A DNA stretch of 64,000 bases from Opitutia bacterium (GCA_947478395.1 CANJVR010000001.1:863754-927753); one strand, 5' to 3'; positions 1-64,000 are shown, numbered from the stretch's first letter. Notes: a model not told the origin generated them from the sequence alone. Translations and numbers: made by a program.

Positions 1-774
1 GTAACGCGTCGCCTCGAAAGTGGCGAGCGAGCCATTGCTGAAACGCGCGAGAAACGCCGACGCGTCGTCGATCAGCACTTTCTGCTTTTTGCCGCTGAGC
101 GCGTGCTTGCGCTCCTTCACGAAGGTCTCGGTCATCGCCGTCACCGAGTCGATCCCGCCATTGAGCCAGAGCGCCGTATCGATGCAGTGCGCGAGCAAAT
201 CGCCCGTGACGCCGCTGCCGGCGACCGATGCGTCGAGCCGCCACGTGCCCGCGCCGCCTTGGGGAACGTCCGCGTTAATTGTCCAGTCCTGCAAAAACTT
301 TGCGCGGTAATGAAAAATTTTTCCGAGCCGGCCGGCGTCGATCAGTTCCTTCGCGAGCGTGACGGCGGGAATGCGGCGGTAGTTGTACCAGACCATGTTG
401 GCCACCTTCGCCTTTTCGACGGCCGCGACCATCTTCACGGCCTCGGCGGGATTCATCGCAAGCGGCTTCTCGCAGAGAATCATTTTCCCCGCTTTCGCCG
501 CCGCGATGGCGATTTCAGCGTGGACGTTGTTCGGCGCCGCGATGTCGATGAGATCGATATCGTCGCGGGCGATCAGTTCCTTCCAGTCGGACGTTGTGGA
601 TTCGTAGCCCCACGTGTCGGCAAACGCCTTGGTCTTCGCCGCGTCGCGCCCACAGGCGGCCTTGAGCACAAGCTTTCGATCGAGCGGAAAAAAATTCCCG
701 ACCTTGCGAAACGCATTGGAGTGCGCCCGGCCCATAAAGCCGTAACCTATGACGCCGATGTTGAGGGGTTTCAT
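1..774 (-). CDS. Gfo/Idh/MocA family NAD(P)-dependent oxidoreductase (3' end outside the window)
   Basis: Not in the ORF track; translated by hand from the ATG at 774: [21 protein letters not shown]...ILCEKPLA...WYNYRRIPA...DLLAHCID. It has the Rossmann GxGxxG, EKP and DxxxH motifs, and the frame is open to position 1. Confidence 0.92.
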
Positions 775-793
775 TTAGGGGAAAAACGGAATG

Positions 794-885
794 AAGCGCG
801 AAGACGCAAAGGCCTGAAGTTCGGAAGGAAGGTAAGAGAGGTTTGAACTTTGCTCAGGCCTTCGCGCCTTTGCGTCTTTGCGCTT
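794..885. repeat. Intergenic inverted repeat (26-nt arms with a CGCAAAGACGCAAAG-type core)
   Basis: AAGCGCGAAGACGCAAAGGCCTGAAG (794-819) matches the reverse complement of 860-885 with 3 mismatches. Confidence 0.75.
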
Positions 886-897
886 AGGTTTGAAAAC

Positions 898-1935
898 TCA
901 GCCGACCCAGCCGTGGAGGTTGCGGACCTCGATCATCGCCGCGAGGACGTCGTTCCAAGTTTGCTGCCGAAGCATCGTTGCATTTGTGAACATGCAACCG
1001 TCCCAGCAAATGTGCTTCATCTTTTTCGTCACGGTGCCACGCGCATCGCGCAGCCAGTAAGCGGAGTCGCGCGGAATATTCAGTTTCCCGCGGGGATCGG
1101 TGACGACGCAATGCCGGCCGGTTTTCTCGTGCGAGCCGGAGCCGAAGACCGTGCCGTCGTTCTGGGCGACGTGAAAATCGATCGTCCACGGGCGGAGCGC
1201 ATCCGTCAGTTTCTTCATCGCGGCATGAAATGCCGCGGGCTCGTAATGATATTTTTTCGGGACCAGCCGGTGCTCGGGCGCGTTTTCTCCGAGCGTGTAA
1301 AGATGCGTGTGCGACATGTCGGCCTGGAAGCCAACCACCCGCGGCATCCCGACTTCTTCGAGGAGATTCAGCATGTTTTTCCACGACTGCATCCCGCCCC
1401 AGCAAATTTCGCCCTCGGCCGCGAGACGCTCGCCATGGCCCTTCGCGATGCGACCGGCCTCACGGAAGGTCTGCGCGATCAGTTTGGTGTTCGCTTTTGG
1501 GTTTTTATCCCAGTCGACCACGCTGGCCGCGGAGTCGATGCGGACAATCCCGTAGGGTCGCACACCGAGCTTGCGCAGTTGCTGCGCGATCCGGCACGCC
1601 TTGCGCACGTGGGTCAGCCAGTTGGCGCGCTTGGTCTCGTCGCCCATCGCCGACGCGTCGAACCACACGGGCGCGACGACCGAGCCAACAGTGAGACCGC
1701 GGCCCGCAATCTTCGCGGCGAGGGCTTTGATGCCGTCATCGGAAATATCGATGTCCGTGTGCGGTTTGTAGAGGAAGAGATCGACCCCGTCGAATTTCAC
1801 CCCACCGACCTCGGCGCGCGTGGTGAGATCGAGCATCGTGTCGAGCTCGATGCAGGGTTCGGCTCCCGGACTTCCTTTGCCGACGAGTCCGGGCCACATG
1901 GCGTTGTGCAGTTTGGGGAAGTTGTTCGCAGGCAT
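898..1935 (-). CDS. Xylose isomerase-like TIM-barrel sugar phosphate isomerase/epimerase
   Basis: 345-aa ORF with [24 protein letters not shown] and DFHVAQND metal-site motifs typical of the AP_endonuc_2 fold; co-oriented with the Gfo/Idh/MocA gene. Confidence 0.85.
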
Positions 1936-2038
1936 ATGGGGGAAAGAAATCAGGGCTTAACCAGCGAGGCACAGAGAGGACGGCGAAGGCATCGTTGAAG
2001 AACGATCTGCGGGCCGTCTGTACTTTGGCATTTACGAC

Positions 2039-3310
2039 TCAAAATTTGTTTTTGCGATAAGCGCCCATCGCCGGCGCATCGGGGTGAACTTCGGGGCCAA
2101 AGTACCGCAGGACGACGAGCGGCTCGACCGCGCTCGTGTTTTCAAACGTGACGCCCGCCTTGGCGGCATCCTCGGTGCAGAACACTTCGTCCTCGGTGAT
2201 TTCGTGGAAGCGAATGAGCTTCGGGCAATCCAGCGCGAGCCGGTTCATGCGGCCCTTGCCTTGGACCGTGATGAGGCCGTAGGCCCCGCCATCGCGGATC
2301 GTACATTTCGCGCCGGGCTCGACCGTCAGCTCCTTCGCCGTGAACAACTGTTCGCCTTTCACTTTGCCGTAAACGATCCAGCGATCGACGTAGCCCTCGC
2401 TGCGGGTGTCGGCGACGGGGACCGGCTCGAGGTAGTGGTTGTCCTTGAAATTCGGATCGGTGTTTTCGTCCCAGTCGAGCTGGTCGACGATGAAGTCCAG
2501 ATCCTGGTGTTTCTTCTTCGGCATGTCTTTTACGAGGAGCGCCCATGGCACTTCGCGGCCCTCGACGAGGGATTGGTACATGCCGAAGACATCGGAGCCC
2601 CACTGCGGCTCGTACGTGCAGAGCGAGCCCGGCGCGTGCAATACGCAGGGCGGGATGAGCCAGCCCGTGCCAGGCTTGAGCCGATAGGCGCGCGACAGAT
2701 CGAGAATGCCGTTGTCGCCCTGATTCCAGCGCTCGAGGCAGCGGCGCACCTGGGCTTTGGTCGTGCCGGGCTCGAGGCCCATGAACGTGTAGGGGAAATT
2801 ATTCCCGACGTTATTATGCTGCGGCGGGAAATAGTACGACTCGGGTTTTCCTTCCTGGCCCACGAGCTTCGCCTGCGCGGCGGACTGGTGCATGTGATGC
2901 GGGATCGGGCCCATGTTATCAAAGAACTTCGAGTAAACGGGCCACTTCCGATATTTTTTCCAGATCGACGCACCGATCAGACCCGCGCCGCATTCGGCGA
3001 CAGCCTGCGCGAGCGTGAAGCGTTTTCCGCCGACGATTACATAACTGAGGCCCTCGTCGGGCGTGCGGTTGTCATTGGCCGCGGGCGTAGTGGAGGCGAA
3101 CCAACGTTCATCGATCCCGCCGCGATTGAGCCCGAAGGCGTACAGGTCGTCGGGATGAAGTTTCAGCCGCTTGCCCGGCTGGAGAAAGGAGCGCGGCACC
3201 CAGCAGGGCGCGAGGCGCAGCAGGCCGCCGTTATCGGCGAGCGCGCCTTCGACGAGGCTGCGCACGTTGGAGCGAATGGTTTTGAGATCGACGACAGAAG
3301 ACGAAGGCAT
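2039..3310 (-). CDS. Cupin-fold protein, class I mannose-6-phosphate isomerase-like
   Basis: Motifs ERWF, KFFDNMGPIPHHMHQ, GKPESYYF, PPCVLHAPG and YEPQWGSD parallel the PMI metal motifs. Start placed at the ATG at 3310 (MPSSSVVDLK). Confidence 0.7.
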   Translation of the reverse strand: MPSSSVVDLKTIRSNVRSLVEGALADNGGLLRLAPCWVPRSFLQPGKRLKLHPDDLYAFGLNRGGIDERWFASTTPAANDNRTPDEGLSYVIVGGKRFTLAQAVAECGAGLIGASIWKKYRKWPVYSKFFDNMGPIPHHMHQSAAQAKLVGQEGKPESYYFPPQHNNVGNNFPYTFMGLEPGTTKAQVRRCLERWNQGDNGILDLSRAYRLKPGTGWLIPPCVLHAPGSLCTYEPQWGSDVFGMYQSLVEGREVPWALLVKDMPKKKHQDLDFIVDQLDWDENTDPNFKDNHYLEPVPVADTRSEGYVDRWIVYGKVKGEQLFTAKELTVEPGAKCTIRDGGAYGLITVQGKGRMNRLALDCPKLIRFHEITEDEVFCTEDAAKAGVTFENTSAVEPLVVLRYFGPEVHPDAPAMGAYRKNKF

Positions 3311-3557
3311 GGGGAACGAAAAAATTGCGGCCGACCGCACCTCGCCGAGAAGCCGGGGTATGCGAGGGACGGGGAAATAAAGCCCCACTGAAATCGATGA
3401 GGGCAAGGGCCAAAATTCACTAATTTCCAGGCCAGTCTAGGAATGACTTGGCGTGACCAAGCAGCCAACCAACCGCGCAGGGCCCAGCGGTAATTCACTT
3501 TCCGCGTCGACGTACGCGAAACCGCGGATTCTGCTTCCGGACCCGTTCCCCTGCCCC

Positions 3558-4628
3558 ATGAAAATTGTCTGCCGATATCTGCTCCCGCTGCTGGTCGTTT
3601 CCCTTTCGGTCTTCGCTCAAGCCCCTGCCCCATCGGTTCCGCCGACTCCGGCCGGCGCACCAGCTGCTCCCGCTGCCGCCGGGGCGCGTCGAGGTCAGCG
3701 GACACCGTCCAATCCCAAGAATGACGCGCTCTACAAACTCGGGCCCGACTCGAAGCCGATGGACGGCGTGCCGAAGGGCAAATTCAGCGAAGCCAAGCAC
3801 ATTGAGTCGCAGGTTTTTCCCGGCACGCAGCACACGTATTACGTCTACGTCCCGGCGCAGTACGATCCATCGAAGCCCGCGGCGTTGATGATCTTCAACG
3901 ACGGTCAGGCTATGATGAAGGAGCCCGGCAGCGTCATGGGGCACAACGTCCTAGATAACCTGATTTATCGCCGCGAAATTCCCGTGATGATCGGCGTGTT
4001 CATCAATCCCGGCCGGCGGCCCGATCAGCCCGAACCGCCTGAGCCCGGCGGCGGCTGGGGCGATGCCACCACCAATCGTCCGACGGAATACAACACGCCC
4101 GACGACAAGTACGCGCGCGTCATGGTCGAGGAACTGATGCCCGCGCTAAAAAAGGAATATAACCTTTCACCCGATCCGGAACTGCACGGCATCATGGGCG
4201 CGAGTTCCGGCGGCATCGCGGCGTTCAGCACCGCGTGGTTTCGTCCGAACGATTTCCGCAAGGTCATCACGATCGTCGGCAGCTTCGTCGATCTTCGCGG
4301 CGGCTACGTTTTCCCCGAGTTCGTGGCGGAAAGCGAAAAGAAGCCGATCCGGATTTTCATGCAGGACGGGCGCAACGATAACCGGAATCTCACCGACCCG
4401 AAGCGCGACTGGTTTTTTCAAAATGTCCGCCTAATGCGGGCGCTCACCGCGAAAGGTTACGAGGTGAACTACACGTGGGGATTGAACAACCACGGCCAGA
4501 GCCAGGGCGGCGTGATTTTTCCGGAAATGATGCGCTGGCTGTGGCGCGATCTGCCGGTGTCGACGGATCCCAACGATATGGTCGAGCGGGCGTTGTTGGA
4601 GCCAGCCCCCGCGGCGGCCAAGCCGTAG
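3558..4628 (+). CDS. Secreted Fes/enterochelin esterase-like alpha/beta hydrolase
   Basis: Signal peptide [36 protein letters not shown] and the nucleophile elbow GASSGG; catalytic His region NNHGQ. Confidence 0.85.
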
Positions 4629-4658
4629 ACTTGCGGATCGTGGTCTGCAGCCCCGCCC

Positions 4659-4767
4659 TAGAGCGGTTTAAGTTTTTCCGCGGCCGTTTTGGGTAGCGCA
4701 GGCGTCTCTGCCTGCCGGGTTCGCGTCCTCGTTTCGGCAGGCAGGGACGCCTGCCGCTACGTCGTTA
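4659..4767. repeat. MITE/REPIN-like element, copy 1 (one end missing)
   Basis: Begins TAGAGCGGTTTAAGTTTTTCCG and contains two inverted GTAG-type palindromes (GTAGCGCAGGCGTCTCTGCCTGCCG / CGGCAGGCAGGGACGCCTGCCGCTAC). It is a reverse-complement match to 20124-20258. Confidence 0.8.
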
Positions 4768-4809
4768 GCAGCTGTGCATCTTAGACCGCGCTGATCGCGG
4801 CGCCGCCGC

Positions 4810-6255
4810 TCAAGCCAGGATTTCGCTGAGGCCTTCGGTCGTGCCGCTGAAGTTTTCCTGCCGGACACCCATCGAATCCATCATCGTCATGAACAGACGA
4901 TTCATCGGCGTACCGGTCGGATACGCGAGGTGACGCCCGGTCTTGAGACGCCCACCGCCGTGGCCAAACACCACCGTCGGCAGATTCGAGTGCGCGTGCG
5001 TGTTACCTTCGCTGATACCACTGCCATAGATCACCATTGAGTGATCAAGCAGCGAGCCGTCGCCATCGGGCGTGTTTTTCAACTTGTCGATGAAGTAGGT
5101 AAACAGCTTCGCGTGGTAGCAGTTGATCTGCGTCACCTTTTCGATGAACACCGGATTGTTGCGGTGATGCGTCAGCGGGTGATGTGAATCCGGCACGCCG
5201 ATTTCCGGATAGGTGCGCAAGCTGCCCTCGCGACCGATCATCAGCGTCATCACGCGCGTGAGATCGCCCTGCCAGGCCATAACCTGCAAATCGAACATCA
5301 GTTTAAGGTGATCGGCGAACTGCACGGGAATGCCCGCGGGCTTGTCGATGTCAGGCGCCGCCTGCGACTGCTCGCGCTCGGCGGCCTGGATGCGCTTCTC
5401 GATTTCGCGCACGCCGTAGAGATACTCGTCGACCTTGCGTTTGTCCGCCGCGCCCAGCGTGCCCATGAGCCCACGCGCGCGTTCGCCGACGACGTCGAGG
5501 ATGCTGTTGCGATACTGCGCACGGCGCAGACGAACCTGCGGGTCCATCGCGAAATCTTCCGTACCGAAGAGGCGTTCGAAGACCATGCGCGGATTCGTCT
5601 CGGGCGGGAGCGGCGAACTCGGGTTCCGCCAGCAGATCGTGTTGTTGTAAACGCAGCTGTAACCGCCATCGCAGTTGCCCACCGAGCGCGTGTCGTCGCA
5701 GCTCAACTCCAAGGACGGCAAGCGGGTCTTGCCACTCATGGCCGCGGCGACGATCTGATCGACCGACGTCCCCGACTGCACATCCATGCCGATCGTTTTC
5801 TTCGGCTTAACGCCCGTAAGATAAAGCGAGCCGGCCGTCGCGTGTCCGCCCGGATTGCCGGGGATCAACGGCGCATCTTCCCCGGCTTTCCCGGCCGCGG
5901 GTTTCGCGGGAGGCGGCACTGCGATGACCGCATCCGGGTCGGCATCGCGCGGCGGGCGGGGGATTTCATGACCGAGGCCCGAGAGCACCATCAGGTCTTT
6001 GCGGTACGCTTCAAACGGTTTGAGAATGCGGGTAAACTCAAACGACTCGCCCTGGGTCGCGGGGAGCCACGAATCCATCGTCACGCCGTTCGGAATATAC
6101 GCGAAGGCCAGGCGGTTCGGCGCCTTGACCGCCGCGACCTGCGCGCCCCGGGCCATCGCGGGCAACATCGCATCGAGCATCGGCAGGGCCAAGGCGGCGC
6201 CGACTCCCTTCAAAAAGGTGCGACGCTCCAGGTGTTTTTTGGTGATGACGTTCAT
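4810..6255 (-). CDS. DUF1552 (HXXSHH) domain protein, Tat-exported
   Basis: ERRTFLKG twin-arginine signal; PNG, SVDQ, NPRMVFERLFG, SILD, HHPLTHH and DGSLLDHS...GNTH motifs. Confidence 0.92.
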   Translation of the reverse strand: MNVITKKHLERRTFLKGVGAALALPMLDAMLPAMARGAQVAAVKAPNRLAFAYIPNGVTMDSWLPATQGESFEFTRILKPFEAYRKDLMVLSGLGHEIPRPPRDADPDAVIAVPPPAKPAAGKAGEDAPLIPGNPGGHATAGSLYLTGVKPKKTIGMDVQSGTSVDQIVAAAMSGKTRLPSLELSCDDTRSVGNCDGGYSCVYNNTICWRNPSSPLPPETNPRMVFERLFGTEDFAMDPQVRLRRAQYRNSILDVVGERARGLMGTLGAADKRKVDEYLYGVREIEKRIQAAEREQSQAAPDIDKPAGIPVQFADHLKLMFDLQVMAWQGDLTRVMTLMIGREGSLRTYPEIGVPDSHHPLTHHRNNPVFIEKVTQINCYHAKLFTYFIDKLKNTPDGDGSLLDHSMVIYGSGISEGNTHAHSNLPTVVFGHGGGRLKTGRHLAYPTGTPMNRLFMTMMDSMGVRQENFSGTTEGLSEILA

Positions 6256-8945
6256 GATTTTTCCTTCGTGCGATTTTGAAACGGCAGACTGTTGACGATC
6301 TCGATGACCAGCGCCGAAAAGCGGTAGTCGTTTTTTTCCACCCGGTTCGTGACTTCCTTCAACGTCGGCCGGTCATACGACTCGAGTCCGCGGCCCAGGG
6401 CGTAGGTGAGCATTTTATCGGCGAGACACGTGGCGAAATCCCGGCGGTCCGCTTTCAGAATATCCCGCAACTCAGCCGGCCCGCTGAATGAGCGTCCATC
6501 GGGCAACTTCCCGGAAGCGTCGATCGCCAGCTTGCCGTCCTGCGTACGCCACGCGCCGATCGCGTTGAAATTTTCCAAACCGACACCGAGCGGATCCATG
6601 CGCACGTGGCAGCTCGCGCACACCGGATTCTTGCGGTGCATCGAGAGCTGGTCGCGCAGCGAGGCCTCGGGGTTATTCTTCATCGTGGCCTCGAGCGCCG
6701 GGACGTTGTCCGGCGGGGCCGGCGGCGGCGCGTTGAGGATGTTTTCGAGAATCCATTTGCCACGCAGCACCGGAGACGTGCGCGTCGCGTAAGAGGAAAC
6801 GGTCAGCACGCTCGCTTGCGTGATCACACCACCGCGCGGGGTGCCGGTGAGATCAACCTTGCGAAACTCGGTCCCCTTCACGCCCGGGATACCGTAGAAA
6901 CCGGCGAGCCGCTCGTTGAGGAAGGAATAGTTCGCATCGATAAATTCCAAAATGCTCCGGTCGTCGCGTACGATATGATCGAAGAACATTTCCGTTTCCT
7001 GCAGCATCGACATCCGCAGATACGCATCGAAGTCGGGAAACTGGTTAAAGTCCGGCGTCACCGATTCCATCTTTCGAATTTGCAGCCACTGGCCGGCAAA
7101 GTTTTGGGCCAGCGCCATCGACTTCGGATCCTGCAGCATCCGCCGAACCTGCTTTTCGAGGAGCTCCGGCTTCCCGAGTTGCCGGCCATCGGCGGCGGCC
7201 AGCAGCTCGTCATCGGGCATCGAGCTCCAGAGGAAATACGAGAGCCGCGTTGCCAGCTCATGCTGATTGATCGGAGTTTCCGCGCGACCGGCGGGTGGAT
7301 CGCGCTCGATCCGATAAAGAAAATCCGGCGAGACGAGCACCGCCTGCAGCGCCACAACCAGGCCCTCCTCGAAGGAGTCGCCGGCTTTGCGCACCATGTC
7401 GTACAGGCCGACATATTTTTGAATTTCCTCGGGCAAGACCGCCCGGCGGAAAGCGCGGTGCACAAAACGCGTAATGACCTCGTTCGCCGCGCCCGGAGAG
7501 GTGCGATTGAAATTCTTAGCCCCAAAGATTTTCGCCACGCTCTCGGCGCTCGCGCCCTGCGTCTGTTTGTACGGTCCGACGATATCGACGTAATCGATGC
7601 CGATCTGCGCATCGATCGGGGCGAGGCCGTTACCCCGGCCACCGCCACCGCGTCCTCCCCGTCCGCCGCGTCGGCCCGCGCCGGCAGCATTCGGTTGACC
7701 GGCCGCCGCGGGGTCGGCTGCGGCCACGGCGTCACCGGCGAGCGCGGGGGCCGGAGCAGCAGGCGCGGGCGCGGGCGTGGCCGGAGCCGCCGGGAGCTCA
7801 ACTACCGCCACCGGAGCGGCCGCGGCCCCAGCCGGAGCTTGCTGCGCGACGGCGGGCACAGGAACGACGCCGGGGCCTTCCACGGGTTGAGGGGGCGGAT
7901 TACGTTTAGAGGGATTCAGGCCTTTGTAGATCGGCGGCAGACCTTCAAACATCCGCAGCACCGTAGCCGCGACCCAGTGATCGCCCGCGGGAACAAACAT
8001 CCGGTATTCCTGCGGCTTGCCGAACAAATCCTGGCGGCCGCCAAGCAAAGAAGGGCCGTCTTCCTTGGGATCGACCTGAAGCTCGGTCACGAGTTTGCCG
8101 TCGAGCCACAAGCCCAGCTCCAGCGGATTGGAGCCAAGCGGACGAAAGCCGCGCGACGTAACGCGGAAAAGATATTCGCCATCGACCGGGAAACGATGAA
8201 CCGCATGCAACGAGCGATCGTTGTTGAGGCCAGTCACATCATAATCCTTGGGGATCTCGGTGCGGTTGAGAACATCGCGCTCGACCTGTTCGAGTTTCTT
8301 CGTCGCCGGATGCAAAACCTCCGGGCCATAAATCGCGGTGCGCGCGGCCCGCTCGGCCGCGATCATGTATTTCTCCATCAGCACGGGCGACATCGTGAGC
8401 GAGTCCGCGATGTTATCGAAGCCGTGCGACGCGTCATCCTGCGGAAAATCGTCGGCCGGCCACAGCTTGATGCCGAGCAAATCCTGAATGGTGTTGTTAT
8501 ACTCAACGCGGTTCAGCCGGCGGGCCGTCACGCGCCCGGCGAGCGGTTGAATGGCGTCGTCCGCGCGGACGAACTCACCGCGAATCCACGCGACGGCCGC
8601 GCGACGCTCCTCGGTCGTCGGCATGGGGACTCCTCCTGGCGGAATGGATTTTGCCGGCAGATCGGTCGGGGGCATTTCCCCGGTCTCGATCATCTCCATG
8701 AAATGTTTCCAGTCCTCCCGGTGTTCGCTGAGCGAGGCCAGGCTGCTGTACGACGCGAGATTTACATCCCCCAATTGCCGGTCGGGGCCGTGACAGACGT
8801 AGCAGTTTTTGCTCAGGAAAGGTTTGAGCTGGTTGTTGAAGGCCGCCTCGGCCGCAGCGTTGGCCTGCGCGGGCATGGCGGGGACAAACACAACACTGAA
8901 AACCGCAGCGGCAATCGCCGCGAGCCTGGGGTCTAGGCTATGCAT
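6252..8945 (-). CDS. DUF1592/DUF1588 family di-heme cytochrome c protein (PSCyt1-PSD2-PSD5-PSD4-PSCyt3-PSD3 type)
   Basis: CYVCH; RRLNRVEYNNTIQDL; LATRLSYFLWSSMPD; TSPVLRGKWILENIL; CASCH; LTYALGR. Overlaps the DUF1552 gene by 4 nt. Confidence 0.92.
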   Translation of the reverse strand: MHSLDPRLAAIAAAVFSVVFVPAMPAQANAAAEAAFNNQLKPFLSKNCYVCHGPDRQLGDVNLASYSSLASLSEHREDWKHFMEMIETGEMPPTDLPAKSIPPGGVPMPTTEERRAAVAWIRGEFVRADDAIQPLAGRVTARRLNRVEYNNTIQDLLGIKLWPADDFPQDDASHGFDNIADSLTMSPVLMEKYMIAAERAARTAIYGPEVLHPATKKLEQVERDVLNRTEIPKDYDVTGLNNDRSLHAVHRFPVDGEYLFRVTSRGFRPLGSNPLELGLWLDGKLVTELQVDPKEDGPSLLGGRQDLFGKPQEYRMFVPAGDHWVAATVLRMFEGLPPIYKGLNPSKRNPPPQPVEGPGVVPVPAVAQQAPAGAAAAPVAVVELPAAPATPAPAPAAPAPALAGDAVAAADPAAAGQPNAAGAGRRGGRGGRGGGGRGNGLAPIDAQIGIDYVDIVGPYKQTQGASAESVAKIFGAKNFNRTSPGAANEVITRFVHRAFRRAVLPEEIQKYVGLYDMVRKAGDSFEEGLVVALQAVLVSPDFLYRIERDPPAGRAETPINQHELATRLSYFLWSSMPDDELLAAADGRQLGKPELLEKQVRRMLQDPKSMALAQNFAGQWLQIRKMESVTPDFNQFPDFDAYLRMSMLQETEMFFDHIVRDDRSILEFIDANYSFLNERLAGFYGIPGVKGTEFRKVDLTGTPRGGVITQASVLTVSSYATRTSPVLRGKWILENILNAPPPAPPDNVPALEATMKNNPEASLRDQLSMHRKNPVCASCHVRMDPLGVGLENFNAIGAWRTQDGKLAIDASGKLPDGRSFSGPAELRDILKADRRDFATCLADKMLTYALGRGLESYDRPTLKEVTNRVEKNDYRFSALVIEIVNSLPFQNRTKEKS

Positions 8946-9133
8946 ATAAGAGTAAGAGAATCGATTTCGAGCGGGGCGGCGAACGAGAACCTAACCTATT
9001 TTTCCGACCGTCCGGGATTCAAGGATCAAGACGGACGGACCGTAAGAACGGCGGGCGTCGGCCTGAGTGGGTTTCGGGCGTGAGACGCAGCCAAGACGAC
9101 GCGTCGGGCTTGTTCACGCTCCGCAATCGGTGC

Positions 9134-10636
9134 CTACGGGGACGCCTCGGCCGGACGCAACTGCAGGACTTCGTCCGTCCGCCCGGAATGCAGAAGGTGC
9201 TCCGCCGCCGCGGAAGGTTGCCCGAGATCAAGGTCGAACCCGGGGAGCATTGCTTTCATTCGGGCATATCCTTCGGGCTCACGAAGTTTTTGCGGAAAAC
9301 AGGTCTGAATAATCTGCAGCGCGATATGGGCCGAGACCGACGCGCCGGGCGACGCGCCGAGCAACGCCGCCAGCGTGCCATCAGGTGCGCTCACCACTTC
9401 GGTGCCGAAATACAGTCGGCCGGCGTCGGCTGACTTCAGCGCCTGCACGCGAATGCCGGCCTCGACGAGACGCCAGTCCGCCGCGCGCGCCTCGGGGTAA
9501 AATTCCCGGAGGGCACGCACGCGGGAATCCATGCCTTGCAACGCCTGTTGCACGAGGAAGCGCACCAGCACGCGGTTGCGTGCGCCCGTGCGAATCAGCG
9601 TGGCAAGATTGTCGGGGCGAAACGACAAAGGCAGATCGGTGAAGTGCCCGGTGCCGTGGAGGAATTTTGTCGTCCAGGTGGCGAAGGGGCCGAAGAGCAG
9701 GACGCGTTTCCCGTGGAGGTGGCGAACGTCGAGGTGCGGCCCACCGAGCGCTCCGGAATCGCGCGGCGGCGGACCGTAGGCTTTCGCGAAGTGACGCGCC
9801 ACGACGTCCGGATTTTCGCAGACGAGCCACTGCCCTGCGATTGGAAAGGCCGCGAGCCCGCGGGCGACCGATAGTCCCGTGGATTGCAGCAACGGAATCG
9901 TGCCGCCACCACCGCCAATGAAAACGAAACGCGCGCGGACCGGCCGCGAATCGCCCGACTCGGTGTGACGCACCGTGAGTTCCCACCCTTCGCCCGCGCG
10001 GTGCAGGCGGGTGACGCGGTGACCGGTGAAAACGCTACAGTCGTCCTGCGCGCCGAGCCACCCGATCAGCTGGCGCGACAGTTCACCGAAGTTCACGTCG
10101 GTGCCGGCGTCGACCTTTGTGGCCGCGATGGGTTCGGCGTCGCGACCTTCAACGAGCAGCGGAGCCCAGCGACGAAGCACGTCACGCTCCGCGGTGAACT
10201 CCATCGAGCGAAAAAACGGATGCGCGGCCAGAGCCGCCTGGCGCGCACGCAGAAAAGCGATGCGGTCGCCCCCACGGACAAAGCTCAAATGCGGAACCGC
10301 GCGGATCCAATCGGCGGGACGCGCGACGAGTCCATGCGCCACTGCGTAGCTCCAAAACTGGCGCGACTGCTCGAAGCGGGCGAAGATATCGACGGCTTTG
10401 GTGACATCGACCGGCGCCCCGGCGACGGCGGGCGGCGGCGTGTAGTTGAGTTCGCAGAGGCCCGCGTGGCCGGTGCCCGCGTTGTTCCAGCCATCGGAGC
10501 TTTCGCGAGCGAGATCGGGCGCCGCTTCATAGACGTGGATCGCCAGACGGGGATCGAGCCGCTTGAGCATCGCACCGAGATGCGCGGACATAACCCCGCC
10601 GCCGATGAGAACGACGTCGGGAGCGGGAGAAGCCAT
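9134..10636 (-). CDS. mqo: Malate:quinone oxidoreductase
   Basis: DVVLIGGGVMSA FAD motif, ESSDGWNNAGTGHAGLCELNYT, PHLD, FGPFA and LLGASPGAS. Start placed at the ATG at 10636. Confidence 0.93.
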   Translation of the reverse strand: MASPAPDVVLIGGGVMSAHLGAMLKRLDPRLAIHVYEAAPDLARESSDGWNNAGTGHAGLCELNYTPPPAVAGAPVDVTKAVDIFARFEQSRQFWSYAVAHGLVARPADWIRAVPHLSFVRGGDRIAFLRARQAALAAHPFFRSMEFTAERDVLRRWAPLLVEGRDAEPIAATKVDAGTDVNFGELSRQLIGWLGAQDDCSVFTGHRVTRLHRAGEGWELTVRHTESGDSRPVRARFVFIGGGGGTIPLLQSTGLSVARGLAAFPIAGQWLVCENPDVVARHFAKAYGPPPRDSGALGGPHLDVRHLHGKRVLLFGPFATWTTKFLHGTGHFTDLPLSFRPDNLATLIRTGARNRVLVRFLVQQALQGMDSRVRALREFYPEARAADWRLVEAGIRVQALKSADAGRLYFGTEVVSAPDGTLAALLGASPGASVSAHIALQIIQTCFPQKLREPEGYARMKAMLPGFDLDLGQPSAAAEHLLHSGRTDEVLQLRPAEASP

Positions 10637-10913
10637 AGCGAGCGCGGAAGCGATGCCCGCAGCGCGCAGGCGATCAAGACCCGATTTAGGGCGGAGATTC
10701 GAAAGCGCGACGAACGCGAAAGGGTGACAACGACCACCGCCTACACCTGCCCCGGCAGGGAGTGGCGGGGCGCCACTGCAATCCGGGCCGGACCATCCGG
10801 ATTGCAGCCGCTCGCGCGCGGCCGGAAAAGCATACCCCCTCCACCGTCGACTGATCTGTTGGGCCGTCTGCCGCGCTGGCGGCGCCGGCAATTTTCACCC
10901 CGCTGTTACTCCC

Positions 10914-13373
10914 ATGAAAAAAATATTCGTCCCCGCGTTTCTCGCCACCCTGCCGATCGTTCTGAGCGCGGCGCAACCGTGGCAGGAGATCGCCATGCCG
11001 ACGGTGGCTGAAGCCGCCGCCGCGTTTCCCACCCCGCCGAAGGAGTACGGCGCCATCCACTGGGCCACCGGATTTCCGCAGGCCAAGGAGCGGATCGTGG
11101 CGGACATCGAGAACACCGCGGCCAACGGCGGCACCGTTTACATGATTAACGCCGGTGGTCGCACCGTTAAATTTCTCTCTCCCGAGTATTTCGATTCGCT
11201 GAAGGTCGCAATCGACGAACTGAAAAAGCGCGGAATGAAAATGTGGATCGATGGCGACCACGGTTATCCCGACGGCTTCGCGGGCGGCCTCGTCAGCAAA
11301 CTCCATCCCGAGCTCGGCATGCAGGCCATCGTGGCGGATGCGCACTACTCCGTTGCCGGCGGCCAGACACTCACCCTCTCCGTCCCGGCCGATACGCTCG
11401 GTATCGTCGCGAATATTCAACCGCCGCAAGTTCCACCCGTGCCTCGCGCCGCAGCGGCCGCACCCGCGCCCGGCCTTGCGCCCAATGGCCAGCGCCGGCC
11501 CGGCCAGCCGATGTTCGCCATGATTCCCGCCGATCACGAGTTGCCGCTGCCGACCGACGGACAATTCACCTGGATCGGCGCCGCCGGCGGAAACTGGGAG
11601 GTCTATTTTGAAGGCAGTATCGGCAACGCGCGCTATAGCGTGACCTCCGGCCAGACGCTGAAGATTCCCCTGCCCGCTGAAACCAAGCACATCCAAGCCC
11701 GCCTCCGCGTCGGCGGCGGCGCGGGCGGCGGCGGACGCCGCGGCGGGGCCAGTGCACCGACGCCGGCGACCACCGTGATTCCGGTGCCAAGCGATGGAAA
11801 ATTCACATGGACCGCGCCGGCCGGCAGCGAGACATGGGAGATTTCTTTCGTCCGCCACATCTATCGCAGCTCACCGACCCGCTTCGGCCAGCGCGAAGAC
11901 GGCACCCGCGACAAGGACAGCCTCTACTCGATCATCGACTACCTGGATCCCAAGGCCACGGCGCTGTACCTCCAACTCGTGATGGAAGAATACAGGAAAA
12001 ATGCCGGCGCGGAATTCGGCAAAACCATCCTCGGTTTCCGCGGGGACGAGACCGATTTTACGGGCTTCATTCCATGGACGCCCAAGCTGCTGACGACCTT
12101 TCAGCAGCAGAAAGGGTACGACCTTCAGCCCTACATTGCGCACTTCTTCGGCCCAGCCCTGTCGCCTGAGGCGGCGCGCGCCAAGGCCGACTACTTCGAT
12201 GTGTGGAGCGGCATGTTTCGCGACAATTTCTACAAGCCGATGCAAGACTGGTGCCGCGCGCACGGCATGGACTACATGATGCACCTCAACCACGAGGAAC
12301 TCATGGTGAACCGCAGCGGTGGCGCAGACATGACGAAGAACGAAGGGTCCTTCTTCCGCGGCATGCGCTACATGGGCGTCCCCGGCGTCGATAATCTCAA
12401 CCAGATCGGGCCCGGTATCGTGGCGGATTTCCCCAAACTCGCGGCGTCGGCGGCGCACCTCTTCGGTCATCCGCAGGCTTGGACCGAGTCCGGCGGCACC
12501 GTGGCCGCCGGCGGCAAGTTCGTCGTCGATTACCAATTCGTGCGCGGCATTAATTTCGTGAACTACCGCGGACTTAACGTCGCCGCTCCGCCGACCACCG
12601 CGAACGAGCCGACCGCGGCCACCGGTTGGTACGTAACGCGCGCGAGTTACCTGCTGGCCATGGGCCGGCCAGCCGCGCAGGTCGCGCTCTATCATCCGTC
12701 AGACAGCTTTTGGTTGAACGACGCCGATGCGGACGACGCCACCGTGAAGCTGGCCACGCAGTTGATGGAGCACCAAATCGATTTCGATCACATCGATCAC
12801 GACTCGCTCGCCTCGGTGTGCGCGCTCGAAGGCGGCACCTTCAAAAATCTAAGCGGCCAGGTTTATCGCGCCGTGATCATTCCGAGTTCGACCGTGATTC
12901 AGAAAAATGTCCTCGATCGCCTGCGCACGTTTGCCGCGGCGGGCGGCAAGGTTATATTCGTCGGTCGCACGCCCACGATGGTGGTCGATCGCACGTTCCT
13001 CAACGCCGGCGGCGCGCCCGATCTTCGTTTCGCCACGCTCGAAGCGACCCCCGACATCACGCCGCGAGTCGTGGCCGCGCTGCCCAAACCCGACGTGAAA
13101 CTCGACGCCGCGTGCGCGCCGCTGAAATACATTCACCGCAGCCTGAAAGACGGAGACGTTTATTTCTTCTTCAACGAGTCGAAGGAAACGCAAACGCGCA
13201 CCGCCACCGTGGACGGCAAAGGTGCCGTCCAAATCTGGGACGCGGCCAGCGGCAAGATAGTGCGCGCGCCTAGCACGACCGCCGCCAACGGCAGTGTTGC
13301 GCTGCCGCTGACGCTCGGCCCGCAAGAGTCGCGCTTCATCGTCATCGGCCCGCTGCCCGGGCCAACGAGCTGA
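10914..13373 (+). CDS. Glycoside hydrolase family 106-like (alpha-L-rhamnosidase-type), secreted
   Basis: Signal peptide; MWIDGDHGYPDGFAGG, DYLDPKAT, GFRGDE, PWTPKL, PGVD, PKLAASAAH and YFFFNES. Confidence 0.8.
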   Translation: MKKIFVPAFLATLPIVLSAAQPWQEIAMPTVAEAAAAFPTPPKEYGAIHWATGFPQAKERIVADIENTAANGGTVYMINAGGRTVKFLSPEYFDSLKVAIDELKKRGMKMWIDGDHGYPDGFAGGLVSKLHPELGMQAIVADAHYSVAGGQTLTLSVPADTLGIVANIQPPQVPPVPRAAAAAPAPGLAPNGQRRPGQPMFAMIPADHELPLPTDGQFTWIGAAGGNWEVYFEGSIGNARYSVTSGQTLKIPLPAETKHIQARLRVGGGAGGGGRRGGASAPTPATTVIPVPSDGKFTWTAPAGSETWEISFVRHIYRSSPTRFGQREDGTRDKDSLYSIIDYLDPKATALYLQLVMEEYRKNAGAEFGKTILGFRGDETDFTGFIPWTPKLLTTFQQQKGYDLQPYIAHFFGPALSPEAARAKADYFDVWSGMFRDNFYKPMQDWCRAHGMDYMMHLNHEELMVNRSGGADMTKNEGSFFRGMRYMGVPGVDNLNQIGPGIVADFPKLAASAAHLFGHPQAWTESGGTVAAGGKFVVDYQFVRGINFVNYRGLNVAAPPTTANEPTAATGWYVTRASYLLAMGRPAAQVALYHPSDSFWLNDADADDATVKLATQLMEHQIDFDHIDHDSLASVCALEGGTFKNLSGQVYRAVIIPSSTVIQKNVLDRLRTFAAAGGKVIFVGRTPTMVVDRTFLNAGGAPDLRFATLEATPDITPRVVAALPKPDVKLDAACAPLKYIHRSLKDGDVYFFFNESKETQTRTATVDGKGAVQIWDAASGKIVRAPSTTAANGSVALPLTLGPQESRFIVIGPLPGPTS

Positions 13374-13433
13374 GCCGCTCGATCCGTTCAGGCTTTTTGG
13401 GCCGCCAAGAAGCGCGAAAATTCCGGAGCCCTC

Positions 13434-14201
13434 TCAGTTTTTATTCGGCTCCTTCGGAAAAGTAGCGACCAGGTATTCGACGAGCGATTCGACCTGTGAA
13501 TCGTCCAGCGGGCCGCCGCGCTTTTTTGCGAAGCCCGGCATCAGGGTGCCCTCGCGGCCCTCTTCCACCCAGCGCGTCCACCACGCGGCGTCGCGTTGCT
13601 CTTTCGCCACGTTGAGATCGGGCACCATGGAAGCCTGGTGCTTCGCTTGGTGGCAGACGCCGCACACGGCCTCGAACAAGTCGGGGCCGAAACGACTCTC
13701 CGCTGGCACCGCGTGACACACCGCGCACTCACCCTGAAAAACCGCCTGACGATTCGCCGCGGCGAGTACTTGGTTCTGCGCGCGCATCGCCGGATCCATC
13801 AGCGGCACTTGAATCACCATCATGAGCGTTTGGTAGCCTTCGACCGTACTGATGAGTAAATCCTTCGCGATCTCGCCTTCCTTGCCGCGGAAATCGACGA
13901 TCCCCGTTACCGTGCCTTTCTCCCCGGGCGCGAGCGTCCACGGCATGCGCGGCGCCTCCCAGGTGGTGCAGCCACACGAAGCGCGGATCTGCCAAATTTT
14001 CACCGGGTACTTCGACGTGTTCGTCACGTGAAATTCGAAACGCGCCATCCCGTCCTCGAATTTCGGCGACGCCGATTTTTTCATCGCATCCCAAACGAGC
14101 GGATGCGCCGGCGCCGGCTCCACCGCCTGACGCGCGCAGCCCGCCGCCACGCACACCGCCGCCAGCCAGATTGCCCGCCACGCGGTTTGAATGAAATTCA
14201 T
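13434..14201 (-). CDS. DUF1573 (Ig-like) + di-heme cytochrome c lipoprotein
   Basis: Lipobox-like VAAGC; DUF1573 signature ASCGCT; CAVCH and CGVCH; LMPGF as a candidate axial Met. Confidence 0.8.
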   Translation of the reverse strand: MNFIQTAWRAIWLAAVCVAAGCARQAVEPAPAHPLVWDAMKKSASPKFEDGMARFEFHVTNTSKYPVKIWQIRASCGCTTWEAPRMPWTLAPGEKGTVTGIVDFRGKEGEIAKDLLISTVEGYQTLMMVIQVPLMDPAMRAQNQVLAAANRQAVFQGECAVCHAVPAESRFGPDLFEAVCGVCHQAKHQASMVPDLNVAKEQRDAAWWTRWVEEGREGTLMPGFAKKRGGPLDDSQVESLVEYLVATFPKEPNKN

Positions 14202-14704
14202 GGGCGGTAGAAGACGCCAAATTCAGACCCTGTGCAAACCACGGCATCCCCCGCCGCGGGAGTAAGACTGCGCGCCGCGGTGATAGACGAAACATTCGGC
14301 CGAGCGAGGATCGCCCAAAAAGCCGCCGCCCCATCCATCACACCGGTTTTCGGTTTAGGTTCTTTCCGCGCATCCAACGCGGCGTAGTCGTAACCTGCGC
14401 CAGTGTTCCCTTCGCGGCTTTGCGTCGGGCCATCGGCAAGAATAAATTCGACGGCCTTTTTTTCCCGAGCCACCTCGTCCGGTCCACCTCCGTTTTTCTC
14501 CATTTCCTGAAGGGACCACAACTTTACCGGACTCGCTTCCAGCTTTGCTGTTACCGTCGTCCGCTCGACCCCCGGGCGACAGCGCAGGTTTTTCTCAACG
14601 TAGGCGTTCAAAGGGCCGAGCCGCTTTTCCCGTTGGGCGGGGGCCTGAGTTTTTTTTGCCTCAACGCCTTTTATGAAGATTCCCATTTTGCGGTTTGTGC
14701 CCAT
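14198..14704 (-). pseudogene. Degenerate DUF4256-family remnant
   Basis: EKN...AKLEASPVKLWSLQEMEKNGGGPDEV...YDYAALDARKEPKP resembles the DUF4256 core as I recall it (KLWSLxEMExTGGEPD...YDxxALxxRKExKP). The C-terminal part is missing. Confidence 0.6.
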
Positions 14705-14878
14705 TTCGCTGCAGCGGATGTGAGCAAGGAGTCCGCCTGGGTCAACCGATGGCGATCGCGCATTGACTTAAATTTTGGCCCCGTGACTCGCGGGCCACGG
14801 TCTCGACCAAAAGTCCGGCGGCGTCTCTTTGTCGAAGGGGGTGTTGCGTGCGTTGCGAAACCCTTCTCCCCTTCCGAC

Positions 14879-15871
14879 ATGCGCCCCGCTTGTCACACGA
14901 TTCCGGCGGCGTGGGCCGCAGCGCGGACGGGAAGCTTCCTCGGCCTATTTTTGTTTTGGCATGGGGCCTTACTCTTAAGTTTAGCCGGCACAGCTACGGC
15001 AGCGCCGCTGGTTTTTGCGCGTTCCACGGTGAGCAAGGAATATGAAGAAAGTCGGTTGGAGCGGGGACTAAAACCGGAGACCTATGTTTTCTATCAAGGA
15101 AATTATTTCGAAGGCCAGGTGGTGGACCGGACCTTAGAACGGATGAAATTTGTCGAGATCGCGCGGACACTGGCGCCCTATCTGCGCGAGCAGCGCTATC
15201 TTCCCGCCCCGAAAATGAACGAGGCCGACCTTATTCTCGTGGTGCATTGGGGCGTAACGATGGGCCGAAATCCCTCGGACGCGCTGGCTTCAATCAATCT
15301 GGATAATCAAACCAAGATGGTCGGCGCGAACACCGACTACGATACCGCCCACGAAGCGGCGACCTCCGGGGGCGCCGACTTGGCCAGCATGACGAAGCTG
15401 ATGGAGGCCGAGCGACGGGTCCAGGATTTGAATCAGCAGCGAACCGCCGAGGCGGACTTCGCGAATCTTTCGAACGACCTTTCGTCGACGTCGAACGCCG
15501 CGTTGATGGGATTTTCTGATGTCCTACGCGAAGAAAGTCAGTCGCTGCTGGGGTCGACCACGATGGCCACAATCAATGCCATGCTCGATGAAGACCGGTA
15601 TTTCATCATCGTGCTGGCGTATGACCGTCGCGCCCTGATCGAGGACAAAGCGATCAGGCGGGTGTGGAGCGCGCGGATCAGCCTGCGTTCGGCCGGGGTG
15701 AATTTCCGCGAGGCGTTAAGTTATCTCGGCGGCGTTGGCGGCGAACTCTTCGGGACCAAGAGCGAGAAGATGCTCATCCGGAAAGCCCGTCCGAAGGGCG
15801 AAGCTACCAAAGCGGGAGATGTTTCAATCGGCGAATTGAAGGTGATAGAAACCGCCGCACCGCCACGGTGA
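14879..15871 (+). CDS. Hypothetical exported protein (Opitutaceae-type family)
   Basis: Hydrophobic N-terminal segment; PETYVFYQG, ADLILVVHWG and YFIIVLAYD blocks. The start is uncertain. Confidence 0.6.
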   Translation: MRPACHTIPAAWAAARTGSFLGLFLFWHGALLLSLAGTATAAPLVFARSTVSKEYEESRLERGLKPETYVFYQGNYFEGQVVDRTLERMKFVEIARTLAPYLREQRYLPAPKMNEADLILVVHWGVTMGRNPSDALASINLDNQTKMVGANTDYDTAHEAATSGGADLASMTKLMEAERRVQDLNQQRTAEADFANLSNDLSSTSNAALMGFSDVLREESQSLLGSTTMATINAMLDEDRYFIIVLAYDRRALIEDKAIRRVWSARISLRSAGVNFREALSYLGGVGGELFGTKSEKMLIRKARPKGEATKAGDVSIGELKVIETAAPPR

Positions 15872-16019
15872 AAAACGTTCTGCGGCGGCGGACTTAGTGC
15901 GCTAATTTACCGGTAAAACGAGCCGCTGAGCGCGTCTTCCCTACCGCGATCATCGTCGGGTTTTCGAAGCGCAATGCACCGCCGTTGGCGCGAGCGGTTT
16001 TTAGCCAAAGGACAGCCGC

Positions 16020-16312
16020 TGGCGACGTGGTGAAGAGAACGACGTGAGCGCCAAACGCCTTCGCGAATTTCACCCCCATGTGACCGAGACCGCCCGCCCG
16101 ACGATGCCGACTTTATGACCCGGACCAACTTTCCAGTGACGCAGCGGGGAATACGTGGTGATACCCGCGCAGAGCAGCGGTGCGGCCGCGGCAAGATCGA
16201 GATTAGCCGGCATGCGGAGCACGAAGTCCTCCGTCACGACAATGCCCTGAGAATAACCGCCGAGCGTCGGCGTACCGAGATGCTTTTCCGTGGCGCCGTA
16301 AGTTCCGACCAT
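16020..16312 (-). pseudogene. Internal fragment of a zinc-dependent NAD(P) alcohol dehydrogenase (cinnamyl-ADH/YahK-like)
   Basis: GGYSQGIVV...[19 protein letters not shown]...KVGIVG, then a 1-nt deletion near 16097, continuing [25 protein letters not shown]. Both termini are absent. Confidence 0.85.
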
Positions 16313-16592
16313 GGAACGCCGTAAAACCTTTCGCCTTCCGGACGGCGTGATTCGCGGATCCCCATGGAAAAATGACGCGCCCCGGATCGCATGGGTCGTC
16401 TCTCCGTCCGACACGTGGTAATTTTCACGCTTTCAATCCGCGCCCTTTCGCGCTTTTCGCGGGCAAACGAATTGTCCGGATTTTAAGGGCGGATGAGTTT
16501 CGGCTTTCGGCTCGTCTCCTCCAACCTCGCCAGTGTTGCATCGGGCATTCGGTCGAACGCCCACCGGTCGTGACCCGTTAAACCCCTACCCC

Positions 16593-17723
16593 ATGAAAGC
16601 TCCGTTCTCCCTTGCTGCTGCGATCATCCTTATCAGCGCGAGCCTAGCGTCGGCTCAGCCTGCCGCCGCTCCCGCCGCGCCTGCAGCGCCCGCCGCCGCC
16701 GGACGCGCTGCACGTCCACCCGCGCCCCAGCGCGATCCACTCGCCGCGGGCTACGTGAAAGCCACGGAATTGCCCGATGGCCAGGTGCCGCCGATGGAGG
16801 CCGACGGCAATTTCATCATCGGCCCGACCCACACGCCCGCGCCGGAAATGAGCCCCGTCAAAGAGGGCCCCAAGGGCACGGTCCACAAATTCACCCTCGA
16901 TTCGGCCGACAGTAAATTTTACCCCGGCGTCGAGCGGGATGAGCCCGCCGCGGGAGCCGCGCCGGCCGGACCCAACGGCACGGTAGGCAACCATCCCAAG
17001 CCGTATAAGCGCACCGTTTCCGTTTACGTCCCCGCGCAATATGTCCCCGGGACCGTGGCGCCGGTTTTGATCACCACCGACGGCGATGGCCGCGCCTACA
17101 ACGTGCTCGACCATCTTATCCCGCAAAAAAAATTGCCCGTGATGATCGTCGTCTCAATTCCGCCCGGCGGTCCCGATGGACGCGGCGGCCAGCGCAATCT
17201 CGAGTACGACACGGTGTCCGGCAAATACAGCGACTTCGTCGAGACCGAGGTCCTGCCGATGGCCGAAAAAATCGCCAACGTGAAAATCACGAAGGATCCG
17301 AACGGCCGCGCCGTGATGGGCACGAGTTCGGGCGCCGCTGCGAGCATGACCATGGCTTGGCTTCACCCCGAGCGCTATAGCCGGGTCCTGACATTCTCCG
17401 GCACGTTCACCAACAATCAATGGCCGGTGGATCCGGCCTATCCGCATGGCGCTTGGGGACTCCACGAGACTCTGATTCCCAACAGCCCGGTCAAAAAGCT
17501 CCGCATCTACATGGAGGTCGGCGATCGCGACAACTTCGGTGGGGACATGCGGGACTGGGTCTTGGCCAACGAAAACATGGCAAAGGTGCTCACGGAAAAA
17601 GGCTATCACTACAAATTTGTGTTCGCGCGCAACGCCGGGCACACCGATCGCCCGACCATTTCGCAGCTCTACCCCACCGCCCTGCAATGGATCTGGCAGG
17701 GCTATCCGATCGAGGGGAAGTGA
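16593..17723 (+). CDS. Secreted Fes/enterochelin esterase-like alpha/beta hydrolase
   Basis: Signal peptide; VYVPAQY, RNLEYD, GTSSGA, SGTFTNNQWP and AGH. Confidence 0.85.
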   Translation: MKAPFSLAAAIILISASLASAQPAAAPAAPAAPAAAGRAARPPAPQRDPLAAGYVKATELPDGQVPPMEADGNFIIGPTHTPAPEMSPVKEGPKGTVHKFTLDSADSKFYPGVERDEPAAGAAPAGPNGTVGNHPKPYKRTVSVYVPAQYVPGTVAPVLITTDGDGRAYNVLDHLIPQKKLPVMIVVSIPPGGPDGRGGQRNLEYDTVSGKYSDFVETEVLPMAEKIANVKITKDPNGRAVMGTSSGAAASMTMAWLHPERYSRVLTFSGTFTNNQWPVDPAYPHGAWGLHETLIPNSPVKKLRIYMEVGDRDNFGGDMRDWVLANENMAKVLTEKGYHYKFVFARNAGHTDRPTISQLYPTALQWIWQGYPIEGK

Positions 17724-17732
17724 GCGTCCCGC

Positions 17733-17757
17733 CCCCGCTCCACGATGGAGCGGGGTA
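17733..17757. terminator. Hairpin between convergent genes
   Basis: CCCCGCTCCA-CGA-TGGAGCGGGG perfect stem, with no strong U tract. Confidence 0.4.
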
Positions 17758-17823
17758 TCGTTAGAGCCGACCCAAGAGCCCGCCGCGCCGTGGGCCGGAG
17801 ACCACGGCGCCAAACTGGGCCGC

Positions 17824-18459
17824 TCAGTTTCCCCGTCGCTCCTCTGCTTTAGGCGCGGTCGTTGGCGAAACATCCGGGCCGGGCACAAAAAAATAGATGA
17901 CCGCCATCGTCGCGGCGGTGCCGACGACCAAAAAGGCGATGCCGAGCTGCCGGCGCCGCGGCAACGCGAGCCAGAGAATGAAGCCGGTGAGGCACGCAAG
18001 GACGATCAAGGCCGCGCTGAAATCGATGACCCACCGCCAGGCCGGACCGGTGTAGCGACCGCGATGGAGATTATTGATGATCGCGATCAATCCGTACTGC
18101 TCGTTATGCGCGGCGACCCGCCCCGTGGATTTAGTCACGGTGATGTCCCAGATTTGTCCCGGCTCCTTGAACGCGATCGCGTACTCGTCGTCGATGTCCG
18201 CGAAATTGGCCATGGCGCCGTGGATGCCCAGCGTCTGCCGCAGGTGCTCGACGATCCGCAGATTGTCGTGACTCGCGATCAAGGCCGGCGGGACTTGTCC
18301 GGTGTGTTCGGTCACGCGCGGCGGCGCGGAGTCGAGCAGGCCTTCATGATTGATCGTGAAGCCCGTGACGCTGAACAGCAGCATCACCAGCAGGCCAAGC
18401 ATCGTCAGATAAATATGCACGGCGCGACAGGCCGCGAGGAGGGTCTTGTTAATGTTCAC
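17824..18459 (-). CDS. PepSY-associated TM helix domain protein
   Basis: RAVHIYLTM...FSVTGFTINH and NNLHRGRYTGPAWRWVIDFSA...LTGFILW, with three TM segments. GTG start 3 nt after the ApbE-DUF2271 stop. Confidence 0.88.
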   Translation of the reverse strand: MNINKTLLAACRAVHIYLTMLGLLVMLLFSVTGFTINHEGLLDSAPPRVTEHTGQVPPALIASHDNLRIVEHLRQTLGIHGAMANFADIDDEYAIAFKEPGQIWDITVTKSTGRVAAHNEQYGLIAIINNLHRGRYTGPAWRWVIDFSAALIVLACLTGFILWLALPRRRQLGIAFLVVGTAATMAVIYFFVPGPDVSPTTAPKAEERRGN

Positions 18460-18462
18460 GGA

Positions 18463-20001
18463 TCAAGTCGGGGGTAGGCCGTAAGCGACGGTCGAAGCAT
18501 CCGACTCGGCGGTTTCAGTCATGGAGGCGGTCACGGGTTCAGTGGTGCAGTGCACCGTCGCCTCGCCGAACACGTGGTGTCCCTCCTCGCGGCAAAGTTC
18601 GAGCGAGATTTTGTAAGTGCCCATCGGCAGGCGACGGCCCACATCGTCTTTTCCATCCCACACTACGGTATACGAACCCGGCGGACGCGTGGCGCGGGCC
18701 GTGACGAGCGCGCTCTCATTGCTCCGGCCCAGCTCATTGGTCCACGTCGTCAATTTGCGCTGATAGCGTTCGTCGGTGCCCCAAACCGTGATCGTACGCA
18801 CGACCTTCCCTTTGGCGTCCTCGACCCAAACCACCACGTAAGGCCGATAAATCTCCTTCGGGCGGGGGCCTCCGCCAGGGCTGGGCCCGGCCGCATGTTT
18901 TTTCAAAATCACGGGCAGCGTGAGTTGAAAACCGGCGGGCCAATGAGCGGCGGCCACCGGCGCTTCCTGCGGCGCAACCGGCGCGGCCGACGGCGCCGGG
19001 GCCAATCCGTTCGCCGCGGCGGGCGCGATCAACCCGCCGCCCACGTTGTTGCCCGCGGCATCGCCGAAAAGATAACCCGTTGCGCCGTGCGCGGCCGCGA
19101 GCGTGGCCCCCGCCGCCGGGCCGCCGATGCTCGCGGCCGTCGAGAGCGCGTTGGCCGTGACGCAATCGCGCGCGACCACCGTGGCGCTGCCGCCTGCTTC
19201 GCAAGGCCACAACGTGCGCGGATCGATGAGATGGGAAAAACGTCGCCCGCCCACGTCGAAAAACCGCGCGTAGCCTCCGCTCGTGGCGACCGCCGCATCG
19301 CGCAGGGTGAAGCGCGTGAGCGGCGCCGCGTTGTCCGCTGGGTTACGCGGATCGGCCACGCCGATGGTCCACGCCGAGTCGCCCCAAGCCCGGATATCGC
19401 CGCCCAGATTGATGAGTCCGCCGGAAGCGAAACGACGCGCCACCGCCACCGCGCGGTCGATGATGAAACTCTTGCCCAGCGCATCGACATTGAACGCCCG
19501 CGCGCGGCGCGCGGCCTGCGTCAGCGCGGCGGCCTCAGGCAACTGACCAGTGCGAGCCGCTTCGCGCCACGCCACGATCACGCCGCCAAGACGCGGGGTG
19601 ATGAGACCCTGCGTGCGCGTGGACCACGTCTCATACACGGCCAGCAATTCCGCGAGTTCCACCGAGGCTACCGGTGCTCCAGCGAGCACCCGGCTGATTT
19701 CACTCGCGGGATCATAGGTGCTGAGGATGCCGCGCAACCGTTCAATTTCGCCGAGAATCCGCGCCTCGCATTCGGCGGCGTCGCGCGGTCTTGCCGCCTC
19801 GACGAACAGATCGAGCGAAGTCCCGAGCACGTAATCGTAGCCCGCCGAAAAAAGTTTCAGGTCCGCCGCGCGCCGCAAGGGCAGATCGCCGCTTAGAACC
19901 TGAACGGCTGCACTTAATTTAGCGCCCGGAGTGAACGCCACCAATCCCGCCGCGGCTCCAGTGAGCCAGCGCCTCGAAGGTTGCGGGAAGATTTTTTTCA
20001 T
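18463..20001 (-). CDS. apbE: ApbE FAD:protein FMN transferase fused to DUF2271 (paralog 1)
   Basis: VLGTS, YDPASE, GGDI, WTIGVADP, VATSGGYAR and HLIDPRT; C-terminal RPYVVVWVED...WDGKDDVG...CREEG. SRRWL Tat-like signal. Confidence 0.88.
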   Translation of the reverse strand: MKKIFPQPSRRWLTGAAAGLVAFTPGAKLSAAVQVLSGDLPLRRAADLKLFSAGYDYVLGTSLDLFVEAARPRDAAECEARILGEIERLRGILSTYDPASEISRVLAGAPVASVELAELLAVYETWSTRTQGLITPRLGGVIVAWREAARTGQLPEAAALTQAARRARAFNVDALGKSFIIDRAVAVARRFASGGLINLGGDIRAWGDSAWTIGVADPRNPADNAAPLTRFTLRDAAVATSGGYARFFDVGGRRFSHLIDPRTLWPCEAGGSATVVARDCVTANALSTAASIGGPAAGATLAAAHGATGYLFGDAAGNNVGGGLIAPAAANGLAPAPSAAPVAPQEAPVAAAHWPAGFQLTLPVILKKHAAGPSPGGGPRPKEIYRPYVVVWVEDAKGKVVRTITVWGTDERYQRKLTTWTNELGRSNESALVTARATRPPGSYTVVWDGKDDVGRRLPMGTYKISLELCREEGHHVFGEATVHCTTEPVTASMTETAESDASTVAYGLPPT

Positions 20002-20123
20002 CAAAACAGGCGGTGAATTTCAGGGCGTTCGGCGGATGACGGACGGCGTTCTCGAAAGTTCCGACGCAAGTCGCAAGCCAAGCAAGCGGCGAGGTCCGGT
20101 AGCGGCGATGAACCGGCGCGTTC

Positions 20124-20258
20124 GGGCGGTTTAACCAAAAGCGTAGCGCGTAACGACGCAGCGGCAGGCGTCCCTGCCTGCCGAAACGAGAACGCCGAAC
20201 CCGGCAGGCAGGACGCCTGCTGCTACCCAAAACAGCCACGGAAAAACTTAAACCGCTC
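20124..20258. repeat. MITE/REPIN-like element, copy 2 (both ends present)
   Basis: Ends GGGCGGTTTAACCAAAAG ... GGAAAAACTTAAACCGCTC (terminal inverted repeat) enclose an inverted pair of GCAGGCGTCCCTGCCTGC palindromes. Confidence 0.85.
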
Positions 20259-20281
20259 GAGCGATAACGCGGCCTGCCTTT

Positions 20282-21718
20282 TCAAAGCCCCGCGAGCCGG
20301 GTGTCGGCGTCGCCGAAGCGCGGGAGCTGAACGCCCACGCGATCCATCAGCGAGAGATACAGACTGCAGAGTTTGCGGTTGTCGTCGCCCTTGGCCGTGT
20401 AGTCGAGCGTGCGGCCCGTTTCCAATGTGCCGCCAAAACCGCCGAGCGTGAGGATCGGCAGTTTGGTGTTGTCGTGGCGCGAACCCGAAAACATCGACGA
20501 AAGATAAAGCAGGCAGGTGTTGTCGAGGACCGTGCCCTGGCCTTCGGGCATCGAGTCGAGCCGCGAAGCGAGATAGGCGAGATTGCTGACGTAGTACCGG
20601 GAAATCTTCTCGTAGCCCTCGGAGAGATCGTCGTGCGAAGCCCCGTGGTGCGCGTTGCGGACGCCGAGGAACGGATAATAAAGCCCCGAGAAATCGCGAC
20701 AGAGCACGAGCGACGCGATGCGCGTCTTGTCGGTTTGGAAACCGAGCGCGACGATGTCGCACATCAGGCGCATGTGTTCGCGGATATCTTCGGGCAGACC
20801 GTTGTCGGGCCGTTTCATCGTGATGAGCGGCTGGCTGGCGCCCTGCGCGTTTTCCTGCGCCTTGTTCGCCTCGACGCGCATGCGGTCGACGCGTTTCTCT
20901 ACTTCGCGCACGCTGGTCAGGTACTCTTCGAGCTTCTGGTTGTCCTCGGCGCTGATCTTTCGGCTCAGGCTCGAGGCGTCGTCCTTCACACGATCGATGA
21001 CGCTCTGCATGCGCTTGCTGCCGCGATTTTCGAACAGGCTGTCGAACGCGAGCGAGGGATAAACTTCCATCGGCACCGGTGAATCCGCGCTCTGCCACGA
21101 AATATGCGAGCTGTATGCCATCGAGAAATTTGTCTCGTGATATCCGGACATCGGTTGCTCGCACCCGAGCACCAAGCTGGGCTGCATCGTTTCCTGGCCC
21201 AAGCGATTCGCGAGCACTTGATCGACGCTGATACCGCTGCGCAGCACCGCACCGCGCATGAGCGGCATGCCGGTGAGAATATTGCCGGTCTGGCCCGGAT
21301 GGATACCCACGCCGACGGCCGGCCGGTTGAACACGCCATCGATCACGTTGAGTTTTTTCTTCAGCGGCGCGAGCGGCTCAAGCGATTTGCTCAGCTCCAT
21401 GTCCGCGCCGTTGCCCTTGGCCCACCAGTGCTCCGGGTTGATGCCGCAGCCCATGAAAACAGCGGCGAAACGTTGAGGATACGGCCGGGCCGGTGGCGTC
21501 GCTCCATCCGGATTTGCCGGCGCAGCAGACGGCGTCGAGGCAGCCAACGCAGGGAGTGAGTCCAGGAACGGCAGCGCCATCACCACGCCCGTGCCGCGGA
21601 GGAACCGGCGGCGGCTGAGCGCGCCGATGTTCGTCGGCTGGACGTACGGCCGCATGGGCCGGTTGGAATCGAGGCCGAGCTCCTCGGGTGAATGATCGTC
21701 GTCGAAATCGTGGGACAT
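20282..21718 (-). CDS. DUF1552 domain protein, Tat-exported
   Basis: SRRRFLRG; GIHPGQTGN; GYHETNFSMAYSSHISW; HHGASHD; TVLDN...RHDN. Start placed at the ATG at 21718. Confidence 0.92.
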   Translation of the reverse strand: MSHDFDDDHSPEELGLDSNRPMRPYVQPTNIGALSRRRFLRGTGVVMALPFLDSLPALAASTPSAAPANPDGATPPARPYPQRFAAVFMGCGINPEHWWAKGNGADMELSKSLEPLAPLKKKLNVIDGVFNRPAVGVGIHPGQTGNILTGMPLMRGAVLRSGISVDQVLANRLGQETMQPSLVLGCEQPMSGYHETNFSMAYSSHISWQSADSPVPMEVYPSLAFDSLFENRGSKRMQSVIDRVKDDASSLSRKISAEDNQKLEEYLTSVREVEKRVDRMRVEANKAQENAQGASQPLITMKRPDNGLPEDIREHMRLMCDIVALGFQTDKTRIASLVLCRDFSGLYYPFLGVRNAHHGASHDDLSEGYEKISRYYVSNLAYLASRLDSMPEGQGTVLDNTCLLYLSSMFSGSRHDNTKLPILTLGGFGGTLETGRTLDYTAKGDDNRKLCSLYLSLMDRVGVQLPRFGDADTRLAGL

Positions 21719-21764
21719 GGCGAAAGGGGGTTGGAAATTAGGCGGGGGCGAACGGAGGCGGCGT

Positions 21765-24700
21765 TCAGTTATTCGAGGCCGTTTTGATCGGACTCGGGAC
21801 CGGCGCACGCTTGTTGAGAAATTGCGGGCTGGTCACGAGGGTTTCGATGAGCGCACCGAAGCGGTTATTTTCGGCGGCCAGCTTGGACTTCATCTGGTCG
21901 AGCAACGGACCGTCGGACATGATCAACGTGCGACCGAGTCCGTAGGTGAGAAGTTTGTTCGTGAGATTATCGACAAAATCGCGTTCGCGGTGGCCGCGGA
22001 TGAAATCGCGCAGACCGGCGAGGCCCGTGCCGTTGACCCCGCCCGGAAATTCGGCCCGCGCATCAATCGCGTGACCGGCAAAATCTTTTTCCCGCCGCTC
22101 GCCGATGGCGCCGAAGCCCTCAAACACCAAGCCGTAGGAATCGAACCGCGCGTGACAGCTCGCGCACACGGGATTTTCGCGATGTTTGGACAATGTCTCG
22201 CGCAGCGTGAGCTCGCCGAGACTTTTTTCGTCGGCCGGCAAAACGGGCACGTTCGGCGGTGGCGGCGGAATGCGTTCGCCCAGGACCCGGCGCACGACCC
22301 AATAGCCGCGCTTGACGGGACTCGTCCGCAACCCCGGCGAATTCGCAGTCAGAAAAACCGCCATCGGCAACAGCCCGCCGCGCTCGAAGCGACCGGCTTG
22401 CTCCACCCGCACCCAGGCATCGTTCGTGAAGTCGCCCGGCATGGCGTAGTGTTTCGCGAGCGACGCGTTCACGAAGGTGTAGTCGCCGTAGAGAAAATTC
22501 TGCACCGGACGATCCTGCTGCACGAGGTCGACGATGAAACGGATCGGCTCCTCGAACATTGCCTGGCGAAGATCGTTGTCGAAGCTCGGAAAACGCTCGC
22601 GATCCACCGCGTTGTGCTCCTCAAAGCGGCGGAAATCGAGCCAGTGGCCGGCGAATTCTGTGGCGAGATTCCGGATACGAGCATCCTTCAGCATGCGGCG
22701 CGTCTGGGCTACGAGCACGGCGGGAAGATGGAGATCGCCCGCGGCGGCGTGCGCGAGCAGTTCCTGATCGGGCATACTCGACCAGAGAAAATAACTCAGC
22801 CGGCTCGCCAACGCGTAGTCGGACAACGGCTGCACGGCCATTTTGCCTGGAGCGGTGGCTGGTTTTGCGGCCGCGGGCGCAGCGCTGGCAAATTGCGCCG
22901 AAGCCATCACGACGTTGGCGCGAGGCGAGCCTGCGTTTGACGTCATGTTCCGTCCGCCTGCCCCGCCGGCCGCTTCGACAAGATCGATGCGATAACAGAA
23001 ATTCGGCGACATCAGCACGCGGACAATGCAATCGCGCATCGCATCCTCATGACCGAGGCTGTTCGCCTCGCGGGCGTCGCGGTAGAAGGCGAGCAGATCG
23101 TCTCGTTCCTTCGCGGTGAGCGGCCGGCGCCAGGCACGCTCCGCGAAATCCTGCAACGATTTGAGGTGGCTGGGCACCGCGGCCTGGCGGGTCTCCTCCA
23201 GCCAATGAATGTCGGCGAGCGTCCGGGCAAAATGCTCCTTGCTGGCCTCGAGCGCGACGCCCTTCAGGTTTGCCTGCCGCGCCAGCGTGAGCTCGGCGAG
23301 TTTCTTGATCATTTCCTCCGACGCAGCCTCGTGATTCTCGGGCCGGAATTGATCGAAGCCCTCGCCGCGCAACGAGCCGCCTTCGCCGCTGAGAAACGCC
23401 AGGTGCATGCGCGGTGCGACCGCCGCGTTGAAATAAAAAACGTCCCACAGCTTATCGAGTTCGCGGCGTGAAGCGTCGTCCAACACGAGCTCCGCCAGCG
23501 GACCATCGTCGCGGAAATAGCCAGTCTGCGCGTGCAAGCCGGCGCTGAGGAGGCGGCCTTCGAGCGTCGCCTCGGTTTCAGCATCCTGAAAAACCCGCGC
23601 GCGTTCGCTGATGAAAAATGCGTCGGGAAAAATGCTGGCGAAGCGAGCGAATCCGGCCTCGTGACGGCCGCGCTCCGCCTGGTCTTCGGGCACAATGAGA
23701 TCCGGGTCCGCCGAGGTACCGCGCTTTTTCGCGCGGGCCAGTTGAGCCGTGACGGACGAGGTGGCGGTAACGACGGGTGCGTTAAGAAACACGCCGCCAT
23801 ATTTCACGATGTCCGGAGTCTTTGGGAGCGGTCCACCCGCTTTGCGCGCGGGCTGGGCCGCGAGCGCGAGATCGGCGATTTCCAACGCGGAAAGCGCTCG
23901 GCCATCGGCCGCGGTTTTCGCCACGGGCGCGGCCGGAGTGCCCAAACCGGCGGCGAGCTTTTCACCGACTTTCGGCGTCGCCAAAATTCCGGTGGTCGGC
24001 GCCTTGTCGAGCGCAGCCAATGCGCCGCCGGCCGCAGCGGCTGGAACCAATGCCCCGGAGCCAAGCTCGGGCAAATTGGCCGCAAGCGTGGGCACACCCG
24101 CACGCAGACGTGAAGCATCGAGCACGCGACGATTAGCCGCCATTTGTCGATCCTTCCAAAGCACGGCCGGCTGCGAGCCGCCACCGAATCCACCGCCGCC
24201 CAAATTTGGCACGTTCGGCACGAGTTGATCGCGCAAATTCAGGACCCAGTCGCGCAATTGCCCGGCGCGGGCGCGCATCGCCGCGGGATCGGTCGCAGCC
24301 GGCACCGGCCACGCGCGCCACGCGGCCTGCAATTTGGCGATGGGGCCGACTTGCTCGGCGGGGTCGTTTAGGGCCGACCAGATCGTGTTGAGATATTTGG
24401 CGCTGACGTTCGTTTCCTTCGCGATATCCGTGAGCGTGACCTGCGGACGCCCCATTTCGGCACGGTGCTGGAAGCGCCAGGCAGCGAGGAAATATTCGCC
24501 GAAATCCGTGGGCTGCCGCAGGTAGAAATCGACGATGCGCAGGACAGAATACTTGTCGCGGTCGTTATCATCGAGCATCGGATGCGGCGCAAAAGTGAAA
24601 CCCTCCGGCTGCAGCACCAGATTGTCCGCAACCAGTTTGGCGGCGGCGAAATATTTTTTAACCAGCGCCGGCGACATCGTGAGCGACTCACCGGTGTTGT

Positions 24701-25235
24701 CGAAGCCGGCCTGATTCGCGGGATCGACGGGAAATTCCTTCGTAGGGCGAAGATCGACGCCGGTGAGATCGCGGATGGTGTAGTCGTACTCGGCGTTGTT
24801 CAGGCGCCGGGCCAAGACGGGGCCGGGATCGCCCAGGTGTTTGTCCGTCTCGTTTTTGCGGAGCGCCTGAATCCACGCCACGATTTCAGCTGATTGCCTG
24901 GCGGCGGGATGTTTTTTCGCTTTTTCCGGCGGCATTTCGCCCGCTTCGAGTCGCTCCTGAATCAACTCCCAATAACTGAATCCAGACACGACATTTGGTA
25001 ACGTCGCAAACGCGCTCAGGTCGAGATCGGCCTCGGGCTTGTCTTTGCCGTGACAGGAAACGCAGTACGTCGCGACGAACGGGTGAACCGTTTTGTTGAA
25101 GCCCTGCTCGAGGGCGGCGTCGGTGAGCGCGGGAGCGGATGCAGCCGCGCCGAAGGCGAAGGGCGCGAGGCCAACAAATAGAGCAACGCCGAGCACCGTT
25201 GGCACAGGAAAAACATTCATTCGTGACAGCTTCAT
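21765..25235 (-). CDS. Long-form DUF1592/DUF1588 di-heme cytochrome c protein
   Basis: CVSCH; RRLNNAEYDYTIRDL; LASRLSYFLWSSMPD; TSPVKRG; CASCH. Start could be 25250 (TTG), 25235 or 25220. Confidence 0.92.
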   Translation of the reverse strand: MKLSRMNVFPVPTVLGVALFVGLAPFAFGAAASAPALTDAALEQGFNKTVHPFVATYCVSCHGKDKPEADLDLSAFATLPNVVSGFSYWELIQERLEAGEMPPEKAKKHPAARQSAEIVAWIQALRKNETDKHLGDPGPVLARRLNNAEYDYTIRDLTGVDLRPTKEFPVDPANQAGFDNTGESLTMSPALVKKYFAAAKLVADNLVLQPEGFTFAPHPMLDDNDRDKYSVLRIVDFYLRQPTDFGEYFLAAWRFQHRAEMGRPQVTLTDIAKETNVSAKYLNTIWSALNDPAEQVGPIAKLQAAWRAWPVPAATDPAAMRARAGQLRDWVLNLRDQLVPNVPNLGGGGFGGGSQPAVLWKDRQMAANRRVLDASRLRAGVPTLAANLPELGSGALVPAAAAGGALAALDKAPTTGILATPKVGEKLAAGLGTPAAPVAKTAADGRALSALEIADLALAAQPARKAGGPLPKTPDIVKYGGVFLNAPVVTATSSVTAQLARAKKRGTSADPDLIVPEDQAERGRHEAGFARFASIFPDAFFISERARVFQDAETEATLEGRLLSAGLHAQTGYFRDDGPLAELVLDDASRRELDKLWDVFYFNAAVAPRMHLAFLSGEGGSLRGEGFDQFRPENHEAASEEMIKKLAELTLARQANLKGVALEASKEHFARTLADIHWLEETRQAAVPSHLKSLQDFAERAWRRPLTAKERDDLLAFYRDAREANSLGHEDAMRDCIVRVLMSPNFCYRIDLVEAAGGAGGRNMTSNAGSPRANVVMASAQFASAAPAAAKPATAPGKMAVQPLSDYALASRLSYFLWSSMPDQELLAHAAAGDLHLPAVLVAQTRRMLKDARIRNLATEFAGHWLDFRRFEEHNAVDRERFPSFDNDLRQAMFEEPIRFIVDLVQQDRPVQNFLYGDYTFVNASLAKHYAMPGDFTNDAWVRVEQAGRFERGGLLPMAVFLTANSPGLRTSPVKRGYWVVRRVLGERIPPPPPNVPVLPADEKSLGELTLRETLSKHRENPVCASCHARFDSYGLVFEGFGAIGERREKDFAGHAIDARAEFPGGVNGTGLAGLRDFIRGHRERDFVDNLTNKLLTYGLGRTLIMSDGPLLDQMKSKLAAENNRFGALIETLVTSPQFLNKRAPVPSPIKTASNN

Positions 25236-25268
25236 TAAATATTTAATCAAAATTCCCGGCGCTAACCG

Positions 25269-26633
25269 TTACAGCCCAGCCAAGCGGTTATCGGCATCGC
25301 CAAAGCGATCGAGCTTCACGCCCATGCGGTCCATGATACCCAAATAAAGACTGCTTACTTTGCGGTTTTCATCCCCCGCTTCCAAGTAGTCCAACGCCCG
25401 TCCGGTCTTGAGCGTGCCGCCCAGTCCACCTGCGGTCACAATCGGCAACTTCTTGTTATCATGCCGCGTGCCGGAAAACATGTTCGACATGAACATGAGG
25501 CAGGAGTTGTCGAGGACCGTGCCCTCGCCTTCCGGCATGGCGTCGAGTTTCTTGGCGAGGTAGGCCATCTGGCTCAGATGGAAACGTGCGATGCGCTCGT
25601 AGCCCTCGGACGTATCGGTGTGCGAGGCGCCATGGTGCGCGCCGTTCACGTTGAGAAACGGATAAGTGAGCGACGACAAATCGCGGGCGAGAATCAGGGA
25701 AGCCACGCGGGTCTTGTCGGTTTGGAATGCCAGGGCGACGATGTCGCACATCAGGCGCGTGTGTTCGCGGAAATCTTCCGGCAGTCCGTTCTCGGGCCGT
25801 TTCATGGTGAACAGTGCCTTGCCGGACACACTGGCGCGCTCCTCGGCCTTTGACTTGTCGGCGCGCATCCGATCGATGCTGCGTTCGACGTCGCGGACAC
25901 TCGTTAGGTATTCGTCGAGCTTGGCGTTGTCGGACGCGCTGATCTGCCGGCTCAATTTCGCGGCCCGGTCCTTGACGCGGTCGAGGACGCTGATGTTGCG
26001 CGCCTGACCGCGGTTCTCGAAGAGACTGTCGAAGGCCAGCGAGGGGTACATTTCGTTCGGCACCGGCGAATCGGCGGTCTGCCAGGAAATGTGCGAGCTG
26101 TAGGCGTTCGAAAAATTCGACTCGTGGTAGCCGGTCATCGGCTGCTCGCAGGCGAGCACCATGCTGGATTGAATCGTGTTTTGTCCCACGGTGTTCGCGA
26201 TGACCTGATCCATGCTGATGCCGCTGTGGATGATCGCGCCTTTGCGGAACGGTACGCCGGTGAGCAGATTGCCGGTTTGCGCCGGATGAATGCCCTGGCC
26301 CGTGGCCGACTTCGTGTAGAGACCGTGGATGACGTTGATCTTGGTCTTGATCGAATCGAGCGGTTCGAGCGTTTTGCCGAGCTCCATGTCGGCCCCGGAG
26401 CCCTTGGCCCACCAATGATCGGGATTAACGCCGCAGCCCATGAACATCACGGCAAAGCGCTGGGGCAGCGCCGGGCTTTGGCCGTCCAAAGCCTTGGCCG
26501 CGGGCACCGCGGCCCCGAACACCGGCAGCGACTCGAGCCACGGCAACGCCATCGTCACGCCGACACCTTGTAAAAATGTGCGCCGGGTAAAATCGGGTGC
26601 CTGACCAGTGAACGAGCTGAGTTTTTTGTTCAT
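25269..26633 (-). CDS. DUF1552 domain protein, Tat-exported
   Basis: TRRTFLQG; GIHPAQTGN; GYHESNFSNAYSSHISW; HHGASHT. Start placed at the ATG at 26633. Confidence 0.92.
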   Translation of the reverse strand: MNKKLSSFTGQAPDFTRRTFLQGVGVTMALPWLESLPVFGAAVPAAKALDGQSPALPQRFAVMFMGCGVNPDHWWAKGSGADMELGKTLEPLDSIKTKINVIHGLYTKSATGQGIHPAQTGNLLTGVPFRKGAIIHSGISMDQVIANTVGQNTIQSSMVLACEQPMTGYHESNFSNAYSSHISWQTADSPVPNEMYPSLAFDSLFENRGQARNISVLDRVKDRAAKLSRQISASDNAKLDEYLTSVRDVERSIDRMRADKSKAEERASVSGKALFTMKRPENGLPEDFREHTRLMCDIVALAFQTDKTRVASLILARDLSSLTYPFLNVNGAHHGASHTDTSEGYERIARFHLSQMAYLAKKLDAMPEGEGTVLDNSCLMFMSNMFSGTRHDNKKLPIVTAGGLGGTLKTGRALDYLEAGDENRKVSSLYLGIMDRMGVKLDRFGDADNRLAGL

Positions 26634-26638
26634 GGGGA

Positions 26639-29600
26639 TTACTGGGCGGCGAGGTCGGCCCGCGCTCGCTTGTTGAGAAACTGGGGACTGGTCACGATGC
26701 CTTCGATCACACTCTCGAAATGGTAGCCATTGGCAATGAGCTTGGCGCTCAGATCCTGGATCAGCAGATCGTCTGAGGGGATCAAACTGCGGCCGAGCGC
26801 GAACGCGACGAGTTTGCCGCACAGGTTGTCGACGAAATCGTTCTGCCGGCGATCTTGGATATATTTCTTCAAACCGACCATGCCCGCGCCGGTGGCGCCG
26901 CCCGGGAACGTCGCACTCGCGTCGATCGGCCGGCCCGCGAGATCTTTTTCCCGTCGTTCGCCAATCGGGCCAAATCCTTCGAAGACCAGCCCGAGCGCAT
27001 CGAAGCGGTCATGGCAGCTGGCGCAGGCGGGATTATCCCGGTGGCGCGCAAGCATGTCACGCAAGGGCAAATCCAAGTGCGCTTCATCGCGCGCCAGCTC
27101 GGGCACATTGGGCGGCGGGGGCGGGATGCGTTCGCCGAGGACATTTTTTACGACCCAATTGCCGCGCTTGACCGGACTCGTGCGCAGGCCGGGCGCGTTC
27201 TTCGTGAGGAACGCCGCCATGGGCAACACGCCACCGCGGTCGTAGCGGTTGGCCTCTTCGACCCGCACCCAGTCGGCTGGATTTTTCCCGGTGACAGGCA
27301 TGCCATAGTGTTTCGCGAGCGCGGGATTAACGAACGTGTCGTTGGCGTAGAGGAAATCGAGGACGGAGCGGTTGTGCTGAAAAACATCCTGCAGAAAACG
27401 CACGGGCTCCTCGTACATCGCCTTGCGCAAATCGTCGTTGAAGGACGCAAACCGCTCACGATCGACCGTCGCCAGACCTTCGAAGCGGCGGAAATCGAGC
27501 CAATTGCCGCCGAACTCGACGGCGAGTCCGCGCACCTTTTGATCTTTAAGCATCCGCTTCGCTTGAGCGGCGACGACCTTAGGCTGGTGCAAATCGCCCG
27601 CGGCGGCATGCGCCAATAATTCAGCATCGGGCACGCTCGACCACAGGAAGTAGCTGAGCCGGCTGGCTAGATCGAAGTCAGACAACGCGTGCACGCCCTT
27701 GTCGGATTCCAAGCGGTCGAGCCGGTAGCAAAAATCCGGGGCCATCAACACACTCACGATGCCGTCGCGCATCGCCGCCTCGTGATCGAGGCCTTCTTTG
27801 CGGGCGGTCAGGTAAAAAGCTTTTAGTTCGTCGCGCTCCTCTTTGGCCAACGGCCGCCGATACGCGCGCGCCGCGAACTGTTGCAACGCCTCGAGATGGC
27901 TGGGCTCGGCCGCGAGCCGGTCTTTCTCTGTCCGACGCAAAGTGGAATTAATCCCCGTGAAATAATCATCGATGGCTTTGAGTCCCCGCTCATCGCCCCC
28001 GGCCGCTTGCGCCAGAAAATTCGCCCTTTGGCGCTCAATCGCACTCTCGGTGGTGATGTCCTTGGTCCCCGGAATGGTGGGCGGCTCGATCGCATCTTCC
28101 TTCGGGGCCTTCGGGTCCTTCGTGGCCGCGGCGACGTCGCGATTACGCTGCTGGCCCGGGTTGAATTGAATGTACATGCGCTCGGTCGTCGAGGCGATGA
28201 AGTCCATGTTCACCCACATCGCATCCAGTTCCTTGCGCTGTTTGTCGTCGAGGATCAGCTCGGCGAGCGGCTGGTCGTCGCGGAAATAGCCCATGTTGCT
28301 GTGAAACCCGGCGCTCAAATAGCGCCCGCGGTCCTTGCTCGTATCGAAATAATTCCGCCCGCGTTCCTCCATGTAGAACTTATCCGGGAAAACCCGGCAG
28401 AATTTCGCAAACGCGGCTTCATAGCGTTCGCGCTGACCCGCCGGCACCACGAGGTCGGGATCGCCCACCTCGTTCTTGATCGGTCGCGTGCGGCCGGGCC
28501 CGAATTCGCCGGCGGCGCCGAGTTCATTGGCGACGTCCAGCAGCGGAGTGAGCGGTTCGCCTTCGACCTGCAGCTGCCCCGGATCGAAGGTCATGCGGTG
28601 CGTCGCGTACTGGACGTTTTTCCAAATCATCATCGTCTGGGAGCCGGAGTTAATGCCACCCGCCGCAATGTTCAGGAACCGAGGCTCAACCTTTGCGCGC
28701 AGCTTTACGACGTAGTCGCGCATCCGTCCGCAGGCATCGCGCACCGCTTGTTCGCCATCAGCCAAGGTCGGCGCGGGCAGGCCGCGCCACAGCGTTTGTA
28801 ATGTCGCGAGCGGCCCCACTTCCTCTTGCGAGCCTTCGAGCGCGGCCCAGACCGTGGCCAAATACTTCGGGCTGACTTTGCGCTCGGCGGCGATGTCCTC
28901 CAGCTTCACCGCGGACCGGCCGAGGGCTGCACGATTTTTATAGGTCCACGCGGCCTGAAAATAATCGGAGAGATTGATGTTCTGCCGATGATAAAAATCG
29001 ATGATCTGCATCACGCAGTACTGATCTCGATCGGTCTCGACCAGCATCGGAGTCGGCGCAAACGCAAAGCCCTGGGGCTTCAGAAACAGGTGGCTCGCCA
29101 CGTCGCGGGCCGCGGCCAGATATTTTTTAACCAGCGCGGGCGACATCGTCAGCGATTCACCCGAGTTGTCGAAGCCGGCCGTGTTGGACGGATCGACGGG
29201 AAATTCACGCGTCGGTTGGATATCCACGCCCGTGATATCGCGGATGCTGTAATCGTACTCCGAATTACTCAGCCGGCGCGCCAGTACCAGGCCTGGATCG
29301 CCCGCATGTTTCTTCGCGTCGTTTTTCCGGAAATCCTGGATCCAAGTGACAATCTCCGCCCGCTGCTGCGCCGTCGGATGTTTCTTGGCGTCGTCTGGCG
29401 GCATATCGCCCGCCTCGAGCTTCTCCAAAACCAGTTTCCATTGCTCATGATTCCTGGCCACCGCTCCAACGGATGCATAAGCGGTGATATCGAAATCACC
29501 TTTGGGTTTATCTCCCTTGTGGCAGGAAACACAGTAGGTCTCGACGAACGGATGGACCGTGCGACCAAAGCTGCGTGCGAGCGCCGCGTCGGAAGGCGCA

Positions 29601-29665
29601 CTCGCCGCGGCGGCAAAAGCGAGCGGGGTCAAAGCCAGGAAAGCGGCGTAAAAAATTTGGCGCAT
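26639..29665 (-). CDS. Long-form DUF1592/DUF1588 di-heme cytochrome c protein
   Basis: Signal peptide MRQIFYAAFLAL; CVSCH; RRLSNSEYDY; LASRLSYFLWSS; TSPVKRG; CASCH. Confidence 0.92.
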   Translation of the reverse strand: MRQIFYAAFLALTPLAFAAAASAPSDAALARSFGRTVHPFVETYCVSCHKGDKPKGDFDITAYASVGAVARNHEQWKLVLEKLEAGDMPPDDAKKHPTAQQRAEIVTWIQDFRKNDAKKHAGDPGLVLARRLSNSEYDYSIRDITGVDIQPTREFPVDPSNTAGFDNSGESLTMSPALVKKYLAAARDVASHLFLKPQGFAFAPTPMLVETDRDQYCVMQIIDFYHRQNINLSDYFQAAWTYKNRAALGRSAVKLEDIAAERKVSPKYLATVWAALEGSQEEVGPLATLQTLWRGLPAPTLADGEQAVRDACGRMRDYVVKLRAKVEPRFLNIAAGGINSGSQTMMIWKNVQYATHRMTFDPGQLQVEGEPLTPLLDVANELGAAGEFGPGRTRPIKNEVGDPDLVVPAGQRERYEAAFAKFCRVFPDKFYMEERGRNYFDTSKDRGRYLSAGFHSNMGYFRDDQPLAELILDDKQRKELDAMWVNMDFIASTTERMYIQFNPGQQRNRDVAAATKDPKAPKEDAIEPPTIPGTKDITTESAIERQRANFLAQAAGGDERGLKAIDDYFTGINSTLRRTEKDRLAAEPSHLEALQQFAARAYRRPLAKEERDELKAFYLTARKEGLDHEAAMRDGIVSVLMAPDFCYRLDRLESDKGVHALSDFDLASRLSYFLWSSVPDAELLAHAAAGDLHQPKVVAAQAKRMLKDQKVRGLAVEFGGNWLDFRRFEGLATVDRERFASFNDDLRKAMYEEPVRFLQDVFQHNRSVLDFLYANDTFVNPALAKHYGMPVTGKNPADWVRVEEANRYDRGGVLPMAAFLTKNAPGLRTSPVKRGNWVVKNVLGERIPPPPPNVPELARDEAHLDLPLRDMLARHRDNPACASCHDRFDALGLVFEGFGPIGERREKDLAGRPIDASATFPGGATGAGMVGLKKYIQDRRQNDFVDNLCGKLVAFALGRSLIPSDDLLIQDLSAKLIANGYHFESVIEGIVTSPQFLNKRARADLAAQ

Positions 29666-29800
29666 AGGGGAAACGTAGCCCAAAACTAAAAAGTCCGGGC
29701 GGGGCGTGAGGAAGGCGGGGCGTGATCCGTTGCGGCCGAAGTGATTTCGATTGGGGCGATTTTCGGCCGTTTTTTAGTCCCGGTCATATTGGCTAACGCC

Positions 29801-30940
29801 TCATTTGCCATCGGCGCGAAACAAGAGCGGGAGGATTTCGAGCAGCTGCCCGCGAACAAACGCATGGTTATGCACGCCTTCAACCGGATGCCACTGGTGC
29901 TGGATGTGCGTGGCAACGAGCGCGTCGACCAGCTGTTGCGATCCGCTGAAGTGCCCGGGATCTTGGCGTCCGCAACCGATCCAGAGAAGGTCGATCTTGG
30001 CGTTGGTCGCTTTCGGATCGGCGACCAAGTCCGCGTGCTGCGTTTGGAATCCACGATAACCGGACGGGGCCATCGCGCCGATGGAGCTGAACAAATCGAG
30101 ATGACGGAAAAAGATGGAGAGCGATTGTTCGGCTCCCATCGAGAACCCACCCACCGCGCGATGCTGCCGGTCGGCGACCACCCGATACTTCGCCTCGACC
30201 AACGGCATCACATCTTTGAGCAGATAATCTTCGAAGACGGTCGTGTTGTTGCGCGCTCCCGCTCCCTGACCGCCACGTGCACCATAAGGCAGCGCGTGGC
30301 CGTACGGCATCACGACCACCATCGGCACCGCCTTTTTGTCAGCGATGAGATTATCGAGGATCAGGTTCACATTCCCGACATCGATCCAGCCCGCCGGGCG
30401 GTCGTTCGTGCCGTGAAACAGGTAGAACACCGGATAACGCCGCGCGTTTTCCTCACTGTAGCCAGGCGGCGTATAAACCCAGAAGGAGCGCGTCTCGCCC
30501 CCGATTACGGTAGACTTCTGCCAGTTCATCTCGACGGAGCCGTGCGGCACGTCGCGTAGTTCATCGAGGGCCGGCTTATCGGCCAGGACTTCAAAGACGC
30601 TGGCCGAGGTGCGGGCGCGCAGCTTCATCTTCGGATTGATCGGGTCGGCCATCGCGATCCCGTCCACCGTGAACGAATAAATATAGCTGCTCGGGGCCAG
30701 CGGACCCACGGTGACGCTCCACGTGCCGTCGGCGCCTTTTTCCATTTTCTGCGTCGGCAGCCAGTCGGTCGTCAGAGTGACCTCGCTCGCTTTCGGCGCC
30801 GCGATGCGAAACGTCACGCGTCGGTCCGGCAGAACCTCGGGAAACGCCGAGGCTGGAGCCGCAGCCGGTGGCGCTGGCGGAGTCTGGGCCGGGGCAACAA
30901 CGGCCAAGGCAAGCAACAACGTGGGCAGGGCAAGCTTCAT
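29801..30940 (-). CDS. Secreted esterase with N-terminal Ig-like (E-set/CBM48-like) domain, CE1-like
   Basis: Signal peptide; VTFRIAAPKA...GTWSVT...YSFTVDG...DP; VPHG; VYTPPGY; GFSMGA; GVHN. Confidence 0.88.
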   Translation of the reverse strand: MKLALPTLLLALAVVAPAQTPPAPPAAAPASAFPEVLPDRRVTFRIAAPKASEVTLTTDWLPTQKMEKGADGTWSVTVGPLAPSSYIYSFTVDGIAMADPINPKMKLRARTSASVFEVLADKPALDELRDVPHGSVEMNWQKSTVIGGETRSFWVYTPPGYSEENARRYPVFYLFHGTNDRPAGWIDVGNVNLILDNLIADKKAVPMVVVMPYGHALPYGARGGQGAGARNNTTVFEDYLLKDVMPLVEAKYRVVADRQHRAVGGFSMGAEQSLSIFFRHLDLFSSIGAMAPSGYRGFQTQHADLVADPKATNAKIDLLWIGCGRQDPGHFSGSQQLVDALVATHIQHQWHPVEGVHNHAFVRGQLLEILPLLFRADGK

Positions 30941-31350
30941 AGTGGGGTAATCCGATGAACGCGGGAACAGGACGCGAAGACACCCGAAAAGAAGCGGAGG
31001 GCAAAAGCTTTCTAGGAAACGGGCGCTGAATTTCGAAGGGGTACCCCAATCGTTTTGAACAGGGCGACCCCTACCGCGTATTCACGTAAAATCATCTGCC
31101 GCGGCGCTGCGGGGTTAGGGCCACGCCCACCTTTAGCAATCGCTTGATTTTGCGGCGCAAAAAACCCCGTCGCCACTGTTACAGTTAACGAAGACTTCAG
31201 ATTTTCGCTCGCTCCAATTCCTGCAATCGCTGCAAATCGCGCGGAACGTCATCTACCTCACCCCCGTCAGAGCGTGTTCCGCCGCCCCTTGAAGCTTCTT
31301 CCATCGAGTGACTCCGCTCGTCCGACGGATTCGCCGTCAAATTTTCCCCT

Positions 31351-34300
31351 ATGAAATTACGCCCCGTGTTTTGTGCGCCGCTTGCAGTTCTCGCGTTGGC
31401 CCAACCTTTGAGTCGCGCCGCTGACGTCGCCCCCGCGCCGGCCGCTGGCCCCGCGGCTTCGACGCCGTATCACCTCCTCATTAATCCCGCCCCCGGCCTA
31501 CGCAAAGCGACTCCGGTGATCAACGCGGCGTCCGACGAAGCCGTCAACGCCCTCCAACGGATCAAACCTGCCGCCGGCCTCGAAGTGAAACTTTGGGCGG
31601 CCGAGCCCATGCTCGCCAATCCTGTGGCGTTCAACATCGACGAACGCGGCCGCGTCTTTGTCGCTGAGACCTATCGCTACCGCTCCAGCACGCTCGATAT
31701 CCGCCACTATCTTTGGATGGATCAGGAGGACCTCGCGTCCCGCACGATCGAAGATCGGCTGGACATGTTGCAGCGCAACTTCGGGCCTGAAGGCGTGAAG
31801 GAGCTCTCGGTCGAAAGTGAAATTATCCGCCTCGTCGAGGACACCAAGGGTGCCGGTGTCGCTGATCGCAGCAGCGTTTATGCCGACGGGTTCAACTCTC
31901 CGCTCGATGGCATCGCGTCCGGCATCATGGTGCGGCGCGGCGAAGTCTGGTTTACCGATATTCCCAGCATCTGGAAAATGACCGGAGAACAAAAAGCCGA
32001 GACGCGCACTGAAATCAGCCGCGGCTACGGCGTGCATTTCAGCCTGACCGGCCACGATCTGCACGGGCCAACATGGGGCCCCGATGGCAAAATCTATTTT
32101 AGCTTCGGCGACCGCGGCGCGAGCGTAAAAACTAAGGAAGGCATCACGCTCAACACCCCGGACAACGGGGCCGTTTACCGCATGAATCCCGACGGCACCC
32201 AGCTCGAGATTTTCGCGGACGGCCTACGCAACCCGCAATCGCTGCTCTTCACGGAGAATGGCGACATGGTGATCGGCGACAATGATTCCGACGGCCCGGA
32301 TGAGGAACGTCTCGTTCACGCAGTCGAAGGCGGTGAATCGGGCTGGCGCATCGGCTACCAGCGCTCTCCTCTTGCACCTACCGAGCAAAAAGGCCCTTGG
32401 TCCGCCGAGAAAATGTGGCTGCCCCGCTGGGAGGGCCAAGCGGCGTTCCTGCTTCCGCCCATCTGCAATATCGAGGACGGCAACTCTGGCGTCGCCTACT
32501 ATCCCGGCACCGGCCTGAACTCGTCGTATTTCGGGCAGATTTTCATCTGTCACTTCAAGGGCGCGCAGGCGCGCAGCGGCATCAACACCTACCTCGTCAA
32601 ACCCAAGGGCTCCTCCTACGAGATCGCCGATAGCAAAGTGTTCGTGTCATCCGTTCTGCCCACCGACGTCCGCTTCGGCCCCGACGGCAAGGTCTACCTC
32701 TCCGACTGGACCGACGGATACGACCAGCCCAAGAAGGGGCGTATCTACACGATCTCGGACCCGCAGCACCTCAACGATCCGCTCGTTAAGGAAACCCAGC
32801 AGCTGCTCGGCGGCGACTGGACAAAACGCTCGTCCGACGAACTCGCGAAACTTCTCGGTCACGCCGACTGGCGCGTGCGCCTCGAGGCGCAGTTCACGCT
32901 CGCCGAGCGCGGCGCCTCCAGCATTCCCGTGCTGACGCGCGTCGCCAGCGCACCCGCCCCGGCCGCCGTCGAACTCGGCAACCCCGCCAATCTCCCGGCC
33001 TACGCCCGCCGCCACGCCATCTGGGGTCTCGGCCAGATTGCCCAGAAAACCGGCAATGCTCTCACGCTCTCCTCCATCATCGCCCGGCCCGCCGACCAGC
33101 TCAGCCTAAAAGACTCGGCCGCCCTCACCCCCCTTCGCGCACTCGTGCACGACGCCGATTCCGAAGTCCGCGCCCAGACCCTCAAAACACTCGGCGAACA
33201 CGGCCAGGTCGACCAAGCCGACAACTTCATGGCCGCCCTCAAAGACGAGAACAACCGCGTAAAATTCCAAGCGGCCCTCGCCCTCGGCAAAGTTTCCGCC
33301 CTTCAGCCCGAACTCGCGGGCCGGGCCACGGCCGCGCTTTTTGACGCCCTCCGCGCCAACAACGACGTCGACCTTTATCTCCGCCACGCCGCCGTGATGG
33401 GCCTCGTCGGGACGAAAAATATCGCCGCCCTCGCCGCCGCGTCAGCCGACAGTTCCCGCGCCGTCCGCACCGGCGCCCTCCTCGCGCTCCGCCGGCTCGA
33501 GCGCCCCGAAGCGGCCAAGTTCCTCAGCGACTCCGATCCGTACCTCGTCCGCGAGGCGGCCCTGGCGATCAACGACCGCCCAATCAATGCCGCAATGCCC
33601 GCCCTCGCTGCCCTCCTGAATCAAGGCACCACGGACGAGGCCGTCCTCTACCGCGCGATCAACGCTAACTTCCGTCTCGGTGGCGCCGCCAACGCCGCCG
33701 CCCTCGCCCAGTACGCCGCGAATCCCGCCGCTCCGCAGAAATTCCGGCTCGAGGCGCTGGCTCAACTCGCACTCTGGCCCAACCCGCCGCAACGCGACCG
33801 CATCCTTGGCATCTACCGCCCGCTCGCCGCCGAAGCCCCCAACGCCACCGCGACCACGTCGCGCGATGGAAAACCAGCGGTCGATGCTCTCGCTCCCGTC
33901 ATTCCCGCGCTCCTCGACCCTGCGTCGCCCGCGCCCGTGCAGACGGCGGCCATCAATGCGATCGAGAAACTTCACATCCCCGCGGCAGCCGACGCGCTTT
34001 TCACCGTGGTGCGCGACCCGAAACAATCCGACGCCAATCGAGCCTCGGCTCTCACCGCGCTCGGGGCCTTCAACGATTCGCGTCTCCTCGAGGCTGTAAA
34101 AATGGCCAGTGCCGCCGAGTCCGCTGTCCTCCGTCTCGCTGCGCTTCCGATCGCCGCCAAGCTGTCGCCCAACGACGCCGCCCCCGTACTGGCCAACTTC
34201 GTCAGCAAGGGCGATGCCCAGGAACAAAAGGTCGCATTTGAAACCCTCGGGACCCTCAAGCACCCGTCCGCCGACGCGATTTTCGTTGAGCAGCTCAAGC

Positions 34301-35097
34301 TGCTCGCCGCCGACAAAGTCGCGCCCGCCGTGCAACTCGAACTCCTCGAAGCCGCCGCAAAACGCGAAAACCCTGAAGTCAAAAAACTCCTCACCGCCCG
34401 CGAGGTCACGATGGCGGGCAGTGGCGATGCCTTGGCCCCCTACCGTTTCGCCCTGCAAGGCGGCGACCGCGAAAAAGGCCAGCGCATCTTTGAGAATCAA
34501 CCCACGCTCGCCTGCGTGCGCTGCCACCGCGTCGGTGCGGCTGCCGGCGGCGATGGCGCTCCTAACCTCGTCGATTTCGCGACCAAACATCCCGAGGCGA
34601 CGCGCGAATACGCCCTCGAGTCCATCGTAAAGCCCAACGCCAAGATTGCCGCCGGCTTCGAAACCATCGCCCTCACGCGCAAATCCGGTGGCGTGGTCGC
34701 CGGTATCGTCGCCAGCGAGACGCCCGAAGCGATTTCTCTCCGCGATATCGAAGGCAAAATCGTCGAAGTGAAAAAGGCCGACATCGCTAAACGCGACAGC
34801 GCCCCTTCGGCCATGCCGGAAATCTACGGCGTCATTCTCACCAAGGCCGAGCTGCGCGACGTCGTCGAGTACGTCAGCACCATCGGCGCTCCGCCTCCCG
34901 GCAGTCGAGGTGGACGTGGCGGCCGCGGAGCCGTCGCGAATGCCGGTGGGGCTGCACCCGCCGCCGGCGCGGGCCGCGGCGGGGCCCGCGGCGGTGGCGG
35001 TCAGGGCGGCGTTCCACCCCTGCGCGCCCTGCGCGGCCTCCATTCCGCTGATCCGGCCAGCACCGAAGCGGCGCAGCCACCCTCGGAGCACCCGTAA
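31351..35097 (+). CDS. PVC-type membrane-bound dehydrogenase-like propeller + HEAT repeats + heme c domain
   Basis: WAAEPMLANPVAFNIDERGRVFV, HDLHGPTWGPDG and GLRNP propeller blades; HEAT-like repeats; CVRCH...ESIVKPNAKIAAGF...SAMPE. Confidence 0.88.
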   Translation: MKLRPVFCAPLAVLALAQPLSRAADVAPAPAAGPAASTPYHLLINPAPGLRKATPVINAASDEAVNALQRIKPAAGLEVKLWAAEPMLANPVAFNIDERGRVFVAETYRYRSSTLDIRHYLWMDQEDLASRTIEDRLDMLQRNFGPEGVKELSVESEIIRLVEDTKGAGVADRSSVYADGFNSPLDGIASGIMVRRGEVWFTDIPSIWKMTGEQKAETRTEISRGYGVHFSLTGHDLHGPTWGPDGKIYFSFGDRGASVKTKEGITLNTPDNGAVYRMNPDGTQLEIFADGLRNPQSLLFTENGDMVIGDNDSDGPDEERLVHAVEGGESGWRIGYQRSPLAPTEQKGPWSAEKMWLPRWEGQAAFLLPPICNIEDGNSGVAYYPGTGLNSSYFGQIFICHFKGAQARSGINTYLVKPKGSSYEIADSKVFVSSVLPTDVRFGPDGKVYLSDWTDGYDQPKKGRIYTISDPQHLNDPLVKETQQLLGGDWTKRSSDELAKLLGHADWRVRLEAQFTLAERGASSIPVLTRVASAPAPAAVELGNPANLPAYARRHAIWGLGQIAQKTGNALTLSSIIARPADQLSLKDSAALTPLRALVHDADSEVRAQTLKTLGEHGQVDQADNFMAALKDENNRVKFQAALALGKVSALQPELAGRATAALFDALRANNDVDLYLRHAAVMGLVGTKNIAALAAASADSSRAVRTGALLALRRLERPEAAKFLSDSDPYLVREAALAINDRPINAAMPALAALLNQGTTDEAVLYRAINANFRLGGAANAAALAQYAANPAAPQKFRLEALAQLALWPNPPQRDRILGIYRPLAAEAPNATATTSRDGKPAVDALAPVIPALLDPASPAPVQTAAINAIEKLHIPAAADALFTVVRDPKQSDANRASALTALGAFNDSRLLEAVKMASAAESAVLRLAALPIAAKLSPNDAAPVLANFVSKGDAQEQKVAFETLGTLKHPSADAIFVEQLKLLAADKVAPAVQLELLEAAAKRENPEVKKLLTAREVTMAGSGDALAPYRFALQGGDREKGQRIFENQPTLACVRCHRVGAAAGGDGAPNLVDFATKHPEATREYALESIVKPNAKIAAGFETIALTRKSGGVVAGIVASETPEAISLRDIEGKIVEVKKADIAKRDSAPSAMPEIYGVILTKAELRDVVEYVSTIGAPPPGSRGGRGGRGAVANAGGAAPAAGAGRGGARGGGGQGGVPPLRALRGLHSADPASTEAAQPPSEHP

Positions 35098-35140
35098 CCC
35101 CGTCCCGCCGAATCTGGCCTGTTTTAAAAGTTCATTCCCC

Positions 35141-36079
35141 ATGTCATCCTCATCCCCCGCCACCGCCGCCGATCTTTCCCGTCGTAAATTCCTCACGATC
35201 CCAGCCGTGCTCGCGGCCGGATCGCTCGCCTCCCACTCGCTCGTCTCGTCCGTCATCGGCGCTGAAACTGCAATGCCTGTGCCCGCGAAGAAAAAATACC
35301 CGATCGGGATCGAGCTCTACGGCGTCCGCGGCGAACTCGCCAAAGATCTGCCCAACACGCTGCGCACGGTCTCGAAGATCGGCTACGAGGCCGTTGAGTT
35401 TTACGCGCCCTATTTCGCGTGGACCGCGCCCTACGCCAAAGACGTCCGCTCGTTGATGGACGACCTCGGCCTGCGCTGCTACTCGACGCACAATCACATC
35501 GAATCCCTGAACCCGGGCGAAACGATGGATCACGCCGTCGAGCTCAATCAGATTCTCGGCACGCGCTACGTGATCATGTCGACCGCCCCGGGCGGCACAA
35601 ATGGCTTGGAAGGCTGGAAGCGTTTCTGCGCAAAACTCACGACCGCCGTCGAACAATTGAAGCCGCACGGCCTGACCACCGGTTTTCACAATCACCAGAC
35701 CGAGTGGGTGAAAATCGACGGCGACAAACGCATCATGGATGTGCTCGCCGAGAACACGCCAAAAGAGTTCGTCCTCCAGTTCGACGTCGGCACGTGCATG
35801 GAAGCCGGCGCCGATCCCATCGCTTGGATCAAGGCCAATCCCGGACGGATCAAGAGCGTCCACCTCAAAGACTGGGCGTCCGGCACGCGGGCCGACGAAA
35901 AAGGTTATCGCGTCCTCTTCGGCGAAGGCGTTTCGCCGTGGAAGGATATTTTCGCCGCGGCGGAAGCCAGCGGTGGCGTCGAATACTACCTGATGGAACA
36001 GGAAGGCAGCCGCTATTCGGAATTCGAAACCGCCGAGCGCTGCCTATCGACTTGGAAGACGATGCGCAAAGGCGCGTAA
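35141..36079 (+). CDS. Tat-exported sugar phosphate isomerase/epimerase (AP_endonuc_2 TIM barrel)
   Basis: SRRKFL signal; IELYGVR, GYEAVEF, FHNHQTE, FDVG, VHLKD and MEQE. Confidence 0.88.
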   Translation: MSSSSPATAADLSRRKFLTIPAVLAAGSLASHSLVSSVIGAETAMPVPAKKKYPIGIELYGVRGELAKDLPNTLRTVSKIGYEAVEFYAPYFAWTAPYAKDVRSLMDDLGLRCYSTHNHIESLNPGETMDHAVELNQILGTRYVIMSTAPGGTNGLEGWKRFCAKLTTAVEQLKPHGLTTGFHNHQTEWVKIDGDKRIMDVLAENTPKEFVLQFDVGTCMEAGADPIAWIKANPGRIKSVHLKDWASGTRADEKGYRVLFGEGVSPWKDIFAAAEASGGVEYYLMEQEGSRYSEFETAERCLSTWKTMRKGA

Positions 36080-36186
36080 TGCCCGCCCGTCCACCCTGCT
36101 AAACCCCGCATAGATTGGCTCGCTTTTTATTTTTCCACCGTTTTTCTACCTTCTCTCTTTTGTCAGTCCCCTAATCCCAAACACAA

Positions 36187-36588
36187 ATGAAACTCCATAA
36201 AATGATCGTCGCGGCTTTCGCCGCTGTTGCCCTGACCGCCGCCGCTTACGCGGCCGATGCCACTGGAAACTGGAAGTGGTCCCAAGAAGGCCGCAATGGC
36301 CCGCAGGAAATCACGGCCAAGTTGGACGTCAAAGGTGACAAGCTCACGGGCTCTGTAACCGGCGGCGGTGGTGGCCAACAAGCTCCCATGCCCGCTGACA
36401 TCAGCGAAGCCAGCATCAAGGATGGCGTGGTCTCCTTCACGGTTGCCCGCGAATTCAATGGCAACAAGCGCGTGACCAAGTACAGCGGCAAGCTGGATGG
36501 CGACACCATCAAAGGCACCGTCGAGCTGCCCGGCCGTGGCGATGCTGCCCCGACGAAGGCCGCCTGGGTTGCAACCCGCGCCAAGTAA
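36187..36588 (+). CDS. Small secreted beta-rich hypothetical protein
   Basis: Signal peptide ending AYAA; DATGNWKW...LTGSV...YSGKLDGDTIKG; followed by a terminator. Confidence 0.75.
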   Translation: MKLHKMIVAAFAAVALTAAAYAADATGNWKWSQEGRNGPQEITAKLDVKGDKLTGSVTGGGGGQQAPMPADISEASIKDGVVSFTVAREFNGNKRVTKYSGKLDGDTIKGTVELPGRGDAAPTKAAWVATRAK

Positions 36589-36613
36589 TCTCTGATTACG
36601 TTTCGTTTCTTTC

Positions 36614-36644
36614 AAATCCCGCTCGATTCCGAGCGGGATTTTTT
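36614..36644 (+). terminator. Rho-independent terminator
   Basis: AAATCCCGCTCG-ATTC-CGAGCGGGATTT followed by T's. Confidence 0.85.
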
Positions 36645-36711
36645 ATGCCCGGCACCGACCGCGTACGCCCCGGCATGTAGGCACCCCGCTCACGAGGGAA
36701 ATCAATCCGGT

Positions 36712-36906
36712 GATAGCGCCGACGGCATTGCCCCCGGCGACGTCGCGGGCGGAAAGCGCCCGATCGCCAAGAGCACGATCGCGGGGACCAAAGCGTCCGC
36801 CGTGTCACTCATGCCCGAAGGCCTCTGGCAAAATATCAGCGCGCAACAGCAATGGGACCTGATGACGTTTCTTCTTACCGAGCCCGCGACGAAACCCGCG
36901 ACGTAG
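36712..36906 (+). pseudogene. Orphan C-terminal fragment of a PVC-type heme-binding protein
   Basis: Hand translation DSADGIAPGDVAGGKRPIAKSTIAGTKASAVSLMPEGLWQNISAQQQWDLMTFLLTEPATKPAT*. It parallels the ...SAMPE...LRDVVEYV tail of 31351-35097, but has no CxxCH and no start. Confidence 0.65.
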
Positions 36907-37024
36907 TCGCAGGCCTAACTGAAGACGGGTGACAGGCATCCGGCCTCCATTTTGTTTCAAACCGCTCGACCAACCGCCCTTTCGCTTGATTCCAAGCGAA
37001 ATTACGACGCCACTTCCCCACCCC

Positions 37025-38395
37025 ATGAAATTGCCGTCTCCTGTTACCCCGGTGACCGCGCCGGCCGAAGCTGCCCGCCTCAGCGAAATTTCCCCCGCGC
37101 AATGGAAGTCCGGCATCGCCGCGTGGCTCGGCTGGCTCTTCGACGGACTCGAGCTCCACATCTACACGCTCGTGGCGGGACCGCTCGTGCTGAACCTGAT
37201 GCTGAACACGAAGGACAGCGCGCTGGTCAACGAGAAGAAAGCGTACATCCAGGCCGCGTTCCTGATCGGCTGGGCCTTGGGCGGAGCGTTCTTCGGCCGG
37301 CTCGGCGACCGGCTCGGCCGCAGCCGCACGCTCGCGCTCACCGTGCTCACCTACGCGCTCTGCACGGGACTGTGTGCGTTCGCTCAGACGTGGTGGCAGC
37401 TGATGTTTTTTCGTTTCATCGCCGCGCTCGGCATCGGCGGAGAATGGGCCGTCGGCGCGTCGCTGCTCGCAGAAACCTGGCCACGCGCCTGGCGCCCGTG
37501 GCTCGCCGCCGTCCTGCAAACCGGCGTGAACCTCGGCGTACTCATCGCCACCGCCGCCGTGGGTCTGGCCATGCCGTGGCTCCAACAACTCTTCACGACA
37601 ACGGGTCAACCCGGCTGGTTGCACACCCTCACGATATCAGCGCAAACGCTCCTGCCTCGGCTGTCGCCCGAACATTTGGTTTTCCTCGTCGGGGTTTTCC
37701 CGGCGCTGTTTGTCTTCTGGATACGGCGCAAAGTCCCCGAGACCGCCGCGTGGCAAAACGCCGAAGCCACCACCAACAAACCGGGCCTGCGCGATCTTTT
37801 CCGCGGCGACGTCGCCCGGACCACCGCGATCACGACGACAACCTGCGCCCTAGGATTGTCGGCGTGGTGGCTATTTACCTTCTGGCATTCGCAGCATCTC
37901 CGCAAATTGCTGGAAGACACCCACACGCCGGCGGGACAGATCACGCCACTTGTGACGCAGGCGTTTTTTGTGCTCATCACGGTTTCGATCGCGGGAAATT
38001 TCGCCGCCGGCTGGATCGCGCGCAAAATCGGGAATCCAAAAGCAATCGCGATCTGCTTCATCGGACTCGGCGCCGGCATGGTCGGCGGTTTCGCGGTGCC
38101 GCGCGAATTCGCCGCGCTGGCGTGGTTCTGGTGTCCCGTCGTCGGATTTTTCTCCGGCGTATTCGGCCTGTTTACGATGTATCTGCCGCCGCTTTTTCCC
38201 ACGCTGCTGCGCACGACCGGCGCCGGATTCTGCTACAACATCGGCCGGCTCGCGGCCGCGGTCGCGACCATCGTTTTCGGTCTGCTCGCACCCGTTGACG
38301 ATTTTCGTGGTGCCCTGCTCTGGTCGAGCGCGATCGCGTTTGTCGGCGCGGCCGTCGCTTTGAAACTACCGGAAGACGAAGCGATCGAGATGTAG
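37025..38395 (+). CDS. MFS transporter
   Basis: GWLFDGLE, GRLGDRLGR (motif A), GIGGEW and PLFPTLLRTTG; about 12 TM segments. Confidence 0.92.
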   Translation: MKLPSPVTPVTAPAEAARLSEISPAQWKSGIAAWLGWLFDGLELHIYTLVAGPLVLNLMLNTKDSALVNEKKAYIQAAFLIGWALGGAFFGRLGDRLGRSRTLALTVLTYALCTGLCAFAQTWWQLMFFRFIAALGIGGEWAVGASLLAETWPRAWRPWLAAVLQTGVNLGVLIATAAVGLAMPWLQQLFTTTGQPGWLHTLTISAQTLLPRLSPEHLVFLVGVFPALFVFWIRRKVPETAAWQNAEATTNKPGLRDLFRGDVARTTAITTTTCALGLSAWWLFTFWHSQHLRKLLEDTHTPAGQITPLVTQAFFVLITVSIAGNFAAGWIARKIGNPKAIAICFIGLGAGMVGGFAVPREFAALAWFWCPVVGFFSGVFGLFTMYLPPLFPTLLRTTGAGFCYNIGRLAAAVATIVFGLLAPVDDFRGALLWSSAIAFVGAAVALKLPEDEAIEM

Positions 38396-38409
38396 CGCGA
38401 ATGGCTTTG

Positions 38410-38473
38410 GAGCGGTTTAACCAAAAGCGTGGCCGCTACACAATAGGGCCACGGAAAAACTTAAACCGCTCTA
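38410..38473. repeat. MITE-like element, copy 3 (internally collapsed)
   Basis: GAGCGGTTTAACCAAAAGCGT ... GCCACGGAAAAACTTAAACCGCTCTA: the same ends as 20124-20258, without the internal palindromes. Confidence 0.85.
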
Positions 38474-39994
38474 CGATTTCACCGGGCCGTAAGTAATCAC
38501 GGACGCTTCCGATTCCCCCGTGGGATGAATCGCGGCCGTCACCGGCTCCGCTCCACACTTCACCTCGATCCGCTCAAAGACATGGTAACCATGCTCGCGG
38601 CAGATTTCCACGCCCACGGTGTAGGTGTCCATGGGCAGGCGCCGACCGAAATCGTCGAGACCGTCCCACACGACGTTGTAAGTCCCCGCCACCCGCGTGG
38701 CCCTCGAGGGCACCTTCGCCTCAAACGTTGTCGCCGCCGGTAGATTCCACCAAGTCGTGAGTTTCCTCTGCCACCGGTCGTCACTACCCCACACCGTCAC
38801 GGTGCGCACGACCTGGCCTTTCGCATTTTGAATCCAAACGGCCGCGTACGGGCGATGGGCGCCCCGCCCGCCCCCTTGATTTTTGAGCACAACCTGCACG
38901 TTCATCTGAAAATCCGCCGGCCAGCCGGGACCGGCCGGCGCCGCAACGTACTTGGCGGGACCCGTTGGCGCGGGTGCGGGACTGGCGGACGGGGCGGCGG
39001 CACCCGCCGCCGTAGCCGCCAGCGTGCTGGCGCTGGAGACGATGCCTGTCTCGTTCGCAAAAACATAGCCGGCCGCGCCGTGAACCCGGGCCAGATCCTC
39101 GGCGACGTCAGGGCCACCGATGGTAGCCGCCGTCGCCAGTGCGTTGGCGGTCACGCTATCCGCGGCCACGAAGCTCGCGCTCCGATCCGATTCGATCGCC
39201 CAGCCCGAGCGCGGGTCGATCAGATGCGAATATTTTTTCCCATCGATCTGATAAAATCTCGCATAGCCGCCGCTCGTCGCCACCGCCGCTTCGCGCAAAG
39301 CGAAGCATGCGATCGGCGCTGCGTTGTCCGCCGGATTGCGGGGATCCGCCACGCCTACGGTCCATGTGGTATCACCCCACGCTCGCAGATCGCCGCCAAG
39401 GTTCAGCACCCCCGAGGGAGCCACCCGGCGCGCCACCGCCACTGCCCGATCGATAATGTAGCCCTTGCCCAAAGCATCGATTTTGAATGCCCGCTCTTGT
39501 CGTGCGGCGTGCATGAGCGCGGCGGACTCCGGCAGGCGGTTGGCGGTTTGCGCCGCGCTCCAGAGGTCGACGACCCCACCCAAGTTAATCTCGATGAGAC
39601 CGTCCGTCGCGATCGACCAGTGTTTGTAAGCCGCGAGTAATTCCGTGAGCTCGGCCGAAACGACGGGCGCACCCGCCATGACCCGGCTGATTTCGCTCGA
39701 GGGATCGTATGGGCTCAAGATCCGCCGCAAGCGCTCGATCTCAGCGAGGATCCGCGTTTCACATTCCATCGCGTCCGCGGGCCGGTGCGCCTCGACGATA
39801 AGATCGAGCGAAGTACCGAGAACATTTTCGTAGCCACGGGAGAATCGGTCTAATTTTGCGAGGCGGAGAATCGCCGGATCCGAAAGATTGACCCCAGGCC
39901 GGGCGACCAGGAGATCGCCGGCACCCAATGTCACAAAACCGGCGGCGGCTCCGCTGATCCATCGTTTCGAGCGCTGGAGACGATTTTTTTTCAT
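38471..39994 (-). CDS. apbE: ApbE FAD:protein FMN transferase fused to DUF2271 (paralog 2)
   Basis: VLGTS, DALGKGY, GGDL, VATSGGYAR and HLIDPRSG; RPYAAVWIQ...WDGLDDFG...CREHG. Confidence 0.88.
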   Translation of the reverse strand: MKKNRLQRSKRWISGAAAGFVTLGAGDLLVARPGVNLSDPAILRLAKLDRFSRGYENVLGTSLDLIVEAHRPADAMECETRILAEIERLRRILSPYDPSSEISRVMAGAPVVSAELTELLAAYKHWSIATDGLIEINLGGVVDLWSAAQTANRLPESAALMHAARQERAFKIDALGKGYIIDRAVAVARRVAPSGVLNLGGDLRAWGDTTWTVGVADPRNPADNAAPIACFALREAAVATSGGYARFYQIDGKKYSHLIDPRSGWAIESDRSASFVAADSVTANALATAATIGGPDVAEDLARVHGAAGYVFANETGIVSSASTLAATAAGAAAPSASPAPAPTGPAKYVAAPAGPGWPADFQMNVQVVLKNQGGGRGAHRPYAAVWIQNAKGQVVRTVTVWGSDDRWQRKLTTWWNLPAATTFEAKVPSRATRVAGTYNVVWDGLDDFGRRLPMDTYTVGVEICREHGYHVFERIEVKCGAEPVTAAIHPTGESEASVITYGPVKS

Positions 39995-40199
39995 GAAGAG
40001 GAAAAGGGGTGGAACCCAACTCGTGCGGTTGACGCAAAACGATCCAAAAAGTTGCCGCAGCCGACGCCGGCCACCGCATCACGCGTACCCGCGATCATCT
40101 CGCGCGAGACGCGAATCGCTAATTTTGTTTGGACTCCCGACTTCCCTTGGTTTGCTCGAACCGGCGGTCGCGTTCTTCTCCCACCGCCCGCCGCACCCC

Positions 40200-41411
40200 A
40201 TGAAAGCATCCCCCTCGCTCAGGCTCGTCCTCGTGGCGGCCGTCTCCCTGCTCAGTCGAAGCCCCGTTCTGGCGCAGCCCGCCAGCAACGCCAACGGCAC
40301 CCGCCAAGTCGTCTCGCCGGATATCGATGCCGAAGGCAAGGTCACCTTCCGCTTGTACGCGCCCAACGTGAAGCAGGTCACGATGACCGACGACTTCGTC
40401 CCCACGAGTGGCACGCTCAAAAAAGACGAAGCAACCGGCATCTGGTCCCTCACCACCGCGGCGGCGATACCGCCCGGGGTCTATGGATATTATTTCAGCA
40501 TCGACGGCATCCGCTCGATCGATCCCAGCAACCTTAACGCGTTTGGCGGCGGCCGCTACCTGAAGAGCTACTTCGAGGTGAAGGGCGACGGGCAGGAATT
40601 CTGGGCCCAGCGCAACGTCCCCCACGGCATGCTGCACGAGGTGCTGTATGAAAACCCTACGCTCGGTTCACGTCGCGTGCTGGTCTACACGCCACCGGGC
40701 TACAACGCGGCGGAAAATAAAACTTATCCAGCGGTGTACCTCTATTCCGGTTCGGGCGACAACGAGACGTATTGGAGCCGCATCGGCCGCGCGCACTTCA
40801 TCATGGATAATCTAATCGCCGAGGGGAAAGCGAAGCCCGCGATCGTCGTGATGCCTTACGGCTCGGCCGTGCTCCCGGCGCCGGGCGATGGACAGGAAGA
40901 CACGGCGGACGGCGTGTATGGCGTGAAGGCGATCGAGAAAGATGTCGTCGGTAGCGTCATCCCCACGATCGAGAAAAACTTCAAGGTCGGCAAAGAGCCG
41001 AAAGATCGCGCGATCTTCGGTTTCTCGATGGGTGGATATCTCGCGCCAACGATCGGGCTAAATCATCCGGAAGTATTCGGCTGGGTCGTCGGCGCATCGA
41101 CCGCCGGATTCCGGGGCGCAGGCACGCCCGATAAAAACTTCAAACCGCTCGAGGCGCAGCTCGAACTCGCGAAGAAGAATTTCAAGTTCGTCGGTTTCAC
41201 GGTCGGCACGGGCAGCGACAACGGTGGCACCGCGGGCAACAAGGCCGCGGTGGATTATCTCACGGGCCTCGGCCTCAAGGTCGAATGGACGCAACCTCCC
41301 GGCGGGATGCATGCCTGGTCCAGCTGGCGCGGTTATTTTCGCGATGTGATGGCCCACAAATTCTTCGTCGAAAATCCCTACGCCGCGCCGAAGATCGGCC
41401 TGCCGAAATGA
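40200..41411 (+). CDS. Secreted esterase with N-terminal Ig-like (E-set/CBM48-like) domain, CE1-like
   Basis: Signal peptide; VTFRLYAP, VPHG, VYTPPGY, IMDNLIA, GFSMGG and GMHAW. Confidence 0.88.
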   Translation: MKASPSLRLVLVAAVSLLSRSPVLAQPASNANGTRQVVSPDIDAEGKVTFRLYAPNVKQVTMTDDFVPTSGTLKKDEATGIWSLTTAAAIPPGVYGYYFSIDGIRSIDPSNLNAFGGGRYLKSYFEVKGDGQEFWAQRNVPHGMLHEVLYENPTLGSRRVLVYTPPGYNAAENKTYPAVYLYSGSGDNETYWSRIGRAHFIMDNLIAEGKAKPAIVVMPYGSAVLPAPGDGQEDTADGVYGVKAIEKDVVGSVIPTIEKNFKVGKEPKDRAIFGFSMGGYLAPTIGLNHPEVFGWVVGASTAGFRGAGTPDKNFKPLEAQLELAKKNFKFVGFTVGTGSDNGGTAGNKAAVDYLTGLGLKVEWTQPPGGMHAWSSWRGYFRDVMAHKFFVENPYAAPKIGLPK

Positions 41412-41495
41412 TGTAGGCGGGGTGCCCTCACCCCGCCGCGACGTCGCTGGTTATCTATCTCACGTTCGTGCGGGGTGCCGGGCACCCCGCTCACA
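41412..41495. repeat. REPIN-like inverted REP doublet
   Basis: TGTAGGCGGGGTGCCCTCACCCCGCC ... GCGGGGTGCCGGGCACCCCGCTCACA fills the gap between two convergent esterase genes. Confidence 0.75.
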
Positions 41496-42674
41496 TTACT
41501 TTTGCGGTTGGTAATCTTTCCACACCCACTCCAACGCTTCAGGCAAAAGTTGGCCGCGGGCGGCGCCCATGCTGTGGCCGACACCCATCGCGAAGACGTA
41601 TTGATAACGATAGCCTTTAGCTGCGAGCACCGTCGCCATGCGGTTGTTGGCTTCGACCCAGTCATGCATGTCGTCGCGCATAACATTGGGATTGAGGAGA
41701 TCCTGATCGCCCACGCCCATCCAGAGCCGGATCGGCTTCTTCGGGCTCTGCGGGATCAGCGTGGTATGAAAATCCCAAGCTCCGCCAGGAGTCGCGGGAT
41801 CGAACGGCCACTGTTGATTTACGTAAGTGCCCGAGGTCGTAATAACGCGGCGATAAAGCTCGGGGTGATACCACGCCATGATCAAGGCGGCTGAGCCGCC
41901 CGAACTGTTGCCCATCGTAGCGCGGGCCTCGGGGTCCTTGCTGAGCGTCACGCCATAGTTTTTTTCCACGAGCGGGAGCACCTCGGCCTCGATAAATTCG
42001 GCGAACTTGCCCGACATCGTGTCGTACTCACGTCCGCGCTCGTGGCCCTGCGCGTCGCCGCCACCGTGGGCGACCATGATGGCGATTTGGACGGGCACGC
42101 GCTTTTGGGCGATGAGATTGTCGAGCACGCGCGCCAGTTCCTGACGCGGTGCATCGGCTCGGGCCAGGCCCGGGCCGTCGTGCGTGACGATAAAAGGGGC
42201 GGGCGTGCCGGGTTTGTATTGCGCCGGGATATACACGGTAATCGTGCGCGTGTAGTCCATCGGGAAGGTTTCAACGATGACCGTCCGGGGATTCTTGGGA
42301 TCGACCGTTCCGAAGGGCACCTCGCGTTTGATGCCGGGGTTGTAGAATTTGCTGTCCTTCGAGCTCATGCTGAACTGCTGGACTTTTCCCTGGGGCACGC
42401 CGTCGACCACTTTGGCTTCGGGCGCCGGCACATAATCAGGACCCACCAGAAAGTTTCCCACGGCATCCGCCGGAGGATTGATGCCTTTCTCGAGCTTGGT
42501 GAATTTTGGATAACCGGGAGTGTCAGGCGCACGTTTCGGTACCGGCGGACGAGCGGCGGCCGGCGCAGCGGGAGCGGCCGGCGGCGTGTCGGCGCACTGA
42601 GCCGAAAGCGGAAACAGCGCGGCGAGCGCGCTGCCCGACAAAAATGCAAGGCGACGGGAGGTGGTTTTTTTCAT
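41496..42674 (-). CDS. Secreted Fes/enterochelin esterase-like alpha/beta hydrolase
   Basis: VYIPAQY, RGREYD, GNSSGG, SGTYVNQQWP and VGH; a clear paralog of 16593-17723. Confidence 0.85.
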   Translation of the reverse strand: MKKTTSRRLAFLSGSALAALFPLSAQCADTPPAAPAAPAAARPPVPKRAPDTPGYPKFTKLEKGINPPADAVGNFLVGPDYVPAPEAKVVDGVPQGKVQQFSMSSKDSKFYNPGIKREVPFGTVDPKNPRTVIVETFPMDYTRTITVYIPAQYKPGTPAPFIVTHDGPGLARADAPRQELARVLDNLIAQKRVPVQIAIMVAHGGGDAQGHERGREYDTMSGKFAEFIEAEVLPLVEKNYGVTLSKDPEARATMGNSSGGSAALIMAWYHPELYRRVITTSGTYVNQQWPFDPATPGGAWDFHTTLIPQSPKKPIRLWMGVGDQDLLNPNVMRDDMHDWVEANNRMATVLAAKGYRYQYVFAMGVGHSMGAARGQLLPEALEWVWKDYQPQK

Positions 42675-42756
42675 GAGGGGTAAAGTTAAACGACTGAAAA
42701 TAAAAGGCACGGGCCGCAGTTTTGCCGTAGGCCGCCTACGGCAATTTCCAACCAAA

Positions 42757-44100
42757 TCAGATGCGCGCGAGCGGCGCGGAGGCGTCGCCGAACTTGTCGA
42801 GCTTCACGCCCATGCGATCCATCAGCGACAGGTACAGGCTGCAGAGTTTGCGGTTGTCGTTACCCGCGTCGGTGTAGTCGAGCACGCGCCCCGTTTCCAA
42901 CGTGCCGCCCAGTGAGCCGGCCGTGAGCAACGGCACCTTGCTGCTATCGTGATTCTTGCCGGACCACATGTTCGACATGAATACGATGCAGGAATTATCG
43001 AGCACCGTGCCGTTGCCTTCCTTCATGTTGGCGAGCTTCTCGGCGAGGTAGGCGAATTGGCTCACGTAATATTTATTGATGCGCATGAACGCGTCGTCGT
43101 CCTCGTGGCTGGCGAGATGGTGCGCGAGCTTGGCGTCGAGGAACGGGTAAACGAGGCCGGAGATGTCGCGGCAGAGCAGCAAGGTCGCAATGCGGGTCTT
43201 ATCGGTCTGGAATCCCAGCGCGAGAATGTCGCACATCAGGCGCATGTGCTCGCGGATGTCTTCCGGCAGGCCGTTTTCCGGACGCCGCATCGTGATGACG
43301 GGCTGGTCAGCGCCTTTGCCCTTGGCATCCGCTTTGTCCTTCGCCGCGCGCATGCTTTGCGCGCGTTTTTCCACTTCGCGCACGCTGGTGAAATACTCGT
43401 CGATCTTCGCCTTGTCAGCGGCACTGACCTGCCGTCCCAGCGTGGCGGCCTGGTCGCGCACGCGATCGAGTACGCTCTGGTTGCGCTGATCACCGCGGTT
43501 GTCGAAGAGGCTGTCGAAAGCCAGTGACGGATAAACTTCCATCGGGACGGGCGAGGTCGGCGTCTGCCACGAAATGTGGGAGCTATACGCCATGGAGAAA
43601 TTCGTCTCGTGATAACCCGTCACCGGCTGCTCGCAGCCCAAGACCATGCTCGACTGCACGGTCTGTTCTCCGATGCGGTTGGCCAGCACTTGATCCATGC
43701 TCACGCCGCCATGGAGTTCCGCGCCCTTCGTCAGCGGCGCGCCGGAAAGCAAGTTCCCCGTCATGCCGGGGTGAATACCCACGCCGACGGCCGCCTTGTT
43801 GTAGAGCCCCTTGACGAAATTGATTTTCGTCTTCACCGGCTCGAGCGGAGAAAGGCTTTCGCCCAGTTGGATGTCTGCTCCCGCACCACTGGCGGTCCAG
43901 TATTTCTGGTTGATGCCGTTCCCCATGAACATCACGGCGAGCCGCTTGGGCGGAAGCGCCGGCGTATCAGACTTTGTCATGGTCTCCGCGCCCCAGACGG
44001 GCACCGACTCAAGCCACGGCAACGCCATGACTACGCCGGCTCCATGCAGAAACCGACGGCGGGAAAAAGAGTGACGATTGCCGCGGATGAAATGGCTCAT
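42757..44100 (-). CDS. DUF1552 domain protein, Tat-exported
   Basis: SRRRFLHG; GIHPGMTGN; GYHETNFSMAYSSHISW; HHLASHE. Confidence 0.92.
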   Translation of the reverse strand: MSHFIRGNRHSFSRRRFLHGAGVVMALPWLESVPVWGAETMTKSDTPALPPKRLAVMFMGNGINQKYWTASGAGADIQLGESLSPLEPVKTKINFVKGLYNKAAVGVGIHPGMTGNLLSGAPLTKGAELHGGVSMDQVLANRIGEQTVQSSMVLGCEQPVTGYHETNFSMAYSSHISWQTPTSPVPMEVYPSLAFDSLFDNRGDQRNQSVLDRVRDQAATLGRQVSAADKAKIDEYFTSVREVEKRAQSMRAAKDKADAKGKGADQPVITMRRPENGLPEDIREHMRLMCDILALGFQTDKTRIATLLLCRDISGLVYPFLDAKLAHHLASHEDDDAFMRINKYYVSQFAYLAEKLANMKEGNGTVLDNSCIVFMSNMWSGKNHDSSKVPLLTAGSLGGTLETGRVLDYTDAGNDNRKLCSLYLSLMDRMGVKLDKFGDASAPLARI

Positions 44101-47100
44101 GGGATTAGGGCGAGTTTTTCGGAGTCGGATGAAACGCGTTTATTAAGAAACTGCCGGCTGGTGACGATCTCCTCGACGATGGTGCCGAAGTGGTAACCGC
44201 TGGTGGAAAGTTTTTGGCGCACGTCCGCCACGACGAGATCGTCGGAGGGCAGGAGGCTGCGGCCGAGGGCGTAGACCATGAGCTTGCGACAAAGATTGTC
44301 CAGAAACTCATGCTCCACCTTGGTGTGAAAATAGGTCCGCAATCCGTCCAAGCCCACGCCTTCGCTGCCATCGGGAAAGACCGCGCTGGTCTCCGCCGGA
44401 CGGCCCGCCAGATCCGTCGTGCGCACTTCGCCCACCGGCCCAAAGCCCTCGAAGACGAGGCCCATCGCGTCAAATTTGTTGTGACAGCTGGCGCAGGACT
44501 TATCCGCGCGGTGCTTGGCGAGAGTTTGCCTTAAGGTGAGGTCACCGAGCTTGGTTTCATCGGTCGGCAGTACGGGCACGTTCGGCGGCGGCGCGGGAAT
44601 GCGTTCGCCAAGCAACTTCGTGACGACCCAGTGTCCACGCTTCACTGGACTCGTGCGGAGTCCCGGCGCGTTTTTCGTCAGGAAGGCCGCCATCGGCAGG
44701 AGGCCGCCGCGGTGAAACTTATTCGCCTCGTCGACGCGAACCCAGTTGTTCCCGCCCGTGATCGAAACCGGAATGCCGTAATGTTTAGCCAGGATCGGAT
44801 TCACGAACGTGTAATCGCCGTAGACGAAATCCAAGACGGAGCCATTGCGCTGCGCGAGATCGGTGATGAAGCGAACCGGTTCCTCGAACATCGCCTCGCG
44901 TAGATCGTTCGTGAAGGCGGGAAACCGTTCGCGATCGACGGCGTTGTGCTCCTCGAACCGGCGAACATCGAGCCAATTGCCGCCGAACTCCGTGGCCAGC
45001 CCGCGGACCTTGGCGTCCTTCAACATGCGCCGCGTCTGGGCGATGAGCACCTCACGCTGGTGTAAATCGCCCGCCGCGGCATGGGCGAGCAATTCGCCGT
45101 CGGGCATGCTGGACCAGAGGAAGTAGCTCAACCGGTTCGCTAGTTCGAAATCGGACAGCGACTGCACGGCGGCCGTCGGATTCGATCCGTTCAGCTTCGG
45201 CAAATCGTAGCGATAGGAAAACGCCGGCGACATCAGCACGCTGACCACGCAATCGCGGATCGCGTCTTCGTGACTGAGCTTCTGCTCGCGCAACTGACCG
45301 TAGAATTTCAGCAAGTCTTCGCGTTCAAAGGCCGTGAGCGGACGGCGCGCCGCGCGCTCGGCAAACGCAACAAGTGATTTCAGGTGCAGCGGCTCGGCCG
45401 CCTTCTGCGCCTTTTCCAAGGCCCGAATCCGGGTGTTCATGTTCACGAAATAATCGCGGATCGCCTTCAAGGTTCGCTCGTCGAGTTTGAATTCCTTGAA
45501 ACCCTCCGGGATCGGGTCGTTCGCCGCCAGCATCGTGGCCCGGTAATTCAATGCGATGCCAGTGTTGCGGGGTTGTAAGGCGACGCGCGTTCTCGCGGCT
45601 TGATTGTAATAAACTTCGGCAAACCGTTTCAGCTTCGACTCCGTCAAGAGGCTGTCGTCCGCCGACCGAAAATCGGCAAACACCGGATTGAGCATGAAGC
45701 TCGGAGGTTCGGCGGTCTCAAACCAGACAAAGCCAGTCATCTGACGGAAAGGCGCTTTCGTCGTGAAATTGAATTCATCCCAGAGCCGGTCGAGTTCGCG
45801 CTGTTGATCGGAATCGAGAACGAGATCGTAGAGCGGCTTGTCGTCGCGGAAATAGCCCGTCTGGCTGTGGAAGCCGGCGGTGAGCAGACGGTGACCTTCG
45901 AGGTCGGTCTGAATATTACGTTCATTCGAGATAAACATGCGGGCGCGCTCCGCCACGTAGAAAGCGTCCGGGAAAATGGCGCAGAATTGCCGGAATCCCG
46001 CCTGATATTTTTCCCGGTCGACTGCTTCGACTGGGATCGCGAGTGCCGGATCCGTTTGGGAAAACTTCGCCAAATCGATTTCCAGCGCGTTTCCCGCGTA
46101 CACGTTTCGATTCAGCGCAATCTGTTCGTCTTTCCACAGCACCATGGTCTGCGAACCGGCGGCCACGATGTGGTCGGTTGCCACGAGATTTGCAAAACGC
46201 ATCCCCACCAGCGGGCGCACCGCCATGATAAAATCCCGCAACGCCACCACCTGGGCACGCACGTCTTCCGGTTGCTTGCCGGCCATGGGGACCGGCAGCT
46301 TTTTCCAGCGCGCCTGAATCGCGGCGATCGGGCCCAGCGATCCCTCGGGCTGGTTCAACGCGGCCCACAGTGTGGCCAGATATTTAGGACTGACCTTGGC
46401 GTCCTGGGCGACACTCGCCAGCGACGCATTGGGACGACCGAGCGCGGCGCGATGCTGGTACCGCCATGCGGCCTCAAAGAAATTCGCGTAGTCCAAGTGT
46501 TCCGCGGTGTAATTATCGAAGCGCGTGGAAATATTCACGCCTTGGCGCCGGTAAAAATCGACGATCCGGTTAACGGCGTACTTGTCGCGGTCCTCGTCGG
46601 TGTTCGCCGGGTAAGGGGCAAACGTAAAGCTGGTCGGCGTGAAAACGATGTGATCGGCGACCGCGCGCGCGGCATCGAGGTACTTCTTCACCAGCGCGGG
46701 CGACATCGAGAGCGATTCACCGGAGTTGTCGAAGCCCGCGGCATTCGCCGGATCGACCGGAAATTCTTTCGTCGGCTGAATCGGCACGCCCGTGAGATCG
46801 CGCACGGTGTAATCGAACTCGGCGTTGCTCAACCGCCGCGCGAGCACGAGCCCCGGATCGCCGGCCGTGCGCTTTGTTTCGGCCGCGCGCATTTCCTGCA
46901 ACCACGCGACCACGGGACGGGTTTGCTCGATGGTGGGATGTTTCTTCGCGTCATCCGGCGGCATTTCCTTCGCCTCGATGCGCTCCAGGACTTCGTTCCA
47001 GCGCCGGACGTCCTTCGTGATCGATGCCAGCGTGGTGTAGGTGCTCAGGTCGAATTCGGCCTCGGGTTTGGCTCCGCCGTGGCAACTGACGCAGTACGTC

Positions 47101-47294
47101 TGGATAAAGGGATGAATCGTGTTCTGAAACCCCGCTTCCAATTTTTGGCCGGAGAGTTGCGCCACGGGGGCCGCGGCGACCGCCGACGACGGCTGCTCGG
47201 ACGCGGCGTTCGGCGTCGAACAGGCGGACCAAAATAGGGGCAGAGCCGAAAGCGCCAGCGGCGCGAGGACCAAGGTGGGGAAACGTTTTTGCAT
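44097..47294 (-). CDS. Long-form DUF1592/DUF1588 di-heme cytochrome c protein, possible lipoprotein
   Basis: FWSAC lipobox-like site; CVSCH; LANRLSYFLWSSMPD; TSPVKRG; CASCH. Overlaps the DUF1552 gene by 4 nt. Confidence 0.92.
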   Translation of the reverse strand: MQKRFPTLVLAPLALSALPLFWSACSTPNAASEQPSSAVAAAPVAQLSGQKLEAGFQNTIHPFIQTYCVSCHGGAKPEAEFDLSTYTTLASITKDVRRWNEVLERIEAKEMPPDDAKKHPTIEQTRPVVAWLQEMRAAETKRTAGDPGLVLARRLSNAEFDYTVRDLTGVPIQPTKEFPVDPANAAGFDNSGESLSMSPALVKKYLDAARAVADHIVFTPTSFTFAPYPANTDEDRDKYAVNRIVDFYRRQGVNISTRFDNYTAEHLDYANFFEAAWRYQHRAALGRPNASLASVAQDAKVSPKYLATLWAALNQPEGSLGPIAAIQARWKKLPVPMAGKQPEDVRAQVVALRDFIMAVRPLVGMRFANLVATDHIVAAGSQTMVLWKDEQIALNRNVYAGNALEIDLAKFSQTDPALAIPVEAVDREKYQAGFRQFCAIFPDAFYVAERARMFISNERNIQTDLEGHRLLTAGFHSQTGYFRDDKPLYDLVLDSDQQRELDRLWDEFNFTTKAPFRQMTGFVWFETAEPPSFMLNPVFADFRSADDSLLTESKLKRFAEVYYNQAARTRVALQPRNTGIALNYRATMLAANDPIPEGFKEFKLDERTLKAIRDYFVNMNTRIRALEKAQKAAEPLHLKSLVAFAERAARRPLTAFEREDLLKFYGQLREQKLSHEDAIRDCVVSVLMSPAFSYRYDLPKLNGSNPTAAVQSLSDFELANRLSYFLWSSMPDGELLAHAAAGDLHQREVLIAQTRRMLKDAKVRGLATEFGGNWLDVRRFEEHNAVDRERFPAFTNDLREAMFEEPVRFITDLAQRNGSVLDFVYGDYTFVNPILAKHYGIPVSITGGNNWVRVDEANKFHRGGLLPMAAFLTKNAPGLRTSPVKRGHWVVTKLLGERIPAPPPNVPVLPTDETKLGDLTLRQTLAKHRADKSCASCHNKFDAMGLVFEGFGPVGEVRTTDLAGRPAETSAVFPDGSEGVGLDGLRTYFHTKVEHEFLDNLCRKLMVYALGRSLLPSDDLVVADVRQKLSTSGYHFGTIVEEIVTSRQFLNKRVSSDSEKLALIP

Positions 47295-47749
47295 CGATCA
47301 GAAAGTCAGAATCAGGGGTGCGCCCGCGGATTGACGGCTGGGTGCCGGATAACGGTGCGTGAAAATTTAAGGGGGACGAGAAAAGACAGAATCCAAGGGT
47401 TTGTTTCAGGCTGCGGGGTACGAGTTCTACATTGAGCAAGGGCCGGTGCAGGGCAAGGGCGGCGGAAAAAATATTGGCCGCGCGAGGCGCCGACCGCCCC
47501 TCCGCCATGAAACTGCGTCGGCTCGCCTTTCCCGTAATTCCGGTGCGTGAAAAAAACTCGGGCGCCCAGCGCCAGCGTGAGAAGCGGGCCAAACCGCGGC
47601 GCGTGGCGAAAGGGGAAGTTCATGCGCGGCGGCGGAACCGGGAGCTGAAGCGGCCAATGAAAACGGTGGGCGGGCATACTGCAACCCGGTCGCTGCGTTC
47701 GGTCGCTTCACCGCGTTCAGAACGACCTATCCCGGTTTAACTGCACACG

Positions 47750-48859
47750 CTACAAAACCGCTTCGCTCGCCGGATCGAAGAGATGCGCCTTCGACAAATC
47801 AAAGTGCACGCGGACGTTTTCGCCGGCGGCGTGGAGATGATCCGGCGCCACGCGGGCGATGAACTCCGTCGCACCCGTCGTGAGATACAGGTAAGTTTCC
47901 GCGCCCATCGGCTCGGAGATTTCCACGTGCACTTCATGGCCTTCACCACCGGGCGTGTCCTGGACGTTCTCCGGCCGGATGCCGAACACGATCGCCTGGC
48001 CAACGCGCGCCGCCGCCTTTGCCCCGAGCGCGCCGTCGAGCACGATGGTGAGCGGCGCCGATTTTGCATTGGTCTCGACGAACGTGACCCGGTCTCCCGT
48101 GCGCTGAATTGTCCCGCGAAAAAAATTCATCGGCGGGCTGCCGATAAAACCAGCGACGAAGAGATTGGCCGGGTGATTGTAGATTTCGAGCGGCTCGGCG
48201 ACCTGCATGATACGACCGTCCCGCATGACGCAAATGCGGTCGCCCATGGTCATCGCCTCCACCTGATCGTGCGTCACGTAGATCATCGTCGCACCGAGGC
48301 GCGCGTGCAGTTTTGAAATCTCCGTGCGCGTGGATACGCGCATCTTCGCATCGAGGTTCGAGAGCGGCTCGTCGAAGAGAAATACCTTCGGTTTACGTAC
48401 GATCGCGCGGCCGACGGCCACGCGCTGGCGCTGTCCGCCGGAAAGCGCTTTCGGCCGGCGGTCCAAGTACGGTTCGAGGCCGAGCATGACCGCGGCCTCG
48501 CGCACGCGCGCATCGATCTCAGCCTTCGGAAATTTTCTTAGCTTCAGGCCGAACGCCAGGTTGTCGTAAACGCTCATGTGCGGATAGAGCGCGTAATTCT
48601 GAAACACCATCGCGATATCACGATCCTTCGGCAGCACATCGTTCACGACTCGATCACCGATCGAGATTTTGCCCTCGGTGATTTCCTCGAGCCCCGCGAT
48701 CATGCGAAGCGTGGTCGATTTGCCGCAGCCGGAAGGCCCGACGAGGACCATGAATTCACGATCGCGGATTTCGAGGTTGATCCCATGGACCACCCGCAGG
48801 CCCGGGCCCGATTTATCCGGGTAGGCCTTGACGAGATTTTCGAGCGTTACGTTGGCCAT
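47750..48859 (-). CDS. Sugar ABC transporter ATP-binding protein (MalK/MsmK/UgpC family)
   Basis: [38 protein letters not shown] and YVTHDQ; C-terminal TOBE domain. Confidence 0.95.
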
Positions 48860-49049
48860 GGCAAAAAAAGAAAAATAACCTCACGAAAGCGGAGCGATAG
48901 ATTCGAACAAAGACCAGCCGCCGGAGCGACCAAATCGTTTGTCCCGTTTAAATATTCACGACTGAAAACCGGCCCGCTGAAGCTCAAATAGCCGACCTCG
49001 CGCAAAGATTTCGATCCGATACGGACGGGTTCATCTCGTTTTAGTGATC

Positions 49050-49083
49050 AAAAAAAGAGCCCGACATCGAAATGTCGGGCTCT
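49050..49083 (-). terminator. Rho-independent terminator of the TonB receptor gene
   Basis: On the minus strand AGAGCCCGACAT-TTCG-ATGTCGGGCTCT is followed by a T tract. Confidence 0.88.
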
Positions 49084-49120
49084 GAATCTAAGTCGTTAGC
49101 TCGCTTTGCCTCGTCAGGTC

Positions 49121-52100
49121 TTAGAAGCCAAATGTGGCCGTGAACGAGACCTTGCGCGGATCCGCCTGGATGAAGTTGCTCAAGACCTGCATGCGCGGGT
49201 TGGAACCAGCCGCGCCAGCCGTCAAATTGGGCGTGAGCTGGTTGGCGTTGATCACACTGTAGGCGCCGCCACCTTGGTTCTGACCATACAGGGGGCTAGC
49301 ATCGTTGAGCAGATTAGTGACGTTGATCTGGAAACGGGTATCGATCTTCCCGTAACGGTGACGATAATTGAATCCGATCGTAGACGACCACGTTGAGTCC
49401 ACCCAGAGGTAATCGTAGGCCGCCTGCGCGGTCTGCAACACGCTCGGGCTAGTGGTGCCAAACTTGATCTGAGCGTCACGGGATCCGGCCTTCGAGTGGC
49501 CGCGATAGTTCACGCCGCCGGTGATGCCGAAGCCCTTCAGCGCGCCTTCGTTGAACCGGTAGCTCCCCGCCACGTTGATGCGGTGGCGAATCGATCCGTT
49601 TGAAAGCGTGCCAGGCGTGAAACCGTTGAAGCTGTTTTCAATCGCCTGGATGCCAGTTGCGATCAAAGCCGGATCGATGATGGTCTTGCCGTTGATCACT
49701 TGACCGGGCTGCGCGGCCGCGCCGGCTTTAAACTCAGCCAGATGGTCCGCGTAATATTTCCGACGACCGATGCTGTCGGAAACCGTCTCCACGATCGGAT
49801 GGGCGTAATTCATCGTGAACGTGACGTTGCGCGAGGGATTCGCGGTGAGCTCGACTTCCCATCCCGACAATTTCCGGGACGAGACGTCCTGCAAGTTGCC
49901 GAAGGCGGTCGAGCTGATGAGCGCGGGGTCGGTGTAACCCAAGTTCGTGAAAATGCTTTGGAAGTTACCCGCACTGCCAAAGCCGCTCAGGATGTTGTTA
50001 TTATCCGTCTGGTAGTAGCTGATCGTGCCGTAAGCGACACCGTTGGGAATCGAGTAACGGAGACCGACGTCCTTGGTTTTCGCATAGGTCAGCGGAGGAG
50101 TGCTGCCGTCGATCAAGCCGTTGGTGCTGCGCGAAACCTGCTCGAAGTTAGACGAATAGTTGGCAACCAAACCCAAGGGCTTGAGATAGCTCCAGCTTTC
50201 CGGAAAGGGATAAGCCACGAAACCCGCGCTTTCGCTATTTTGGTAAACATTGCGCCATCCGGTAGCCCCGATCACGCCGGCATTACCCAGGATGGGGTCA
50301 TAGTTAGCGTCGAAGGCGATGCCTTCGCGCGCCTTCAGCTTCACGTTGTCGCGGCGGAAACTGCCGGTCAGCGCGAGGCGGTCGTTGAAAAACGTCGTCT
50401 GGGAAACGAGCTGCGCATAACGCAGGGTACGCGACCGGCGGGCGTTGTTGGCCGGAGTGGTCTTGACCTCGCGGAAGGTGAATCCGGGGAGATTTGGCGG
50501 CACAACAGACGCCATGTACCGCTGGGCTTGATCCCAATAAATCCGGTAGCGGAGCTGATTCGCGGCGTTCTCCAAATCGGCCTGCAATGGATTATTAGCC
50601 CAGCGCCAAGACTTCTCGTACATCTCGAAAATGCCCTGACGCCAACCGTAGTTCAGTTGAAACCTTTGCTTCATATCGAACCAGGTCGGTACGGCAAAAC
50701 TGTAGGACCACGTATTACGAAGTTCGTGCACGCTGTCCTGCTGGTACTGACGAGACTGGCTGCCAAAATCGGAGTATGGTTTCCCGAAGTTCGGGTTCGG
50801 CAGCCCGCCGGGCAGCAATTTATTCACATCGATACGGTAATCGCCGGGCAGCTGGCCGGCGTTGATCTGCACCGGATCGCCGTCGCTGGTGATGTAGGCC
50901 AGCTGCGTGAAGAGGGTAGCCGTGAAGCGGTGATCGATATGAATATTACGGGCATTCAAATCGCGGTCGGCGATGATGTCGGCCGGTCCAAGGTTGAAAC
51001 GCTTTTCCACCCCGCGCTTGAAGTTTGGCAGGTCAGAACGGCCATCCCAAGGAATCTGGTAACCCAAGCCGAGCGACTGATACTGATTGCCTTTGTAATT
51101 CAGCAAGCCGCCGGTGCCAAAATTATAGACGAGATAATCGTTGGTCGCACTGATCTGGCCCAAGCCAAACGTGCCGGGACCGGTAATAGCCGAGTTGTCT
51201 TCGTTGAACCGGGTACCATTCCAGATTGAGGCCTGCTCCGCGTAGGTCTTGCGGTATTGAATATTCCATTCGCCACTCCGCTCGAATTCCGCGCTCAGCA
51301 CGGTATTGGGCGTGAGTTTCACCGCGGTATTGATCGTAAATCCGTTCTGCTTGTTACTCGTGCCGTTCTGGTAGCCTTTGATGTTTTGATGCAGCAAGCT
51401 GACCACGACCGCCCACTGATCGACGCCGTAGTTCGTAACGAAGGTACCACGGTAACCGCCGTAGCTGTCCACCCGGGTCCCGAGTTCTGAAAACTTGCTA
51501 TTGAATCGGGGCTGGCGACTCGAGCTGCCTTGAACACCGCCCGCACCACCGTCGCCGAACAGCGTGGTGCTGGGACCACGGGAGAATTCGAAGCGTTCGG
51601 AATTGTAACTATCCGCAATGAAATACTGGAGGGCACCGTTGCGGCTGGGAAAGTTAGCGCCGTTACCAGCACCACGGAAATTCGCCTGAAAGCGATTGCC
51701 ACCAAAGGGGCCCGACTCGCCGCCCTGCGGCGGATCCATGTTCAGCGTCCAAGCGGCGGCCTGATTCATGTCGGTCAGATCGAAGTCCTGGAGAAACTCC
51801 TTGGTCATAACCGAAATCGACGCCGGCGTGATCGCCAGTGGCGTATCGGCGCGGCCACCGCTAAGGGTGTTACCGGCGGCGTAACCGCGATCCGTGCTGG
51901 TGCTGACCTGGAAAGGCGTCAGCACAACGGTATCGGATTTGGCGCCTTCGGCGGCCTGCATCGCAGAGGTCTCGGCAACATCAAGCTTGCCGTCCTTATT
52001 CAGGTCGTACTTGGCCAGCTGAGCGGGTGTGAGCGCAGGGGCGGATTGGGCGTGAAGCAGTGCGGACGCTGCGACGAAACTGAGGACGCGGGCAATGCGG

Positions 52101-52138
52101 CGGCAGGCTAACGCCGTCGCGGGGTATGGTGGGTTCAT
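49121..52138 (-). CDS. TonB-dependent receptor
   Basis: Signal peptide; VVLTPFQV TonB-box-like segment; plug motifs TPASISVMT and ERFEFSRGPSTTLFG; C-terminal FTATFGF. Confidence 0.88.
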   Translation of the reverse strand: MNPPYPATALACRRIARVLSFVAASALLHAQSAPALTPAQLAKYDLNKDGKLDVAETSAMQAAEGAKSDTVVLTPFQVSTSTDRGYAAGNTLSGGRADTPLAITPASISVMTKEFLQDFDLTDMNQAAAWTLNMDPPQGGESGPFGGNRFQANFRGAGNGANFPSRNGALQYFIADSYNSERFEFSRGPSTTLFGDGGAGGVQGSSSRQPRFNSKFSELGTRVDSYGGYRGTFVTNYGVDQWAVVVSLLHQNIKGYQNGTSNKQNGFTINTAVKLTPNTVLSAEFERSGEWNIQYRKTYAEQASIWNGTRFNEDNSAITGPGTFGLGQISATNDYLVYNFGTGGLLNYKGNQYQSLGLGYQIPWDGRSDLPNFKRGVEKRFNLGPADIIADRDLNARNIHIDHRFTATLFTQLAYITSDGDPVQINAGQLPGDYRIDVNKLLPGGLPNPNFGKPYSDFGSQSRQYQQDSVHELRNTWSYSFAVPTWFDMKQRFQLNYGWRQGIFEMYEKSWRWANNPLQADLENAANQLRYRIYWDQAQRYMASVVPPNLPGFTFREVKTTPANNARRSRTLRYAQLVSQTTFFNDRLALTGSFRRDNVKLKAREGIAFDANYDPILGNAGVIGATGWRNVYQNSESAGFVAYPFPESWSYLKPLGLVANYSSNFEQVSRSTNGLIDGSTPPLTYAKTKDVGLRYSIPNGVAYGTISYYQTDNNNILSGFGSAGNFQSIFTNLGYTDPALISSTAFGNLQDVSSRKLSGWEVELTANPSRNVTFTMNYAHPIVETVSDSIGRRKYYADHLAEFKAGAAAQPGQVINGKTIIDPALIATGIQAIENSFNGFTPGTLSNGSIRHRINVAGSYRFNEGALKGFGITGGVNYRGHSKAGSRDAQIKFGTTSPSVLQTAQAAYDYLWVDSTWSSTIGFNYRHRYGKIDTRFQINVTNLLNDASPLYGQNQGGGAYSVINANQLTPNLTAGAAGSNPRMQVLSNFIQADPRKVSFTATFGF

Positions 52139-52420
52139 AGTGTAGGGTTAAAAACCGAATGAACTAAAATTTGAAACTGCCATCGCTCATGGTCCGCAAC
52201 CAAATTGTAACGTTGGAAGGGGAAAGTGTAACCAGCCACAATCCGGCTTTTCTTAACCGCGGACGCAGGACGCAAATAGACTTAGGCCCGCCGAATTCTG
52301 CCCGCGGAGCACGCCGAACCCATAAAAAATGGGCCGATAGAATTTCATTCCGTGTCGTCCGTGCATTCCACGGCCATTTTGTGGGCGCGGGGTCCGGGAT
52401 TGCCGGACCCACGGTTTGGA

Positions 52421-52448
52421 TTGGGGCGACGTGTCGCCGCACTCCAAA
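52421..52448. repeat. Single REP-like palindrome
   Basis: GGCGAC-GT-GTCGCC followed by GCACTCCAAA, resembling intergenic repeats I recall from PVC genomes. Single copy in this window. Confidence 0.4.
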
Positions 52449-52492
52449 GTGCTTCAGCGCTCAACCCACCGGACTATTTCGACGCACTCGCG

Positions 52493-53557
52493 CTACGGGA
52501 CTTTTTTCGCAAAAGCGGCCGAATCCTGCGCCGCTTTCGTTTCAACGCCGGGTTTACGCAGGAAACCCAGATCGCGGTACCAGTCCATAAAGCGGTCCTG
52601 CCACGTACCGAACGGAATGCCGGCGCGATCCTTCAACCCGTCGGCATGGATGCCATTTCCGTAAATGTGCATCTCCAAATTCGGCGCGCCGAACTTGAGC
52701 ATCGCGGAAAAATACTGGTCGGCCCACACCGCGTGGACTTTGTCGCCCGATCCAGCACAAGCGATGAACGTCGGCGGAACGTTACCGGGAATTTTAAGCG
52801 TCGGATTCTGGGTGAACGGCGTGGGTCCAGGATAGAGCAGACCCACGAAATCCGGACGCGCGGAAATATTGGCCAGTGGATCGGCCGCATCGGCGTTGGC
52901 CTTGTCGTAGTCGTCGTAAAACACCGCCGTCCAAGCGGCGAGTTCGGCCCCCGCCGAAAATCCCATGATCCCGATCTTCGCCGGATCGAGTTTCCACTCG
53001 GCCGCGTGCGCCCGGACCAATCGCACCGCCTGGAGCGCATCGATCATCGCGTCTTTCTGGAGATTATAGCCGTCGCTGCGGAGCCGGTTGCGCAGGATAA
53101 TCGTGTTAACGCCGTAATTATAAAACCACGGCACGAAATCGCCCGCCTCCGTGCCGACGTTGAGCGTGCTGTGTCCGCCACCAGCGACGAGGATAACCGC
53201 CGCGCCGGTGTTGATCCGGCTGTCGACTGTGTGCACTTCGATCGACGGATTGTGAATGCTCACGATGCTTTGAATCCGGCCCGGGCTGCCGCCGGTCATC
53301 GTGTATTTTTCCGCGTCGCGAATTTTATCGCGGTTTAACCGCGTGGAATCAGGCGCGTAAAGCGGGAGAACGATGCCGCCGGGCAAGATCGCTTGGGGAG
53401 CATAAGCCGCGTCCGTCGGCACGCCGGGCGCTGGCACTCCGAGTGGCGCGGACCCGGATTTGGCGGCGGCACCCGCAGGCGCGCCAGCTTGGGCCAAAGC
53501 CGAAGCCAGAACGAGTCGCGTCAATATCCAGGACAGCAGTAGAGATCGAATTTTCAC
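52493..53557 (-). CDS. Alpha/beta hydrolase (BD-FAE/acetylesterase-like)
   Basis: LVAGGGH, DALQAVRLVR, IGIMGFSAGA, RPDF and GIHA. Probable GTG start at 53557. Confidence 0.85.
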   Translation of the reverse strand: MKIRSLLLSWILTRLVLASALAQAGAPAGAAAKSGSAPLGVPAPGVPTDAAYAPQAILPGGIVLPLYAPDSTRLNRDKIRDAEKYTMTGGSPGRIQSIVSIHNPSIEVHTVDSRINTGAAVILVAGGGHSTLNVGTEAGDFVPWFYNYGVNTIILRNRLRSDGYNLQKDAMIDALQAVRLVRAHAAEWKLDPAKIGIMGFSAGAELAAWTAVFYDDYDKANADAADPLANISARPDFVGLLYPGPTPFTQNPTLKIPGNVPPTFIACAGSGDKVHAVWADQYFSAMLKFGAPNLEMHIYGNGIHADGLKDRAGIPFGTWQDRFMDWYRDLGFLRKPGVETKAAQDSAAFAKKVP

Positions 53558-53748
53558 GGGGCGGTTGGGGTTGGCACGCGCCAAATGGGGAGCGCGCAGG
53601 GGATGGGGAACTATCCGGTCAGCGCGGGCAGACTCATGAACGCGGTCGGAAGCGTCCACTTTTTTCGAGGCCAAAAAATTTCCTGACCGCAATCGCAGCG
53701 GCCAAACTTCGCGGCCTCCAGGTGATTTTTATTTTTGATTTTTCCGCC

Positions 53749-54197
53749 ATGAAAATTCTGCCCCGGCTCTAGCGGTCAACGCCCAGATAGCTTCCACCGC
53801 AAAACCGCCCGCGCCCGCCGCGTCGACCCCGGCCCGCGCGCTTCTCGTATCCGGCGTTTACGAATGGGAAAAATTCGCGGTGACCCCAAACGCCAACGGC
53901 GTGCGACGCGCGGTGTTCGACGGGCCCACCACCAGGCTCGACCAGATCCACCGTCACATCACCACGCTCAATCCTGGCGAGAAAAGCGCCGAACCCAGCA
54001 AACATTTACAGGAGGCCGTGATCATCGTGAAAGAGGGCTTGGTCGAAGCGAGCTGGGACGGCCAATCCAAGACCGGCGATCCCGGCTCGGTGATTTTCGA
54101 CGCGTCGGGCGCCACGACTTTCTGGCGCAATGCGGGCACCGCGCCCTGCACCTACATCGTGATTTATTACTCCCCGCGTCTCACGCCGAAGAGTTGA
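53749..54197 (+). pseudogene. Cupin-domain protein with a frameshifted N-terminus
   Basis: The ATG at 53749 reads MKILPRL*. The cupin frame (LAVNAQ...SGVYEWEK...HITTLNPG...IIVKEG...GSVIF) is a different frame, bounded upstream by TGA at 53736, and contains no ATG. Confidence 0.6.
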
Positions 54198-54222
54198 AGC
54201 ACGGCCTAAAATCGCGCCCGCC

Positions 54223-55248
54223 TTACGTCGGAGACGGATTCCGTTCGTACTGCGCCTGGTGCCAGTAGGGATAAATTTTCTGCCGCGCGCTCGCCGCGTC
54301 GAGCAGCGCCAGTTGCGCGGCCGAGAGGGACCAGCCCGTGGCACCCAGATTCTGTTTTAACTGCGCTTCGTCGCGCGCGCCGATGATCACGGTCGACACG
54401 GTCGGCCGTTGCAGGACCCAGTTGATCGCGATCTGCGCGACGGATTTTCCCGTGTCCTGGGCGATGAGGTCGAGGGCATCGACAATGCGAAACACCTGCT
54501 CTTCCTCCACCGGTGGCGCGACCTTCGCCGTGCCCGGGTCATTCAGCCGGCTCACCGGCGGCGCCGGCTGACCCCGACGGATTTTCCCGCCCAGCCGGCC
54601 CATGCCCAGCGGACTCCACACCACCGCACCCACGCCTTGATCGAGAGCGAGCGGCATCAACTCCCACTCATACTCGCGTCCCACCAGAGAATAATACGCC
54701 TGGTGCGCAACGTAGCGCGCCAGCCCGCGGTGCTCGGAAACCGCCAGCGACTTCATGAGATGCCAGCCCGAGAAATTCGAGCAACCGAGGTACCGCACCT
54801 TGCCCGCGCGCACCAGATCGTCGAGCGCCTGCAACGCCTCGTCGACCGGCGTCAACGCGTCGAATCCGTGCAGTTGATAAAGATCGATCGTATCGGTGCC
54901 GAGCCGGCGCAGGCTCCCCTCGCACGCTTGCACGAGATGGTGGCGCGATGAACCCACGTCGTTCGGCCCCGCGCCCACCCGAAAGGCGGCTTTGGTCGAG
55001 AGGAGCACGCGATCGCGCCGACCTTTGATCGCCGCGCCCAGAATCTCCTCGGCGGCTCCGAGGGAATACATGTCAGCCGAGTCGAACATCGTCACCCCGG
55101 CGTCGAGGCAAAGATCCACGAGTCGCGTGGCCTCACGTACCCCCAGCCCACCCCACGCCTCAAATCCAGGCCCGCGCCCAAATGTCGCCGTGCCGAGCGT
55201 GAGCACCGGCACTTTGAACCCCGATCGTCCGAGCAGTCTGTGTTCCAT
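54223..55248 (-). CDS. Aldo/keto reductase
   Basis: LGTATFG, FDSADMYS, STK, SLRRLGTDTIDLYQLH, GKVRYLGCSN and WSPL. Confidence 0.95.
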   Translation of the reverse strand: MEHRLLGRSGFKVPVLTLGTATFGRGPGFEAWGGLGVREATRLVDLCLDAGVTMFDSADMYSLGAAEEILGAAIKGRRDRVLLSTKAAFRVGAGPNDVGSSRHHLVQACEGSLRRLGTDTIDLYQLHGFDALTPVDEALQALDDLVRAGKVRYLGCSNFSGWHLMKSLAVSEHRGLARYVAHQAYYSLVGREYEWELMPLALDQGVGAVVWSPLGMGRLGGKIRRGQPAPPVSRLNDPGTAKVAPPVEEEQVFRIVDALDLIAQDTGKSVAQIAINWVLQRPTVSTVIIGARDEAQLKQNLGATGWSLSAAQLALLDAASARQKIYPYWHQAQYERNPSPT

Positions 55249-55501
55249 AGATTGAAAAAAGGTAAGTCCCCTTGTTGACCAGACCAGCGCCGTTTGTCGC
55301 CGCCGAAATCCGGCCCCGGTTGGCCACGCGCCACGCGGCCTTCCCCGTCTCCCGGAAACCAGCGCCGGGCCCTCGACCTACGCCGTTGTTTCGTGGGCCG
55401 TTATCCCCTTGGCCTCAGCCGAACTTCGCCGTGAGATCTCACGCGATGACCAAGGCCCGCGCTTGGCTCATCGCCTCGCCCCTCTCCCCACCATTTCCAA
55501 C

Positions 55502-56959
55502 ATGAAATACCTCCGCTTTCTTCTGCTCGGTGCGGCCATGTCCCTCGCGCGCGCCGAACTTCATCTGCCGCGAATTTTCGGCGACCACATGGTGCTTCAA
55601 ACCGGCCAACCCGTGCCGGTGTGGGGCTGGGCCGACCCGGGCGAGGCCGTGACGGTCCGTTTCGCCGGCCAGGAAAAACGCGTCACCGCCGGCGCCGATG
55701 GCCGCTGGCTGGCTCGGCTCGATGCGCTCGCCGTCTCCGCCCTGCCCGCCGAGCTCACCGTGATCGCACGCGAAACGAAAATTTTCTCCGACGTTTTGGT
55801 CGGCGAGGTCTGGCTCTGCTCCGGCCAGTCGAACATGGAAAAACCACTCGGCGAACAGCGCGGCCAAAAATCCACGCTCAATGCCGAGGAGGAAATCCGC
55901 GCCGCCGATTTCCCCGCCATCCGGATGTTCAAAGTCACCAAGGCCAAAGCGTCCGCCCCCGCTCGCGATCTGCAGGGCGAATGGACGCCGTGCCGGCCCG
56001 ACACGATCGATAAAATCAAATTTTCCGCCGCCGGATATTTTTTTGGCCGGAAGATTCACCGCGAACTTGGCGTGCCCGTCGGGTTGATCGATTCCACTTG
56101 GGGCGGTACCCGCATCGAAGTGTGGACCGCGCCGGCGGGATTCGCCGCGATCCCCTCGCTGGCGGAATTCACCGCGGCGCTGAAGACACCCGGAGCCAAG
56201 GCCCAGGGTTCCGAACCCGCCTCGCTCTACTACGCCATGATCCATCCACTGGTACCTTTCGCGCTGCGCGGAGCGCTGTGGTATCAGGGTGAGACCAACA
56301 TCATCGACCTCGAAGAGGGCATGGCCTACGCGGACAAGATGAAAGCGCTGATCGAGGGCTGGCGCGGCGTGTGGCAGCAGGAGTTTTCGTTCTACTACGT
56401 GCAGATCGCGCCGCATCTCTATCACGTTATTCGGCCCGCGCAGGTCGTCTCACCCGAGTCCACGCCGCGGCTGTGGGAAGCGCAGACCGCCGTGCAGTCG
56501 ATCGTGCCACGCACCGGCATGATTGTGACGACCGACATCGTGGACGATCTCGCCGACATCCACCCGCGAAACAAAAAAGACGTGGGTGAACGGCTGGCGC
56601 GCTGGGCGCTGACCAAAGATTACGGACGGAAAGATATCGAGGTATCCGGACCGGTCTTTCAGCGCATGGACGTTTCCGCGGGACGCGCGATTCTCCACTT
56701 CGATCACGTCGGCGGCGGCTTGGTCGCCAGCGACGGCAAGCCGCTCAACTGGTTCGCCGTCGCGGGCGCGGATGGGAAATTTTTCTCCGCGACCGCGGCG
56801 ATCGAGAACGACACCGTGATCGTGCGCAGCGAACGCGTCCCGGTTCCCGCCGTCGTTCATTTTGCGTGGGACGAGGCCGCGCGCCCAAATTTCGCCAACC
56901 AAGCCGGGCTGCCCGCGGTGCCGTTTCGCACCGACAATCCATTCGCGACAAAACGCTAA
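55502..56959 (+). CDS. Sialate O-acetylesterase (SASA/SGNH family), secreted
   Basis: FGDHMVLQ, GEVWLCSGQSNM, WGGT, WYQGE, DIHP and LPAVPFRTD. Confidence 0.92.
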   Translation: MKYLRFLLLGAAMSLARAELHLPRIFGDHMVLQTGQPVPVWGWADPGEAVTVRFAGQEKRVTAGADGRWLARLDALAVSALPAELTVIARETKIFSDVLVGEVWLCSGQSNMEKPLGEQRGQKSTLNAEEEIRAADFPAIRMFKVTKAKASAPARDLQGEWTPCRPDTIDKIKFSAAGYFFGRKIHRELGVPVGLIDSTWGGTRIEVWTAPAGFAAIPSLAEFTAALKTPGAKAQGSEPASLYYAMIHPLVPFALRGALWYQGETNIIDLEEGMAYADKMKALIEGWRGVWQQEFSFYYVQIAPHLYHVIRPAQVVSPESTPRLWEAQTAVQSIVPRTGMIVTTDIVDDLADIHPRNKKDVGERLARWALTKDYGRKDIEVSGPVFQRMDVSAGRAILHFDHVGGGLVASDGKPLNWFAVAGADGKFFSATAAIENDTVIVRSERVPVPAVVHFAWDEAARPNFANQAGLPAVPFRTDNPFATKR

Positions 56960-57289
56960 ATCAACAAGCGCACGGTCTTAACAAATTCAGCTAATTTCCC
57001 GGCCGGGAATGCAGCCGGAGACCCATTATTCCCGGGGAACGGTCCCGGTGATGCTGTCACCGCGTAATTACTTCCGGGTTTCTTCCGCGTCCTTGAGGTT
57101 TCCCGTGGGTGCATGCTCAGAATTATTTGCCCTAGGAACCCACCGAGGAAGCGGTGATGGCGGTAAAGAATCCGATCCCTTCCGCGCCGATCTTTCGTTT
57201 CCCAGATCGGTCGGACCGTCTTGACGGGAATGCACTCGTTACCGGAAAAAATCGCCCCTAGAACCAGCTTCACCCCCAAAACCGCGCCC

Positions 57290-58714
57290 ATGAATCAACC
57301 TTCCAGCCGCCGTGAGTTCTTCCAAACCAGTGCGAAAATCGCCGGCGGTGTCGCGCTCAGCGCTTCGCTCGCCCGCCTCTCCGCGCAGCCGGCTGGAGGT
57401 GCGAAACGCGTGTTCGACGTCCGCGATTTTGGCGCCGTGGGCGACGGCCAGACGCTTGATACCGCGGCAATCCAGCGCGCGATTGATGCCGCCGCGGCGG
57501 CCGAGCGCGGCGCGCGGGTTTTGCTCCGGGGCGGAAAACACTATCTGAGCGGCGCCTTGGAACTGAAGGCGGGCATCGAATTTCATCTCGCGGACGACGC
57601 CGAGCTGCTCGTGAGCACCGACCCCGCGCATTTTTCGGGGCAAGCCATGCTCACCGCCCGCGACGCCCATGGCCTGCGGCTCACCGGCACCGGCACCATC
57701 AACGGCCGGTCGCGCGAGTTCATGACCCATTTCGACGAGGCCGAGGAGTGGTGGCGGCCCAAACCGTTTCGGCCGCGCCTCGCCGTGCTTAACGGCTGCA
57801 AGGATCTTGAAGTACGGGACCTCACGTTTCGCGAGGCGCCGAGCTGGACGCTGCACTTGATGGGCTGCGAACACGTCCTCATCGACCGCGTCAATATTCG
57901 CAACCAGCTCGATGTGCCGAATTGCGACGGCATCGATCCCGATCACTGCCGCGACGTGGAAATCAAAAATTGCAACATCGTCTGCGGTGACGACGCGATC
58001 GTGATCAAGGCCACGCGCCAGGGCGCGATGTACGGCCCGTCTTCGAAAATTCGCGTGAGCGACTGCGTGTTGGAGACCCAGGACGCCGGCGTGAAGATCG
58101 GCACCGAGACGGTGCAGGACATCAGCGACGTGCGCTTCGAACGCTGTGAAATCAAGACCTGCTGCCGCGGCATCTGCATCCAGTTGCGCGACGAAGGCAA
58201 CGTGTTCGACATTGATTTCCGCGACATCAAATTCACGTCGCGCTACTTCTCCGCGCCGTGGTGGGGACGCGGCGAAGCGATTTCCCTCACCGCCATTCCG
58301 CGCGCCCCCGGCGGGAAAGTGGGCACCATCCGGGACGTGAGACTCACCAACATCACGGCTCGCTCGGAAAACACCGCCCGCATCAACGGCTCGGCCGAAA
58401 GCCGGATTCGCGATGTGCGCATGGAGAACGTCGACCTCACGCTCGATCGCTGGACGAAATATCCCGGCCGCGTGTGGGACAACCGTCCAACGACAGCGAT
58501 AGCCGCGCTGGAGGAACACGACACGCCAGCCATCAGCGTGCGCCACGCGGACAACGTCGTTTTTAAAAATTGCAAAGTAGCGTGGGGTAAAAACGCGCCG
58601 GATTATTTCACGCACGCCCTTGAAATCGAAAACGCCACGGCGGTCGATTACGCGGGATTAAAGGGTGCAGCGGCGCACCCAGCGCGCGACCAGGCGGTCG
58701 TCACGAAAGCCTGA
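57290..58714 (+). CDS. Glycoside hydrolase family 28 (polygalacturonase-like), Tat-exported
   Basis: SRREFF signal; FGAVGDG...AIQRAID; NCDGID; GDDAIVIK; KIGTE. Confidence 0.9.
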   Translation: MNQPSSRREFFQTSAKIAGGVALSASLARLSAQPAGGAKRVFDVRDFGAVGDGQTLDTAAIQRAIDAAAAAERGARVLLRGGKHYLSGALELKAGIEFHLADDAELLVSTDPAHFSGQAMLTARDAHGLRLTGTGTINGRSREFMTHFDEAEEWWRPKPFRPRLAVLNGCKDLEVRDLTFREAPSWTLHLMGCEHVLIDRVNIRNQLDVPNCDGIDPDHCRDVEIKNCNIVCGDDAIVIKATRQGAMYGPSSKIRVSDCVLETQDAGVKIGTETVQDISDVRFERCEIKTCCRGICIQLRDEGNVFDIDFRDIKFTSRYFSAPWWGRGEAISLTAIPRAPGGKVGTIRDVRLTNITARSENTARINGSAESRIRDVRMENVDLTLDRWTKYPGRVWDNRPTTAIAALEEHDTPAISVRHADNVVFKNCKVAWGKNAPDYFTHALEIENATAVDYAGLKGAAAHPARDQAVVTKA

Positions 58715-58849
58715 GAGTAGCGCAAAAGGCGGCTGGGGGAGACGCCCGGCTTTCACGCGCCTTGCTTTCCGGGCGAGGTGACGCATGGTCGTCCTCCCGT
58801 TCTTTGATTGGCTCGCGCCCAATCGAAACTTTCAGTCCCAAATCATTTT

Positions 58850-59202
58850 GGGGGTGTTCTGGATTCGACCCTTGGTTGGCGTGCGTTGCTGCCGGTCGAG
58901 AGTGAAGGTCTCTCGCTAATACCTCTTCAAAAAAACAACAGGCAACTACGAAGAAATGCCCCTGGCTGCTTAATTAACAGCCACGTTTGTCCACTGACAC
59001 CTGCTGGGTGAAACAAACGTCGACAGCAGGTATAGTGCGTCGGGCGACTCGCGGTCGACGCATCGTATCTTCAACCGGGAGTTGGCTGGGAGCTGAGCGC
59101 GCGTCAACGCATAGCCCTGGCGAGATCAAGATGACGCTATACCGGTAGACGCGGCGTGCAAAGGCCAGGGGCACGTGGGTTCAACTCCCACCACCTCCAC
59201 CA
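58850..59202 (+). ncRNA. ssrA: tmRNA
   Basis: 5' GGGGGTGTTCTGGATTCGAC and 3' GTGGGTTCAACTCCCACCACCTCCACCA. The acceptor stem GGGGGTG/CACCTCC has the G3.U alanine pair and an encoded CCA. The tag frame 58941-58973 reads GNYEEMPLAA*. Confidence 0.97.
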
Positions 59203-59210
59203 TTTTCAGG

Positions 59211-59239
59211 CCCCATCGTGCGCGTTCGCGCCGATGGGG
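59211..59239 (+). terminator. Hairpin downstream of ssrA
   Basis: CCCCATCG...CGATGGGG stem with a TTCG-capped inner stem; weak U tract. Confidence 0.5.
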
Positions 59240-59308
59240 TTACGCCGCGCGCCCGGCGAGTGACCAGCGATAAGTGCGCGCGCGGGTCGCGGGCGACGGC
59301 GGAGAGGC

Positions 59309-62300
59309 TTACGGCACCTCGTAGATCTCGATCAGTGCTACGCCGGATGAAGCGTTCTTCGCCGACTTAATCTGCGCGGTGTAGGCGCCGGGGTTGAGCG
59401 TGATCAACACCGCCGCATCTTTGCTACCGCTGGGTAACGTGAACGCTCCGGTCTGAATCGCCGCCGTCGCGATGGCGGCACTGTTCGCCCAACCTTCGTT
59501 GGTCGAGATCACTTTACTGTCTTGGTAGATGGTAAGCGCGGGATCCGCCAACGCGCCGGCCAGGCCGAAGGCTGTAAGGGTTGGTCCGATACCACGGATG
59601 AGCAGCGTCTTCGGGGCATTTCCCGTCACGATGAAGCCGCCGATCAAGACGCCGTCATCCGGCGTGACTTTGCCCCGACTGGAAATATTCACGAGCCGCT
59701 GGTAATCGGCATTGGGGTTGATACTCGCGTCGTAGATTTCCGCGAGGGCGACACCGGTGCCGGTGCCACTCGGGTCGGCGATCTGCGCGGTGTAAGCCCC
59801 GGGCGCAAGGGTCGTAAGAAGCGCGGCGTCTTTACTGCCGACCGCAAAGGCAAAGGCCCCGAGACGAGTAATCTCCGCGGCGTCATCTTTATTCCAATCG
59901 TCGTTTTGCGCGATGAGGTTGGAGCCTTGGTAGATCTTGATCGTGGGATTAGGCAAGGCGCTCGCCAATCCGAAGGAACTGAGCGCAGGGCCGGCCGCGC
60001 GGATGAGGACTTTCTTCGATTCCGTACCGCCGATGACAAAGCCGGTAATGAGGACGGATTCACCCGTGCCGACTTTGGCGCGTGAGGAAAGGTTTATGAG
60101 GCGATCGGTGCGCTTGGTCGTCGTGCTCAAGCCCGAGAAATCGATCTTGGTGTTACCCGGGAACGTGAGCGTCGCGGTCGCCGTGGTCGTTGTCGGATTA
60201 ACTCCGCCATTGAGGGCCACACTGCCAGAAGTGATCGTCGCATCGAGGGTGTAGGAACCGTCGGACTTGAGGGTCGTTAACCCACCCATCGTCACGGTGG
60301 GCGTCTTCACGAGCACGAGGACTTCATTGTTGGCCCCGACCATAGAATAGACTGTGCCGGACTCGGCGGAGAGCGCGGCAGCGATGTACAAGCCCACGGA
60401 GGTCGTACTGGCCGGTTTGTTGACTGGTGCCTCCGCTTTAAAGCCATAGCCGAGCGGCTGGATCGAGCCGGTGAGGACGTTGTTTACGAACGAGCCGGTA
60501 AAGGTATAGGTCACACTGTCGGCCGTGGTCACACTGGCGCCTCGCATACCCTTTTCTAGCTGAAGGCTAACAGGAGTAGCTGAGGATTCGAAACTCGCGG
60601 TGAACGAGCCGCCGGCACCGAGGGTAAACTCGGCCGTGCCGCTGGGGCCGTTGCCGGAGGCCACCATGAGCAATACACCTGAGCGGGAACTACCCGCTAG
60701 GACTACGCCGAGGGTGCCTTCGCTTTTTTGCGTCGCGGGATTGACCACGGAACTGAGGACCACCTGAGCGTTACCCGCCGTGACGGCGAAGGAGACTTCG
60801 ACCACCGGTGCGGCGGCGTAGGTCGTGTTGCCGGGTTGGCTGGCGCGGATCTTTACCGTACCGGTGGCGCCGGTGAGATCGAGCACGTTGCCTGAGAGCA
60901 GCGCGGGGCCGCTCACCACGGAGAAGGTAACCGGTAGACCTGAGCTGGCGGTAGCCGCGAGGGTGAAAGAGCCACTGTTGCTCGTGCGATCCGCCGGCGT
61001 GGCCAAGGTGATCGTCTGGTTAACGAGACTGATCGTGAGTGCATCGCTCGTGGTGCTGGTATCACTGGAGCCGGCACTGTTGTTGGCCGTGACGGTGAAG
61101 CGGTAGGACTTACCTGGGGTGAGGCCGGTGATCTTCGCCGGTGAACCGGAAGCATTGACCGTGACCGTGGAACCATCTGTCGCCGTGGCGCGGATCGTAT
61201 AGCCGGTGATGGCACTGCTGCCGGGGTTGCTCGGGGCAGTGAAGGTGACCGTGGCTTCACCGTTGGCCGTGGTGGCGGAAATCGATGTGGGTGTACCCGG
61301 TACAGCGACGATCACGTTGAGCGACACCGTAGCGCTCGCGGAGTTATAGTTGGCCGAGTCGGTCGGCGTGAATGTCGCGGTCAAGGTCTGGGTACCCACA
61401 CTCGGGACTGAGCCACTGGAGGGGCTGTACGTGATCGTTCCGGCGGCGCTTGCAGTGGCATTGAGCTGCGTGGAGGAGAGCGCGGTGCCGTAGGTGATGG
61501 CGCTGGGTGTCGCCCACGTGAGGGTCGGCGTGGCTTTACCTACGACCAAGGAAACGGTGCCCGTCGCCGTGTTGTAGTTGGTCGTGTCGGTCGGCGTGAA
61601 GGTCGCCGTCAAGGTCTGCGTTCCGGCGCTCGGCGTGGTGCCGCTCGCGGGACTGTAGGCAAAGGTGCCAGCTACGCTACCCGTCGCATTAAGCTGAGTC
61701 GCAGAGAGCGCGGTGCCGTATGTGATAGCACTCGGCGCCGCCCACGTCACCGTCGGGGTCGCTTTGGCCGCGGTGACGTTTACGGTGGTCGTCACCGTGT
61801 TGTAGTTTGCGGTGCTGCTCGGGGTGAAGGTCACGCCTTGCGCGGCGGTGCCGGCGTTGGGCGCGGTGCTTGGGGTCGTAAAGGTAAACGTGCCCGCCGT
61901 GCTCGCCGTCCCACCACTGAGCGTGGAGGAGGCTAAGGTCTGGCCATAGGTTATCCCGGTCGCGGTGGGCGCGGTGGTGATCGTGGGCGTGCCGATCGTG
62001 ACGGTGAGCGTGTAGGTGTTGGAAGCCGTCGCGTTGTAGCCGGTGGCGGCAGCCTGGGTGGCGGTGATCGTGGTCGTACCGACGGCGACGCCGGTGACCA
62101 CACCGGTGGTGGCATTGACCGTGGCTTTACCGGTATCGCTGCTGGTGTAAGTGATCGCACCATAGCTACCGCCGGAGAGAGTCGAGGTGACGGCGTTGGT
62201 CCGCGTGGCGCCGACGGCGACCGAGGCGGTGCTTGGCGTAGTAAAGGTCAACGTCGGCGTCGGGACTGTGGTCGTGAAGGTTCCCACGCTGGTGTAGGTG

Positions 62301-64000
62301 GTGCCTTGGCTATTGGTAGCGTAGGCGGCGTAGCTGTAGGCGGTGCCGGCGGTAAGGCCGGTGGCGTTGACCGTGAAAACACCCGTCGCGGCCGTGCCGG
62401 CGACGTTGGTCACACCGGTGCCACTGAGTTGAGGATTACTGTTGGCCGAAGTGACCGAATAGACGACGCCGACGGCGGTGAGGCTCGCGTTACCGGTCGC
62501 AGTGACGTCGCCACCGAGCGTCGCACTCGTGTTACCGATGCTCGCGCTCGTGGGACTGGAAACAGTCGGCGGCGTAGCCACAACCGTTGCAGTCTGTCCG
62601 GTGAAGGCGATGCCACCGGAGAGCACGCTGACGGTGTTGGAGCCGCGATTCGCGGTGATGAGGTCGAGTCTGCCATCGCCGTTCACATCGCCTAGCTGCA
62701 CGGAGCCTGGCTGAACTCCCGTGGCGAAGTCTGACTTGGTTTGAAAGGTGCCATCGCCATTGCCCATGAGTACGCTGGCGGTGGCGGAACCATCGTTGGA
62801 GGCGATGAGGTCGAGCTTACCATCGCCATTCATATCGCCCAAGGCCACCGCGTAGGGAGCAGATCCCGTGGTGAAATCTGCTTTGGTTTGGAAGGTACCA
62901 TTGCCGTTGCCCAAAAGCACGCTGGCGGTGGTAGTGCCACTATTCGCGGTGATCAGATCGAGCCTGCCATCGCCGTTCACATCGCCCAAAGTCACGCCGC
63001 GTGGCTCACTTCCCGTGGCGTAGGTGGCTTGAGTTTGAAAAGTGCCATCGCCATTGCCCAAGAGCACGCTGACGGTGTTGGAGCCACTATTCGCGGTGAT
63101 GATGTCGAGTCTGCCATCGCTGTTCACATCACCCAAGGTCACGGACCGTGGCTGAACTCCCGTGGTCCAGTCTGACTTGGCTCTAAAGGTGCCATCACCG
63201 TTGCTCAAGAGCACGCTGACGTTGGCGGAACCACTATTCGCGGTGATGAGGTCGAGTCTGCCATCGCCGTTCACATCGCCCAGGGTCACGCCGGATGGAG
63301 TCGTTCCCGTGGTGAAATCGGTCTTGGTTGAAAAGGTACCCGTGCCACTGCCCAAAAGCACGCTGACGGTGTTGGAGCCACTATTGGCGGCGATAATGTC
63401 GAGTTTGCCGTCGCTGTTTACGTCGGCCAAGGTCACGGCGAGTGGATTAGTACCCGTGGCATAGGTGACTTGAGTTTGAAAGGTGCTATCACCACTGCCC
63501 AAGAGCACGCCGACGGTGCTGCCGTCGTAATTCGCGGTGATGAGATCGAGTTTACCATCGTTGTTCACATCACCCATGGCCACGGAGCGTGGGCTCGCTC
63601 CGGTGGCGAAGGTTTGCTGGGGCGAGAAAGTAGCCGTGATGGCACTACCACCCGTGCCCAAGAGCACGCTGACGGTGTTGGAGCCACTATTCGCGGTGAT
63701 GAGGTCGAGTCTGCCATCACCATTCACATCGCCCAAGGTCGCGGCGCCGAACACGGTTGAATCAAAAGTGCCCGTGGCGAAGGTAACTGGTGTTTGAAAG
63801 GTGCCATTGCCCTGGCCCAAGAGCACGCTGGCATTGGCGGCACCATTGTTAGCGGTGATGAGGTCAAGTATGCCATCGCCGTTCACATCGGCCAAGGTCA
63901 CCGAGCGTGGGTTAGTTCCCGCGTCGCGGGTTGACTGGCTTTGAAAGGTGCCATTGCCATTGCCCAAGAGCAGAGCAGCGGCGGTGTTGGTATTTCCAGT
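59309..64000 (-). CDS. Giant surface/secreted protein (5' end outside the window): FG-GAP/VCBS repeats, Ig-like repeats, FN3 and tandem Opitutaceae C-terminal domains
   Basis: The frame is open to 64000. Nine [19 protein letters not shown] repeats; a Big_2-like [21 protein letters not shown] segment; ITYGTAL repeats; FN3 (ITGY...[16 protein letters not shown]); RLINLSSRA and RLVNISSRG domains. Confidence 0.9.

Follow-up and report, generated by a model that had tools for sequence, protein, structure and literature searches.

A probable carbohydrate-use island of an Opitutia bacterium with four DUF1592-DUF1552 gene pairs and a separate ApbE-DUF2271/PepSY-TM cassette

Gene pairs encoding a Group III planctomycete-specific cytochrome (PSCyt3/PSD) and a DUF1552 protein have already been published; they were proposed to act in the periplasm on small sugars, and the density of PSCyt genes was found to be inversely correlated with that of glycoside hydrolases (He et al. 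2017, PMC5615132). For a module of DUF1501 and PSCyt2/PSD1 proteins, electron transfer to sugars or proteins was proposed (Kamneva et al. 2012, PMC3542564). The X183 domain of Cellvibrio Cbp2D is an electron-transfer cytochrome by direct measurement, and cbp2D is required for the growth of Cellvibrio on insoluble cellulose (PMC8981238, PMC10916295, PMC12542752). Regarding flavin transfer, Meheust et al. (2021, PMC8238504) describe a cassette with PepSY-TM (PF16357) beside ApbE and DUF2271, mention the ApbE-DUF2271 fusion, and report that flavins and cytochromes are interchangeable in such clusters, that the PepSY-like VciB is an iron reductase, and that PepSY/DUF2271/ApbE clusters are tied to iron.

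Here we analyse a window of 64,000 nucleotides from an Opitutia bacterium, which a preliminary description had read as one system of five families, where the DUF1592-DUF1552 pair is connected to the membrane through flavinylated DUF2271 and PepSY-TM and acts on a substrate that esterases provide. All these genes exist, but they do not make up a five-part module. With moderate confidence, we read the window as a carbohydrate-use island that carries four DUF1592-DUF1552 pairs and a separate ApbE-DUF2271/PepSY-TM cassette, and the pair as an electron-transfer unit.

Layout of the island

The features are compiled in Table 1. A Pfam domain search of the window confirmed the four pairs previously described, all on the minus strand and in identical gene order. 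The 4-nt overlap claimed for two of them (pairs a and d) is also correct; the two genes are separated by 46 nt in pair b and by 5 nt in pair c. The domain order PSCyt1-PSD3-PSD5-PSD4-PSCyt3-PSD2 is common to the four DUF1592 proteins, with PSCyt3 and PSD4 (and PSD2, PSD3 and PSD5) in one protein in 4/4, all above the Pfam cut-off. DUF1552 a is about 29% identical to those of pairs b, c and d. The count of 11 CxxCH motifs is also correct for the window's open reading frames of at least 80 aa: eight are in the four DUF1592 proteins, one is in the DUF7133 protein, and two are in a cytochrome encoded at 13434-14201. The DUF7133 protein, absent from the preliminary description, is a candidate redox partner of the pairs; P0270 combines this architecture with a DUF1592 module in a single fusion, and the DUF7133 gene is syntenic in a genome of another genus (G108).

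Table 1. Coordinates, strands and properties of the features of the window.
Feature	Position	Strand	Properties
Secreted Fes-like esterase	3558..4628	+	converges on pair a
DUF1552 a	4810..6255	-	481 aa; twin-arginine signal; PF07586 E 3.6e-92
DUF1592 a	6252..8945	-	897 aa; short-form clade (tree); signal peptide; two CxxCH; PSCyt1, PSD3, PSD5, PSD4, PSCyt3, PSD2
Secreted Fes-like esterase	16593..17723	+	converges on PepSY-TM
PepSY-TM (PF16357)	17824..18459	-	211 aa; E 2.6e-38; 3 nt downstream of fusion 1
ApbE-DUF2271 fusion 1	18463..20001	-	512 aa; PF02424 E 3.3e-47, PF10029 E 8.2e-26; acceptor motif ARAT
DUF1552 b	20282..21718	-	478 aa; twin-arginine signal; PF07586 E 9.2e-86
DUF1592 b	21765..25235	-	1156 aa; long-form clade; two CxxCH
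DUF1552 c	25269..26633	-	454 aa; twin-arginine signal; PF07586 E 2.8e-83
DUF1592 c	26639..29665	-	1008 aa; long-form; model nearly all-helical, pLDDT 86.8
CE1-type esterase	29801..30940	-	feruloyl-esterase-like, with a CBM48/Ig domain at the N-terminus; 135 bp upstream of DUF1592 c
DUF7133 propeller-HEAT-cytochrome c protein	31351..35097	+	TIGR02604/TIGR02603
ApbE-DUF2271 fusion 2	38471..39994	-	507 aa; acceptor motif SRAT; shares 56% identity with fusion 1
Second CE1/CBM48-type esterase	40200..41411	+	opposite strand to Block B
Secreted Fes-like PF00756 esterase	41496..42674	-	82 bp downstream of DUF1552 d, co-oriented
DUF1552 d	42757..44100	-	447 aa; predicted alkaline-phosphatase/sulfatase fold; His110, His328, His332, His384
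DUF1592 d	44097..47294	-	1065 aa; long-form; two CxxCH

The window also contains two ApbE-DUF2271 fusions, one PepSY-TM gene and five PF00756 esterase genes, and a TonB-dependent receptor is encoded in the island; the Pfam search detected no DUF4198 gene in the window. The families said to form a set occurring twice, in Blocks A and B, are present, but Block B lacks PepSY-TM and hence is not a full second set. Because three of the five esterase genes (those starting at 3558, 16593 and 40200) lie on the plus strand, converging or diverging, neither block is a single operon. DUF1552 b is parted from ApbE-DUF2271 by a 280-bp gap that holds a genome-wide repeat (221 blastn hits).

The DUF1592-DUF1552 pair

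The window holds 4 of the 23 pairs of this genome. All 23 DUF1552 genes neighbour a DUF1592 gene (3 in reverse order, one with an intervening gene), and many of the other 19 pairs are flanked by housekeeping or unrelated genes; at least four pairs fell within 43 kb in 271 of 5,000 random placements (about 5%). In a paralogue-tree comparison of the kind proposed in the preliminary description, covering 21 of the 23 pairs, the DUF1592 and DUF1552 trees were mostly congruent (Mantel rho 0.83, reached by 0 of 2,000 permutations), which supports the two-gene core as a co-evolving exported unit and shows that its genes duplicate together. Three of the 23 paralogues carry a CBM60-like insert, and the long-form insert of pairs b, c and d (380-520 aa) has no Pfam family of its own and is helical in the model of c. 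The genome has cytochrome c assembly genes. DUF1552 itself is widespread, with 11,848 representatives at E 0.001 and presence in 173 of the 400 family genomes sampled.

DUF1592 bears a signal peptide. Each of the 23 DUF1592 proteins has two CxxCH motifs and a His at -6 relative to the second, and in 22 of them Met-Pro-Pro follows the first by 42-45 residues. Judged by these residues, both hemes look six-coordinate, heme 1 being putatively His/Met and heme 2 His/His, as electron carriers would be; the earlier idea of DUF1592 as a heme wire agrees with these candidate ligands, which are compatible with electron transfer.

The model of DUF1552 d (pLDDT 87, pTM 0.89) predicts an alkaline-phosphatase/sulfatase fold (Foldseek probability 1.0). 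Its best matches are sulfatases, ENPPs and phosphoethanolamine transferases (Z 16.2, rmsd 3.5, 258 aligned residues), with Z from 12.7 to 16.2 among the top 50; identity to these enzymes is 8-13%, and the hhalign alignment with the sulfatase profile is weak (probability 5.7%, E 0.007). Among 102 full-length, diverse representatives, His110 is conserved in 98%, His328, His332 and His384 in 100%, and the Tat RR in 97. The spacing of His110 to the LL[T/S]G motif is that of the CxPxR cysteine in the genome's own sulfatases, which would place it at the nucleophile position, where a His is found in 98% of the representatives and in 23/23 paralogues; DUF1552 lacks the formylglycine motif CxPxR/SxPxR. 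Alkaline phosphatase and NPP enzymes are two-metal enzymes with Asp ligands to the second metal and a Ser/Thr nucleophile. The corresponding DUF1552 positions, 61 and 377 in a register taken from the weak profile alignment, are Asn or variable. The DUF1501 profile also aligns weakly with that of DUF1552 (E 9e-5, probability 31%), with histidines at corresponding places. The predicted enzyme fold, the conserved, putatively clustered histidines and the Tat motif are in line with the Tat-exported catalytic subunit that DUF1552 had been taken for.

A link to carbohydrates comes from a homologue in Pseudoalteromonas Bsw20308, which combines starch-binding (CBM26), sugar-dehydrogenase (GSDH) and cytochrome c domains with PSD3/5/4, PSCyt3 and PSD2. 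Just 16 bp beyond its gene lies one for a Tat DUF1552 protein that keeps all four His. A protein of this strain is listed as [CBM26]x4[X183][X132] (Branch 2021, supplement), and the homologue, matched to that accession by strain and domains, appears to be a CAZy X183-X132 protein of the Cellvibrio Cbp2D type. The X132 homology of the window proteins is judged through this Pseudoalteromonas member rather than Cbp2D itself, with 84% of the C-terminal half of DUF1592 d covered (E 5e-30); the X183 structure, PDB 7B21, was not among the 45 hits of the DUF1592 N-terminal profile. The carbohydrate-binding and sugar-dehydrogenase domains of homologues favour the suggested action on substrates that esterases and glycosidases would release.

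We consider it probable, if modestly so, that the pair is a periplasmic electron-transfer unit of two hemes and a single metal that serves carbohydrate use, with the flavin cassette separate from it. DUF1552 would be exported folded, carrying one His-bound metal, and its docking site would be the C-terminal half of DUF1592. Between this metal and the hemes electrons would pass in one direction or the other, coming from or going to an oxidation of sugars or of other small compounds that are released from polysaccharides. The paralogues would vary in their inserts (CBM60-like or helical) and in accessory neighbours (esterase, ankyrin or propeller cytochrome). The alkaline-phosphatase/sulfatase fold belongs to hydrolases and transferases and is not known to include a redox enzyme, so a redox role for DUF1552 is argued from its partner and its histidines. 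The housekeeping or unrelated neighbours of many other pairs and the inverse correlation of PSCyt and glycoside hydrolase densities (He et al. 2017) also speak against this reading. More tentatively, DUF1552 could be the first redox metalloenzyme on this predicted scaffold, with a four-His single-metal site in which one His takes the place of the nucleophile, and with the X183-X132 module as its di-heme partner.

It is rather unlikely that DUF1552 is instead a metal-dependent hydrolase or group transferase, possibly with His110 as its nucleophile, and DUF1592 a redox-sensing or maturing partner, comparable to MauG and SoxAX, heme proteins that serve partner proteins. Every top fold match of DUF1552 is a hydrolase or transferase, the neighbours of the pairs are often hydrolases, and the HxxSH of DUF1552 is reminiscent of the DxxxH motif that binds zinc in alkaline phosphatase; yet the putative Asp sites of the second metal, in the register of the weak profile alignment, are not conserved. 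Among fold matches of the DUF1592 model, YhjA, a cytochrome c peroxidase, ranks first (Z 9.2, rmsd 2.1, 86 residues), but the match spans less than one tenth of the protein, and each of the two hemes, in contrast to a peroxidatic one, has a residue that could serve as sixth ligand.

If the more tentative reading of DUF1552 as a redox metalloenzyme is true, bacteria would have in the DUF1592-DUF1552 family a widespread oxidative route of carbohydrate use that has gone unrecognised, and DUF1552 would be the missing partner that accounts for the inactivity of isolated X183 and X132 domains. The four conserved histidines are exact targets for mutation, and the X183-X132 link suggests Cellvibrio as a host amenable to genetics.

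The flavin cassette and the esterases

Of all genes in the genome, this PepSY-TM alone matched the PepSY queries used; fusion 2 has no adjoining PepSY-TM gene and is missing at the syntenic locus of G108. Neither fusion has the acceptor motif [S/T]GA[S/T] in its DUF2271 domain, where the acceptor Thr is retained, nor does the motif occur in any DUF1592, DUF1552, esterase or PepSY-TM protein of the window. Arg in place of Gly is the commonest variant, present in 32 of the 49 fused DUF2271 domains with a readable motif, and provides a small, separate probe of the breadth of ApbE specificity.

Among 88 loci of the cassette in other genomes, a single one adjoins a pair; conversely, the cassette is found at 0/80 metagenome and 0/37 other family loci of the pair. 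The one case is G108, which shares the whole carbohydrate island, and therefore the co-location is one event; Block A is intact there, its order kept at 66-85% identity, and ApbE is preceded there by a gap of about 125 bp. In other genomes, the neighbours of the cassette are housekeeping genes. ApbE-DUF2271/PepSY-TM is a separate, published cassette that, among the genomes examined, adjoins a pair in this island only.

A coupling in trans, where the cassette is a general periplasmic reductant for long-form pairs and the order of Block A was kept as useful, is unlikely. In its favour, the fusion is commoner in DUF1552-rich genomes (18/51 versus 7/122); it occurs in 25/173 DUF1552-bearing genomes versus 9/227 without DUF1552. 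The presence of Block A in two genera and the interchangeability of flavins and cytochromes (Meheust et al. 2021) also favour it. Relatives, however, are not independent, lifestyle accounts for the same pattern, and most pair-bearing genomes lack the fusion. It is quite improbable that the long-form branch of a few Opitutaceae additionally takes electrons from a self-flavinylating ApbE-DUF2271 with the Arg motif.

The five-family system of the preliminary description is very unlikely, and in its obligate form largely refuted. In its favour, each of the two fusions of the genome has a long-form pair at most 2.7 kb away, the gene order of Block A persists in G108, and the fusion occurs in 12/29 family genomes with the long-form clade versus 22/371 without it. 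The odds ratio among DUF1552-rich genomes, however, drops to 1.0 without genus g58 (4/11 versus 8/22), the acceptor motif is missing from the supposed partners, and the locus counts and housekeeping neighbours given above do not bear out flavinylated DUF2271/PepSY as a membrane link. Co-occurrence beyond this genome, the preliminary description's own test, is confined to G108 and the same island. No DUF1552 match was found in 9 of the 34 fusion-bearing genomes, and no DUF2271 match in three genomes that are 97-98% complete and whose pair-d orthologues are 87-89% identical. Such a system would have told what two large uncharacterised families do; by the neighbourhood tests the arrangement is local, and therefore the finding mainly returns two published modules.

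The two Ig-capped esterases are probably CE1 feruloyl-esterase-like enzymes with CBM48: both have GFSMG (G-x-S-x-G), and residues 17-375 of the one at 29801 match the ferulic acid esterases 8bbp/6rzn (phmmer E 5e-58). Identity with the enterochelin esterase Fes was rejected for 5/5 esterases, which score 24-42 bits against an NCBIfam equivalog cut-off of 222 bits; feruloyl esterases are their best matches. The esterases lie near the pairs more often than by chance in this genome, but the linkage, although real, is optional (9 of 25 pair-d orthologues). It is hardly credible that the pair captures, reduces or delivers Cu or Fe, with DUF1552 as a binding protein and Fes-like esterases and PepSY/ApbE sharing in iron uptake, since the putative four-His site, the TonB-dependent receptor and the reported iron ties of VciB and PepSY/DUF2271/ApbE (Meheust et al. 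2021) are offset by these esterase scores and by 23 diverged copies with carbohydrate-binding inserts, which suit substrate variety better.

Comparison with known systems

Compared with the PepSY/DUF2271/ApbE system of Meheust et al. (2021), fusion 1 and PepSY-TM are neighbours as that system's rule has it, whereas fusion 2 has no PepSY-TM beside it; the acceptors are ARAT and SRAT, DUF4198 is missing, and flavinylation of the Arg variant is putative. DUF1552 shares a predicted fold with alkaline phosphatase/sulfatase enzymes and differs in its nucleophile-position His and its lack of the formylglycine motif. The DUF1501 module (Kamneva et al. 2012) likewise joins a Tat protein to a cytochrome partner in many copies; its Pfam families are different, and the alignment is suggestive of homology. 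X183-DUF1587-X132 proteins (Cellvibrio japonicus Cbp2D, Teredinibacter TERTU_2913/3803) have the same succession of cytochrome c, DUF1587 and C-terminal CxxCH domain; they are large, secreted and built of many domains, CBM2 or CBM26 among them, modules that the window proteins lack. From the pairs of He et al. (2017) there is no categorical difference: pairs b, c and d have their long-form insert and pair d its optional esterase, and the likeness extends to domains, adjacency, many copies per genome, an origin in freshwater-type Verrucomicrobia, and carbohydrate-binding inserts.

Gene content of the window and distribution of the pairs

The window, G000:C1:863754-927753, belongs to a genome of 3.31 Mb that is 98.8% complete. 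NCBI assigns to Opitutaceae a homologue 87% identical to DUF1552d, so a member of that family, in Verrucomicrobiota, is the most likely source. Pfam searches identified four DUF1592-type proteins, all with the domain order PSCyt1-PSD3-PSD5-PSD4-PSCyt3-PSD2, four DUF1552 proteins, two ApbE-DUF2271 fusions, one PepSY-TM protein and five PF00756 esterases, bearing out the four DUF1592-DUF1552 pairs (a to d) of the preliminary description, whose count of 11 CxxCH motifs was also reproduced. The window additionally encodes GH106, GH28, SASA and BD-FAE esterases, an MFS transporter, a MalK-type ATPase and a TonB-dependent receptor. The set described as occurring twice, as Blocks A and B, is not repeated in full: PepSY-TM is missing from Block B, and three of the five PF00756 esterases lie on the plus strand. 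Overall, the earlier observation was confirmed in part, and its interpretation was likewise supported in part.

The genome carries 23 DUF1552 genes, each adjoined by a DUF1592 gene. At least four pairs fell within 43 kb in 271 of 5000 random placements, so the four-pair cluster is borderline when taken alone. In the paralogue trees, the DUF1592 and DUF1552 genes co-diverge, which upholds the view of the pair as a two-gene unit; such co-divergence is expected of a unit duplicated whole and is no proof of contact between the proteins. Pairs b, c and d fall in a single long-form clade of five pairs with a DUF1592 insert of 380-520 aa (support 100/99 in both trees), and pair a in a different one. 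The clade's remaining two pairs in this genome, on contigs C8 and C4, have no ApbE-DUF2271 nearby, because both fusions of the genome sit in the window. DUF1552 lies upstream of DUF1592 in 3 of the 23 pairs (G000:C1:105538-110072, C2:391027-395432 and C4:249309-253292), and a 672-aa gene without a Pfam family separates the two genes at locus L232. In two sister pairs located elsewhere in this genome (L230:1857-3299 and L231:7703-9187), DUF1552 is immediately followed by an ankyrin-repeat gene. No DUF1592-DUF1552 fusion was found among 51 long homologues of 1571-4485 aa, a range outside which a fusion of about 1300-1500 aa would lie.

A promoter/terminator scan of the 16-32 kb region gave 4 against 3.1 in shuffled sequences and 27 against 18.8 (sd 5.0), values that are not clearly higher. 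One RNA run, with 8% of words present and 25 short contigs, was too sparse for co-expression, and the viral contigs searched gave no match.

Features of the window, with positions, strand where assigned, and family matches
Positions	Strand	Feature	Remarks
850-1998	+ (provisional)	long ORF	no Pfam or NCBIfam family
2084-3391	+ (provisional)	long ORF	no Pfam or NCBIfam family
13434-14201	-	255-aa protein, DUF1573 (Ig-like), two CxxCH	weak SoxX and OS_HP2 matches; no paralogue in the genome
14879-15871	+	long ORF	no Pfam or NCBIfam family
16593-30940		Block A
18463-20001		ApbE-DUF2271 fusion 1	acceptor Thr kept
20131-20250	-	REP-like inverted repeat	between DUF1552b and ApbE-DUF2271; 221 blastn matches in the genome, one just downstream of pair a
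31351-35097	+	DUF7133 propeller-HEAT-cytochrome c protein	TIGR02604/TIGR02603; kept in genome G108
38471-47294		Block B
38471-39994		ApbE-DUF2271 fusion 2	acceptor Thr kept
41496-42674		esterase	searched for orthologues
59309-64000	-	large surface protein	FG-GAP repeats, Ig/FN3 domains, repeated C-terminal domain; runs past the window end

Co-location of the flavin cassette and the pairs

A flavin link from the pair to the membrane, through ApbE-DUF2271 and PepSY-TM (together, the cassette), had been proposed. From the cassette side, we examined 74 ApbE/DUF2271 loci, mostly fusions, spanning 1.11 Mb, of which 39 came from the family and 35 from a genome-wide scan, chiefly of Planctomycetota and Verrucomicrobiota; several reach contig edges, some come from one genome, and the tally omits 43 weak loci (L104-L146), whose short matches fall mostly in the C-terminal Ig-like stretch. 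PepSY-TM was present in 64 of these loci and DUF1592/DUF1552 in one. None of 14 further loci with stand-alone DUF2271 had either pair gene alongside, giving 1/88 for both sets. Among the 43 of 83 called neighbours that were scanned, the cassette flanks were mostly housekeeping genes or genes without a family (e.g., PrmA, formyl transferase, Sua5 and EF-hand proteins).

From the pair side, none of 80 metagenome loci with long-form DUF1552 (38 of them at least 9 kb long) had ApbE, DUF2271 or PepSY-TM nearby. The long-form clade occurs in 29 of 400 family genomes, where no cassette was near the pairs at the 37 places outside G108, a genome of another genus (40 of 43 places examined, with 3 partial matches left out). 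In genus g52, three genomes with 97-98% completeness encode pair-d orthologues at 87-89% identity and gave no DUF2271 match.

The single positive locus is contig C19 of G108, which corresponds gene for gene, at 55-87% identity, to the stretch of the window running from the BD-FAE esterase (about 53 kb) to PepSY-TM (about 17.8 kb), Block A included. At the place of fusion 2, C19 passes directly from the Ig-capped esterase to the MFS transporter, indicating one shared island rather than a recurring module, with Block B specific to the window's genome. We therefore rejected the recurring five-family module, and the proposed membrane link is not supported: the neighbourhood analysis of long-form pairs for cassette enrichment, as suggested in the preliminary description, revealed no recurrence beyond this island. 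In this island, common to the window's genome and one other, two published modules sit side by side. The literature covered, mostly outside subscription journals, gave no link between ApbE/DUF2271 and DUF1592/DUF1552; such clusters could be listed in Meheust 2021's large cluster table, which lies beyond that coverage.

At the level of whole genomes, the fusion is present in 12 of 29 family genomes with the long-form clade versus 22 of 371 without it. Seven of those 12 belong to a single genus, and with that genus removed the odds ratio is 1.0 among genomes with at least 10 DUF1552 candidates. The fusion is also commoner in DUF1552-rich genomes (18/51 vs 7/122, counts that are not phylogenetically independent), an excess that may reflect lifestyle or a loose link in trans; DUF1552 had no match in 9 of the 34 genomes that carry the fusion.

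Both window fusions keep the ApbE core motifs, with acceptor motifs reading ARAT and SRAT versus the canonical [S/T]GA[S/T], which was absent from the other window proteins tested. Among the 49 fused domains whose motif could be read, 32 have Arg in place of Gly, and the PVC fusions (L031-L050, L065-L103) mostly read [S/T]RA[T/S] or [A/S]RPT, not the canonical motif. Meheust 2021 (PMC8238504), which already mentions the fusion, reports flavinylation of stand-alone DUF2271 on the canonical motif; according to a review, a Gly-to-Ala change reduces flavinylation to about half, and PepSY-like cytochromes are treated in a preprint (Huang 2024). Around the fusions, at loci that include L040:4961-5764, L043:8534-9316, L285, L286 and L287, we also observed a second, stand-alone DUF2271 gene ahead of the fusion in genus g58, proteins of 695-744 aa and 120-126 aa without a Pfam family at E 1e-12 upstream of the cassette at L040, L043 and L046 (genus g27), and EF-hand proteins directly upstream of a fusion subgroup in three genomes (L035:11182-11709, L292:8842-9267, L294:11161-11685).

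Esterases and the DUF7133 protein

The claimed proximity of esterases to the pairs is above chance in this genome: of its 18 PF00756-type esterases, 8 sit no more than 2 kb from a pair versus 1.1 expected, and outside the window 4 of 13 versus 0.86 (p ~0.01, with clustered genes counted singly). Of 25 pair-d-like loci, 9 have an orthologue of the 41496-42674 esterase in the same orientation, either upstream or downstream, versus 1 of 67 other long-form loci; two of the former look like one sequence, and the 72% identity boundary was set after the data were seen. Seen from the esterase, the link is weak: orthologues occur in 63 of 400 genomes, and 6 of 45 (from 71 matches) were near a pair, on which the esterase was rejected as an obligate third gene. 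The link is optional and fits a common carbohydrate context. The Ig-capped esterases resemble CE1 feruloyl esterases with CBM48, and an iron-siderophore (enterochelin) esterase reading was rejected on scores.

The DUF7133 protein appears, weakly, to be a better candidate partner of the pairs than the ApbE cassette. Its homologues occur in 5/80 and 2/41 long-form regions (7/121) versus 0/74 cassette loci, and its architecture is fused to the DUF1592 module in the long homologue P0270; the link is weak because such genes can be many per genome. Another DUF7133 homologue is located 5.9 kb from pair a, immediately outside the window's left edge.

Folds, hemes and comparison with known systems

The model of mature DUF1552d (86-row alignment; pLDDT 87.2, pTM 0.89) was placed in the alkaline-phosphatase/sulfatase superfamily by both Foldseek and VIA-align, the best match having Z 16.2, rmsd 3.5 and 11% identity over 258 aligned residues. 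A PDB sequence search with the DUF1552 profile gave no significant match, the overall profile match to sulfatases is weak (probability 5.7%), and the literature covered, mostly outside subscription journals, gives DUF1552 no fold assignment. Among 102 full-length representatives, His110 is conserved in 98% and His328, His332 and His384 in 100%, with a twin-arginine motif in 97; within the 23 paralogues, His328 is missing from one only. In the model, His110 lies just ahead of a helix; its distance to the glycine of LL[T/S]G, 10 residues further on, equals that of the CxPxR cysteine in the genome's own sulfatases. At what we take, from alkaline phosphatase and sulfatase structures, to be the places of the second-metal aspartates, DUF1552 has Asn or variable residues. 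We infer that DUF1552 would hold one histidine-bound metal and no canonical nucleophile.

The DUF1592c model (64 rows; pLDDT 86.8, pTM 0.84) is almost wholly helical. Foldseek gave no match, and the best match of a wider search was the cytochrome c peroxidase YhjA (86 residues, Z 9.2, in a range common for helical models). PDB sequence searches with the C-terminal and full-length profiles returned nothing significant, and the N-terminal profile gave 45 matches, all generic class I cytochromes, with 7B21 absent. No distinct family matched the long-form inserts (PSD3/PSD5 fragments only in the ESM Atlas), and a CBM60 match lies in the middle region of 3 of 23 paralogues (two above the cut-off). 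All 23 paralogues have two CxxCH motifs; Met-Pro-Pro 42-45 residues past the first (22/23) and a His six residues ahead of the second (23/23) suggest one His/Met and one His/His heme.

On balance, we lean towards a pair that would transfer electrons in the periplasm through two hemes and a His-bound metal, in the service of carbohydrate use and with no flavin link dedicated to it. Among studied proteins, Branch 2021 describes Cellvibrio Cbp2D as CBM2-X158-FN3-X183-DUF1587-X132, where X183 is a +193 mV cytochrome able to reduce LPMOs, and lists [X183][X132] proteins of planctomycetes and Roseimicrobium and a [CBM26]x4[X183][X132] protein of Pseudoalteromonas Bsw20308. The cbp2D gene is important for growth on insoluble cellulose (PMC12542752). 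In PMC10916295, where X132 is discussed, it has no characterised homologue, and models put its heme near X183. A search with the C-terminal half of DUF1592d found a starch-binding protein of Bsw20308 (E 5e-30, 29% identity, 84% covered) with CBM26, GSDH, cytochrome c and all PSD/PSCyt3 domains; 16 bp downstream of its gene lies one for a Tat DUF1552 in which the four histidines are all present. These domains, together with the listing of the protein as X183-X132 (by an inferred accession match), suggest that X132 corresponds to PSD5-PSD4-PSCyt3-PSD2. The likeness of DUF1592 to the Cbp2D type is drawn through this Bsw20308 member, not Cbp2D itself. The pair has already been published: He 2017 (PMC5615132) reported PSCyt3 genes adjoining DUF1552 genes, present in numerous copies in freshwater Verrucomicrobia and possibly acting on small sugars, and the DUF1501/PSCyt2 module of Kamneva 2012 (PMC3542564) is its sister.
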